64,000 bases of DNA from Lepidodermella squamata (Eukaryota > Animalia > Gastrotricha). The DNA is taken from contig JBLDXI010000060.1 in assembly GCA_047495785.1 (NCBI GenBank), positions 62,001 to 126,000 on the forward strand, in the 5' to 3' direction. A program made the translations under genes and the position numbers. Of this stretch, positions 1 to 64,000 are shown one piece after another. How positions within the stretch are numbered: position 1 is the stretch's first letter; each line of letters begins with the position of its first letter. The notes below the pieces were generated by a model. The model was given only the letters and a program-made list of their open reading frames with translations, searched no databases and was not told the origin of the DNA.

Positions 1-1
1 T

Positions 2-1688
2 GAGTAGTTCCGTTGGATAGTACTGACGAAGATTCGGATTATCGACAGAATCGGCGCTCAGGTAAACCAATTCCTTTTGAGGTAGATCTTTCAAGATTCG
101 CTCGTTCAACAAATCGACCTCGTCGTTGCGAGTAGCCAAAAGACAACGTTCGGCCAAGTACTGAGGCTCATTGTAGCGGGTCGGCAAATCACCGTAAATG
201 GCGGAAATAAGATCGTTCAAATTGTTCACGTTTCTTATCGGCTCCGGTAGGGTTATCAAGTCAGGCTCCAATCCGACAGGTCCTTCAGCTAAGCCATCGC
301 CGACTCGCAAAAGCCATTCGGGGAAACCGGCGACAGCAGGATCATCAATAACTCGCATGTTCTTCGACAAAGTTAATTTCCGAACCTGAGGCCAGAAATG
401 AGATCGAGAAAGCGATTGTTCAACGATACGATGGCGACCACCCTTTGGAACAACAGGTAGACACTGTCGAAAATCACCACCGATAACAACTGTTAGCCCG
501 CCAAACAGTGACTGATTTTGTCTGATATCCTTCAAAGTTCGATTGACGGCCTCGAAGATGTAGCGACTCATCATAGGCCCTTCATCCCAGATTAGAAGTT
601 TTGCTCGACGAATCAATTCAGCCAGAGCCGACTGCGCTGATATGGAGCATGTAGACGACTCGTGAATGTTGATGGGAATTTTAAAACGGAAATGAGCTGT
701 TCTGCCACCGGTCAACAACAGGGCTGCTATCCCAGAAGAGGCGCAGGCAAGGGCGATTTCACCTCGAGAGCGAACCGAGGCAAGCAGTAAATTGAATAGA
801 TAGGTTTTACCGCAACCACCATGAGCTTGCAGCATGAAAACATTAGGCTCGTTATGGAATACAGCGTTCTCGATTTCGTCCTTAGCCGTCCGTTGTTCGT
901 CATTAAGCAGAGGCGTTTTCTCGAGGACAAACGCTTTTAATTGCTCGCGATCATATTCGGTCTCCTCTCGTATCAATTCGAACATTTGCGCCTCGGCGGC
1001 AGCTAGAGGCATCTGAGGGAAATCTGAGAGCGACTTGCTGTGGTAATTAAGGCTTAACTCGATTTGAGCCAGGGCTCGATTGCGAATTCGATCGGTGATG
1101 TGATTAATGCCGTCGTTATGCATGAAATCTTCGCAAAAATGTGTCTCGAATTGCTGCCAAAGTAAATGCGGGTTGGGAGGATTCGAATAGATAAGATGCA
1201 TTGCAAACAATTTTCGCAGTTGTCCTGGCATCTGAAATTGCACGGCCTCGAGTAAACTGTGTTCAACTTCATCATCATTTTCCACGAGATTTCGAGCTCG
1301 GCATGCGTCGATGAAAGTAGGGTGAACAGTTCCAGCAACAGTTCTCAAAGCCTCGAAAGAAGTGGGACCTTTAACCACGTGCAGCAGTAGTCGCAGGTAG
1401 TAAATTTCTTGATGGGGCGAGCAGGTATAAACACGACCGACGTTGCCATGACCCTTTTCCCTGGGTTTCCATTGCCTAATCTTGGGATGCCACGTGAATT
1501 CGCGACAAATTTCGGGGTAGGTAAATCGTCTGGCTCGCGGATCATTTCGGCAGATTTCGAAGAATGCGGTCAATTTAGTTCGACCTAACAAAGTGAGATC
1601 AGGATTAGCTTTTTTCGGGTCGAATGTAACACGCTGTTGATCAGGGAGATGTAAGTCGAGGCGGCAAATAGCGGGAAACTCGCATATT
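2..1688 (-). mobile_element. Helitron RepHel coding region (Rep-helicase linker plus PIF1 helicase); open frame runs off the left edge
   Basis: Manual minus-strand translation gives FPAICRLDLHLPDQQRVTF, TKLTAFF, YYLRLLLHVVKGPTSFEALRTV, Walker A HGGCGKTY, ASSGIAALLLTGGRTAH, IWDEGPM, FGGLTVVIGGDFRQCLPVV, LSKNMRV and RCLLATRN. These are canonical Helitron PIF1 motifs. No stop codon seen down to position 2, which is why the ORF track misses it. Confidence 0.93.
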
Positions 1689-2233
1689 TAGTTTTGATAT
1701 CTGCTAATATCTCGAGCACGAAAGCGTAAAGCCGCAGTTTCTGCAGATTGGGTCATTCAGGGAAAAGAAGCAAGGCATGACAGACTTGCTTTTGAACGAC
1801 TCGAGTTGGTGTACCGAAGAAACGATACATGTATGCTTTTGTTGGCAAATTACTCTTCATTATTATAATAGGATTTTAGGAGAGATTGAGTTTGGAGAAG
1901 AGCGAGCTTTGCTAGAGCTAAAGCTGGACAGCGGCTGGTCCAATGAAATGCTTTGAAAATTTGCATACGATGGAATTTCGCGCTTCGACCAGAGAAACTG
2001 GAGAACCAAAGGCCCGGCGGTACTGTATTGCAAAGTACAGTTCTCGCAGCTGTAAATAGTTGTACAGCTGGTTGAAACTGTACAGTCGTGTACAGTGCGT
2101 CGTATGTACTGCATATTGCTCTAGGGGACAGCTCACATATTACAATTATGTTACATAATTCCCCTAGGGGAAAACTTCACATATTGACAGTTTAAGGCGG
2201 ATTTTTTTAAATGCGAGCGAAGCGAGCCATGAT

Positions 2234-2293
2234 CCAAAATCCTTGCCCCGCCGTAAGAGCGAGCGGAGCGAGCATTACGGGGCAAGGATTTTG
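2234..2293. repeat. GC-rich hairpin with GCGAGCG(A/G)AGCGAGC motif, probably part of a non-autonomous element
   Basis: CCAAAATCCTTGCCCCG...CGGGGCAAGGATTTTGG arms flank GCGAGCGGAGCGAGC. Related motifs recur near 2214, 5678-5701, 5768, 6140 and 17868. Confidence 0.6.
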
Positions 2294-3249
2294 GGACGAG
2301 CGTAGCGAGGCACCGAGCGAGACGAGAAAGCAGCGATTAATTTTTGTCGCAGTCGAGCGAAGCGAGAAAAGTAACCAACAACTAGTTTCTTCCTTCCGCT
2401 AGATAAAGGCGACCAGCGACTGTTTTACGCTTCTCAACGACGATCTCACTGGTGGGTATAACACTGTCAGGTAAAAAGAGCCCGAAACAAAACGAAATCG
2501 GTCACTTCCAAGCTTGAAACGAGTCGAAGCAGGAGTGAAACGAGGCGCAGCCAAGTGTAACGAATGCGGAGACGAGTTTCAACATTTTCGAATTTTTCGA
2601 AGGCCCACTTTTTCCAAGATAATACATGTACGAGATACACGTGAAAATACTTCACGCCTCTTTCTTTCGCCTTCGCCCTCTTCAAAACCGGAACCGGAAT
2701 TATTATTAAAATTCAATTATAAAAGTCTTTTTCATTCCTAACTTTCTTTTTAATCATCAAAATCCGAATCATAGCTAACGGAATTGTTCTTCTTCAGACC
2801 TGAAGTGTCAAAAATTGCGCGATGATCAGACTGCTTGCCACTCCAAACGGTTGATACGGGGGGCTTAATACTACTTGTTTTAGGTAATTTTAGGTAATTT
2901 TGGGTAGTAATTTTAGGAATTATTTCACTTTACAGCATTTCCAGAAGATCGGCCATCAAAGCATCCAAAAGTGTAGGATAGAGGAATGGGCGAATTTCTC
3001 AAGCTGGGTGGAGCTCCAGAGGGAACCTTCTTGAACGCGGCGGGTGAAAGGGAATATATCTTCCAAGGCCATTTGGCTTCATAGCCGTCTCGCATCTCGC
3101 GCACAGACTGTCTTCAGCTCATTCTCGTAGCGAAACCATACATCTTCTGACCAAGGTAGATAGTCACCTTTGATGCTTGGTTTCGCTCCGAGATCGAAGA
3201 AGTAACATTGACGTCGTTTTTGCTGTAGCTCTATATTATATGGTCATTT

Positions 3250-3530
3250 GACTGTACTGAGGGTACGGCTCGTCGGGCTGAACAACTAGTACAGTTATTT
3301 GGACTGTATCTCACGCTACAGTCAATAGTAGCTGTAATTACTAGTACAGCTAAACGAACTGTACTTGCAGTACAGCCTAATTGAGCTGTAATCGCAGTAC
3401 AGTAAGATGAACTGTACTCGCTGTACAGCTCGAGTGGACTGTACCGTTCGTACAGCATTGGAGACTGTAACTAGGATTACAGCCTAAAAATACTGTACTT
3501 GGGAGTACAGGAGTTTTTTTGCCTAAAGTG
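3250..3530. mobile_element. Probable CACT-type (EnSpm/CMC) element terminus with subterminal ACTGTA/TACAG repeats
   Basis: Many alternating CTGTA/TACAG motifs end in TTTTTTTGCCTAAAGTG (reverse complement CACTTTAGGCAAAAAAA). A similar motif patch lies at about 2010-2110. Confidence 0.5.
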
Positions 3531-4928
3531 CGGGTTCTTCCGCGACGTGAACGCACTGCTTAGCATATGCACACATGAAATATGACTAAAATTCTAGAGT
3601 TTTTAATTCAATTATTCATCCCCTAATAGCATACCGCTGAATTCGGGAGATGCTCAATTAGTATGGTATGAATTCATAACTCTGAAAAACAGCACTTTGC
3701 AACCCCTGATTTCAGGGCCTACCCCTAAATTCGGATGGAGCATCCCCTGATTTCGGACCATATTTTTTTCTAGTGCTAGAGATGGCGATGGCCAATCGCG
3801 TTAGTATTAGTGGTTTTACACCCTCGAATGCGTTATGCTAACCGAGAAAAGACATCGGATTTGTTCCAGTAATAGCCCAGGGCTGAGGGGTTAACTCAGT
3901 TCAAAAACGTCAAAAATTAACCATTCGCAAAAACTTGATTCTTTGAATTCTTCAAAATTTCAAGGTTGAAATTTTAGAAGCCCGGGCTGCTCTCTACTGT
4001 AAAATAAAACAAATGCGGTACGCACTTTGTGTTTGCCGCTTGCCGCTTTCAACATGTAAAACTTGGATAGAGCTCGGAATAATTTCATAGACCTTGGATC
4101 GGGAATTAACCTATATAGAAAGGGTTTGCATGTTTTAATGCTGCGTATATCAATGATTGGATTAAAGAAGACTGGGTAGTATTTTTAGCGTTGAAATGGG
4201 CGTTTTATGGCGCCCAGAAAAAAATAGGAGGATCAGTTTAGGAGACCGATCCGGGTCGGAGAAAAACCATCTGATAATCAGTGACGACAAAATAATATCA
4301 AAATCGAGAAATAATATCAATATTACTCCCATCTATGAAATCACCAGTCACTCGTTTTGTCCTGCGCAAATGATTAGAATCCTCTAAATTTTTTATTCCT
4401 ATCCATCCCGAATTTTTATTGCAAACATAGTCGAGCCACATTTATTAAGAAAATTGAAACTCAGCAATCAACAGCCGAGTCAAATCCAAGTTCGCGGCAA
4501 ACTGCTTGCGTAGCATGCTGAATGTGACAGCTATCGCTATCCCATACGTGAAGCCTATCCATTGCATGGCCCGGGCGATTGATGCGGGCGGGATTTAGAC
4601 TTGGGCTAATATATTATCGGTTGGGCTGTTGTTGTAACAAATATGGTGAATCTAAAACCTTGTTGTCTTTTCTTTTAGACTGAACGAAAACCCATCGTGG
4701 CCCAAGATGGTTTCGCTTTTGTATATGTCTTAATGTCGAATGTCAGAGTCCGATGTTCTACGAACTGGGCACTGGATCAGGGATTTTACGGCTTGCCTCC
4801 AATCAACGCGAACAAAGATCGTTGTCCAAAGTTGAACTATGTTTCTGTTTCAAAATTGTGCCTAGCCTGCTGCTTTTGCTGTCGACTATTCTTATTGACT
4901 ATATTGAATCTATTATTGGCAAATCGGC

Positions 4929-4955
4929 AAATAATAATAATAATAATAATAATAA
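4929..4955. repeat. (AAT)n microsatellite
   Basis: Direct trinucleotide run. Confidence 0.9.
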
Positions 4956-5597
4956 TTTTGAAGTAAAACTTTGTTGAGCGAACGTCGTGTTTAGTCGTGT
5001 TGATAATGGTTTTTTAATCTTTTTCAGCAGCATCTCTTTATATTTGAACAGCATAGACTAATATAAGTGACTGGACACTCTTGCCTTTGTAATACTGCCG
5101 AAATTATTCGAATTTTCAATATAGAAGTCCTCAAGCACATTTTTAAGGAAATTTTTGAATTTTAGCCCTCACTATATCCTGGTGTTGCAACGACAGTTTT
5201 CATCGGCCGTAGTGGAGCCGTAGTCAAAAAGGCAGTAGCTCACAACCATATACATTCTGAAGCTGTGTCGTAAAAATTTTCCCAAAATTCACGGCTTTAA
5301 AAACTTTGAGAACTTGCAATTTGACCCACCTCAGATTCCAGAATGTTACTAATGGGATCGATGCAGAATTTTATGAGAGCTTTCTATTGATACCAGAATT
5401 ATTTGTCTATGTTGAACAGTAACAGTGCAGCAATATCAATGAAACTTTACTAGGGCGAATGTGACGGCGTCTCTTTATGGCAACCAGCAATAATTATTAG
5501 ATTTCGCGCTTTTCAGAGTGACCGGCAGCCCTTTAGAGCAGAGCGAAGCGGATTTATATGCAAAACGATCCGATCTTTGATCCCTAATTATCTACAT

Positions 5598-6330
5598 CAG
5601 TGTGTTTTTTAAGGAATCCAGTGGTGTTGACTTTATGTTTTTTGGTGTTGACATAAAGACATGGATAAAAAATCGTTCGCTCGCTCGCTGCGCTCGCTCG
5701 CGATATCCTCATTTGTCAATAATTCGATTCTGTTGATAGTGAGCAATGATTAGACATATGTAACCTTGCGAGCGCAGCGAGCTTAGGCTAACGGTTTTTC
5801 ACGTAATTTTGGCTGAAAGTAGTCTAAAATAGGATGTTTTTCGCGTCATGATGACGAATCTCTCCGCGAGGCACTCTAGCGACTTGCACGATGTTACCCG
5901 TGAGTAAACGTAAGAAAATATAAAAGCCATTAATAAATTTCACACATAATAAATCTCAGAAATGTTCTTGTTATTTTTCAATTCGGTGGACATTTTTCAG
6001 GAATAAGAGCTTAAATCAAAAGGGTTATTCTAAGGCGGTTCAATTCTCTCCCTAATTCGGCCGCAGGGTGCGATCTTGGATCCCGGAGCTGTCAAGAATG
6101 GAAATTGTATTTCCTGTATTTGCTAAACTCCACTAATAAGCGAGCGAAGCGAGAAAATTTTGAAGATTTCCAACTGAAACACGCTCCTAAACCTCTAAAA
6201 ATTAACAAACCAGTGGGATAAATTCTCATTTTGCTGTCTGGCCCGGGTGAAGCGCCTTTTTTTGGTGTTGACATTGACCCGCTTTGGTGTTGACATTGTC
6301 AACCATGTCCACCCCTTAAAAAAAACTCTG
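5598..6330. mobile_element. MITE with 7-bp TSD (P- or hAT-like)
   Basis: Imperfect TIRs CAGTGTGTTTTTTAAGG / CCTTAAAAAAAACTCTG. TSD TCTACAT at 5591-5597 and 6331-6337. Paired subterminal TGGTGTTGAC repeats at both ends. Confidence 0.8.
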
Positions 6331-6877
6331 TCTACATCAAAGCTACCTATTTATTGTTGATCGAGAAAACATTTAGCCTAGTGGCTTCTATTTCTCTTGC
6401 AATAAATAATAGGTTAAAAATATGCGCCCGCACAAGAGGCCGCATTTGCATAATATATGCTACACTAATAATAATAATAGTATAACGCCGACTGAAAATC
6501 GTTTAAATAGCTGTAGCTTAACCCCAGATGGTCCAAGTGCATCAATTTTTACATATTCTTCATCCTCGCATCAAGACGGTCATTTTGATACCGGTTTCGA
6601 GGCTAAATTCGGCAAATTAAGAAAATTTGTTTTCCCATGTGGGTATAGCATGGTTAAGCAACATTACTGCACGGCGCCGACGATTACCAAGCCGATTCTA
6701 GGGGCACTTCAGGGTGATTCATGGTGAAGACGGGCGAGTTGGGGACAGAGACAACCAAAAAACATGATATTTATCCTTATCATTACTTTTTATTTTATGA
6801 ATATATAGCAAATTGCTACAATTGCTAGTTTAGCTGTAAACAGATTACAACAAGTCGATGGCAATACAACGTGTTAT

Positions 6878-7876
6878 TTAGAATTCTAAGTATATCATCG
6901 AGTATAAGAGAGGGATCAACTGAATTAGAGACATACATTGAACTACATGTCCATTGTTATTCTCGTTTTTTGAGATATCGGGGTTATCTGCGGAGGATTT
7001 TGAAGGTGCGACTGCAATCGAAGTGGACTCTTTCAAAGGGCCAGTTATTTTCTGGACATCATTTCCACCGAGTCGTAATGCTTCCAAGCCATTCGACAGC
7101 TTTACGTTAGCTTTGCTCTTCAACCTTTCAGTAGCAACAGCCACCTTAGCTGCTATTTCACCCTCGGTCAGCTGTGTCAGACTGCGAAGTGCAACGATGT
7201 AGTCTGAGATGACGCTGCCCTTTCGGAAGCCAGTTATATTCACCCAAAGCACTTGGCAATCCAGCGACTGAGCCGTGTCATTCGCAATCTGCCAGATTAG
7301 GGGTTTCACGAACTGAGACAGGGCCAAGAAATTAGTAGAATCAGGTCGATTCAAGCTGACATCCCAAGGATCGGCATTAATTGTTATATTAGGCTCAGGT
7401 AACCAAAGAGAGTCTCCCATAATCGTCATATTCATAGTCAGCAAGTAGTCGTAATAGGTCGAAGGCTGATAAGGCTTTATGCTAGATTGCACTGTCGACT
7501 TTGACGCAGATGTACTCGCTTCTGTTTGCTGCGTAAAGGTTAAGGCATTCACTTGCGTTGTAGGAGTAGAATTGGACCCGATTTGTGTTGCAGACGTTGG
7601 GGAAAGTGAATTTGAATTAGCTTCGCTGCTTAACTGCGTAGCTGTAATAGGAGCTGTTGTGGGAGCTGTATAAGATGGGGATGATGTCCCTGTCGCTGAT
7701 GATGTTGCTTCGGTTGATACGGTTGCGTCAGTGAACGTTGTTGCTGCTGTGGATGCGCTAGCTGTTGCGCCACTGGTTGATGCACTAACTGAGCTAGTTG
7801 TCGAGCTTGTAGTAGTTGATGTGCTAACTGATGAAGTTGTGGTTACGGGTCCATTTGTGTAGAATTTGACTTGGTA
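6878..7876 (-). pseudogene. Orphaned 3' part of cell-surface gene A: Ser/Thr mucin stalk, SEA domain, hydrophobic (GPI-like) C-terminus
   Basis: Frame is open from 7876 (YQVKFYTNGPVTTTSS...) to the stop at 6878. SEA signature W..SL..PDSTNFLALS...VNITGFRKGSVISDYIV. In frame with the exon at 15217-15650 once the transposon is removed. Confidence 0.82.
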
Positions 7877-8810
7877 CCCAGATGAAAGTGGCTGGGCCTA
7901 TCATAGGCTGTTTAGGTCTAACTTAGCCCCAAAAAGTATAACCTAGGGCTAAGGTAGGGCTGCGATTGAAAATTAGCTCTAGAGTAGGCCTACGAAATAG
8001 GCAACTGAAATTTTAGGACTACAGTAGGTCTAAAATAGTGTTGGGACTAATTTAGGCCTGCAATTCCACATAAAAACCCGAGTTGCTTGTTACTGCAGGC
8101 CTGAAAAATTTTCACATTGCAAACAACGCTCACATACGTCAAGCTATGCAAAATAATGAAACTAATCAAGCTTGCACTGATTTTCATCGAACATTAGGTC
8201 AAATGCTAGGCTATTGGTGAGAAATTCTACTTACCCGGATTTGGGATATCGCTTTTTCGTTGAAATGATACTCGAGGACGTTAGACGACATCGGAAAAAA
8301 CGCGGCCAAGTCACCGAGCCAATAGGAGATCGAGACGCCAAAGCTAGGAAAAGAACAACCAGTCGCGCAAAACACGCAGAAAATAAACGAGAGAAATTTT
8401 GATTAAAAATCGAATGAATGATGTTGAAGCGTGAATAAAACAACAGCATTTCCAGCGATATTTTTTCTACTTTATTAATTCTAAGATTTGTAAAATTTAC
8501 AGGCACAAATTGTTCAAGTTTTTATACATCAATCACAAGTTTTCTCGTTACAATGAACCAACAGGATAATTTGAGCGAGTTTGATGATCCTCGTCGGTTT
8601 CAAATAGGAAGAAATACGAAATAACCGGGCAAGTGTCGCATATGGCTCTAACGTAAAAAATTGGCACGATAATAACATTTGTACGATAAAAATTTTATGG
8701 AGGAAGTGAGCAAGCAATTTTTGAAGTAGTTTTTTCAACAAAGTCATTTCAAAGTCATTTCAAAAAGTTTGGCAGAGCGCGCAGTAGATGAGAAACATTT
8801 CCACAGATTT

Positions 8811-9455
8811 CTAATTTTCCACCTCGTCTTCACTGGCAGCATACCAGGCTTCGCCCTGCTCCCGCTTGTTCAGAACCTCCCAAAACGTCATGCTGGACTC
8901 ACTGGTATGATAAGAGTACTCCTCGTCGATCGAGTCGAACAACTCGTCGTAGCTGGAGCCGCGCGATGTATCGTCGCTCTCCAGAGTGTCCTCAATCCAA
9001 CCGCCGAACAAGCCCGGCTTTAGCACCTTTTTCTTTTGCTTTACCGGTGATATCTGCATGTATTTTAGAACAAACTATAACACAAATTTTCACAATTTGT
9101 TTATTCAAACCTCGCATTTCATCCCCGCTGAATCATTTGCATCATTTGCATCATTTCCAGAGGCGCCGACCAGACGCTTCGGCGAGCTAGTCCAAGCAGG
9201 GTTCGACAGGAACGGGATGAGAGGCTGCTGTTCGGCTGCTGTTCGGAGATCGACGACTGCGTTTACGCTCTAAAAAGTTAATAATTCTTACAACTTATCA
9301 GATTTATTTCAGAAAATTACCGGTTCCTCGCTAGTATCGTCGGAGATTACTGTTGTTGAGTGCAATGTTGAGTGGGGCTGAAAAATAAAAAAATTTGAAA
9401 AATCGAACATTCAAATAAAAATTAAGGGCAACTTACGATTTCCATTTTTCCGTCA
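8811..9455 (-). CDS. Possible small multi-exon accessory gene within the transposon, function unknown
   Basis: Series of short GT..AG introns separating GC-richer segments. The last exon encodes an acidic tail (ORF 8811-9059). No recognisable domain. Confidence 0.3.
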
Positions 9456-9837
9456 TTTTGTCCGTCATTCCAATACAACGAGTAGAGCATTGTCGGGAAA
9501 ACTAGCGTTTCAGCAACCTGTTGACAATAACAATAAATAAATCATCAACACGTTCTATTTTCTCTTACTGTAATATTTTCCGAATAATCGCTCGTGTTAC
9601 TCTTCTTCGGGAGTGGCGACGAGGCTTCCGACTGGGCGGCAACTTGATCAAGGTGCCGTTTTTCGCAAACCTGTAGAAAATAGCTCAACTTGAGAAAAAT
9701 ATTGCAAAAAAATCTGAATACCCTTGAATCATCAGGCGCATAGAAGTTGCCATTAGATGCCATTTATATCAACAATTACTAATATTTTTGAAGTAAAATC
9801 TATTATAGGACAAATTGAAGTAATAATTAAGTAGATT

Positions 9838-12356
9838 TCAATTGATGTCACGGGCATCGACTAAATTCGGGTATTGAAAGATGAATTTGAACCCGCTCAC
9901 ACTGTAAAAATAGCAGAAGGAAACGCTATGTTGAAAAATGTTTATGAAATGGTCGCCACCTGAAGCGGTGACTTTGTGAATAACGCCGCGATAAGGCTCA
10001 ACTCTGAGCTCCGTTGCCCGCAGGTAGACGTTGTCAGCACGGTCGTGAACGGCGTATTTGACGAGGTAGAAACAACCGTCAACGTGGATGTAATCGCCTT
10101 TCTTGAAGACGAGAGAAAGATTGGGATCGACGCGTTGTCTCACCTTACACCACGTCTTCGGGTCGTCGTCGAAATCGATGCCAATACCTTCTTCAAGGGA
10201 TTCTTCCTTCGCTCGGCCGAACAGAACGGCAGAATGAGACATATTTCCAGTAACCAGAGTCACTGTTTTTGCTGTCGCCGAGGTGGATTCGCCGCTTCGA
10301 AGTAGATGCGTGAGCAATGTCTTCGATGAATCATCGAGATCTTGACGATGTAAGTGTTTGTTGAGAAAATTGATTACGGCGACTCGATTCGCCAATTGAG
10401 CGGGGATTTGGTTCGGGCTTTGTAGGGAGCGATTGGTAACACCTATAAAGTTTTCATAGGTAAAGGCAGAGAAAAGGCAGGGGGCTCCGTGGTTTCTTAT
10501 GCATTCTGGCATGTGCGAAAAAAGATGGACGTTGAAAGTCATCGATTTTAGGCCGTAGATCTCCTCGTACTGCTCGCACCACACGCTTATTTTCGGCTCG
10601 ATAGCCTCGACATCGGGATTCATATCAAGGCACATTAAAGCTATCTCGCTCAACTCGGCGAAAAGATCAGCCTCAACCGCTCGGTCCCCAGTCAGAACGC
10701 TCCGAATGGCGATAGGGCCAGGTCCTAGCAGAAAAACTTGGAAATGCTGAGCGTTCCAGTTGCCGATATTGCATCTGTCATCTAAAAATAAAATGATATA
10801 ATTCAATGAAACAAATGAAATCAATAATGAACGTTACCTTTGAACAGCTCAGGAAAGTAAGAATGGCTCATAGTGAATGCCTCTGATCGTTGGATCAAGC
10901 CTTCGATTGTCTTGAAATTTTGAACATAGTGCGGCGATTTTGGGTTGCACCAGTGCTTGAGTAGCATGTATCGAACAACTCCGAGCAGCAAGTTATGCAT
11001 CGGCTCAACGGGACACTGCTGAGTCGGGTCGAAACCAGGTATGTCAAGTATACACGACCAATCTTTGAGGCCATCGTGCACAACCCCAGTTTCCATGGCC
11101 AGTCGGGCAGCTTCTCGCCATGACTCGTCAGTTCTCGGCGCATAGTCACCATTCGGGTAAACGGTTTTACCGCCGTGCCGCACTCCTTCAATCATGCAAA
11201 AGGGGCAGCAGTAGTAACCCCCGTGGCCTTTTTGATCGAGCACCATGGCTCGGGCAGGGCTGTCCATGATGGCTAGATCGTGCTGCAGCTTGATCGTTAG
11301 GCCAGGTGAAACTTCCATCCCCTCCTCGCTCATCAAAGTCACATCGTGCACAAAGGGTCTGAGAATAAAATTCTTAGGGTGCCCAGCGCCAGTCCACACC
11401 ATTGAGAGAAATTTGAATGCAATGCCTGGAAAACTGCAGACCAACAGCCACGTGTTGCGCCCATAAGGGCTGAAGCCGTCAAAAAACCAACGAAATTTCA
11501 ATGTAACAACACCCTGGTCAGGTAGTTTATCCTTCAACTTTTGATAGACAGATTTCAGATGACTTCGCATGAAAAAATAGACGCCAACACCGCCTTGTTT
11601 ACACGAATTGCACTTACTAAAAGCACTGAACTGATCTTGATCATAGGTTCCAGAATCAGGACCGCATGAACAAGAAGCAAACTTTTGAGTTTCGGTAGCC
11701 AAGTTACCCTCGAAGAATTTGGACTGCAGAGTTGGTTTTGAGCCGACGGCGATAGAAAAATAAGGGACAGGCGATATAGCGTCCAAGATTGAAAAGATGT
11801 CCAGAACCATTCGCCATGGCATGTTATAGCGATAAAACAGTGCCATTACTTGCAAGAATATCGCTCCAACTGAAACTGCACACCCGGGGTAAAATGGTAC
11901 TCCATTCCATCGGCCGAGAAAGTCCCGATATTCATTCTCGTTATCAGATTCAGAGTCATCATCAGGTTCAGCAGAGCTATCAGAATGACCACCACCCGGG
12001 CTACCACCATCAAACTCCTGGTTATCTTCTTCGGTCGATTGATAATCATGAAGTGGTACCTCTTCCTGAGGAGGCTGGCTGTCATCTTGAGTCGCCGGAA
12101 CTCCGGTTTGATCTTCTGAATGACGAGATGAATGTGTGGTAAAAACTTCGTCATTGGGGTCGGCCTCATCCTCGGCTGTGCCTGGTACATCAGAAGCAGC
12201 GTCGAAAAACTCCTCTTCTTCCCATTCGTCTTGGTCAGACATTCGACGAGGTCGCTTTGAAGCGTTTTCTCGATTCTTCCGCTCTCGCTTTTCCTTGGTT
12301 CTGGTATTCTTACTTGAATCGACACCCTCGATGACTTTATCCAGCTTACTATTCAT
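9838..12356 (-). CDS. EnSpm/CMC-type DDE transposase, 2 exons (intron 10782-10837)
   Basis: Motifs FFDG, MDSPARAM..QKGHGGYYCCPFC, EPMHNLLLGV and NVHLFSHM..CIRNHG..CLFSAFTYENF. A 56-bp GT-AG intron joins ORFs 10821-12494 and 9838-10824 in frame (ELFK-DDRC). Start codon uncertain. Confidence 0.9.
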
Positions 12357-12960
12357 TTCGATTAACTGAATAACTGATAAACCTAAATAGAGAAGCATGT
12401 AAACCTGGCCATATGAGACGGAGAAAAAAAAGGAAAAGTGATGGCTAAAATAATTTGGTCTAAATTCAACTGTAAAATTCACGTGTGACATCACAGCATA
12501 CGAAACAGCGGAATTAACCTAAGCTATGGTTTGTTTGGTGTCATCTAAAGAGCAGCATTTCTGGGTATCATGCCTTTTGATCTGGCTCGCCGCGACTTTG
12601 CTCCGATGCTTCGCCTAAAATAATGTGTTTTCTTTTTTTCACATAAAATTATATTTTTCATAAATTCGCAAATTAAATTTTAATATTAATGATTAAACAA
12701 AAATAAAATATGATTTTCGCGCCAAAATTTGTCAAGCGGCCGGCGTGCTCGTTGAGCAGCGTGCTCGTGGTCGTTTCAGCTGAAGTTTCAAGTCCCCATC
12801 AAGATCCTGATACCCTGGTTTGTTACAGGAACACGGCGATATGTCCCTTTCTGGCCCATTCTTCCTTCCTTCCATCACACTCCATTATAACTTCAGAATT
12901 TTTAGCATTTCTTTCATTTCAGGTTTTTCCGGTAACTTTTTCAGTTTTACTTGCTTCGAT

Positions 12961-14518
12961 ATGGACGAAAATGGTCCCTACGCTGTCTGGGAATACACCG
13001 AAAGCGACAGCTTCGGCTGCAGCTGGATCGGCTTCACATACAACATGGATGGGAAAACTAAGCCGAAAATCAGTACGCTCAAGACGAAACAAGTTTATAA
13101 AGTCATGTGGGAAGATCAACTTTACTCAGCCAGATTGGTGAAGATAGGTTTGTTTCCTTCAGCTGTGATGTTACAAGCTAGCTTCATTCTTCCCTGCTAA
13201 ACTTTCAACAGTCGATGATTTGGAAGTCGGATCACGCGAAGCTCAAAAGCTTGATGAAATTTATTATTCCGGTGTCACTGATAACAAGAAAAAATGTAAT
13301 GGACTATCTGAACCGCCTCCGAAGCTGCTTCCTGCGCCTAAGACTGCCCCTGGAAAGTCTAAGCAATTGAATATAAAGAAGAATGACGCAAACGGAGTTG
13401 TTGTTGGGTAATTTTCAAGCCTCTTTAATTAGCCTTTCAAATTTTCTGTTGCAGCTTTGGTACACCAAAGCAGCCAACGCTGGCGTAAGTCGACTCCCAC
13501 CATAGCTTTTTCGGACTTGAATGATTTTTTTTCCATAGAGCCCGATCCTTGAGCGGATCAGGTAGCCAACGCAAGCCGTTGTCCTCTGTCGCCTCTAATA
13601 GGTTTTTTATCCGTTTTTCGCTAAATTATTTCCAAGGTTTTTCGTGTAAAGCAACGATCAGGAACTCGAATTCTTTGCGGAAACTCCAAAAGCCGAGCCC
13701 ACCAAAGCCGTGAAAGCCGAGCTCGCCAAAGCCGTGAAAGCCGAGCCCGCTGTCACCGAAACGCCCAGTGGAGCCCGAAAAAAGCCGGATGCTGCGGTTA
13801 AGTAAGTTTTGTTTCCTGTCTAATGGAGTCTCAAATGGCCTATTTTTTATTCAGTTGGAAAAAGCTCAACGATATTATGGACAACGATTCTTATGAATGG
13901 CCTGACAGCCTCAAAGAAGCGTTTGGACAGTTGCGCATCATTCTAGATTCGAAATTTACATTCAACAAGGACAAGGTATTTATTTATTCTCCATTTATTT
14001 TCTTTACTGTTTCTGCTTTATTAGATCATTATACAGGGGTACGAACTCGATCGTAAAAGTTACAACCGACTTCACGCGAAGGCCGTGGATGATGAAGATG
14101 ACGAAGCGATGTACGCACTCGGCTTGTTGCGGCTGATGTTTACGAAGAGCGAATATGTCGACAAAACGCTTACTGGCCGGAAGCCTGGCGTCTCCAACTC
14201 GGGGCGAGCAACGGGCGATGAACACAAGCTCGACGAAGATCGGGTCAATGCCATCTACGGTGAGAATTTTTTGCAGATAATGTTCCGAGTAATAATTTTC
14301 CTCAATTTCCAGCTCAGGTTAGGTACATATTTCGAAAGAAATCTACCGACGATTTGCCTCGAGTGAAAAAGGCCATTGGCGACTTTCTCGGTGCTCAGCG
14401 CCGCAAGGAAACCCCGAAAACTCCGATCGAACTGGATGGAAGCGAGGAATCGCCGACGAAAAGTCCGCCAGCCAAGAAGCAGACACGAGCGCATGAATCG
14501 TCCAGCGATCAAGAATGA
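12961..14518 (+). CDS. Multi-exon BEN-domain protein (TnpA-like accessory gene of the transposon)
   Basis: Spliced C-terminus reads YALGLLRLMFTKSEYVDKTLTGRK...KLDEDRVNAIY|AQVRYIF...VKKAIGDFLGAQRRK, matching the BEN pattern. Several GT-AG introns. Divergently oriented to the transposase. Internal exon limits approximate. Confidence 0.72.
13686..13750 (+). repeat. 24-nt coding tandem repeat (KAEPTKAV/KAELAKAV)
   Basis: AAAGCCGAGC..CCAAAGCCGTG units repeated about 2.5 times. Confidence 0.75.
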
Positions 14519-15216
14519 ACTTCATCAATTGTGTTCAACTTTAACAATTGTGATAACTTGAGAACTTGTGTGTTGAGAATATTGTGGAAATTATAGAAAT
14601 ATTGTAAACTTTCCTAGTCGATTATCTTTTTTTCACTTTCGCACACTTGCACGCTTAGAGTGCACCATTTTTCAAATTTTCGACGGGAAATGTAACAATT
14701 AAATTGTTCTATATGAAATTAGAGACGGCTTAAACTATAGACGGCTCCACACTATTAGATGACTCTCCATGTAAATTCTCATTTTTCACTTGCACGCAAA
14801 GAAATTGCTCAAATATTATTTCAATTCTTCTTGAATTTCAATTTTTCTTGAATTGACGTGGAATTTTGTTTCGATACTTACCTTATTTTACCCTAGTCGT
14901 GTAATTGTGCCTTATTCGTGTGTGCTTTTGCGAGTCGAATTAATATCTGACTTATCTCGTGCCATTCAATATCAATTAATCAATAAATTACAATCGCAAG
15001 CATTTAATCTCTTTTATTACACGAACTGGCGTCATCCTTAGTTACTAGGCCTAATTTTTGCCAAAAATTAGGCCTACAGGTATTCGGAGGCCTAACATAG
15101 GCCTTCATGGGCTAGGGTAGACTTAGCCCTAGATTCCCAAAATGAAGGCCTAACCTGGGCATGAATTCGGGAAATGCATTTTAGCCCCACTTTAGGCCTT
15201 GCAACTTTCATCTGGG

Positions 15217-17293
15217 TACAGGTAGGCCATTGTTTTAACGGGCGACCCGTGATAATTGTAGGTGGCATAGACTCCCATTCTAACCTCTTCCGTGATACCC
15301 GTGAATGCATCGACAGACGCTCCCCCAATGTTAACGATAGAATTGCTAGATTGACAAAAAACATTCAGATTCGGTCCAACCTTCTCGAAAATGATCGCTT
15401 CCGGGCTGCAGCCGGATGACCCTAATGGAACACCTGGGATGTCATTAACCGAAGTTGGCAATCCTGATGTTTTAAGTAAATAGCTTCCGTCTTTCGCGCG
15501 TCTCACCATCAATCCCATAAGCGAATCCGCCTTCCCATTGATCGCAGGTGCTGCGAGAGAACCAATGCTCAAATCCATAGAAGTCTGACTCCCGATAAAC
15601 CAAAATTTCAGTTCCACATTAGCGGTATCGAATGCAAGGTGGTACTCCACTCGAAAATCGATGGATGGACTGAAAGTCTAACACGAAAGAAAGCATTTAA
15701 TCCTTTCATCATCTCAGCTATGACACTTGCCACTTACAACTGGCGACCAAACCACCCCAGTCTGCCCTAACGCAGCCAATCGAATCGTCATGCCGTTTTC
15801 TGTTATTGCCGCGGCACCTCGTCGGTAAACTTTGTCTATCGTTGAAACCAATTAAAATTTTAATTGGAAATGTAAAAAATGGTGTGATTTTACGGAAGTT
15901 TGCGATATTTATAGACAGGTTTTCGTCGTACGTCCAGGCGCAGTTTTGACATGCATTAGTAGTCGATTTCACAGGCGAAGAAATTGCTAGAACATAATCA
16001 TCCTGTATATCTAAGTATTCCACAGGCAAAATACAATACGAACATGATTTGCAATGCCGCAATAGTATGTCGGTCGTATTCTGGTCGGGATAATAAGCGT
16101 GGAATATCATCAGGCAAGAGACGGCCCCAGCGTTTGTTGCTCTGAAGAAAGACGTAAAAATTTGGCTCGATTGCGTGAAATTCCAAAACTTACAATTCAC
16201 CAAGCGTGATCACGGCATTAGATACAGCTCCTTCACCAGTAGTAGTCTGAAAGCTGGTGGTGTAAGGCATCCCGCTGACTGTTAGCTTCACCCAGCTTTG
16301 CTTAGCATCACATCCGATCAAGTAAAGAACCCATCCGTTGAAAGTGCCGAAGCCCGCATCCTGGTGGTTAAACTTTTTGCCCTGTAGATCAACGACTACA
16401 GACCGGGCGGTGACACTAATGATATTGGCCACAGCTCCATCAGTTAGCTTCACCAAATTACCCTGAAAGTCACCACGGGCTAAGATCGCGATACTCCAAA
16501 CGTTCCCAGTCGACAGCGCTGGTCCATTCGTTTGAAGAGCAGCTTTGTTCGAACCGCCTACCTTAAAGCCGATTTGTTGGAATGTTGCATAAGGAGTTGA
16601 GAGAGCTGCTCCATTTAACGATGAAAAATCAACCATTCCAGGCGTCAGAGGACGAAGAAGAGTGTCTGAAGTTAATGGCCAGAACGCTGCCAGATGTGAT
16701 GGAGGCGAAGAAGTTGGTTCACCGCAAGGGTAATCTTTAGGATCTGGGAGAAATTTCCCATTGATACACGTAGATTGAATGTGAGCGCCATTTGGACATT
16801 CGTCCCTAACCATTACGAACTTGTCCATGTTAGTCAGACCTGCAGCATTCGTCCAGGTTTCGCCAAAATTATTGCTTATGGAGTAAATGTGATTTTTCAA
16901 GGGCGCCACAGGCCAGGAGCATGTTTGATTGCTCATTTTATTCACCGAAGCTAGGAAACAACCATGATCAATATTATTAAATGAGTTGAATGCATCAGAC
17001 TCACTGCTAAAATCGGAACATCTCGTGATTCTTTTGGTCCACCATCCACTGTCCACGCACATTGTTGCGCTCTTTGTGTTGTCCGCTTTGCATGTAACGT
17101 GGACAATAGTACCGAACGGGTAAGTAGCGTCAGCCGTCGAGGTGAATGCCTTCCAACCATCCATATATGAAATCAAGTTATCAGTGGTAAATATGGATGT
17201 AGAGGTTTGGTTCCACGTGCATTGTTCGAGTGATTTTGCAAATTTAACGCCGAAGCTTACGATAGCTAATGTTATTGCCAGCCTCATCAGCAT
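15217..17293 (-). CDS. Cell-surface gene A, 5' part: signal peptide, two Sushi/CCP-like modules, LamG/pentraxin-like domain, further beta-rich domain; interrupted by the transposon
   Basis: MLMRLAITLAIVSFG signal. C...GTIVHVTC...TMCVDSGWW...RC Sushi pattern. HLAAFWPL LamG-like start. Short introns shared with paralog B. Domain names are from motif recognition only. Confidence 0.7.
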
Positions 17294-17601
17294 AGCGGGA
17301 TTTAACGCTTTCTGTAAAGCTTTTATGAAGCAAATGCTTTTATAATAGAAGAGATGTTGGTAAATCATTATGTTCCTTGTTTACTTACTCATAAGCGGCA
17401 ACTATTCTTCGAAATGTCGCAATCAAGTTCAGTGGATCTGCAATCCAGGGAACCGTTTTCCTACGCTGCCGCATTATATAAATGAGGAGAACGAAACATT
17501 TGATAATCAGAAGAAAATTGAGTCAACCACTGCCCTTAGAAACATCATAACGCAGCCGTTTTTAAGGAGGCCAGGGAATTTTCATGAAAGAGACCTTAGC
17601 C

Positions 17602-18026
17602 CAGGGCTTCTCAACGCCCAACCCTTGACGACCCAAAAATAAAAAATTCTTACCAGGCTGCGACCCCTAGAAGAATTTTCCATTTTTTCCGTTTCTCAGA
17701 GTGGGAAAATATGCTGAAAATTTCGAGATTCTACGTCAAAGCTATAAAATATCACTATATTAGCATAAGGTTTTCCTGGTTTTGTTCAAACTTTCCACGA
17801 ATCGGATTCTTAACCGCAATTTAAGCCGGTTATCAGTCGAATATTATTGGAGCGAATAATAAATAGCAAGCGAAGCGAGCTTCAGCTGACGCTATTTTGT
17901 AAGATTTTTTCTTGGGATTATGCCAAAAATGAACCAAATATTCCCAATTTACGAGGTTTATGAAAATCATCAGGCGACCCCCGCGACCCCCGGCTGAGTC
18001 GGCGACCCCCAGTTTGAGAAACCCTG
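17602..18026. mobile_element. hAT-family MITE
   Basis: TIRs CAGGGCTTCTCAA / TTGAGAAACCCTG. 8-bp TSD CCTTAGCC (17594-17601, 18027-18034). GCGACCCC subterminal repeats. Confidence 0.92.
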
Positions 18027-18439
18027 CCTTAGCCTAAAAAAATCGAGAGTGACCGAATATTTTAGCGTATATATCTCCCATCATATTATCCATCTTCTCA
18101 CATAAACATATCGTTGGCATCGTTGTATAACTCGGATTTACGAGGCGAGAAGTAACAAGTTGAAAGTCATGTATTTTTGCCTCTCCCCGTTAATAAAACG
18201 CCGCTTCTTACTTATCCCTGTAAATTTCAAATCGACGTGAACAAGCTCAAATCGGATTTATTCAAAGACTGTACTTCCGTTATCTGGTCTTATGACTTCC
18301 CTATCGCAATTGAGTTTTGCCTATCAATTAAACATCGGGTATAGAACACGTCAGGTTATTTTATTTTGTTCTTCGATCTTAACGTTAACAGCACAGTACT
18401 GGCCGATAGGAGAATGTTTCAATAAAATCAGTGGGAAAA

Positions 18440-20849
18440 TTAGAATAAACTGCTGATGACGATAAAATCGATCACCGATAATGCCAAATAGAGGAGAGAG
18501 ACCACCAGGAGAGAATGGACACATTTTACTTCATTTCCACTGCTTTTTTCGTGTTTTGGCAGAGCAGGGCTCTTTGCCGTGGATTTTACTACGGTTTGCT
18601 GGGTAGAAGTAAGGAATAAAGGACATTCGTTTGGGTACTCGACAGTTCAGTGGTAGTAGCTATCGACGATGTTGCACTGGTTGTCGAACTAGTAGTGGAT
18701 GTCCCTACTGATGGAGTCGTGGGAATGGGACTTTTTGTATAAAATTTGATTTGATAGAGATAGGCCATTGTGCTAACAGGCGACGAGTGGTAGTTGTACG
18801 TGGCATAGACCCCCAGCCTAACCTTCTCAGTGATGCTCGAGAACGCCGCGATGGAAATGGGTTCATTCGTCAATTCGTCAATAGAATTGGATGATTGACA
18901 GAAAATATGCAAATTCGACCCAACTTTCTCACAGATAATTCCTTCTAGTAATCCGCAGCCATTGCTGTTGATATTCAGGTCGACCCATTTCGTCTTATCA
19001 ACGGAAACAGGAGAGCCCGAGGATTTCATTTGAAAATTCCCGTTTGGTTGGCGCCTGATGATCATTCCAACAAATGAATTCATCTTAAGATTGAACGCTG
19101 CTGTTTTATAGCTGCCAGTACTCAAATCCAGCGACTTTTGGCTTGCGACAAGCAAAAACTGAAGTTCCACGTTTTGATCATCCAACGCAAGGTGATATTC
19201 TACTCGGAAGTCGATGGATGGATTGAAAGTCTGTAAGTAAGCAAGAAAATACTTTTCCGGCATTGTAATTTCAGTCATTTATCCCTTACGTTAGGTGACC
19301 AAATCACACCACTTTGCCCTAACGCAGCCAACCGAATAGTCTGGCCGTTGGAAGTTATTGCCGCGGCACCTCGTCGGTAAACTTTGTCTATCAATGCATT
19401 AAACAAATAATCTGTAACTGAAAACGGAAATGGGGCAATTGCATACGGAAGTTTGCAATATTTATGGATTGATTTTCGTCGTAGTTCCACACGCAAGCTT
19501 GACAGGTCTTGGGTATTGTCACATCTGGTGAGGATGTAGCTGACAAACAACGAGTTTCAATCGAATGGACCTACAAAAAACTCAACGAACCCGCCTTACA
19601 ATGCCGCATGAGCACATCTGCCGTAATTCGGTCCGAGTAATAAAAGTTGAACAACATCAAACAGGAAATGACCCCATCATTATTGGACCTATAAAGACGT
19701 TAGTAATAATTCTTGTTGATAGCTCAGTTTTCAATACTAACACTCCACTAAGATTGACAGAAACTGGTGGGTCCGTGATATCTCCAGCGCCCGATGTTGT
19801 AACAACAATATCGCTTTCAAAATCTACGTCTGCACCACTGACTGACAGAGCTAGCCGTGCATTCGAGGCATCGCAGCCGATCAAGTAGAGAGCAAAACCA
19901 CTTGCAACAGGCGGCGCGAATGTGATCTTTTCACCATTAAGCAGAACGTTCACCCATCCGTTTTTGAGTGAAATCGAATATAGAGGTGCACTTTTGTTGC
20001 CAATTAAGTCAAGCTGAAAGGCACCGCGAGCTAAGACCGCTATACTCCAGAATTTCCCGGTAAGCTGGGTGACTGCAGGCCCCTTCAACAGTGCCTCTTT
20101 CAAACCGCCAATAGTGTAACCTTTTTGTTTAAATTTTCCATATGCAGCAGATAAAGCTGCCCCATTTACCGCTTTGAAATCAGAGGTATTAGGTGTCAGA
20201 GCTCGAAGCCGAGTGTCAGCCGTAAGAGGCCAGAAGGCTGCGAGTTTGGATGGAGGTGAAATCACAGGCTCGCCACACGAGTATTTTTTAGGATCGGGAT
20301 TAAAAGCCCCGTTGATGCACGTCGTTTGTATGTAAGCGCCGTTCGGACATTCATCTCTAACCGTTGCAAACTTGTTGATGCCAGTCAGTTTAGTAGTTTT
20401 CAACCAAGTTAATCCGTAATCACTGCTAATGTTGTAACCATGTGTCTTTGAAAGTGACCCAGGCCAGGAACAAGTTTGATTGCTCATTTTTCCGACGGTT
20501 TCTAAAAGCATCGAAAAAATAGCATTTTTCAGAAAAGCTGTCTCAAACAAAGCTTACTGAAGTCTGAACATCTGGAAATTCTCTTAGTCCACCAACCACT
20601 GTCAATGCACATAGTTGCACTTCTCGTTGTATCGTTGACGCACGTAACATGAACAATAGTACCGAGCGGGAATTTAGTCTCCATCGTTGAGTTAAATGTC
20701 TCCCATCCGTCGATAGGAGTAACCAGGCTTTCAGCTGTGAATTCAGTCGTCTTGTTCCATACGCATAGTTCCAGATCCAGCGACTCTGCTAAATCAATGT
20801 TGAAGCAAGCGAAAGTTAATGCAGCTAATGCAGCTTCAATGATTGCCAT
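18440..20849 (-). CDS. Cell-surface gene B, tandem paralog of gene A; no SEA domain, C-terminal anchor out of frame
   Basis: Colinear homology to gene A (GTIVHVTC, SATMCIDSGWWTKRI, LAAFWPLT, RLGVYATYNYH..MAYLYQIKFYT). Short S/T stalk. The hydrophobic tail (KCVHSLLVVSLLYLALSVIDFIVISSLF*) lies in another frame after an 8-nt insertion near 18611-18618. Confidence 0.72.
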
Positions 20850-21738
20850 GCTTACATCCGAAAAACGTCCGAGTGCCTATACATTCAGAGAAATTAGAAT
20901 AGATCAGTATAAACTAATCAATTAGTTTCTGTGTCAGAAGATTTGTTTCAGAAGTATTCAGTATTCAGCATTCAGCCGATATATTTATAGGATCGATTTC
21001 ATCTTTGATCTAGAATCTTGATAGCTGCTGTAACTTTGGTTCTATTCTTTCCATTGCGTCAGCAGGTTCTACCGTTTCATTTCGTTGGATTATACATTAG
21101 TATGGAGCACTCTATTGGATTAGCGTTGCACCTTCTCATAACACATGCAGTATTCGTCTTAGCATACAATGACACTTTTCGCTTACCTTCCTATTTTCGC
21201 CGTTCGCTTGTATAGGAAGATGCATGCTTTTACCCCTGCTACGTACACCTCAGTCTTGTACACTTTTAACTTGTGTAAACAATTTCCGGTGGTCCCAAAA
21301 TCGTAGTAGAAAGCTTTGAAGTTGTGCACTTTTTGTAGAATAACCCGACATCTTTCGAAACTTTCATCCCACAATGTGAAACTTGTAATTTGAGTATTTT
21401 TCTACTTTTACTTCGATTTATTATTTATGCGATATTTCAATCTTAGTCTGAAGGCTTTTTATTACAATTCTAATTACCCTTCGAATTTTAAAAACTAGAA
21501 GATTTGGCCGTGATAAATGTAGATTTTATAATTCATCGACGAAAGCGCCATTTCAAATGAGCTGCTCAACGAAATATTTTTCGAAGCAACTTATTCATTA
21601 AAATCGCAGGAGCAAGTGCATACACTCTAATTAAAAATTCCACCCGAGGGAACAACGATTTGCTTAAGGCCAATTATTTCAGGAAAGCCGATCCTATCCT
21701 GAGATGTGATGAAACGCTTTTTCAGAATTTCACGTGAG

Positions 21739-22929
21739 ATGTATCTGACCTATTTCGCTTTAGGTATTTTCGCTGCCAGCAGCGCTTCAGAAGTCGATCC
21801 CCACAAATTCGTGCCCAAGGACGCTCAACTGCGAAAGATCTTCGTCGAAAAATGCAGCTTACGCGAAATCTCTCGCCATTCAATTCAAGCCCGTGAGCCA
21901 ACAGTGATTCAGCTCGCCTTCAAACCGTTCAGATTCCAGAAGCTTGAAGATGTCGAGGAGGTTTTGTCTATGCTAATCGAGCTTCGCATGTCATGGCGAC
22001 ACCCGTGCGTATCTTGGAACATCAGCGACTGGGATGGCATGAAATCATTTGAAATGCAAGAATTCGAGTCCTGGCTCCCGATGCTTTACATTGTGAACGG
22101 AGCCGAATCTTTGTCGCTGGACCAGCTGACCTCCGAGAGGCAATACATTCGCTACAGCTACGATAGCGAAATTTCTGTAACCGTTTACGGCATGACAACA
22201 ACGCACTGCGCTTTAAAGTGAGTCGCCTCGCATTTTTTTGCAATTTCGAACCTTCTCATCATTTCTAGTTTGGAAAATTTCCCGTACGATGTTCAGAACT
22301 GCCCGATTCACATTGAATCTTGGCTGAATACAAACAGCATACGCTTTGAATTGGTAGATGCAATTGTTATGGAGGATGAAACAAAGCCGTTCATGTCTCA
22401 AGTTTCAGCTTGGAGCTTTCTGGGGGTCTCGACAAATCTATCAGGAGTGTCATATCCTGATTCACCAACCAAGATATATCACAGAGCGACTTATACCTTC
22501 AAGTTCGAGAGGCGCCCGAACTTATATGTTGTCAACATATTTTTCCCCTGTACGTGCTTGATCACTCTACTTTTCGGGGCGGTGTTTATGCCTCCTGAGG
22601 CTAATGACAGACCATCGTATTGCGTTTCTGTAGTTCTCGCCTACTCATTCTACCAAGCGTCTATCAGCGAAATGATCCCGAAAACCAGCCAAGTGCCATG
22701 GGCGCTCATTTTTCTAGCCAGCCAAATGGGCGCTGGAGTGCTATGCACCCTCTACACATTGGTCGCAACTTATATGTCGTCGATGAAATTATTCAACCGA
22801 AGAGCGAATTTGTCCATTAAATTGAATTGCTCTCTCGTTAGATTTATCGATTTCTGCTTTTTCGCTATCGTTGCTTTTGGTCTGTTCGTAATTGATATGT
22901 TTATCTTTGTGAAAATTCGGAAATGCTAG
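21739..22929 (+). CDS. Divergent Cys-loop ligand-gated ion channel subunit 1 (exons 21739-22217, 22269-22929)
   Basis: Signal peptide, W.HP..W, WLP, spliced Cys-loop CALNLENFPYDVQNC (C-x13-C), ESW loop B, RRP pre-M1, four TM helices. Confidence 0.92.
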
Positions 22930-22977
22930 TTATGGACGATGATAACTCAAATATTTCTCTTCATTTTTAATAAAAAA

Positions 22978-24158
22978 ATGCTCTGGAATATCCCAATAAT
23001 TTACATTTATGCTGTGATTCTTCAAGCTCTCTGCGAGGACTCATGGCTGCCCAAAGATGCTCAGCTAAGGAAACTGTTCATCCAGAAATGTGGAGTCACC
23101 GAAAAATCCCGCCATAGCGCTGAATTTCGGGACCCTGTCAAACTTTCGTTGACATTCAAGCCATTCCGATTCATTGAGCTACAAGAAGTGGAAGAGACAT
23201 TCGCTGTAATGGCTGAACTATATCTATCCTGGTACCATCCCTGCGTTCATTGGAACAAAACTGAATGGGGTGAATATAAATCATTCGAGCTAGCGGCAAC
23301 AGACACTTGGATGCCCCCGATGCAAGTTGTGAATGCAGCTCGCACTACGCAAATCGATCATCTCATGTCATCAAGGCAATATGTCCGATATAGCCACGAC
23401 GGCCAGTTAACTACAACGCTTTCTGGAGCTTTCGAAGTATACTGCCCTTTGAAGTAAGTATCATGTGAAACTTTAGCATTGGTCTAACTAATTTTTCTAT
23501 GTTAAGCCTTGAGAAATTCCCGGCTGACACTCAGCACTGCGACATAATGATCGAGTCATGGCTCAATAACAATAGCGTTCACTTCGAGTTCAATCCTAAT
23601 GACACGATTTTGGACAACGACGAAGACGCGCCATTTATCAGCAAATCTAGCGCGTGGCGATTCGTCGAAGTTACCGCGAGCTTTCTGCCAGCGAATTACC
23701 CGGATGACCCTCTGAAGTTCTACCATCGCCTGACTTATACGTTCAAGATAAGCAGGCGCCCAGCTCTCTATATTCTCAACATATTCCTACCCTGCATTGG
23801 TTTGATGCTTCTAATGTTCGGTTCGTATTTCATCCCACCCGACTCGCCTGATCGGCCAGTTTTCTGTTGTACTGTTGTACTGGCTATTGCTGTCTATCAG
23901 TCCAATGTTAGCGAGATGATTCCAAGGACCAGTCAAATTCCATGGGCTCTGGTTTTCCTGGTAGTCCAGCTCGGCATCGGCATTGTCATGACTCTCTACA
24001 CTCTGCTAACATGCGATTTAGCCGGCAGGATGTCGTTCGAAGTTGGCAAACGCGGCGGAATGACAGCGATTCGTTTACTTGATATTGTTTTTTACGGAAG
24101 TGCCCTTTTAGTTATTGCGATTATTGATGCTTACATTATGGTAGAGATAATGCGCTGA
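22978..24158 (+). CDS. Cys-loop LGIC subunit 2 (exons 22978-23453, 23507-24158)
   Basis: Spliced CPLNLEKFPADTQHC; PDSPDRP M1-M2 linker; 4 TM. Confidence 0.92.
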
Positions 24159-24684
24159 GCGCATGGGGAAAAAATGGATTATTTGAATGTCGAAAAATCC
24201 TGGACAGAACTTGTTTCAGACAAAAGGTAATCTAGTGAACTCTCTTCACAGGCTCTGCGAAGCTTCAATTCTTTCCAAGGCCTTCCGCGGCCTTGTAAAT
24301 AGACATTGGAGCTTTTTGAGACATCAAATAATAAAACAAAGTGAAGTCAATCCATATTGAGATCCCACGAACCCAAGTCATGGTGGCAGCGAACTCATAC
24401 ATGGGGGGAATAAAGCGAAAGTGGAGAACTGAATTACTTCTTAAATTTGCCTCCAAGATAGTATCCTCTTTTGTCACGTGGTTTTGGTGACGTCGTTTGA
24501 TTTCAAAATAGAAGTATATCAAATTGTTAGTTTAATCGATTTCTGCAACGTCGCTGCTTTTGCTCTGTTCATTAAGTAGTAAGAAATTAAAACTAGCCAA
24601 AGAGAAATGAATATTTTAAAATCCGGAAAAGCCAGTGCGATGAGGTTTTTTTACACAGCGATTCTCTCTTCAGTTAATAAAAAA

Positions 24685-25860
24685 ATGTTTGCGAAATTTC
24701 CAATATTTCTGATTTGTGGCGCAGCGATAACTTGTGCAGAAGAGTCATGGCGGCCTAAAGACGCCCAGTTGAGGGCTTTTTTCATCGAAAAATGCGGGGT
24801 TTCGGAAAATGCACGTCACAGTGCGAATTTTCGCGACACAGTCAGAGTTAACATGATTTTCAGGCCGTTTCGATTCATCGAACTGCAGGAGGTCCAAGAA
24901 GCATTCGCGGTTATGGCCGAGCTATATCTATTTTGGAACCATCCATGCGTTCGCTGGAACAAAACGGAATGGGAAGATGCGAAATCATTTGAAGTCAACG
25001 CAGAAGATTCATGGTTACCACCTCTTCGAGTTGTTAACGCAGCTCGCAAGCCTCAGATGGATGACCTCATGTCATCGAGGCAATACGTGAGATACAGCCA
25101 TGACGGCGAAGTTACTACAACGCTTTCGGGGCCCTTTGAAGTCTACTGTCCCCTGAAGTAAGTAGAACTAGTTTCAACCCTATCAAAACCGGTCTTTATT
25201 TATTTCTATAGCTTGGAAAAATTTCCGGCTGACACTCAGCATTGTGACATTAGGATCGAGTCATGGATGAATAACAACAGCGTCAGTTTGATATATGACA
25301 CGAGTACTCCGATCATAGATAATGACGAACAGACTTCATTCATTAGCGAATCAAGCGCCTGGCGTTTGGACAATGTTAGCGCTGAATTGTTCGCTGCAAA
25401 TTACCCTGATGAACCTTTGAAGTACTATCACCGCGTGACATATACCTTCAAGATCAGCCGACGCCCAGCTCTTTACATCCTCAACATTTTCCTTCCATGT
25501 ATTGGGTTGATGCTTCTAATGTTCGGATCGGTTTTCATCCCGCCGGAATCTCCTGATCGGCCGGTATTCTGCTGCACTGTTGTACTGGCTATTGCTGTCT
25601 ATCAGTCCAATGTCAGCGAAATGATTCCTAAGACCAGTCAAATTCCATGGGCTCTCATTTTCTTGGTGGTTCAACTCGGCGTGGGCATTGTCATGACTCT
25701 CTACGCTCTGCTAACATGCGAACTGGCCGAAAGGCTTTCGTTCAAAATTCAAAACTGGGAGCTTAAAGCAATTCGTCTACTAGACATCATATTTTACGGA
25801 AGTGCACTTTTGGCCATTGTGATCATTGACACTTACATAATGGTAGAAATAATGTACTGA
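24685..25860 (+). CDS. Cys-loop LGIC subunit 3 (exons 24685-25157, 25212-25860)
   Basis: Close paralog of subunit 2 with the same intron and intact frames. Confidence 0.92.
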
Positions 25861-25888
25861 ATCTGCAAATGAGAAAGCTATCGATTAA

Positions 25889-26387
25889 CACTTTAACTGC
25901 CAAAAATAGACTGCGAGATCCGATATTTGGATCCAAATCCTGGGTCTGTCGAAAAGTCCTTTTTTCAGGTCAACGATGCGTCGTAGGGCAAAATGCCCGA
26001 CGGCAAAGTTTAGGCCATGACCCGGCGGATCTTTTGACACCGAATTTGGGGTTAATGACTTCAAGGAACCCACAGAAATCAACTTGAAAAAACCGTGAAA
26101 TTTTGATTGTTGCGCCATAATCTGGGTCTAATAATTAGGTCCAATTCTTGGATCTGCTTTTTGGCTCTAATCCAAAATTTCGACGTTTTTCACTGTCGTT
26201 TTTAAAGACCTGCTAATACCTTGAGTCCACAAATTCGGTATCAAAAGAACCGCCGGGTCATGGCCTAAACTTTGCCGTCGGGAATTTCGCCCTACGACGC
26301 ATCGTTGACCTGAAAAAGGAATTTTCGTTAGACCCAGGATTTGGATCCAAATATCGATCTCGCAGTTTATTTTTGGCAGTTAAAGTG
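25889..26387. mobile_element. TTAA-specific (piggyBac-like) MITE with long TIRs
   Basis: TTAA|CACTTTAACTGCCAAAAA ... TTTTTGGCAGTTAAAGTG|TTAA. Inverted arms of roughly 160-170 bp. The paralogous site near 33335 is empty. Confidence 0.92.
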
Positions 26388-26806
26388 TTAAGTATGGCAA
26401 TGATTGGAGAAAGGTTCAACATTATAGGTTATAGCTAGAGGAAGCCTAACACGTTTAATAGTAACGATGCAACATGCAACAAGCCTCAAAGCTCGGACTT
26501 TCAGCCACGTATCTACAAACGATCTCTCGATCCCGCAGTAATCCTGATCAGTTGTGAATCCATCGGTGGAATATAAAGTTCAACTGGGGTTTAGTAGCAC
26601 GAATGTGGGTGAAACTGCCCACTGCCCAATCTGGGTGAACTGAATTGAATTTGCTGAGGCGCGGAAAGAAGCTCAGCTTTCACATAAAATTCAGACCACT
26701 CCAAAACCTGGAAAAACCTGATACAAATTATATACAAATCAATTTGACTGTGCCGTTCATTTTCATCCGCCTGAGCCAAATCAACGTACACAAGGCACAG
26801 CTATCC

Positions 26807-28355
26807 GTTATTGTATTGTATTGTATTTTATTTTCCAAATTCAATCAAAAATAATTACAGAATTTAAGGTTAACAATCATTGAGGAAAATGGATTAGAAT
26901 ACAAAGGGCAAGTTCTGCCACTTACATGTACCTACATTATAACATATTTTCATAGCGCGCAAAGTGGATAATGTTTACAGTATTGAGCTGCGAAGATGAC
27001 TAGAAAGATCACAAGTCATAAGCTTATGTTTGAAAATAACAGAATTATTAGAAGATACTATATCGTTTGACAATTTATTCCAGATCGGAGCTAGTCGGTT
27101 TACAAATGAGAAGCGATATTGGTCAGTTCTACAAGTTTGTATAACTAGTTTGAAGGAATGATTAGAACGAGTGAGGTTAGAATTAAATTTTAGCTTGTCA
27201 GAAAGATTACAGCGAACTTCATTTTTTATAATTTTGAACAGTAAGACCAGGTCAGCTCTCAAGCGTCGCAGTTCAAGAGATGGAATATGGAGCTGTTGTA
27301 GTCGTAAAGAGTATGAGGGTCGTGGATCAGATATTTTTCTACAGAATAGGCGACGAGTGAAGTAAGATTGAACTTTTTCGATTTTATTAATTAACGTTTT
27401 CGTGTAGGGAGACCAGATCGGGGACGCATAATCAAGAAGAGGTCGCACGTATACACAGTAGGCGCGAACTAGCGTAGCTTTATCGCGAGATTTGAAGGCA
27501 CGAAAGATAAGGTTGATACGTTGCATCGATTTCTTTATTATAGAGTCAATATGGTCACAAAAAGAGAGACGATCGTCAATCAGGACCCCTAGGTCCCTGA
27601 TGGAATTGACTTTACCAAGAGAGTGATCGCCAATTTTATATTCAGTTTTTGGATTATTTTTACCAAGATGTAAGCATGCACATTTCGAAACAGAGAGTTG
27701 AAGTTGCCAGCAGGAAGTCCAATCATTAACTCGATCGAGTGCACGATTCATTTCTATTGGACTAGCGTCATCATTCAAAAACATTATGTAGAGTTTACAG
27801 TCATCTGCGAATAAACGGATTTTAATGTTTCCCGGTAGATTCTCGTGAATGTCATTTATAAAAAGGAGGAAGAGAAGGGGCCCCAGGACAGAGCCCTGGG
27901 GAACCCCGCTAGTAACGTCGCATTTTTCACTCTTTTTCTTGTTGACAATAACAGACTGAGTTCGATCAAGCAAAAAATTTTCGATCCAACACAAAGGTTT
28001 GCCGGAGATTCCATAAGATTTAAGCAACGAGTTTTTTATGTGAAACCGTGTCGAAAGCCTTTGCGAAGTCCAGGTATATGATATCAACCAGCATATATTT
28101 GTCAAGCGCATACAACCAATCCACACTGCTTTCGAGTAGCTGGGTTAGAGTGGACTTTTTTGATACGAAGCCGTGCTGGAAAGGTGATATGATGTCTAAC
28201 CTTTGAAGATAAGATACTAGTTCATCGCGAATAATACGTTCAGCGATTCTGCAAGGCGTGCAGGTCAGAGATATTGGGCGATAATCAGACGCGTTGTGAG
28301 AAGCACCTTTTTTAGCGATTGGGGTAACAAAAGCCTCTTTCCACATATTGGGTAG
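26807..28355 (-). mobile_element. 5'-truncated non-LTR retrotransposon (CR1/L2-group LINE), RT domain with a frameshift
   Basis: YRPISLT, QHGF, YLDFAKAFDTV, GVPQGSVLGPLLFLLFIND, LFADD, DLGV, VRPLLDYASPIWSP. Frameshift near 28020-28040. The 3' end has AATAAA followed by an (ATACA)n tail near 26810-26832. Confidence 0.93.
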
Positions 28356-29020
28356 TTTACCAGGTAGTTTATTATGATGGCGGTGCAGTTTTTGACAACA
28401 CCGCCCTTGCGTTCATTGTTATCCAACATCCAGCATGGTTATTTATTATTATTTTGATCATCAAAATAATAAAAAGCCAAACAGAAACGAAGTTGGGACA
28501 GATGCATCAAAGTGTTCATCAATCCCAACTTCGTGAAGTCGCATGTCACGCTATTCATTGTAATGAATCGGCGATCTAGCGCTGTCTCGGACTATCAAAA
28601 AAACTTGAATCCTCTGGTAAGAATGGCGACTAGCTCTTGCCAAAATGGGTGCACATTGGATGAATTTCTGAAAATGGCATTCGTTTGGAAATCGCTAAGA
28701 GTATTTCGCTATCACTGTCTTTGCTCCGGATTCCATGTTAACGAAAATTTCGGGAATGTTTACCGAAGTCTGGATCTATAAAATGACGGAAACAGCTTCG
28801 AAAAGTTATTAAAAATGCGAGGCTAAGAAAATATTTGTCATACTTTGAATGTTTAGATTTTAAGGGATGTGGATAACATGCTCTCTACGTCACATGGTTT
28901 TTTCGGAAATACCATCGATCATAACAATTTTTTACGTCAGCGAAATGTCATGGATAATGCATATATAGAGCTAATCAAAATATTTTCGAATTCATTGTAA
29001 CTTGGTTATCGAGATAGACA

Positions 29021-30211
29021 ATGCAAGTCGAACATCTCATTCTGTTTTCTTCTGTTTTAAGACTTTCCTCAGCGATATTTGCTCCACCTGATGAAGCATT
29101 GAGGCAACACTTTGAAAAAGAATGCAGCCTCAATTCTAAATTTCGTCCGCTTGAGAGTTTCAACAAATCAATCGCCGTAGACGTGCAGTTCATCCCTGTT
29201 CGCTTGGTCGAGCTCAACATTCCCGAGGAGCGATTCTCGGTTATGATGACAGTCAACTTTTTATGGAAACATCCTTGTGTTCAGTGGAACGCAACGGACT
29301 GGGACGAAGTGGACTTCTTCTTCGTTGAATCGCATTCTACTTGGCACCCGGATGTGTATATCGCCAATGGCTACGACGAAGTCACATTCAAAAACATTTT
29401 CAAAGATGACGAAAAGGTGTTTTTCAACAGTAACGGCCAAGTAATACTAGGGCCTCTCGGTCTTTTTTCAGTTTACTGCAACTTTGAGTGAGTTTTAGTT
29501 TTACTCAAACCTTCAAGGCTTATTCATCTTGTTTTGAACAGCGTAGAAAAATTTCCGTTTGACAAGCAAGTTTGTGCTGTTGATGTTGAATCGTGGCATA
29601 GTAATAAGACATTGACATTGACGGCTTATGTAAAAACGGTGATACAACAGGCTGATAACTGGCCTTTCGTCGCATCGAAATCGGTTTGGCAACTAACTGG
29701 TTTACAGACGAAAAACAGGACATTAAAATATGACGACATCATCTCACCCAACTATTTCCATCGTGCCAGCGTCGAATTCAGTTTCACACGCAAACCAACC
29801 AGCTACATTCTGAATATATTCCTGCCGAGTTTCAGCCTATCAATTGTTCTCTTAGGTTTCATTTTCATGGAACCAGGAGCGCCCGATAGACCAATGTATT
29901 GCGTGACTATCCTGCTAGCGTTTTCCGTACTCCAATCGTCTATTATCGATTTGATCCCGAGTTCCAGTGTCATACCCTACGCTGTGTGGATTGTGACTGT
30001 CAATTACATAGCTGCAATTTCATGCACGCTGTATTCATTGGTAGTTTGTTACCTGGCATCTCAAACAAGCCCGCTGTATTCAAGTCGACCGAAGTGGATT
30101 GAAATACCCATTGATAGCTTCATTCGCAGAATAGATGCTGTTTTCATATCTGCGGCAGCGAGTACTCTGGTGATTGCCGATTTTTATTTCTTAGCTAGAA
30201 TTCTTGAATAA
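29021..30211 (+). CDS. Cys-loop LGIC subunit 4 (exons 29021-29487, 29542-30211)
   Basis: WHPD loop A, spliced CNFDVEKFPFDKQVC, APDRP linker, 4 TM. Confidence 0.92.
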
Positions 30212-30439
30212 TTGAAAAAACGAAAATAAATTTCGGGCAACAACGAACGAAACGAAAATCCTTTTATTTGTCCTTAAATTTCCTATTCATTTTTAGCAAT
30301 GATTTAGGAGCAACGAACCATCAAAAACAAAATCGAAATCAATAATCAATAACAACAGTAAAACATAAAGGCTCGACCACAGGGTGAACAGGCGCTTGTC
30401 AGTGACAGTGCGCAGGAGACGCTTTTGAGGAGGCACTTT

Positions 30440-30585
30440 GGAGAAGCGGGGACCCTTGCGGACCACCAGTTGTAACACGACCTGCCCGCTGTGGAAACCG
30501 GTCACACGAGCTCGGAGCTTCCGATCGCGTAAGTAATCCGCGAGCCACCCAATGAGATTGCGCGGCAGGAGCAGTTGGCCAAGCT
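30440..30585 (-). mobile_element. Short relic of a second non-LTR reverse transcriptase
   Basis: Minus strand reads LPRNLIGWLADYLRDRKLRARV..FHS, then after a frameshift TTGGPQGSPL, resembling the RT WI..YL..R...GVPQGS segment. Confidence 0.65.
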
Positions 30586-30699
30586 AATTCGCCTTCATTG
30601 GTAAACTACGTGACTTCTGTGGTGAGGCGCCAAGAAACAACTTTCTGCTAAACTTAAACTTAACTATTTGCTAACTGTTGAAAAACAATTTGCAATAAA

Positions 30700-30722
30700 A
30701 ATGAGAATGAGAATGAGAATGA
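30700..30722. repeat. (ATGAGA)n microsatellite
   Basis: Hexamer repeated 3-4 times. Confidence 0.8.
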
Positions 30723-31354
30723 AGCCAGCGTGCCAAACATCGTATGCGGCTTTCACATCGAGACCAACAACTACCATCTTGCGCTTGGCCGCGCGTGCCT
30801 GATGCACTCGGTGGGCAACACGAACTGGAATGTCCGCTATTTTCAGCCATTTTTAGAGAGCAAATTTCACAAAATTTCACAAATTTTGGCTCGTTTCGCT
30901 CGCATGGGGTCATTCCGTTTACTTCATTTACGAAACTAAGTGTTTCGGTCTGTTAGATTTTCTACCTTTGGGCTTACATTGGAGTATTGTTGAGTATTTT
31001 TAGCGTCCCTGAATACTGAATACATATTGGGTCTATATTAAAATGTTACAAGTTACAAGGCTCAGAAAGTATTAATCATAAAGCCACAACGTTTTCATTC
31101 AAAACCTTGAACTCGCAGCCATTAGATTGATTTAGGTGATTCAACCCTCAGGTACAATCCATTCACTTATTTTGAGATTTGAGATTTGAGCAATTTTTGT
31201 TTTGAAACGACTCAATCTGCTTATATTGACCTATGGCATATGAAGATCCACGGCGACAAACTTGGTACAATTCGCGGAAAACCAAGCAATTCATGAAAAC
31301 ACTCTGAAAATTCGTTCGTTTTAATTGGATAATTGAGGAGAATACAAGACGTGG

Positions 31355-31390
31355 GAGTGGCGCACGCAGGAGGTCCTGCGTGCGCCACTC
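31355..31390. repeat. Perfect 16-bp GC-rich inverted repeat
   Basis: GAGTGGCGCACGCAGG-aggt-CCTGCGTGCGCCACTC. Confidence 0.85.
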
Positions 31391-31674
31391 TTGTGCATCT
31401 GGGGAAAGGTATTTGCGAACCACTGCCCTAAACAGTTATGCGAATCCCCTTCATAAGTCACTTTCCTTAACGCAATACATATCATTATAGGGCGACTTTG
31501 CAGTCATGTGATCAAGGGCAAAGTCCGCATATTTGTTTCCGGTATTTGTCGCGCAGCCGCGCGGTCGTTGTAGTGGGGCGGTCGTGTGAAAACAGAGGTC
31601 ACCGTGCAGTATATCCCCATTCCCCATCCGCCCAAGGAGCGGCTCTCCGTTATGATGGCAGTGAATTTCTTATA

Positions 31675-31815
31675 ATTTAGCCGGCAGAATGCCGTTCGAA
31701 GTAGGGAAACGCGGAATGACAGCGATTTGTTTGCTCGATATTGTTTTTTACGGAAGTGCCCTTCTAGCTATTGCGAATATTTATTCTTACATCATGGTAG
31801 AGATAATAAGCTGAG
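31675..31815 (+). pseudogene. Relic 3' end (M4) of a subunit-2-like LGIC gene
   Basis: Sequence matches 24016-24158 with indels. The following intergenic DNA resembles 24159-24685. Confidence 0.8.
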
Positions 31816-32136
31816 CGCATGGGCAAGCCAATGGAATATTCGAATGTTAAAAGATGTCGGGCAGAACTTGTTTGAGACAAAAGGTACCACGGTAAATCTT
31901 TCAAAGACCTTCCCCGACCTTCTAAATGGACATTAGCGCTATTTGAGACCTTAAATAAAACCGAAGTAAAGCCAATCAGCATTTAAGGTCAATTAACCGG
32001 AATTATACGATGGAGGCGAACATGCATCAATATTGTTAGCTTGTTAGTTTAATCGATTTCTGCATTTTCCCTGCTTTTAGTCTGTCCATCAAGCAGATTA
32101 TGATAATCCGGAGAAGCCAGCGTGCTTAATAAAAAA

Positions 32137-33313
32137 ATGTTTGCGAAATTTTCAATATTTATGATTTATTGCGTGGCAATAACTTCTGGAGACAATCCTT
32201 GGCGGCCCAAAGACGCTCAGTTGAGGGCTTTGTTCATTGAGAAATGCGGTGTTTCAGAAAAGTCCCGTCACAGCGCGAAATTTCGCGACCCAGTCGAAGT
32301 GGGCATGGTTTTCAGGCCGTTTCGATTCATCGAACTGCAAGAGGTGCAAGAAACATTCGCGCTTGTGGCCGAGCTATATCTATTTTGGAACCATCCATGC
32401 GTTCGCTGGAACAAAACGGAATGGGAAGACACGAAATCGTTTGAACTCGACGCAGATGAATCGTGGCTACCACCTCTCCGGGTCGTAAACGCAGCCCGTA
32501 ATCCCCGAATGGATGACCTCATATCGTCGAGGCAATACGTGAGATATAGCCATAGTGGCGAAATAACTACTACGCTTTCTGGGCCAATTGAAGTCTATTG
32601 CCCCTTGAAGTAAGTAGATCTGAGTCCAACCAGATGAAAACCACTAATTCTTAAAATTCTATAGCTTGGAGAAATTCCCGGCCGACACTCAGCATTGTGA
32701 CATAATGATCGAGTCATTGTTGAACAACAACAGTGTTCATCTGAACTACGACTCGAGTAAGCCAATCATTGATAATGACGAGGAGACTTCATTCATCAGC
32801 AAATCTAGCGCGTGGCATTTGGATAATGTTACCGCGGAATTTTTCGCGGCAAATTACCCTGATGAGCCGTTGAAGTACTATCACCGCGTGACATACACGT
32901 TCAAGATTAGCAGACGTCCGACTCTTTACATTCTCAACATATTCCTACCATGTATTGGGTTAATGCTTCTGTTGTTCGGATCAGTTTTCATCCCACCCGA
33001 CTCGCCTGATCGGCCTGTATTCTGCTGCACTGTTGTACTGGCTATTGCTGTCTATCAATCAAATGTTAGCGAAATGATTCCTAAGACCAGCCAAATTCCA
33101 TGGGCTCTGGTTTTTCTGGTAGTTCAGCTCGGCGTTGGAATTTTCATGACTCTCTACGCTCTGCTAACATGCGAACTGGCCGAAAGGCTTTCGTTCAAAG
33201 TTCGGAAATGCAAGTTCACAGCAATCCGTCTACTAGACGCAGTTTTTTACGGAGGTGCCCTTCTCGCTATGGTGATTATTGACACTCACATCATGGTAGA
33301 AATAATGTACTGA
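32137..33313 (+). CDS. Cys-loop LGIC subunit 5 (exons 32137-32609, 32665-33313), duplicate of subunit 3
   Basis: Intact frames with the same intron. Loop B reads ESL instead of ESW. Confidence 0.92.
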
Positions 33314-33525
33314 GCCTGAAAATGAGAAAGTTGTCGATAAAAAGATGTCATAGAATTGAAACAACGAAGGTTCGTCAGTCATCCGAACTTTGTTTAGTTG
33401 ATGTATCTTGAGTTGAAATCCTAGATCAAAGTAGGACCGCGGATTTGGTTGGGATTTGACTGAGCTCACCGTACAAACCGATGGAACTGGGAGGGATGAT
33501 CCCTACCATCTCTAGCGGTACTTCC

Positions 33526-33879
33526 CTAGCTTTTATATTCATAGAACCAGGAGCGCCCGATAGACCAGTGTATTGCGTGACTATCCTGCTAGCGTTTTCC
33601 GTACTCCAATCGTCTATTATCGATTCGATACCGAGTTCCAGTGTCATACCCTACGCCGTGTGGATTGTGACTGTCAATTACATAACTGCAATTTCATGCA
33701 CGCTGTATTCATTGGTAGTTTGTTACCTGGCATCTCAAAATAGCCCGCTGTATTCAAGTCGACCGAAGTGGATTGAAATACCGATTGATAGCTTCATTCG
33801 CAGAATAGCTGTTTTCATATCTGCGGCAACGAGTTTTCTAGTTATTGCCGACTTCTACTTCCTAGCTAGAATGCACTAA
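33526..33879 (+). pseudogene. 5'-truncated copy of subunit 4 (M2-M4 only) fused to a MITE fragment
   Basis: Near-identical to 29855-30205. The upstream 33455-33525 matches the right end of the MITE at 39226-39542. Confidence 0.85.
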
Positions 33880-34042
33880 TAGATGTCTGTGTCTGACGCT
33901 TGGATTAGAGACGTTATTCTCAATTTTGAAATGATCTCGCTATTCCATCAAAGTCTTCAAAAAAGCTGGAATAATTATAAACCGATCGAATATTCCGGGC
34001 GAAAAAATGATAAAATAAATAATAAACCAACCCGAACCCGTG

Positions 34043-34197
34043 GCAACAATTTGCACTTTTATAATTAATTATGCAAATTAGTTTGAGAAAAGCAGGATAC
34101 AAGAAAAATTTGCCAGCAAACGGTTCGAGGAAAAATCTTGTTTCTTGTTTTTCTCAAACTCATTTGCATAATTAATTATAAAAGTGCAAAATGTTGC
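34043..34197. repeat. AT-rich foldback / small MITE-like palindrome
   Basis: TTTGCACTTTTATAATTAATTATGCAAATTAGTTTGAGAAAA...TTTTCTCAAACTCATTTGCATAATTAATTATAAAAGTGCAAA arms of about 60 bp. Confidence 0.85.
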
Positions 34198-34538
34198 TAT
34201 GGGAATGCCCTAGGTCTCCTTGTGTCCTTTTGACCTAGGTTTCTTTGACAAACCAAACTCTGGAGAGACATATCATTGTCCTATTCATTTTCGCTTTTGT
34301 TTAACTGTATTGTCGCAAAGGGCAAACAGACAAAGCATGCGCTATGAAAGTTCAGTTTGAGAGGCTGCAAAATTAAAATTCAACGCACTTGTGAAATTTT
34401 TGCGGATGTTTTTGATTTAGATTTATCGATTTCGAAGTAATAAAAAAAGTTTATATTTGATTCTGATCCGTAGGTTTCGGTTCAGTTCAGTCTTGAAGCT
34501 TAGATATAAAGTCAAATTGCGGGTCTATAGTAGCAGGA

Positions 34539-35721
34539 ATGTGGGTCCGATTACTTTCACTGGCACTAATTTGTCAATTCTCTTCAGCGATATTCGTCCC
34601 GTATGCAGAGGCACTGAAGCAACACTTCGAGACAGAGTGCAGCCTCAATTCAATGTTCCGACCACTTCAAAACCCGGAAACACCTATCAATGTTACAGTG
34701 CAGTTCATCCCGATCCGCTTGATTGAGATCAACGTACCCGAGGAACGGCTATCCGTTATGATGACAGTGAATTTCTTCTGGCAACACCCCTGCGTTCATT
34801 GGAATGTCTCAGACTGGGGCAACGCGTCCTTCTTTTTCGTTGAGCACTCATCGACGTGGCATCCCCACGTCTATATAGTAAACGGCTACAATGACGTCTC
34901 ATTTCGAAATATCTTCGAAGATTTCGAGAAGACTTATTTCTACAGTGGGGGCGAGGTTGCGTTAATGCCCTTAGGTTGTTTCACGGTCTATTGCCATTTC
35001 GAGTAAGTTCCTAATTCATCCAATAATGCCTGATGTATCTTAAATATCACCCAGCGTCAGCAAATTTCCATTCGATCGCCACGTTTGTTCAGTTGGCGTC
35101 GAATCTTGGGACGGCAACTCAACCATGGTTTTAACCGCTGATCCTAATACGGTGATACAACAATCGGATGATAGTCCTTTCATTACAGCTACGTCAGTTT
35201 GGAGTCTCGCCGGTTATCGGGTTGCTGGCGAGTTGATAAAATACGACGCAATCATTTCTCGGAATCACTTTCATCGTGCCTATGTCGAGTTTTTGTTTGT
35301 TCGCAATCCAATCAGCTACATCGTCAACATATTCCTACCAAGTTTCAGCCTATCTGTTGTCCTTCTAGGCTTTATTTTCATGGAGCCAGATGCAGCCGAT
35401 CGGCCTGTTTATTGCGTGACTATTCTGCTAGCATTTTCTGTACTCCAATCGTCTATTGTTGATATCATTCCGAGTTCGAGTGTCATACCTTACGCTGTGT
35501 GCATCGTGACGGCTAATTATATTACTTCAATTGTTTGTACTCTCTACTCTCTAGTTGCTTGCTACTTGACATCACTGGAGGATTTGCCAGTGGTCCTGAA
35601 GTGTTTTAAGAATATTTCATCCCTTGGTTACATGCGACGGATTGATGTCATTTTCATCACGACTGTCACTGGCCTTTTAGTCATCGCAGATTTCTACTTC
35701 ATAGGCAGGATGCTCGAATAG
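34539..35721 (+). CDS. Cys-loop LGIC subunit 6 (exons 34539-35002, 35055-35721)
   Basis: Spliced CHFDVSKFPFDRHVC; AADRP linker; 4 TM. Confidence 0.9.
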
Positions 35722-36268
35722 CAGTAATTATGTGAATAATCAGTCATTGTGAAATGAGTTTCCTCATCATTCTTGGAAAATCAATTACTGACTTTCTCGA
35801 TCCAAGATTTTGTGCCTTGTGTGCAGGAACACCTTCATTGGGATCTGCCGCGAAGAGAAAAGGTCCTAGCCAGGGCCAAGCTTACAATGTCAACTGCAAG
35901 TCTTTTATCAATAGCCGCATTCTCTTTTTATCTGAGCCAGGCATATTCAGCATCTAACTTTATATCTTTATGTGTCCCATAATCGCATTACGTCGAATAA
36001 AGTCAACAAAATGAGAAAAATGTAAAAAAAAAACGTAGAGTGAAGTTGATTAGTCAAAGTGCACCTCGAATCGCGACAGCGACAACCTTAGCTCGCAATA
36101 AAAAATGGCATTTTCAATACTCGCGATACTAATTATTTGGTAGGGATCGGGATTTCAGGTTAACTACGTCACATGGCTCAATCGGAAATGGATCGTAGCA
36201 ATTATTTACTTTAGGAGCTAACGCATGGGGGAAATTCTAATGATGAAGCTTGGGCCAAGAGGATTAAT

Positions 36269-37446
36269 AATAGAAACTGAATGTCTCATACTTGTTTTTC
36301 TCATCTTGCAGTTTTCCTCAGCGGTATTCGTACCACCAGCTGAAGCATTGAGGCAGCACTTTGAAAAGGAATGTAGCCTCAATTCCAAATTCCGCCCGCT
36401 GAAGAGATTCAACGAAAGCATCGACGTAGATGTGCAGTTCATCCCTATTCGCTTGGTCGAGCTTAACATACCCGAGGAGCGTTTCGCAGTAATGATGTCG
36501 GCCAATTTCTTCTGGGAACATCCCTGCGTTCATTGGAACGCAACAGATTGGGACGGCGTGGATTACTTCTACATTGAGGCGTCTTCTACGTGGTACTCAG
36601 ATGTATACATCGCAAATGGTTATGATGAAGTTACATTAAAAGACATTTTCAAGGATAACGAAAAGGTGTATTTCAGTAGGACCTTTGGGCCTATTTTCAG
36701 TTTACTGCAATTTTGAGTAAGTTACAATTTTCACGCTCCCTCAACGCAATGTCGGATGTCTTTTTTTCGGACAGGGTTGAGAAATTTCCGTTCGACAAGC
36801 AAGTTTGCGCAGTGGATATAGAATCGTGGAATAGCAATAAGACAATGACTCTGACAGCTACTGAACACACGGTGATACAACAGGCCGATAACAGTCCTTT
36901 TGTGGCGTCGAAATCAGTGCGGCATCTAACTGGTTTACAGACGAAAAACGCGATCATAAAATACGCAGACATCATCTCTCCCAGCCATTTCCACCGAGCC
37001 AGCGTCTAATTCAGTTTCACTCGGAAACCAATCAGCTACATCGTGAATAATTTCCTGCCTAGTTTCAGCCTGTCAACAGTTCTTCTAGGTTTCATATTCA
37101 TGGAACCAGGAGCGCCCGATAGGCCAATGTATTGCGTGACTATCCTGCTGGCATTTTCCGTACTCCAATCGTCTATTATCGATTTGATCCCGAGTTCCAG
37201 TGTCATACCTTACGCAGTGTGGATTGTGACTGTCAATTACATAGCTGTAATCTCATGCACGCTATATTCATTGGTAGTTTGCTACCTATGGCTTCTCAGA
37301 AGGGCCCGCCGTATTCAAGTCGGCCGAAGTGCATTTCAATTCCGATTGACAGCTTCATACGCAGAATTGATGATGTTTTTATATCTGTAGCAACGAGTAT
37401 CCTAGTGATTGCAGATTTTTATTTCCTAGCAAGAATGCTGGAATAA
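36269..37446 (+). pseudogene. LGIC pseudogene (subunit-4-like)
   Basis: Homologous start reads ATA. Frameshifting deletion near 36678, premature TAA at 37007-37009 and a second frameshift near 37288. Confidence 0.88.
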
Positions 37447-37678
37447 TCGAAAACGAAAATAAATTCTAGGTAAAATAAATAGTGATACAGGTTAAACCAA
37501 AGCCAATGCTCTGTAAATATCATTATACTTGCCTCCCACCTATATCATATATCATCAAGCCATTTATTGATTTCAAGTCTTGGCGAGTGTCGTAGGGCTA
37601 CCTTTTTGTATAAAAACAATTATTTTTCCGCCATTTTGCGTATCCGCTATCCGCTTCATAAGTCTATTTTCATTGAAA

Positions 37679-38850
37679 ATGTTCGTGGTAACTATTGGGA
37701 GATTCTTCATAGTGATATTTTGTCTAGGTCAGATGAAAGCTGATTTCATGCCAAAAGCTGAGCAGTTGAAGCAGCATTTCGAAAAGGAATGCGGCATTGC
37801 CTCCAAACTGAGGCCTATGATGAACTACAGTGAGCCAACCAAGGTAGAAATTGGCTTCAATCCAATTCGGCTTGTCGAGATCAACGTACCTGATGAGAGG
37901 CTCACAGTCATGATGGGAGTCTACGCCATTTGGAGCCACCCATGCGTGGCTTGGAATGAATCTGAGTGGAACAACGCCCCGGAATTCACCGTGGATTATT
38001 ACACAACATGGTACCCTAATATTTATCTAATCAATGGCTACAATGAAGTGTCCTTCAAAAACTTCATCGAAAATTCTGGTATAATCAATTTCTACTCTGA
38101 TGGCAGTGTCTATCTATTACCCATGGGAAGCTTCTCAACCTACTGCAATTTCGAGTAAATCTTTCCTGATTAGTGAAAGTCATTATTTTATGTTGTATTT
38201 CAGCGTGGAAAAATTCCCATTTGATAGTCACGTCTGCACAATCGACGTTGAATCTTGGTCACCGAATCACAAAGTCAGCCTCAAAGTTGACCCCGACTCA
38301 ACGATTCAACAATCCGAAAGTAGTCCCTTTATACCAAAGACATCAGTATGGAGCTTGGATTACTTCAAAGTTGCTGATAAGGAGGTTCGATACGACCCAA
38401 ACATTTCATCAGATACCTACGACAGAGTCCTAGTCGAGTTTTGCTTCGTGAGGAAACCGTTGAGTTTCATCATTAACATATTCCTGCCTAGTTTCAGTCT
38501 ATCCTTCGTGCTGTTGGGTTTCATCTTTCTGGATCCAGAAGCTCCGGATAGGCCTATGTACTGCGTGACAATTTTGCTAGCTTTTTCTGTCCTGCAATCG
38601 TCCCTAGTAGAACTGATACCTACTTCCAGTTCCATCCCATATGCAGTTTGTGTTGTAACCGCTCATTACGTAACCTCAATCGTTTGTACTGCTTACGCAT
38701 TGCTCGCCTGTATTCTGAGTCGGGTTAAGGTGAAAACATGTTTAAAATCTAAATCTTTCAGTTTCATTCGGCAACGTGTTCTTCATTGCTACGATTTCTT
38801 CTCTATTACTGATAGCTGATTTGTATTATCTTGCTAGAATGCTCAGTTGA
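37679..38850 (+). pseudogene. LGIC gene with a frameshift just before M4 (exons 37679-38154, 38204-38850)
   Basis: Intact through M3. M4 (VFFIATISSLLLIADLYYLARMLS*) is out of frame after a small deletion near 38773. Confidence 0.8.
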
Positions 38851-39225
38851 ATCTTGAGACTTTATTTAATTGAAAGAATTAGAACATGAATGTGGAGACA
38901 ATAAAGAGACCATGTGCGCCTTGTATCAGATTCAAGTCGTTATCACACCGCATCCTCATTATCAAATTTTTGCTATTCACCTAATTGGAAAGCTGCGATT
39001 TCAGCAAGGTGTTTTCGACAAAAGCAAATATATGTCCTCCACCAAGTAGCCGACATGAGAAGTGAGTCGATAGCTGTCTCTGACATTTATAGGTAATTAA
39101 AGAATTTCTTTATCAATCATGAGATGCGGATTTTACCTGAGAGTAACTAGCCAAGCAATGGCTAATGGCTGAATTTGAAAACACCCAAGTAGTCCCAGCA
39201 GTAAGATCACCGCATAGCGCTGCAT

Positions 39226-39542
39226 CAGAGAGCGAAGTAGGATGGAAGAACTGGCTACGATAAGGAAAATCGACATAAGGGTACCCCCTTTGCAGTGCGC
39301 GAAGTAGGATCCTCGAATTAGGGGATTCTTTCGGGCCCCAAATTTATAACCAAAGGGTGGTTTTTAGGGGTTTTTCCACTTTAGCCTGCTGAACTGGGGG
39401 TACGATACCCGTCCTACTCCATGTACTCCGCCCGAAGACCAAAGGGCCCCTTTCCTACTTCAACTTTGACTGAGTTCACCTTGCGGACCGATTAAACTGG
39501 TAAGGATGATCCCTACGATCCCTAGCGGTACTCCGCTCTCTG
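39226..39542. mobile_element. hAT-like MITE
   Basis: TIRs CAGAGAGCGAAGTA / TACTCCGCTCTCTG. TSD CGCTGCAT / TGCTGCAT (7 of 8 match). Confidence 0.85.
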
Positions 39543-39678
39543 TGCTGCATAGTTTTGAGTGGTTCCGTTGTTTGCACAATTTCGACGTAGATCGTAAAAG
39601 TACACAGTGGCGAAACTCCGATAATCCGTCAACCTCATGCCAAAGATCGCAATTTTCGACAGTTTCGGCATTACAAAA

Positions 39679-40864
39679 ATGTTAATCTTTCTCATTGCAT
39701 CCTATATTGCAGCGGCCGCTGCTCAGAATCTTTCGTATACGCCACACGGAGAGCAGTTAAAGCGATATTTCTATAAGCAATGCAGCATTCAGAGTACTGC
39801 ACGTCCTGTTCTGGAGGGCAATGAAACCATCCACATTGTTTTCGTGTTCAACCCACTGAGACTGAAAGAAGTGAACGAACCCCACGAGACAATGGACATT
39901 CTTCTCACTATGGCGATGGCCTACAAACACCCCTGCGTGAAATGGGATCCTAAAGATTGGGGATGGACAACGCAATTCTCAGTTCGGCAAATCGACACTT
40001 GGTTCCCCTCAATCTACCTCGTGAATGGGAACGCAGCTGTTTCTCTTCAAGAGACTTTCCCAGACTCGGCTGGCTTCGATTTTAGACAAGATGGTTCCGT
40101 CACGCTATCAAGCGCAGTCAGCTTTTCCACAATCTGCTTGCTTGAGTGAGTTCGATCTCGTCTAAGCTGCTTTAAACCTGTTCCCTTTTATCAGTCTAGT
40201 TAAATTTCCATTCGACTCACAAAAGTGCTCCGTAGTGTTCGAATCGTACCATAATAAAGACGTCCAGCGATTAGACATACATACCAATTTTTCTGGTATA
40301 GCAGACACGATAGAATCGCCATTCATCTCACCGACATCGGTTTGGTCTCTAGTTGGTTTCAGTGTGAATCGGTCCACAGTTGGATACGTCACGATGAGCG
40401 GCAGGCTGTTCGATCGAGTGTCTTTTCAGATCGAAATACGACGAAAGCCAGACGCGTATTTGGTCAATATATTTTACCCATGCCTTTCGCTTTCAGCTTT
40501 GCTTTTCGGATCTGGCTTCATCGCGCCTGATTCGCCTGATAGATCGATGTTTTGTATCACCCTGTTACTCGCTTTCTCAGTCCTTCAGACTAGCATTATT
40601 GAGATGATCCCGCGATCGAGCGTCATTCCGTACGCTTTGGTATTTGTTATGACTCAGCTTTCAGCTGGAGTCGTACTTACTTTCTACTCTTTGATAACTA
40701 ATTGCTTGGCTATGCGATCTCGATACCAGCGTCGTGTTTTGCAGGGAACAAAATATTTACCAGGCGTTACGCTGATTCGAGTGATCGACGCTTTAATCTA
40801 CGGATCGTGTGGAGTTCTACTTCTGATCATAGACATTTACTTACTCTCACAAATGATGAGTTAA
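39679..40864 (+). CDS. Cys-loop LGIC subunit 7 (exons 39679-40145, 40195-40864)
   Basis: Spliced CLLDLVKFPFDSQKC; loop B ESY; SPDRS linker; 4 TM. Confidence 0.92.
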
Positions 40865-41412
40865 TGAACAATTTGATCACTAATCTTATGGAGTCTCAAT
40901 CTCCTGAGAACCCTCCCAATCATCACGTCATTTTGAAGGCAGCGACTAACTAATCTTGTAACATATTTCGGTCCATTGGAATAGCAGAACAGCCATCATA
41001 TCGGTGGCGTTAACTTTTTACATTTTATTTCTCAACTTCAACCTCAAATTTTGTAAAACAATACTGAGTTCGGGGAAGCTGGCATTCATTCCCGCGATTT
41101 CTGCTTTTTACCTGAAAAGATACCACACAGGCCTTTCACTTAGCTGGCTCCACATTCAACCAGCTACAAGGAGGTCGATTCGCAATGTAACAAATAGAAT
41201 TTAGTAAAATAATAAATATTATAGTTGACGAGTCGCATCGCTAAATCAGTATTGCACGTCAGAGTTATTGATTGAGCTCAAATAACAGCTTGTTTTCCAG
41301 CCAGAACGTGATTACTAATAGTGCTGGATTTAAGAGTGGTTCCGTTGTTTGCTCATGATGTCACGAAGCTGAAATCGCAGTCATAACCATAGTAATAACC
41401 CATTTCTGGCTG

Positions 41413-42629
41413 ATGGGTAGATTGGGATTCTCAACAATCTTTCTCATTGCCGTTCTAGCAACGGCCGCTGCTCAAAATGTAACGAGATTTGTGCCTCATG
41501 AAGAGCAGCTTAGACGGTATTTTGCCGAACAATGCACCATTCTATGCAATGCGCGACCTGTTCAGAATGGCAATGACACTATCGAAATCTTATTCATCTT
41601 CAACCCTCTAAGACTAAGGGCCTTGGACGAACCCCGTGAGACAATCGACATTCTTTTGAGTATGGTAATGTCCTACCAGATTCCCTGCGTGAAATGGGAT
41701 CCTAAAGATTGGGGATGGACCACGAAATTCGCTGTTGGGCATTCTGAGATTTGGAATCCTTCGATTTACCTAGCTAATGGCAACGCCGCTGTATCTCTTC
41801 GAGAGGCTCTTCAAGACTCGGCTAGTGTTGCTGTCAGAAACGATGGTTACGTAACCGTATCCGCTTCAGTCAGCTTTTCCACTGTCTGCGTGCTGGAGTA
41901 AGTTCGATCTCTTTTCAACAATATTTACTACCTTTTTCTTCTTGATATCAGTCTAGATAAATTCCCCTTCGACTTTCAGACGTGCTCGGTAGTCTTCCAG
42001 TCTTCGAATCGTATGATAATATCGCAATCCAGCGGTTGAATATACTAGCGAATGCCTCTGGTATGACGGATACAGTGGATGCACCATTCATCTCTTCGAC
42101 ATCAGTTTGGTCTCTGGTTGGTTTCAGCGTGAATCGGTCATCGGTCCGATACGCAGCGGTCGCTGACAAGCTGTATGATCGAGTGTCCTTTCAGATAGAA
42201 ATCCGACGAAAGCCCGATGCCTATTTAGTCAGCATATTCTACCCATGCCTCTCCCTCTCAGCCTTGCTTTTCGGATCTGGATTCATCGCGCCCGATTCGC
42301 CCGATAGATCGATGTTTTGCATCACCCTGCTACTTGCTTTCTCAGTCCTTCAGGCAAGCATCACTGAAATGATCCCGCGGTCGAGCGTCATTCCGTACGC
42401 TTTGGTATTTGTTATGACTCAGCTTTCAGCCGGAGTCGCGCTCACTTTCTACTCCCTGCTTACAAATTGCTTGGCAAGTCATTCTCGGTTCAAGCGGCTT
42501 GTTTTGAAGGAAGCTAAATATTTACCAAGCGTTAGGCTGATGCGACTAATCGATGTTTTTATCTATGGGTCGTGCGGGGTGCTACTCCTGATCATCGACA
42601 TCTACTTGCTCGGAAAAATGAAGAGTTAA
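41413..42629 (+). pseudogene. LGIC gene frameshifted by an 8-nt duplication (exons 41413-41897, 41952-42629)
   Basis: TAGTCTTC-CAGTCTTC at 41990-42005, just after the Cys-loop, shifts the frame to an early TGA. Otherwise an intact paralog of subunit 7. Confidence 0.85.
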
Positions 42630-42957
42630 GTAATAAACGGTTTGACGAAAGTTTACTCGTTCCGAATTCTGAGTATCCGGCCGTGTGAATTATTGGACGA
42701 AAAAATGCGTAATATGTATGACCTAATGCTGCTTGAAGAACGCGTTCAATCAATTTTTTCTGTTTTTTCTTGCGAAGTAAATCAATATAATGATTCTAAT
42801 GTCACTCTAATAGCATCAGAGCTTATCTTTCAGCTTCCAGCAACATTTCCGATCATGATTTTCAATTCACTCTCAATCATAACGGCAAATAAGGGAACGA
42901 AATATTTGTTTTGCGTATTAAATTTGAAATTATATCACTTTAAAATTCGAGCAAATC

Positions 42958-44111
42958 ATGAGACTCTTCCTGCTTATCAGCTTTTTTAAGTCAACGATTG
43001 CATTTTTGCCATATGGTGAGCAATTAAAGCAGCATTTCGCGAAGGAATGCGGCATTCTGAGCCGAGCCATTCCTGTTGAAGACGGCAGGAAGGCTATCGA
43101 GGTGGGTCAATCTCTCTCCCTGATTCGATTTCGTGAGCTCAACGAGAAGGAGGAACGATTAACGCTACTAGCGTTGATGATCCAACGTTGGAAACACCCG
43201 TGCGTTCAGTGGAACGCCTCGGAGTGGGGTCATACAACTCGGTTTGATGTCGCACCATCAGAATCATGGCTGCCTTCAATCTTCCTCGTTAATGGCGACT
43301 CAGAAGCCTCCCTTAAAGACTACATCGAAAAAGGAATGGCAGTGACGTTCATGGAATCTGGCAAGGTACAATTTTCCGTTACGTCTAGCTTCTCCGCTTA
43401 TTGCCCCCTCGAGTAAGTCGAACTTATCAGTCCGAAATTTTGTTTAAAAAAAATGCTGATAGCTTGGAGAAGTTCCCTTTCGACCAACAGTCGTGCTCAA
43501 TTCAGTTCGAATCGTGGGAAGATGACAAAGTATTGGTATTATCACTTCCGAATGCAACCTTCATCACAGATACGAAAGATCTACCATTCTTGTCTAGCAC
43601 ATCTGTGTGGAGCTGGGTAAGCTATACCGCCAGCAAGCGAGTTATCGACTATCCGATGGTTGAATCTAAATTCGATCGCCTAATTTTCACGATCCAGCTC
43701 CGCAGATTGCCAAATAGCTACTTGTTAAACATTTTCTTCCCATGCTTCTTCTTATCCGCTGTGCTATTCGGCGGTGTTTTTATCGCCCCAGATTCACCTG
43801 ATCGTCCAATGTTCTGCATAACAGTGTTGCTTGCATTTTCAGTTTTGCAATCGACTATTCTTGACATTATTCCGCAGTCGAATGTTGTACCTTACGCCGT
43901 TATTTTTGTAATGGCCCAATTCACCGCGGGAGCTACGTGCACGGTTTATGCTTTGGTGACATGCTATCTCGATTCTGTGCCCTACTTTCAGCAACAGATA
44001 ACAAAACGATCGATAACCAGAATACGTTTGATGGATTGCTGTTTCTTCGGATGCGCAGGCTTCATTCTTCTGATTACTGATGCTGCATTGTTCCGTTTGA
44101 TAACAAGTTAA
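42958..44111 (+). CDS. Cys-loop LGIC subunit 8 (exons 42958-43412, 43463-44111)
   Basis: Spliced CPLDLEKFPFDQQSC; FESW; SPDRP; 4 TM. Confidence 0.92.
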
Positions 44112-44560
44112 TGGCAAGGTCAACAGTGAAGCAGGATTTTTGTATTTATGAAGTTCAAACATACCGTACAATAAGACCAAAATTGGATCACATAAAACAT
44201 TCCCTTTCTGATTATTGGGTACCGCAAGTTGCTGCAGTAGGGGAGATTTATAGCTCCCCCAAATAATGAAAAAATCTGATTAAAATGGAATCCTAATGTG
44301 AGCGGCGCTGCAGAGCTGAGTGACCTGGTAATTTGGTCGAATAATCCTAAAAAGATCTGAATTCGATCGATTTTACAAAAATACCGAAAAACGAATGAAA
44401 TACAATGTTGGCTTAGGCTAAAGTGAGTTCTGTGAATTACACTGGTATCTCTCTGCACTTAGTCGGAAGTTTGCACGGCCTAGTATTGATTGGAACATAA
44501 CAGTGCTTTCGATAGTTTCATACAAATCATCAAATAAAGTTCAATTTAAAAATCTCTGCA

Positions 44561-45766
44561 ATGGCAAAGTCTTTGGTTTATAGTGTTTTCGTTTTTTTCC
44601 TTGCATTGACACATCATGCACTTGGCAAGTTCGTCCCATCAGCAGAATTGCTGAGATCGAATCTTGAAGAGGAGTGCAGTATCAGCTCTAAGTTGCGTCC
44701 AACCAACGACTATGCAGTGCCCACAGGCGTAACCGTGACTTTCAACCCCATAAGGCTCGTTGAATTGAACGTTCCGGAAGAGCGATTGACAGTCATGATG
44801 ACCTTGGTCATTTTCTGGACTCACCCATGCGTTAGGTGGAACACATCGGAATGGTATAACATCGGTAGATTCGCGGTCGACTCATCGACAACATGGTACC
44901 CCCCAGTCTACCTTGTCAACGGTTATTCGGATTTGTCCTTCAAAAGTCTTATTGAGAATTCAAATCAAGTCCACATTTTTTGGGATGGATATTTCTCCAT
45001 AACCCCAATGGGAAGCTATTCTACATTCTGTAATTTCAAGTAAGTTTCATAGTCAAATATATTTCCGAGCACTCTAAATTAATTCTCCATCAGCGTTGAA
45101 AAATTCCCGTTCGACAGCCATGTTTGTTCGATTGACGTTGAATCATGGTTCGATAATACTACTGTAACTCTCCAGGCGGACTCCCACTGTGCTATACAAT
45201 CTAGCGAAGAGAATCCGTTCATACCGCATACATCTGTCTGGCGGCTTACGAATTTCGAGACAACAAATCGTGCAATGGTCTACGACCCTTCAATATCAAA
45301 CAATTCATATCACAGGACGAGTGTTCGATTCAAGTTTACCCGCGTTCCTACTACATACATCTTGAACATTTTCCTACCAAGTTTCAGCCTATCCGCTGTT
45401 CTCCTCGGATTCATTTTTCTCGAGCCGGGCACCCCGGATAGACCAGTGTATTGCGTGACTATTCTTCTCGCTTTTTCAGTACTTCAAGCTTCATTACTCG
45501 AAGCGATACCAACTTCTAGCGTTATCCCCGATGCTCTGTGTATCGTAACTGTTAATTACGCTACAGCTATAATCTGTACCATTTACGCTCTGTTGACTTG
45601 TTGGATAGCAACAAGACTCAGCTCACAAGGATCTGATAAGGACGCAGAGGCAAAGGCCCCGACATGCGTTGCCCGTATCCGCAATCTAGATTTGATTTTC
45701 ATTTGCACCGTTTGCTTGCTGTTGTTCGTCGCTGATTCCGTTTTCCTTGGCCGCATGTTATCTTAG
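44561..45766 (+). CDS. Cys-loop LGIC subunit 9 (exons 44561-45039, 45094-45766)
   Basis: Spliced CNFNVEKFPFDSHVC; TPDRP; 4 TM. Confidence 0.92.
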
Positions 45767-45882
45767 TGATTCCGCTTAGCTTAAATAAATTGATATGCTT
45801 TCTGCTCTGAATTTTTTAATTTCCGCAGAATCAGAAATCGGCAGTTAACAAAGAGTATATTTTTCAGTTTTCAGGCTTAACG

Positions 45883-47095
45883 ATGGCGCTAACTCTCTAC
45901 CATTCCGTTGCCTTTGTAGTGCTCAGTTTCGCACATCTCGCACATTGCAAGTTTGTGCCGAAAGCGGTGTTGCTTAAGAAACACTTTGAAGAGGAGTGCA
46001 GCATCGATTCGACACTCCGGCCAACAGACGACTATGCAATGGCAACCATCCTAACCGCGAAATTTCACCCACTCCGGGTCGTAGAGCTGCACATTCCAGA
46101 AGAACGGTTCACAGTAATGATGACCATTGATTTCCAGTGGAATCACCCTTGCATAAGGTGGAATGCCTCGGACTGGGGCGGCCTCAGAAGATTCGCAGTC
46201 GATGCTTCTTCTACTTGGATTCCAAACCTCTTCCTGATCAATGGATATTCAGAGGTTTCAATGAAGAGCTTCATGGATAACGCTGAGAAGATCAAAATGT
46301 ACGCAGACGGAAGTGTAACTCTATCACCAATTGGTCGCTTTTCTACCTACTGCAATTTCAAGTAAGATTAGTTTTCATGATGAAGATGAAATGAAAGCTC
46401 AACAAGAATTTTTCAGCGTCGAAAAATTTCCATTTGACTCCCAGGTTTGCTCTGTTGATATCGAAACGTGGTCAACAAATACCTCTGTTATTCTGCAAGC
46501 CGACCCTGACTCCGAAATTCAATATAACAAGGATACTCCTTTCCTCCCTTCGACTTCAGTGTGGCGGCTAAACTACTTCAAGCCTTTAAATAGGACAGTT
46601 ATTTACGTTTCGGATGAGACTTATACCAGGGTTGTCGCTAGATTCAGTTTCACCCGCGTGCCCACGTCCTACATCGTCAACATTTTTCTACCGAGCTTCA
46701 GCCTATCTGCAGTTCTTCTTGGGTTCATTTTTCTTGAACCTTCTGCTCCAGATAGAACCATGTACTGCGTCACGATTTTGCTGGCTTTTTCCGTCCTTCA
46801 AACATCCTTGGTTGAGCAAATTCCGAAATCAATTGTCATCCCGGATGCGCTTTGGATACTTACGGCAAACTACGCTACGGCTATAATCTGCACAATGTAC
46901 GCTTTGCTCACTTGTTGGAGAGCTACGAGACTTCGTTCGCGAAGACACGACGACAAACCAGTTGGAAGAATTAAAAAATGGTTCTCATCCATTCGCAATC
47001 TTGATTTCACCTTCATCAGCACTGTTAGTATGCTGTTGGTCGCGGTTGATTCTGTTTTTCTCAGCCGAATGCTTTATCAGACAACAGCTATCTGA
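45883..47095 (+). CDS. Cys-loop LGIC subunit 10 (exons 45883-46361, 46417-47095)
   Basis: Spliced CNFNVEKFPFDSQVC; APDRT; 4 TM. Confidence 0.92.
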
Positions 47096-47864
47096 TTACT
47101 CGCGGCATAAATGTTATCAAATATCACACATGATAAATCTTCTTATTTCCGAGAGACAATAAAAAGCTAGGAGCTCGCACTAGATCAATGAATCGATTCT
47201 AGCTTGTCCAATCACATCCATGCCCCATTGGTAAAGCGGTTCGCACTGCTGATTGTCTGAACTGCGTTTTTTTATTAAAACCGACGTTCAGTTTTTCAGC
47301 GTTGTGATTAATTTCAGCGTCGCAACACAAAAAAATACAATACACCTTTTTTCTTTTACATTTTCATTTTTCCGAAAATAACTGCACGCGCGAGCCCAGT
47401 TTTTTTCTAATTTCTCCTTGCTGCTGGTGACTGAGATGAGGAAAAAAAAGGAAAAAAATGGGGCAACTAAAAAGTAAAAAACGAAGAAAACGGAGACGCC
47501 AGTGCAGTCAGTTTTGCAAAAAAGGAAAATTCCAAAGAAAAAAAGAAAAAGGTCTCTCATGAATTGATTGGCTCGAAGACCTGTCAGAAAAGACAAACCA
47601 CTTGAGAAAGAAGATTCTGCAGCGGCTAATTCGCAGGTAACTTGAAACATTAATTCGAATATTTTATTGCGCGAACCCATCAATTTTCAGCAAAGCTTTC
47701 CTCCGGCTGTACCTTTTGAAATCTGATTTCTCTTTTATGGTGAATAGGTCTCGAACTTCAAAATCGCAAACCTCTGGGTCGATGCAACGGCCAGATCTTG
47801 GCGCCCTATGAAGCTGGAAAATTCAGTGCCGCAAGCACCCAAAGACCTGAAGGTGAGGTCCGGC

Positions 47865-47967
47865 GATGCACTTATCCGCAATCTTGATTGCATTTTTATA
47901 TGCACCGTTTGTTTTGCTGTTCTTCGTGGTTGATTCCGTATTACCCGGCCGCATGCTATCTCAGTGA
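47865..47967 (+). pseudogene. Relic M4 exon end of a subunit-9-like gene
   Basis: ATCCGCAATCTTGATTGCATTTTTATATGCACCGTTTG...GGCCGCATGCTATCT matches 45677-45766 with indels. Confidence 0.75.
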
Positions 47968-48104
47968 ATTCGCGGATGACACGGAATTGGTCTTTTTCTG
48001 TTCGGTCAACAACTAGTTTTAATTTCCGTTGAATAAGACTTTGCACGAGCTTCGCCACGAGGTAGTCCAATAAATAATATATATTTCGTTTTTTTTTGAC
48101 AAAT

Positions 48105-49303
48105 ATGATGAGTTCAGGTTTCTACCCATCCGTTGCCTTTATTGTTCTCAGCTTCGTGCTATTTGCATCTTGCAAGTTTTTACCAAAGGCTGCGTTGCTT
48201 AAAACATACTTCGAAGAGGAGTGTAGCATAGATTCGAAACTCCGGCCAACAAATGACTATAGAGTGCCAACCGTCGTCACCGCTACATTCTATCCAATCC
48301 GGGTCGTGGAGCTGAATGTACCGGAGGAACGTTTCACAGTCATGATGAATATAAATTTCTTTTGGACTCACCCTTGCGTAAGGTGGAACGCCTCTGACTG
48401 GGAAACTATCGACAGATTCGCAGTAGATACGTCTTCTACTTGGTATCCAAGCTTATACCTGATCAATGGATACTCAGATGCTTCATTGAAGACTTTCATT
48501 GATAACGCTGAGAGGATCAGATTTTACGCAGACGGAAGTGTAACCATATGTCACCGATGGGTGGCTATTCAACTTACTGCTATTTCAAGTAAGACTACAG
48601 GTTTATTAATGACGTTAAAGTTATATAAACTTTTTTCAGTGTTGAAAAATTTCCGTTTGACTCCCACGTTTGCTCCGTTGATATCGAAGCGATGTCCTCA
48701 AATGCCACTGTTACTCTGCAAGCCGACCCCGACTCTGTAATTCAATATAACGAGGATACTGCCTTCCTCCCGCCTACTTCAGTTTGGCGGCTCAACTACT
48801 TTAAACCAATAAATAGGACGGTTTATTACGTCTCAGATGGGCATTATACCAGGGTTGTTGCTAGATTCAGTTTCACCCGCGTACCGACTTCTTACATAGT
48901 CAACATCTTTCTACCGAGCTTCAGTCTATCCGCTGTTCTTCTTGGGTTCATTTTTCTAGAACCCTCAGCTCCAGATAGAACCATGTACTGCGTCACCATT
49001 TTGCTGGCTTTTTCAGTCCTTCAAGCTTCATTGATTCAATTAATACCGAATTCAAGTGTGATACCGGATGCGCTCTGTATACTTACGGCAAACTACGCTA
49101 CGGCTATAATCTGCACACTTTATGCTTTGGTCACTTGTTGGATAGCTACGCGATTTAGATCGCAAAGGCCCAATGACAAACCAGTTGGAAAAATCAAAAA
49201 GTGGCTTTCATCCATTCGGAATTTTGATTGCATATTCATCTGCACCGTCTGCTTACTTTTGTTTGTGGCCGATTCTGTTTTTCTCGGCCGAATGCTTTCT
49301 TAA
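48105..49303 (+). pseudogene. LGIC gene with a 2-nt frameshift near the end of exon 1 (exons 48105-48588, 48640-49303)
   Basis: GTA ACC ATA TG TCA CCG ATG GGT near 48546-48550 puts SPMGGYSTYCYF out of frame. Paralog of subunit 10. Confidence 0.82.
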
Positions 49304-49667
49304 ATGATAGCTGTTTTAATAATTACTCGCTAGCTTATCATATAATCACAAATGCTATTCTGCTATGGTTATTTTGTCATTCTCAAAATAATAAAAAACT
49401 AGGGGTTCGGTATTTTCAAACTACAGCTCGCGATTGATCAATGAATTGATTTAAGCTTACCCTATGCATGGAGCTAGGAAGAGCACAGCTGATTGTCAAC
49501 AACAAAAAAATTCACCGCTTTCGATTTCAATGCTTGGCATGGCATATCCTCATATCCTGCCTGTAAGTGTAAGTTCAATTTCCGCTCCGTTTTATATTGG
49601 CAACGGTCTGGAGTTGAATGGATTCGATCGCGCTGACTTAGCTCAACAATACTTTGTCTACTGCGTG

Positions 49668-50874
49668 ATGAGAATATCGCTTTATCATGTCAATGTCTTG
49701 GCGACGATGCTTCATTGCATGCATCAAAAGGCCAATAGCAAGTTTGTTCTCCATGTTGATCTGCTGAAATCGCATTTCCAGGAAGAGTGCAGCATCTACT
49801 CGGTATCTAGGCCGACTGAAAATTTCACTACACCCACTGTTGTCACAGCGACTTTCATCCCACTCCGGCTTGTTGAGCTGAACGTCCCGGAAGAACGGTT
49901 AACTGTGATGATGACCATTAATTTCTACTGGTCTCATCCCTGCGTGAAATGGATCCCGGCAGAGTGGGGCAATATCGACAGTTTTTCGGTCCCAACATCT
50001 TCAACATGGCTTCCGAGTGTTTACCTGATAAATGGCTACTCAGATGTTTCATTGAAAAGTGTTATAGATAATGCTGAGAAGGTGAGATTTTATGACGATG
50101 GCAGTGTCTATTTATCGGCGATGGGAAGCTATTCAACTTATTGCTATTTCGAGTAAGGTTAGTGATGTGAAAAACGTGTAAAAAAGGTTATTTTTTCAGC
50201 GTTGAAAAATTTCCATTTGACACACCTGTCTGCTCAGCGGATATAGAGGCACTGTCTTCAAAAGCAAGTGTTATCCTATACGCGGATCCTGCCTCGGCGA
50301 TACAATATAACAGAGATACGCATTTCCTTCCTCCGACTTCAGTGTGGCGGCTCATCAATTTTGAAGCTATCAACCTAACAACCACTTACAACGCTTCAAT
50401 CTCGAATGCAACATTCCACAGGGCGAGCGTTAGATTCAGCTTCACGCGAGTTCCAACCACTTATATTGTTAACATTTTCCTGCCTAGTTTCAGCTTATCC
50501 GCTGTGCTCCTCGGGTTCATTTTTCTCGAACCGGAGGCCCCGGATAGACCGGTGTATTGCGTAACTATTCTTCTCGCTTTCTCAGTTCTTCAAGCTTCAT
50601 TGCTGGAAGCTGTACCAACTTCTAGCGTTATTCCTGATGCCGTGTGTATTTTGACGGCTAACTATGCCACGGCTATAATATGTACGATTTACGCTTTGTT
50701 AACTTGTTGGTTAGGCTCGCGATTGGCGTCTCTTAAACGTGATGGGGAATCCATGGGAAGTTGCTGGGCGAAATGGAATTTCTCCCTCCGGCGAGTTGAC
50801 TTCATTTTATTTCTACTGTATGCTTACTGCTTCTGATAGCCGATTGTGTTTTCATGGGCCGCATGCTCTCGTAA
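49668..50874 (+). pseudogene. LGIC gene with a degenerate signal peptide and a 1-nt frameshift in M4 (exons 49668-50152, 50200-50874)
   Basis: Cys-loop CYFDVEKFPFDTPVC is intact. The M4 tail ISTVCLLLLIADCVFMGRMLS* is out of frame after a T-run near 50805, which could be a homopolymer sequencing error. Confidence 0.72.
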
Positions 50875-50979
50875 TACTTTACTATTTACGATAAACACAT
50901 ACTTCGCCTGGGAAATGGAATTAAATGGAAAGACTGATTTTCAGTTTTTATTAAAAAAGCGTGAAAGCATTATAATGAT

Positions 50980-52161
50980 TTAACATGGTGAGCTGTTATC
51001 CGGTGATGCCAAACTTTTCATAACCTCGTCGTAACTAGGCGGTCGATGATCAGCAGTCAACATCCTCTCCGTTTCCCCGCCATCCAGGCGCCCGGGATCA
51101 GTGATCGGCGGCGAGTTTCGATTGCTGTCCAGGAATTCCTGCCACGTCAGTCGAGTCACATTGTCAGGAACATCAGTACTCGGGCTGCGATTTCGGCGTC
51201 TGATGCCAAAAATATTCCGGCCTGTATCAACAGAACCCCAGCAAGTCGGCCGACACACCGCGAGGCCGATGATAGTAATCGAAACACTTGCAACGAAAAT
51301 TATCGGCAAAGTGATGTAGAGCGTTCGCACACTGATGACGGCGCCTTGAGATTGCCGCTGGTCATTCTGAGCCGTCACCATGTCCCAACTCCATCTTCGT
51401 CTCGTAACCACTCCGGTTGATGTTTTCGGGGTAGCAGACTGGCGAGTTATGTATGTGAATTCAGCAAGCGAAGCATCGATGGTGCCGTGGCAGATGAGCA
51501 CAACTTCATGGCCGATCAATGCGCGCATCAACTCCGCGCTGTCGTTGTAGAACTTTGCTGTTAAAAATTGATTTGGCTCCATCTGCCGTTCGATAACTCG
51601 ACCTTTCCTTGAATATATAGAAAGCCCTTCCGCCAGAGACAGCGATATCTCTCTGGACCCACCTCGCAAGTCGTTTTCAACAATGTCCTGATAAACTTGC
51701 TGGGGGACAAGAAGGTTGTTCTCGTAGCATGAAGCTATTGGGAATGGTCTAGTGTACTCGTAAAGACCCATCGCTGAGAACGGAGTGGAAATGTCTACTC
51801 TGGAGCATTGGCTATTCGCGCCCATGAATCGAGGATTGCGTTTGAAGCACTGCATTTTGAAGTACCGCTCGCCGTACAAGCAAGAAATGAAGCGGGCATC
51901 GCAGTTTTCGTTCGACCTCCTTCGGCCGCATAGGTAGCTTATTGGTTTCGTATCATTGTCGAAATAAGAGGCGTTTAGTGAGATTTGTTTGAAAAGGTCA
52001 TTCGGCAATAGGCCATTCGCATTTCCTATCAACGACAAATGGGAGTGCGGCATGTCATTCGCTGATTCATTGCAGTTTGACAGATGAATCAGCCCGATCA
52101 ATTGAATTTTCGAGGACACTAAGCCAACGCCAAGTAGGAGAATTAGCACGACAAATCGCAT
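50980..52161 (-). CDS. Intronless type I membrane protein (393 aa) with a Cys-containing ectodomain and cytoplasmic PPxY motif
   Basis: Signal MRFVVLILLLGVGLVSS; TM LYITLPIIFVASVSITIIGLAVC; tail RPPSYDEVM. Confidence 0.85.
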   Translation of the reverse strand: MRFVVLILLLGVGLVSSKIQLIGLIHLSNCNESANDMPHSHLSLIGNANGLLPNDLFKQISLNASYFDNDTKPISYLCGRRRSNENCDARFISCLYGERYFKMQCFKRNPRFMGANSQCSRVDISTPFSAMGLYEYTRPFPIASCYENNLLVPQQVYQDIVENDLRGGSREISLSLAEGLSIYSRKGRVIERQMEPNQFLTAKFYNDSAELMRALIGHEVVLICHGTIDASLAEFTYITRQSATPKTSTGVVTRRRWSWDMVTAQNDQRQSQGAVISVRTLYITLPIIFVASVSITIIGLAVCRPTCWGSVDTGRNIFGIRRRNRSPSTDVPDNVTRLTWQEFLDSNRNSPPITDPGRLDGGETERMLTADHRPPSYDEVMKSLASPDNSSPC

Positions 52162-52708
52162 TCTCTTAGTGACTGCTGGCTAATCTCTCATGTTAGTTAT
52201 GGTAGTTTGTTATTAGGTACAACCCATATTAATCTCTTATCGTTATTTCATTGTTATTCATCAGAACAACCAACGACCAAGAAGCAAGCGATAACGACCA
52301 ACGACCCCACAAACAATCGAGGAAATACGAGTCAGTGTTATATCAGTGGAAGATCCTCACATAATAAATACGTAATTAATGGTGAAATGATTTAAAAATG
52401 AGTATTTTCAAAATTACAGGTGAAAATAGCCCTGCTGAAAATTTCCACATTCCTGCTCATCTGATTGTTCCATTGTCAGACCCCTTAGAGAAAATAAATC
52501 CGAAATTACATTAGTTACAGTTTGGATTCATATATTTTTCTTGGCGTAATATTTTGAATGGAATCCGACTTACATTAAATCTCTACTTTTGCGTCATCCC
52601 GGAGTGAAAGGCAGCAAATTTGACCAGCTGCGCGCATGAAGCGTGACTGTCTCAAATTTTTCCGCCGACATCTCTCATGCATGCTCAGTATAACTGCCAC
52701 ACGTGAAA

Positions 52709-54312
52709 ATGTTTCGTGCTAGCGCAGCAGCTCGTTGTCGTTGTTGTGTCTTCCTATTTTGCTTAGTTACTTTTGCGCTCATTGCTTTCATCAACCGAAA
52801 CGATCGGCCGCAAAACTTTGGAAATGAACCGCAAAAGCCGTCCATCTTAAATGGAATTTCCTCTGAAAATCTGATGAAACTGCCCGATACTATTGCTAAC
52901 TTCTGGAATGAACCGAATCGACTGCCGAGCTACGTTAAGGAGGGCATAAAACATGTTATTAAGTCACCATACAGCATGATGTACCGGCAGTTTTCGAGAG
53001 CTGCAATCAAGCATGTTGGAGATGCCGACACCTTACATCGTGCTATTGTACGGTTGTTCGATCCACCCACCGAAAATTGGCTAAACAATTTGAAGAATGA
53101 GCAAAGAAGTCTCAATGTTGTTCTTCTGGGCGAATCCACGTCTGCTAATCGGGTAATTTAATGTGAAGTCTTCGAATTCGATTTATATGCTTTCATTCTC
53201 AGGGTGGGAAACCGGTTCATGTCGATTATCTGGTTGGCTGGCTCAACAAGACTCTCGAACCTCTTGGTTTCCATGCTAAAGCTGAGAATTGGGCTCTCGG
53301 AGCAACAAACAGCGGGTTTTTCTCATACTGCGCCGATCAGTTTTTCAATCCGAAAGATTTCGATATCGCCTTAATCCAATTCACGAGAAACCCAGAAACT
53401 AAGGAAGAATTCAGTGCACTAATAGCTGATTTACGCTACAAAAATCCTGACTTACACATCATCATTGTCGATTTCCCGAATATTCGCGACACTTTCCAGC
53501 CAGATGAATTGCGAGAAAAGCCAAAATTGATGAACCTACCCATCCATATCGACGTCGCTAGATGCATGGATGTTACCGTTATCGGCTCGGAAGAATTTCT
53601 GACTGATGAGAAAAAATGGACGAAAACTGAGACAGAGTTGAAAGAGCTTGATCATATCTTCCAGTACTACATCTCACAGGTTGACTTCAAACATGCTGGT
53701 CCCCCGGTTCATATCATGGTTACGGAACACATCATCAGCTACCTTAAACAATCACTACGGCAACTGCTCGAAACTGATTTATACCCGTTGCAGAAACAGG
53801 TCGAGAAATCGAAGAGAAATTATCATTACGAATGTCATTTGACTCATATGGAACATGAGGGTCGTTCGAAAGAGAACCTAGTTCCTTTAGAAACCGAAAC
53901 CGAAAAGGATAGTATCGACTTCCTAAATTGCTGGTTGATTGAACATGAGAACACGCTGGAATTTGAATTTTCAGAATTCAACACCGATATTACAACATGT
54001 TACCTCCCTCGAATTCTCATTTCTTACGGTCGCTGGAATTACGAGTGTGTAGCTGAGGGTGGCCACTTCAACATCGCTTACACCTTCAAAATGGTAGATG
54101 GGAAAGAATACGAGGCGAATTACGATGTTGATATGTACACAATTTTTCCGTTCGTACATTCTGTTATTACGACGCCAGTGGATGCGCATAGAAAAGTTCC
54201 GTGTTTTTCGGTTGCTAATGATTTAGTGTCCGTCCGCGTAGTTCTGACCAACCACTGCTCAAACATATGCGACTTGGCTGTTTATTCAGTGACTGTTGCT
54301 TTTAAAGAATAA
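52709..54312 (+). CDS. SGNH/GDSL-hydrolase-like protein 1, type II anchor (exons 52709-53152, 53203-54312)
   Basis: Block I VLLGESTS, block II NWALGATNS, block V DFKH. Phase-0 50-bp intron. N-terminal hydrophobic anchor. Confidence 0.78.
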
Positions 54313-54385
54313 ATATTGCGGGGATCAGAGTCCTTTCTTGATGCACGTGTTTATCGCAATTCTCCATACCAATTCATTTGGAAAA

Positions 54386-55839
54386 ATGAGAATTTACGTT
54401 ATAACCTGTTTAATTGCCAATCTTTACGGGAGCTCTGCCGTGAAGCTTCCTAATTATGTAGTTGAAGGACTGGAGACAATTGTCAACACCCCATACAGTG
54501 CGATTTACAGTCAATTCAACGAAAAAGCTCTCGCGCATTGGGGAGAACAAAACTCACTGCATCACATTTTTGTCAGACTTTTCGATCCACCTAAAGAAAA
54601 CTGGCTGCAAAATTTGAATAATGAAAACCGAACGTTGCGATTCCTGACTCTCGGGGAGTCCACATCTTCCCATTACGTTAGTTTCCCATGTAACACGATC
54701 GATTCGCTATGTCTTATTTCCTTTAGAAACAAGACGGATATCTTGGCAGAGTTGCGACCTGGTTGAACGAAACCCTCAAGCCGATGGGTATTTATGTCTA
54801 CCATGAAAACTGGGCAATGGGCGGGACTGGAGGGCCGTTCTACGGCCAATGTGCTCATTCAATGATCGACCTGACGCGTTTCGACGTAGTCAGCCTTCAG
54901 TTTTCATCACACGGCGAATCAGATGGGGACATGAGTTTTACAATCGAACGGATGCAAGCCGCGAACCCACGAATTCATGTTATCATTGTCGACTTCGCTT
55001 CCGCGAGCAATTTACTTGCAGATGAATCATTCTATGCGGAAGCTGAGCTGTATAACAACTTTCGCAAACACGTAAAACCGGCTAAAGATCATGACGTTAC
55101 ATTGATAGGCCTACCTAAATTCATGTGTAGTAACAATTCTTGGCCGAAAACGCAGGAAGAACTCGATGAGAAGGAATATATCCTGGATTACTACGTATCC
55201 GAATATGATTTCGTTCACGCTGGTTATCGGCATCATGCAATGATAAGTGAACATATCGTATACTACCTTAAGAAATCGCTTAGAAAGCTTCTTTCAAATG
55301 GAGTCTACCCTGCCCAAGTCAACGTAAAACCGAATGAATATGTCTTCGAGTGTAAACTCAACCATACAACGCATGAAAACAGGATAATGGACACCCTGAA
55401 ACCGACGACGAATTGCGAGATGAGTGGCCTCGATTTTTTGAGATCATACACTGTCCCTTTCGATGAAAGCCTCGAATTCAACATCACGTTGCAGAATCAA
55501 AGGGTGATGACGTGCTATCTGCCGCGTTTGGGCATCGCCTATGGAAATAAGGAAGGTGATTGTGGCCTTGCAAGTGGCTCGATTTTGTTGGACTATCGTA
55601 TGGAGATGGTCGATAAGAAGGTTTATGATAACACTGATTACGAAGTCGAAATTAGCCCTGAAGATTTTCCTTTCAATCCTTATGCGAAGATGATGCCATT
55701 AGACGCGCATAAACAAGTTCCTTGCTACATTACAGGCTCTATTAAATCTTTGCTGGTAACGGTGACTAATAGAAATGCTGAAAAATGTCCGATGTCCGTC
55801 TATGCTATCACAGTTGCTTTCAAAATAACTCCTGAATAA
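54386..55839 (+). CDS. SGNH-hydrolase-like protein 2, signal peptide (exons 54386-54676, 54727-55839)
   Basis: LTLGESTS, NWAMGGTG, DFVH. Same intron position as its paralogs. Confidence 0.78.
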
Positions 55840-55915
55840 ACATGAGCTTATTTGCGCACGTGAATTTCGACAGGACTGAATGAGAGAGATAATTACGCTT
55901 GCGACACTTTCTCAG

Positions 55916-57494
55916 ATGGTTAGGAATTTTCTCGTACTTTTAAGGAGGCTGGTCCTCTTCCTCATTTTTCTATCTGGCCTCTACCTATGCCTGGCGTTCA
56001 TGGCCCACAGCTATGGGACGAAAATATTACCTCATATCGACGTTGTAGATCGCTTTGTTCCTGAACTACCGATTCCTAATTTTCACGTTTTCGAAAAAGA
56101 AAAGCCGAAACCCCCACTGCCTGAGTACGCAATCGAAGGCTTGCGAATGCTTGCAAACACGCCTCAAAGAATGACCTACAGCCAATTCGACAAAAAATCC
56201 GTGGTTCACACTGGCGAGCAAGAGACCTTCCACAGATTACTCGTGAATCTATTCGACCCTCCAATGGAAAACTGGCTCGAAAATTTGAAGAATGAAAATC
56301 GAGGACTCAAGATTGGCGTAGTTGGAGAGTCAACTTCGAAGCACTTTGTAAGGTGATTTCATGTTGAGTTACAGGTTTTCATCTCAATCCTCATAACAGA
56401 GATACAATGGCTATGTCTGGATGGTGAGTGAATGGTTCAACAGGACACTGTACCAAATGGGCTTTGAAGTGACTATGGAGAACTGGGCGATCGGCGGCAC
56501 TGGTAGTGGGTTCTTCGCAATGTGTGGCGATGAGATGCTCGACTACACTCGATTCGACATCCTATTCGTTCAATTTTCGCTTCACGAAGAGACTGTCTAC
56601 GAATTCGAAACTCTGATACGAGAGATGAGGTGGCATAACCCTAAACTGCATGTCGTGGTCATTGATTTCGCGGATGTGAAAGCCCTCCTAAGACAGGCCG
56701 ATGTACCTCATCGCCGTGAAAATTTCGAAAATCATATCATCTCAGCGAAACGACTGAATGTTACCCTGATTGCGCTGCCAGAGCTTCTGTGTCCGCAAGA
56801 CACGTGTGTGAAGACTCAGGATCAGTTAGACCAGGCCTCGGATGTTGGGGATTACTACATCTCAAAAGACAACAATCATGCAGGTATGCCTGCAAATCAC
56901 TTGGTTGCCGAGAACATTATCGCTTACTTCAAAACGTCCATCAATCAATTGCTACAATCGAATGAATATCCGCCGCCAATGCCTCGAAGAGAGCCGGCAA
57001 AGAGATACTTTGACTGCAGCTTGTCTCACGAGGAAATGGAAAAGCGTACCCTGAACGATTTGATTGCGACGAGGAACGATGTAGATAGGGATGCCATCGA
57101 CTACGTGTCATGCTACGTTATTGACCATGAGGATTATTTGGAATTCGACCTCAGGAAATGGGAAAAGGGTCTTCGAACTTGTAAACTGCCGTTAATCGCG
57201 ATTTCCTACGGTGACGAGGACCCTGGCGAGGGACCTGAAAGTGGATATTTCGAAGTTAGCTATAAACTGAGACTCACAACAGGGCAGGAGTACTCCTCGT
57301 CTCGGAATCTAGAGATTAACCCACAATTTCCGTTCTACCATATCTCATTAGGAATGGACCCGGTCGACAATTTGCAAGAAGTTGCTTGCTTCAATACAAC
57401 TGACATTGCGTCGATGGTGGTGAAGGTTGGGAATTTTAACGAACAGGGATATCGAGTGGCCCTTTACTCTGTAACTGTTATTTTCGAGCTATGA
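55916..57494 (+). CDS. SGNH-hydrolase-like protein 3, type II anchor (exons 55916-56347, 56400-57494)
   Basis: GVVGESTS, NWAIGGTGS, DNNH. Same intron position. Confidence 0.78.
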
Positions 57495-57911
57495 AGCTTG
57501 CAAAACACTGAGTGCCAATGATGTTCCTGTAGTAAAAAATTGCTTGTTTAATCTCATAGCGTGATCAATTTTGCAATTTACATATTGCACCCACGCATTG
57601 AACCTCTGATGCAAAATGCTTGAATTATATCAATTATTGCAAAATCGATCCTTGCGTTTGCTCTCACATTTTTTATTTGATCAGGGGATTCGCCCATTCA
57701 TACCGGTGATGGATGCCTGTAGATTACAGAGTTCGGTTACTTCAATCTCAAATATTTGAGAAATCGCTGTTTACACTGCAAAACTGCGCTTTGAGCTTAA
57801 TTGAATATTGGATTCCGTCAACCACGCTGGTGTCCATTTCGAGAGCTGCTGCATCAGTCGATTTGATCAATTCTAATTTTACTTTGATTCAAACTAAGAG
57901 AAAATCCTAGA

Positions 57912-59115
57912 ATGATTTTTTGTTCAGTCCTATTTTTGATGAGTGTCACCGCAATCGTCTCAGACGATTCATTTATGCCATATGAAGCACAGCTGAAGCA
58001 AAATATGTCGGAGAAATGTGGCATTCTAACGAATGCGAGACCTGTCAAGCGTGGCAACGAAACGGTAGAGGTAAGTGTTGTATTCAATCTCATCCGTTTG
58101 CGGCAGCTTGATGAACCCGAGGAGCGACTTGACGTATTGTTGTCTCTGGCTCTGACCTACCAACACCCGTGTGTTAGCTGGAATCCTGCAGATTGGGGGG
58201 ACACTAAATCCTTTCGAGTCGATACGGCTGATACTTGGAAGCCACCAATATTTCTCCAGAATGCAGACGCTGAGACGTCGATGAAAGATCCGTATGAAAA
58301 GTCTGTTGGCGTTGCATTCTTAAATGACAGCCGTGTGGCAATGATAACCACTGTCAGTCTGTCTACATTCTGCTTGCTAGAGTAAGCCAAACATTTCAAA
58401 GTAGACAATACTTTTCTATCTCACTTTATTCAGCCTCGAAAAATTTCCATTCGACACTCAAAGGTGTTCCGTAATTTTGGAGTCAAACGATGACTCTGGA
58501 ACTCTGAAATTGTCACTGTATCCTGGTTTGTCCGGCATCACAGCCACGGATGATGCGCCGTTCATTTCACCTACAGCTGTTTGGACATTGGTCAATTTCA
58601 GCGTGGGTGAAAGAAGTGTAACGTACGATGCCTATTCAAGCTACGATTCCTTATACTTCAATCGTGTCTTCTTCGAAATCGAAATCACCCGCAAACCTGG
58701 CACTTACGTCATCAACATTTTCTTCCCCAGCTTCGCCTTATCAGCCCTTCTATTCGGATCAGTTTTCATCGAGCCTGATTCGCCCGACCGAGCAATGTTT
58801 TGCGTCACCTTGCTTCTCTCATTTTCTGTCCTGCAATCAAGCATTGTTGGCATGATCCCAGAGTCGAGTGTCATGCCCTACGCACTGCTATTCGTCACAG
58901 CTCAGCTATCAGCTGGAATCATTCTTACATTCTACACTCTCCTCGCTGTTTGCTTAGTAGCTAAGCCGTGGTTTCAACGCGAAGTGTTCGCTAAGGTCAA
59001 ATATTTACCAACAATGGAGGTGATCAGAGTTTTTGATGCGATTTTCTTTGGAGGTGGCGGGTTGATGCTGTTCGCCATCGATTTATACATTTTCGGTCGA
59101 ATGATTTCGAAGTGA
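57912..59115 (+). CDS. Cys-loop LGIC subunit 11 (exons 57912-58381, 58434-59115)
   Basis: Spliced CLLDLEKFPFDTQRC; loop B ESN; SPDRA; 4 TM. Confidence 0.92.
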
Positions 59116-59248
59116 ACATGCAGATAATTTTTTCATCGTTTTTAATTAATCTGACTGGAAAATATGAAAAATAAACATCGCTGTGAATTCATTTCCCCAC
59201 TAAAGCATTCCTGGCGCTAGGCCATGCACTGATTCAATAGAAGAAAAT

Positions 59249-59975
59249 TTGTTACTTGAGTTCTTACTTCTTAACCTAATTTCGGTCATAGCTGCTCAAA
59301 ACTCGACGTACATTCCCTATGGCGAGCAATTGAAAAGCTATTTTGCTGACAAGTGTAGCATTCTGTCGAGCGCGCGCCCGGTGATAAACGGCAATGATAC
59401 CATCGAAGCAGTGAAGGAAGTAGGATTTTCGCTGAAAGGGGGATATCCAAAAAAATTGCAAAAAAAATAGCAAAATAAAATAGCTAGAATATGTATGAAA
59501 ATCGATGTTTTCTATAACGAAAATTGCGTATTTGTGGACTTGGACAATCTATCTACGATCACCTGTAAAGAAGGGGGGATGTTCCCTTTTCTTGGGGGCG
59601 CAACATTTCGCGAAGAGGGGGTAAACCCCCTCAACCCTCCCGCTACTTCCTACACTGCATCGAAGTGCAATTTGTTTTCAACCCGATGAGGCCCAGGGAG
59701 TTGGATGAGGTCGAGGAGAGGATAGACATCCTCATGTGTCTGATTTTCGGATACCAGCACCCATGCGTGAAGTGGAACCCCGGCGATTGGGGCTGGACTC
59801 GGGAATTCAGAATCAATCCAGCTGATACTTGGAAACCGTCAGTCTATCTGTTAAACGGCGATGCCTCTGTATCACTGCGGGACGCCATTTATGACGCTGT
59901 TGGCTTCAGTTTCAGATTTAATGGCGACGCCCATCTATCCACAACAATTAGCTTTTCTACATTCTGTTTGCTGGA
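59249..59975 (+). pseudogene. LGIC exon-1-only pseudogene (ATG lost, hAT insertion, exon 2 missing)
   Basis: Paralog of 62380-62849. Start mutated, interrupted at 59409-59657, and followed by a MITE and the duplication junction instead of exon 2. Confidence 0.88.
59409..59657. mobile_element. hAT-family MITE inserted in an LGIC exon
   Basis: TIRs CAGTGAAGGAAGTAG / CTACTTCCTACACTG. Perfect 8-bp TSD CATCGAAG. Empty site in the paralog near 62532. Confidence 0.95.
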
Positions 59976-60032
59976 GTGTGAGTTTGAAATGAATTCTCCA
60001 TCAACCCAATTTCATTTTTATTGGCATTTTAA

Positions 60033-60773
60033 CCCTTTCACGGCGGGAAGGACGATTTCGGAATTTCGACTTTGTAAATTCACAGAAATTTGAATTTGAT
60101 AAATTATTGATCGCCCTTTTGAGGAATATTGCTTTTCGATGTTAGCTACAAGGTGTTGAGACCAGGACACCGTTATCTTGCATGGTCAGGACATACTAGC
60201 AATTTGAAAATTTGAAATCTCATGGGTTCCTGAGTATTTATTGATCCAACAAAAAATACCACCGTGTCCGCCATAGTCTCATTGACCTCTGTGTAAATTT
60301 TGTTGAGTTGGAAATTAAAAATGACGACGCTATTGAAATTTAATCAAACCGGCCGAAATCGTCCTATCCGCCTGGACTTATACAGGCGGAGTGCTTGATT
60401 TTTTTGCTCTAAAACAGCTGCGCGTGAAAAATATGAAAAAGCTGAATACTGATTTCAACACTGATTTTGATACTGGTTTTAACGGGTTCCTTTTGATAAT
60501 GTCAGTAGGGGGAATCGTTAGGGACTTACACGAGAGCAATTTTGAGTCTGAAAATCTAATGTTCAAAGCATCTAAGACAGAAGCTAGGGTGTTTGAAAAA
60601 TCTGCTGAAATCAGCTGGGCGGATAGGACGATTTCGGCCAGTTTTTGTACAGCCTTAACGGTGATAGATAGAGATAAACGGGTTTCAAAATTGTGATCAG
60701 GGCCCTCTAAAACCCCTAGAACTGGTGTCAAATATTTTTTCTACCAGAGATAACTAATTCCGCCATGAAAGGG
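60033..60773. mobile_element. piggyBac-like MITE
   Basis: TTAA|CCCTTTCACGGCGG ... CCGCCATGAAAGGG|TTAA. Internal GGACGATTTCGG repeats. Truncated copy at 62907-63120. Confidence 0.88.
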
Positions 60774-61049
60774 TTAAACGCTGCGTTTGCTCTCTCATCA
60801 TTTTTTATTTGATCAGGTGATTCACCCATTCATGCCGGTGATGTATACACATGGCTGTAGATTACAGAGTTCGCCGACTTCAATCTCAAATATTTGAGAG
60901 ATCGCTCAGTTTACATTGCAGAATTGCGCTCAGAGCTTAATTGAATTTTGGATTGATCTAACCACGCTGATGTCCATTTCGAGCTGTTTCATTCATTTTG
61001 ATAATTTGAAATCTTTCACTTGGTTTGAAACGGACGAAAACCCAACATA

Positions 61050-62247
61050 ATGATTTTGTATTCACTTTTATTGCTGACGAGTGCCACAGGGATCTTTTCG
61101 GACGATTCATTTGTGCCATATGAAGCACAGCTGAATCAGAACTTATCTGATAAATGTGGATTTCCAACAAAGGCGAGGCCTGTGAAACGTGGCACTGATA
61201 CGGTGAAGCTAAGTATTATATTCAATCCCATCCGTATGCGGCAGCTCGACGAACGCGAGGAGCGGCTTGACATATTGCTCGCTTTTATTATTAATTATCA
61301 ACACCCGTGTGTGAGTTGGAACCCCCAAGATTGGGGAGACACTCGATTGTTTCGAGTTGATACGGCTGACACTTGGAAACCACCATTATTTCTCCAGAAT
61401 GCAGATTCCGAGACGTCGATGAAAGATCCGTATGAAAAGTCTACTGGCGTCAATTTCGCGGACACCGGCTTAGTGTCAATGGTTACCACTGTCAGTGTGT
61501 CTACATTCTGCTTGCTAGAGTAAGCTAAAACATGTTTATTGACGTTCTTCCTCCGCCTCTATTTTATCCAGCCTCGAGAAATTTCCTTTTGACACTCAAA
61601 AGTGCCCAGTAATTTTGGAGTCCAACGAAGACTCTAACTTGACCAGATTAACTCTGTATGCAAATCTTTCTGGCATCACAGCCACAGAAGATGCGCCGTT
61701 TATTTCGCCAACGGCTGTTTGGGAATTGGTCAGTTTCAGCTTGGGTGAAAGAAGTGTAACGTACGCTGCGTATGGAGACGCTGTTTCGTTCAGTCGTGTA
61801 TTTTTTGAAATCGAAATCAGCCGCAAGCCCAGCTCTTTCGTCGTCAACATTTTCTTCCCCAGCTTCGCCTTATCAGCCCTGCTATTTGGATCAGTTTTCA
61901 TCGAGCCTGGTTCGCCCGACCGAGCAATGTTTTGCGTCACCTTGCTTCTCTCATTTTCTGTCCTGCAATCAAGCATTGTTGGCATGATCCCAGAGTCGAG
62001 TGTCATGCCCTACGCTTTGCTATTCGTCGCAGCTCAGCTATCAGCTGGAATCATTCTTACATTCTACACTCTCCTCGCTGTTTGCTTGGTATCTAAGCCG
62101 TGGTTTCAACGCGAGGTGTTCGCCAAGGTCAAATATTTACCAACAATGGAGGTGATCAGAGTTTTTGATGCGATTTTCTATGGAGGTGGCGGGTTGATGC
62201 TGTTCGCCATCGATTTATACATTTTCGGTCGAATGGTCTCGAAGTGA
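61050..62247 (+). CDS. Cys-loop LGIC subunit 12 (exons 61050-61519, 61572-62247)
   Basis: Duplicate of subunit 11 with intact frames. Confidence 0.92.
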
Positions 62248-62379
62248 ACATGCTGATAAATTATTTCATTGTTTTTAATTAATCTGACTGGAAAATATGA
62301 AAAATAAACATCGCTGTGAATTCATTTCCTCTATAGAGCATTCCTGGCGCTAGGCCATGCACTGATTCAATAAAGGAAA

Positions 62380-63897
62380 ATGCTACTTCAACTCTTACTT
62401 CTTAACCTCGTTTCGGCCGTAACCGCGCAAAATTTGTCGTACGTTCCGTATGGCGAGCAATTAAAAAGCTATTTCGCTGACAAGTGTAGCATTCTGTCGA
62501 GCGCTCGCCCGGTGATAAACGGCAATGATACCATCGAAGTGCAATTTGTATTCAATCCGATGAGGCTCAGGGAGTTGAATGAGGTCGAGGAGAGGATAGA
62601 CATCCTCATGTGTCTGATTTACGGATATCAGCACCCATGCGTAAAGTGGAACCCCGGCGATTGGGGCTGGACTCGGGAATTCAGAATTGATGCAGCCGAG
62701 ACTTGGAAACCGTCAGTCTACTTGATAAACGGTGATGCCTCTGTCTCGCTGCGGGACGCCATTGATGACGCCGTTGGATACAGTTTCAGATTTAATGGCG
62801 ACGCCCATCTATCCACAACAATTAGCTTTTCTACATTCTGTTTGCTGGAGTGTGAGTTTGAAATGAATTCTCCATCAACCCAATTTCATTTTTATTGGCA
62901 TTTTAACCCTTTCACGGCGGGAAGGACGATTTCGGAATTTCGACTTTGTAAATTCACAGAAATTTGAATTTGATAAATTATTGATCGCCCTTTTGAGGAA
63001 TATTGCTTTTCGATGTTAGCTACAAGGTGTTGAGACCAGGACACCGTTATCTTGCATGGTCAGGACATACTAGCAATTTGAAAATTTGAAATCTCATGGG
63101 TTCCTGAGTATTTATTGATCGCCACCTATTTATCCACAACAGCAAGCTTTTCTACATTCTGTTTGCTGGAGTGAGTTTGAAATGAATTATCCCTTAGCCT
63201 AATTCAATTAATTTCAACCTAAAGCTTGACAAAATTCCCATTCGACACTCAAACATGCTCGATGATCTTCGAGTCGTTCGATAGCAATACAATTCAGCGG
63301 CTTAGGTTGCTGGAGTCAGCCTCTGGGATAACTGATTCAAAGGAGACGCCCTTCATCTCCCAAACATCTGTGTGGTCACTCGTTGGATTCACCCTTAACA
63401 ATTCCTCAGTCCGTTACGACTACATCCCAGGAAAAATGTTTGATCGAGTGTCTTTTCAAGTCATAGTCAGGCGTAAACCGGAATCGTATCTAATCAATAT
63501 CTTTTACCCTTCATTCGCGCTCTCAGGCCTGTTGTTTGGCTCGGCTTTGATCGCCCCAGATTCACCCGATCGAGCAACATTTTGCGTGACTCTGTTACTT
63601 GCTTTTTCTGTGCTTCAATCGAGTATTGTTGAGATGATCCCGAAATCTAGTGTCATTCCGTATGCTTTGGTATTTGTCACAGCTCAGCTTTCAGCTGGGA
63701 TACTCCTCACATTCTACTCACTTGCTACAGTTTGTATTGCGAGCCAGTCGAAGTTTAAGCGGAGAGTATTTAAGAATCGAAAATATTTGAATAGTGTGAC
63801 TCTGATAAGATTCATCGATTTAGTTGTCTTTTCAACAGGTGCCTTTTTGCTATTGTGGATTGATTGCTACGTTCTTGCACGAATGATGTGTAATTAA
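62380..63897 (+). CDS. Cys-loop LGIC subunit 13, possibly chimeric (exons 62380-62849, 63225-63897)
   Basis: Both exons are open. The 375-bp intron contains a MITE fragment and a second, diverged copy of the exon-1 end (63121-63170). The in-frame donor is the weaker GTGTGA. Confidence 0.68.
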
Positions 63898-64000
63898 TTT
63901 TTCTTTGCTGAAATTTGGCTGCCTTTCCAGGGCTGAGATGGATTTTCTACATTATACATGGTTGTCGAGGCGGGTTTTTTTTTTAAATAAATCAATCTGA

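What the first reader, a model, noticed from the sequence alone, without database searches (positions are those of the whole stretch)
21739..63897. Large tandem array of atypical miniature Cys-loop channels: candidate independently evolved ionotropic chemoreceptor family
Seen: about 19 near-complete genes plus 3-4 relics in 42 kb, all on the + strand and about 370-390 aa long. Each has a signal peptide, a C-x13-C Cys-loop with FPxD and four TM helices. They fall into several sub-clades, and about a third are disabled. The acetylcholine-binding determinants are eroded: no vicinal Cys-Cys in loop C, loop-A Tyr replaced (IVN/VVN/IAN/LIN/LQN), loop-B Trp variable (ESW/ESL/ESY/ESF/ESN/ETW/EAM), and loop C variable in length and sequence (YPDDPLKFY, YVSDETY, YDAYSSYDSLYF, YPMVESKF). 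Known: cephalopod chemotactile receptors are tandemly arrayed nAChR-derived channels that lost the ACh site, and birth-and-death arrays typify sensory receptor families. Inference: this is a convergent lineage-specific sensory receptor expansion rather than a set of synaptic receptors, and heteropentamer assembly could give combinatorial ligand coding.
Basis: partly seen in the sequence, partly recalled or inferred. Interest (0 to 1): 0.92.

Follow-up and report, generated by a model that had tools for sequence, protein, structure and literature searches.

The report
Tandem array of small orphan nicotinic-like channels
An unidentified small-intron animal genome carries 19 head-to-tail genes (13 intact) for unusually small nicotinic-receptor-type ion channel subunits that have lost the acetylcholine site. 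This kind of expansion is already known in other invertebrates, and a smell or taste role is possible but untested.

Summary
There are 19 gene-sized units and 4 relics, all on the + strand. Each unit has two exons split by one 47-58 nt intron inside the Cys-loop, and the products are 367-389 aa. Thirteen units are intact, six are disabled, and they fall into three subclades.

They are true Cys-loop channels on the nicotinic/5-HT3 side of the family. The closest solved structures are muscle alpha1 and alpha7 nAChR, Alpo4 and 5-HT3A; cephalopod chemotactile receptors score far lower.

- **Lost or changed:** the vicinal Cys pair, the loop-A Tyr and the loop-D Trp are gone, and the M3-M4 loop is only about 15-25 aa.
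- **Pore:** it carries invariant -1' Asp, 0' Arg and 9' Leu.
- **Extra feature:** a second invariant Cys pair sits in the N-terminal part.

The 15 modelled genes form one clade. Their nearest relatives among about 15 billion proteins are 25-41% identical, unnamed, compact proteins from environmental eukaryote contigs. Duplicates are old and under purifying selection (dN/dS 0.08-0.33). No loop reaches dN/dS above 0.45, and no RNA data exist.

The "lineage-specific orphan, non-ACh channel expansion" reading is supported; the "chemoreceptor" reading is untested. This scan has already found similar arrays on other DNA of the same genome, and mollusc nAChR expansions are published. Moderate interest.

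The parts
21709..22929 (+). g01, intact, 389 aa (exon 1 to 22217, exon 2 from 22269); subclade A
22978..24158 (+). g02, intact, 375 aa (exon 1 to 23453, exon 2 from 23507; an upstream ATG at 22939 is also possible); subclade A; starts 49 nt after the g01 stop
24685..25860 (+). g03, intact, 373 aa (25157/25212); subclade A
26666..26815 (+). relic of exon 1 (48% to g06 over 50 aa), next to the LINE fragment
26975..28346 (-). LINE-type reverse transcriptase fragment inserted in the array (not part of the family)
   Evidence: Pfam RVT_1
29021..30211 (+). g04, intact, 378 aa (29487/29542); subclade C
31665..31808 (+). relic of the C-terminus (M4), 80% to g02
32137..33313 (+). g05, intact, 373 aa (32609/32665); subclade A; 84% identical to g03
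33487..33873 (+). relic holding the M1-M2 loop to M4 only (aligned to g04 residues 260-376), 91% to g04
34539..35721 (+). g06, intact, 376 aa (35002/35055); subclade C
36270..37446 (+). g07, pseudogene with at least three frameshifts; g04-like; intron retained
37679..38846 (+). g08, frameshift near 38770 puts M4 out of frame (38154/38204); subclade C
39679..40864 (+). g09, intact, 378 aa (40145/40195); subclade B
41413..42629 (+). g10, pseudogene, one frameshift about 41995 just after the Cys-loop; g09-like
42958..44111 (+). g11, intact, 367 aa (43412/43463); subclade B
44561..45766 (+). g12, intact, 383 aa (45039/45094); subclade C
45883..47095 (+). g13, intact, 385 aa (46361/46417); subclade C; starts 117 nt after the g12 stop
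47799..47961 (+). relic of the C-terminus with a frameshift
48108..49303 (+). g14, pseudogene, frameshift about 48548 at the end of exon 1; g13-like
49668..50871 (+). g15, weak signal peptide and a frameshift about 50800 at the start of M4 (50152/50200); subclade C
50980..57494 (.). interruption: one minus-strand 393-aa membrane protein gene (50980-52161) and three tandem + strand genes (52703-57494), none related to the channels
57912..59115 (+). g16, intact, 383 aa (58381/58434); subclade B
59279..60246 (+). g17, fragment: exon 1 only, frameshifted, followed by a copy of the same insertion as in g19 (59977-60246, 100% identical)
61050..62247 (+). g18, intact, 381 aa (61519/61572); subclade B; 80% identical to g16
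62380..63897 (+). g19 (labelled g20 in my scripts), 380 aa if the 375-nt intron 62850-63224 is spliced; the intron holds a ~320-nt insertion (62851-63170) with a ~60-nt duplicate of the exon-1 end; subclade B

Best explanation
**What it is.** This is an old, lineage-specific tandem expansion of orphan pentameric (Cys-loop) ion-channel subunits from the nicotinic/5-HT3 (cation-channel) side of the superfamily, reduced to a minimal form.

**Anatomy of each subunit.**
- A signal peptide.
- A ~220-aa extracellular domain with the canonical Cys-loop and a second invariant Cys pair. One Cys lies at the end of the N-terminal helix, the other in the W-x-H-P-C motif of the beta2-beta3 loop.
- Four membrane helices.
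- Only about 15-25 residues between M3 and M4, so the cytoplasmic domain of synaptic receptors is missing.

**Inferred mechanism.**
- Five subunits form a channel gated at the 9' Leu.
- The pore is lined by rings of -1' Asp and 20' Glu/Asp, so it most likely passes cations. The -2' Pro, normally seen in anion channels, leaves this open.
- The channel opens when a ligand other than acetylcholine binds at subunit interfaces.
- The pocket has lost the vicinal Cys, the loop-A Tyr and the loop-D Trp. It keeps an invariant loop-B Glu, a loop-C Tyr and a beta10 Arg.
- Loops B, C, E and F differ strongly between paralogues. Different paralogues therefore probably differ in ligand preference.

**How the array grew.** It grew by stepwise tandem and block duplication from a founder that already had the Cys-loop intron, with ongoing loss (6 disabled copies, 4 relics) and occasional gene conversion.

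**Shown versus inferred.** Shown: gene structure, family membership, motif states, monophyly, purifying selection, decay of some copies. Inferred: pentamer formation, cation selectivity, the extra disulfide, a non-ACh ligand. Unknown: tissue and ligand.
For: - **Family:** Pfam LBD plus TMD.
- **Gene models:** spliced models with C-x13-C, signal peptide and four TM peaks.
- **Closest solved structures:**
  - Window exon-1 profile: muscle alpha1 3e-13, Alpo4 3.5e-11.
  - Single exon 2: beta2, alpha4 and 5-HT3A at about 4e-13.
  - Profile of compact relatives: alpha7 5e-42, Alpo4 9e-41, 5-HT3A 7e-35.
- **Pocket and pore states per gene:** -1' D 15/15, 0' R 15/15, 9' L 15/15, -2' P 13/15, 20' E/D 13/15; loop-A Tyr 0/15, loop-D Trp 0/15, CC 0/15, loop-B Trp 9/15.
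- **Extra Cys pair:** invariant in the window and shared by most compact relatives (A3).
- **Monophyly:** the window genes score 99; the compact family scores 96 apart from the alpha7-like sequences.
- **Selection:** dN/dS 0.08-0.33, with dS mostly saturated.
- **Variability by region:** binding loops 21-36% identical, against 57-68% for the Cys-loop, M1, the M1-M2 loop and M2.
- **Intron:** the same Cys-loop intron is present in all copies and in one foreign contig, L006.
- **Decay and conversion:**
Against: - No transcript evidence at all, so even expression is unproven.
- Six of 19 copies are broken.
- The -2' Pro is an anion-channel feature, so selectivity is not settled.
- Named reference sequences were few (two alpha7-like, one GlyR-like, one cyanobacterial). 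Placement inside the superfamily therefore rests mainly on HMMER scores, not on a full phylogeny.
- The spliced full-length proteins could not be handed to the remote tools; the exons were searched apart.
Confidence: 0.75

Rival explanations
1. **First reader's view.** The array is an independently evolved ionotropic chemoreceptor family. It would be expressed in sensory cells, with paralogues and heteromers tuned to different environmental or prey chemicals, analogous to cephalopod chemotactile receptors.
For: - The acetylcholine site is lost, and the pocket loops are the most variable parts.
- The array shows birth-and-death dynamics.
- The cytoplasmic domain used for synaptic anchoring is missing.
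- The genes are not CR orthologues, so a sensory role would be convergent.
- Other arrays of minimal Cys-loop genes are noted in the same genome.
- There is a precedent of CRs derived from nAChRs (PMC11526382).
Against: - There are no expression data.
- No sign of diversifying selection: loops reach dN/dS of at most 0.45, and in two pairs they are no faster than the scaffold.
- Duplicates are old, not recent bursts.
- An invariant charged and polar core (loop-B Glu, beta10 Arg, loop-C Tyr) does not resemble the very hydrophobic CR pocket.
- Similar expansions in bivalves have not been tied to chemosensation (PMC6896357).
Confidence: 0.25
2. **Internal signalling view.** The subunits form neuronal or muscular, possibly extrasynaptic, channels gated by endogenous small molecules other than acetylcholine, such as amines, choline or betaine-like compounds, protons or metal ions. 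This would resemble the diversified orphan LGC channels of nematodes.
For: - Strong purifying selection on old paralogues.
- A conserved charged pocket core and gating elements.
- The nearest feature-space clusters in the ESM Atlas are nematode LBD proteins of 360-389 aa. This is a lead only.
- A near-invariant His in W-x-H-P-C.
Against: - No ligand evidence.
- No cytoplasmic domain for clustering.
- Nineteen copies in one array, plus other arrays, is many for internal signalling.
- The Atlas hits carry no alignment or E-value.
Confidence: 0.3
3. **Non-neuronal view.** The genes are stress, immune or environment-responsive nAChR-like genes, as proposed for the expanded intron-poor tandem nAChR genes of bivalves.
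For: The genomic pattern is the same: tandem arrays, one or no intron, high sequence diversity, and some inactive copies (PMC6896357).
Against: The organism is unidentified. Identity to a mollusc alpha7-like protein is only about 25% (P0172 to the relative P0013), and that protein falls outside the compact family in the tree. The bivalve proposal itself rests on expression profiles only.
Confidence: 0.15
4. **Decay view.** The array is largely a decaying remnant with no present function.
For: Six of 19 units are disabled, there are four relics, a LINE insertion and an insertion in the g19 intron.
Against: Thirteen open reading frames stay intact although dS is saturated, and dN/dS is 0.08-0.33 in both domains. 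All splice sites are kept.
Confidence: 0.05

Closest known systems
Expanded orphan nAChR-like receptors of lophotrochozoans (bivalve tandem, intron-poor nAChR genes, Jiao et al. 2019, PMC6896357; Alvinella Alpo4, PMC10338036; mollusc clades with altered binding residues, PMC13174522)
   Same: - Nicotinic-branch Cys-loop subunits in same-strand tandem arrays.
- None or one intron, at a non-canonical place.
- Loss of the vicinal Cys and other agonist residues.
- Ligand unknown, and some dead copies.
- Alpo4 is among the best solved matches (3.5e-11 for exon 1; 9e-41 for the family profile).
   Different: - Only about 25% identity between named mollusc/bryozoan sequences and the nearest compact relative, P0013.
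- Those sequences fall outside the compact clade.
- The M3-M4 loop is about 15-25 aa here, against about 100 aa in Alpo4.
- There is an extra invariant Cys pair.
- The filter is P-D-R instead of G-E-K.
- The source organism is unknown, so lophotrochozoan origin is unproven.
Cephalopod chemotactile receptors (CRT1, CRB1; PDB 8eiz)
   Same: - Derived from nicotinic-type receptors.
- Acetylcholine site lost.
- Compact subunits in tandem clusters.
- CRs are described as non-selective cation channels, and a cation channel is predicted here.
   Different: - Not the same clade. CRB1 scores E 2e-3 against exon 1, while nAChR subunits score up to 1e-7 singly and 3e-13 with the profile.
- No diversifying selection was detected.
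- The pocket core is charged or polar rather than strongly hydrophobic.
- Sensory expression and hydrophobic ligands are untested.
Vertebrate alpha7 / muscle alpha1 nAChR and 5-HT3A
   Same: - Best-scoring solved structures.
- Same fold elements: Cys-loop FPFD, loop-B Trp in 9 of 15 genes, 9' Leu, 6' Thr, 13' Val, acidic -1' and 20' rings.
   Different: - No vicinal Cys, loop-A Tyr or loop-D Trp.
- -2' Pro.
- No MA-helix cytoplasmic domain.
- 367-389 aa, against about 450-600 aa.
Unnamed compact pLGICs on environmental eukaryote contigs (P0001-P0150; loci L001, L005, L006, L007)
   Same: - 370-410 aa with a short M3-M4 loop.
- The same extra Cys pair and a P-D/E-R motif.
- Tandem pairs on contigs.
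- L006 shares the Cys-loop intron.
   Different: - 25-41% identity only.
- Most lack the intron or have another one.
- The window genes form their own clade.
Prokaryotic pLGICs (GLIC/ELIC type)
   Same: Compact, with no cytoplasmic domain.
   Different: - The window proteins have the eukaryotic Cys-loop disulfide, signal peptides and spliceosomal introns.
- They score far better against nAChRs.
- A cyanobacterial homologue falls outside them, on the outgroup side of the tree.

Membership tests
Cys-loop / pentameric ligand-gated ion channel superfamily | Neur_chan_LBD plus Neur_chan_memb domains | tested here: met
   Pfam E 1e-6 to 4.5e-14 on exon products; hundreds of PDB pLGIC hits
Cys-loop / pentameric ligand-gated ion channel superfamily | C-x13-C loop with F-P-x-D, and four transmembrane helices | tested here: met
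   Spliced models; hydropathy peaks for M1-M4 in all intact genes, M4 missing in g08 and g15
Acetylcholine-gated nicotinic receptor (alpha-type subunit) | Vicinal Cys-Cys at the tip of loop C | tested here: not met
   0 of 15 genes
Acetylcholine-gated nicotinic receptor (alpha-type subunit) | Aromatic box: loop-A Tyr, loop-B Trp, loop-C Tyr pair, loop-D Trp | tested here: not met
   Loop-A Tyr 0/15 and loop-D Trp 0/15. Loop-B Trp 9/15. The second loop-C aromatic is kept, and the first is ambiguous by one position
Acetylcholine-gated nicotinic receptor (alpha-type subunit) | G-E-K/R selectivity filter and long M3-M4 cytoplasmic domain | tested here: not met
   P-D-R in 13/15, N-D-R and A-D-R in the other two; M3-M4 loop about 15-25 aa
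Cephalopod chemotactile receptors | Membership of the CR clade within nAChRs | tested here: not met
   CRB1 (8eiz) scores only E 2e-3 against exon 1. No CR appears in the top 60 of the profile and exon-2 searches, which nAChRs fill. No explicit tree with CR sequences could be built
Cephalopod chemotactile receptors | Diversifying selection on pocket residues | tested here: not met
   Pairwise dN/dS in the loops is 0.08-0.45. Pairwise averages are insensitive and dS is often saturated, so weak episodic selection is not excluded
Cephalopod chemotactile receptors | Expression in sensory cells and gating by poorly soluble environmental molecules | not testable with these tools
   No RNA run holds the locus; there is no functional assay
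Lophotrochozoan expanded nAChR-like genes | Tandem arrays of intron-poor, divergent nAChR-like genes | tested here: met
   19 units, one intron each, 27-84% pairwise identity; described pattern in PMC6896357
Lophotrochozoan expanded nAChR-like genes | Orthology to a described mollusc or annelid family, and a lophotrochozoan source | tested here: inconclusive
   The organism name is coded. The only named relatives are about 25% identical (to the compact relative P0013) and lie outside the compact clade. Reference sampling is too thin

The most novel reading that the evidence does not exclude
Outside cephalopods, a second animal lineage may have turned a nicotinic-type channel into a large family of peripheral ionotropic chemoreceptors. 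This compact, extra-disulfide, P-D-R subfamily is spread over several arrays in the genome and is also present in uncultured environmental animals. On this reading, paralogues and heteromers would encode ligand identity.
Probability: 0.22. Interest if true: 0.75.

Novelty: new variant of a known kind. Interest (0 to 1): 0.4.

Why it matters
It adds a well-resolved example to the growing picture that invertebrates repeatedly expand nicotinic-type channels that no longer bind acetylcholine and whose ligands are unknown.

This subfamily has several unusual traits:
- It is about 370-390 aa with almost no cytoplasmic loop, so it is small and has little cytoplasmic loop that would need trimming, which may make it a convenient target for expression and cryo-EM.
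- It has a second conserved disulfide candidate.
- Its hybrid P-D-R filter could inform how charge selectivity is set.

If the sensory idea were confirmed, it would be a second, independent origin of nAChR-derived chemoreceptors. As it stands, the find is a solid annotation and a lead, not a new principle.

Tried and rejected
1. **Word-indexed homology searches.** A search with a window exon found nothing. Searches with a relative and with a 40-sequence profile gave only three and ten hits. A full named-reference phylogeny could not be built for that reason.
2. **Naming the relatives.** Two cluster look-ups on 20 top relatives returned no names, only ENA and Logan environmental contigs.
3. **Identifying the organism.**
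   - The run's organism name is coded.
   - The LINE RT gave mixed phyla in the Atlas.
   - The window has no tRNA or Rfam hit.
   - A sample-accession paper search was blank.
   - A chaetognath origin was considered because of the operon-like spacing and tandem duplication (PMC12460157), but nothing ties the window to that phylum.
4. **Assembly error as the cause of the frameshifts.** Rejected for g07, g08 and g10, because an independent contig set shows no indels. Not checked for g14, g15 or g17.
5. **"Frozen pore" between g16 and g18 as selection.** Rejected in favour of gene conversion. The 90-100% identical tract runs on into the 3' flank at 87-94%, and synonymous divergence drops too.
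6. **Prokaryote-derived compact channel.** Rejected, because the genes have a Cys-loop, signal peptides and introns, and they place with the nAChR side.
7. **Structure prediction.** Not run. Spliced proteins cannot be given by reference, and the tool returns no coordinates to measure the Cys-Cys distance.
8. **Earlier findings by sequence.** A sequence look-up in this scan's earlier findings was blank.

Full report
**What is in the sequence**

On the + strand from 21.7 kb to the window end there are pairs of open reading frames of about 155-170 aa and 210-225 aa, separated by about 50 nt. Pfam assigns the first of each pair to the front half of Neur_chan_LBD. The second gets the back half of that domain plus Neur_chan_memb.

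The two frames are joined by one intron of 47-58 nt. It has a GTAAGT/GTGAGT-type donor and a YAG acceptor, and it interrupts a codon after its second base, four residues into the Cys-loop. After splicing, every copy reads C-x13-C with F-P-x-D. The products are 367-389 aa, with an N-terminal hydrophobic signal and four hydrophobic peaks for M1-M4.

**Census**

Motif mapping and tblastn of the modelled proteins against the whole window give 19 gene-sized units and four short relics. Nothing related lies upstream of 21.7 kb or on the minus strand.

- Thirteen units are intact.
  - One of these, g19 at 62380-63897, is intact only if a 375-nt intron is removed.
  - That intron carries a ~320-nt insertion and a ~60-nt duplicate of the exon end.
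- Six units are disabled.
  - g07 has several frameshifts.
  - g10 and g14 have one each.
  - g08 and g15 have a frameshift that throws M4 out of frame.
  - g17 is an exon-1 fragment followed by a 100% identical copy of the g19 insertion.

Contigs assembled independently from the single public run that holds this locus match the window over 36200-42199 with no inserted or deleted letters. The shifts in g07, g08 and g10 are therefore not obviously assembly errors. That run is probably the source sample, so this is not independent biological support.

The one correction concerns the span. It also holds a minus-strand LINE reverse-transcriptase fragment (26975-28346) and a 6.5-kb block of four unrelated genes (50980-57494).

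**What family it is**

- Single exons hit nAChR beta2 and alpha4 and 5-HT3A at about 4e-13, and muscle nAChR beta at 9e-8.
- A profile of the window's exon 1 hits muscle alpha1 at 3e-13 and the orphan annelid receptor Alpo4 at 3.5e-11.
- Squid chemotactile receptor CRB1 reaches only 2e-3 with one exon 1. It is absent from the top 60 elsewhere.

So these are nicotinic-side Cys-loop subunits, and they are not members of the cephalopod CR clade.

I aligned the genes to a canonical alpha-type sequence with Y-x-C-C (Bugula "nAChRa7", P0160). The states are:

| Position | State in the 15 modelled genes |
|---|---|
| Vicinal Cys (loop C) | absent in 15/15 |
| Loop-A Tyr | replaced by V/I/A/Q in 15/15 |
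| Loop-D Trp | absent in 15/15 |
| Loop-B Trp | kept in 9/15 |
| Loop-C aromatics | one kept; an invariant Tyr sits at, or one residue after, the other |
| Pore -2' | Pro in 13/15 |
| Pore -1' | Asp in 15/15 |
| Pore 0' | Arg in 15/15 |
| Pore 6' | Thr in 14/15 |
| Pore 9' | Leu in 15/15 |
| Pore 13' | Val in 14/15 |
| Pore 20' | Glu/Asp in 13/15 |

From established selectivity work on alpha7, 5-HT3 and glycine receptors (my knowledge, not tested here), an acidic -1' ring predicts cation permeation. The -2' Pro is the anion-channel state, so I hold cation selectivity at about 70%.

The M3-M4 loop is about 15-25 residues, so the cytoplasmic domain is essentially missing.

Two further cysteines are invariant: one at the end of the N-terminal helix (E-x-C) and one in W-x-H-P-C of the beta2-beta3 loop. 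In solved nAChRs these two elements pack together as the main immunogenic region (my knowledge). A stapling disulfide is therefore plausible, but it is inferred.

**Relatives**

A word-indexed search of 5.8 billion clusters with a window exon found nothing. An exhaustive HMMER profile search of 1.84 billion representatives found 6443 pLGICs, but only 21 below 1e-30.

- The best relatives are 25-41% identical.
- Twenty of them were looked up, and all are unnamed sequences from ENA metagenome assemblies or Logan assemblies.
- Many are complete proteins of 370-410 aa with the same short M3-M4 loop, the same extra Cys pair and a P-D/E-R motif.
- On their contigs they also sit in tandem pairs.
- One Logan contig (L006) has the same phase-2 intron at the same place in the Cys-loop. 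The L001 and L005 genes do not.

The tree held 65 sequences:

- The 15 window genes form one clade (SH-aLRT 99) with three subclades:
  - A: g01, g02, g03, g05.
  - B: g09, g11, g16, g18, g19.
  - C: g04, g06, g08, g12, g13, g15.
- The compact family as a whole (58 rows) is separated with support 96 from a group holding the Bugula and oyster alpha7-like proteins and two sequences with the vicinal Cys pair.

Reference sampling is thin, because the tools gave only four named sequences. This shows a distinct lineage-specific clade; it is not a full placement.

ESM Atlas feature searches point to nematode LBD proteins of 360-389 aa. That is a lead without an alignment.

**Evolutionary dynamics**

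- Pairwise protein identity ranges from 27% to 84%.
- Synonymous divergence is saturated for most pairs. For the youngest pairs it is 0.34-0.56.
- Where dN/dS is measurable it is 0.08-0.33, in both the extracellular and membrane halves.
- The array is therefore old and under purifying selection. It is not a recent burst.
- The pocket loops (E, F, C, B) are the least conserved segments at 21-36% mean identity. The beta2-beta3 loop, Cys-loop, M1, M1-M2 loop and M2 are at 57-68%.
- dN/dS restricted to the loops is 0.08-0.45 and never approaches 1. In two pairs the loops are no faster than the rest.

The strong diversifying selection reported for octopus CR pockets (PMC11526382) is therefore not evident here. 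Pairwise averages on saturated data are a weak test.

The near-identity of the g16 and g18 membrane halves is gene conversion or a partial re-duplication. DNA identity jumps from about 75% to 90-100% at 58680, and it runs on into the 3' flank at 87-94%. Synonymous divergence falls from 0.56 to 0.10.

**How it most likely works**

- Shown: intact, constrained genes for complete secreted-type four-helix Cys-loop subunits, with a canonical 9' Leu gate and acidic rings.
- Inferred: the subunits assemble into pentamers, conduct cations, and are opened by something other than acetylcholine.
- An invariant loop-B Glu, a loop-C Tyr and a beta10 Arg form a common pocket core. The variable loops would tune specificity between paralogues.
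- The lack of a cytoplasmic domain argues against classical synaptic clustering, but it does not say where the channels are.

**Comparison with what is known**

Tandem, intron-poor, highly divergent nAChR-like genes are published for bivalves and other lophotrochozoans, with arrays of up to 12 genes and one-intron genes whose introns sit at novel positions (PMC6896357).

Orphan nicotinic-like receptors lacking the vicinal Cys, such as Alpo4, resisted ligand screening (PMC10338036). Mollusc-wide surveys list clades with substituted binding residues (PMC13174522).

Cephalopod CRs show that such receptors can become chemosensors (PMC11526382). The present array fits this known kind.

It differs in four ways:
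- the almost absent cytoplasmic loop (about 100 aa in Alpo4);
- the extra Cys pair;
- the P-D-R filter;
- the Cys-loop intron.

Its relatives are known only from unannotated environmental contigs.

This scan has already noted other arrays of minimal orphan Cys-loop genes on other pieces of the same genome. Follow-ups of a 15-gene and a 9-gene array reached the same kind of conclusion. I did not see their sequences, so I cannot say that they are the same subfamily.

**Limits**

- The organism is coded and could not be identified.
- No RNA data exist.
- Spliced proteins could only be analysed locally or exon by exon.
- No CR, ZAC, DEG-3 or LGC sequences were available for a tree.

**Verdict**

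The reading as a lineage-specific orphan non-ACh channel expansion is supported, and the chemosensory and combinatorial-coding claims are untested. Interest is moderate (0.4), and I rate it a new variant of a known kind.

Noticed in passing
window 57700-59280 versus 60840-62420: g16 and g18 are about 75% identical in DNA through the 5' flank, exon 1, the intron and early exon 2. They are 90-100% identical from 58680 through M1-M4, and 87-94% in the 3' flank. Synonymous divergence drops from 0.56 to 0.10. This is a gene-conversion or partial re-duplication tract, not a pore frozen by selection alone.
   Followed up: yes
window 62851-63170 and 59977-60246: A ~320-nt insertion sits at the exon-1/intron junction of g19, flanked by a ~60-nt diverged duplicate of the exon end. 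Its first 270 nt are 100% identical to the sequence after the g17 fragment. The nature of the element (MITE or SINE-like?) was not determined.
   Followed up: partly
window 39200-39600: Word depth in the run's contigs rises to about 750-1900 against about 120 around it, and several contigs break here. This is a high-copy repeat between g08 and g09.
   Followed up: no
window 22929-22978; 45766-45883; 62247-62380: Stop-to-ATG spacers are only 49, 117 and 133 nt. An AATAAA abuts the g02 start codon, and TTTTCAG-like acceptors lie just upstream of some ATGs. The spacing is operon-like and compatible with polycistronic transcription or trans-splicing. It cannot be tested without RNA.
   Followed up: no
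window 52703-57494: Three tandem + strand paralogous genes, each of two ORFs (about 150 aa, then 267, 358 and 357 aa), are embedded in the array. Pfam gave no significant hit even at E 0.1, so the SGNH-hydrolase idea noted for this window is not confirmed by sequence profiles.
   Followed up: partly
window 50980-52161 (minus strand): An intact 393-aa ORF with a signal peptide, a Cys-rich ectodomain and one hydrophobic segment. It has no Pfam family.
   Followed up: partly
window 15192-17368 and 18589-20849 (minus strand): Two paralogous multi-ORF genes for secreted Cys-rich proteins lie just upstream of the array. None of the five ORFs tested has a Pfam family.
   Followed up: partly
window 9838-12494 (minus strand): Two abutting large ORFs of 557 and 328 aa, with an acidic low-complexity N-terminus and a Cys/His-rich core. 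They may be a transposase-like gene, but no significant Pfam hit was found.
   Followed up: partly
L001 6115-8388; L005 6419-9191: The environmental relatives of the family also occur as adjacent same-strand pairs. On L001 they lie near an ANF_receptor/7tm_3 gene and a hexosaminidase gene. Those contigs are 38% GC, against 42-44% in the window.
   Followed up: partly
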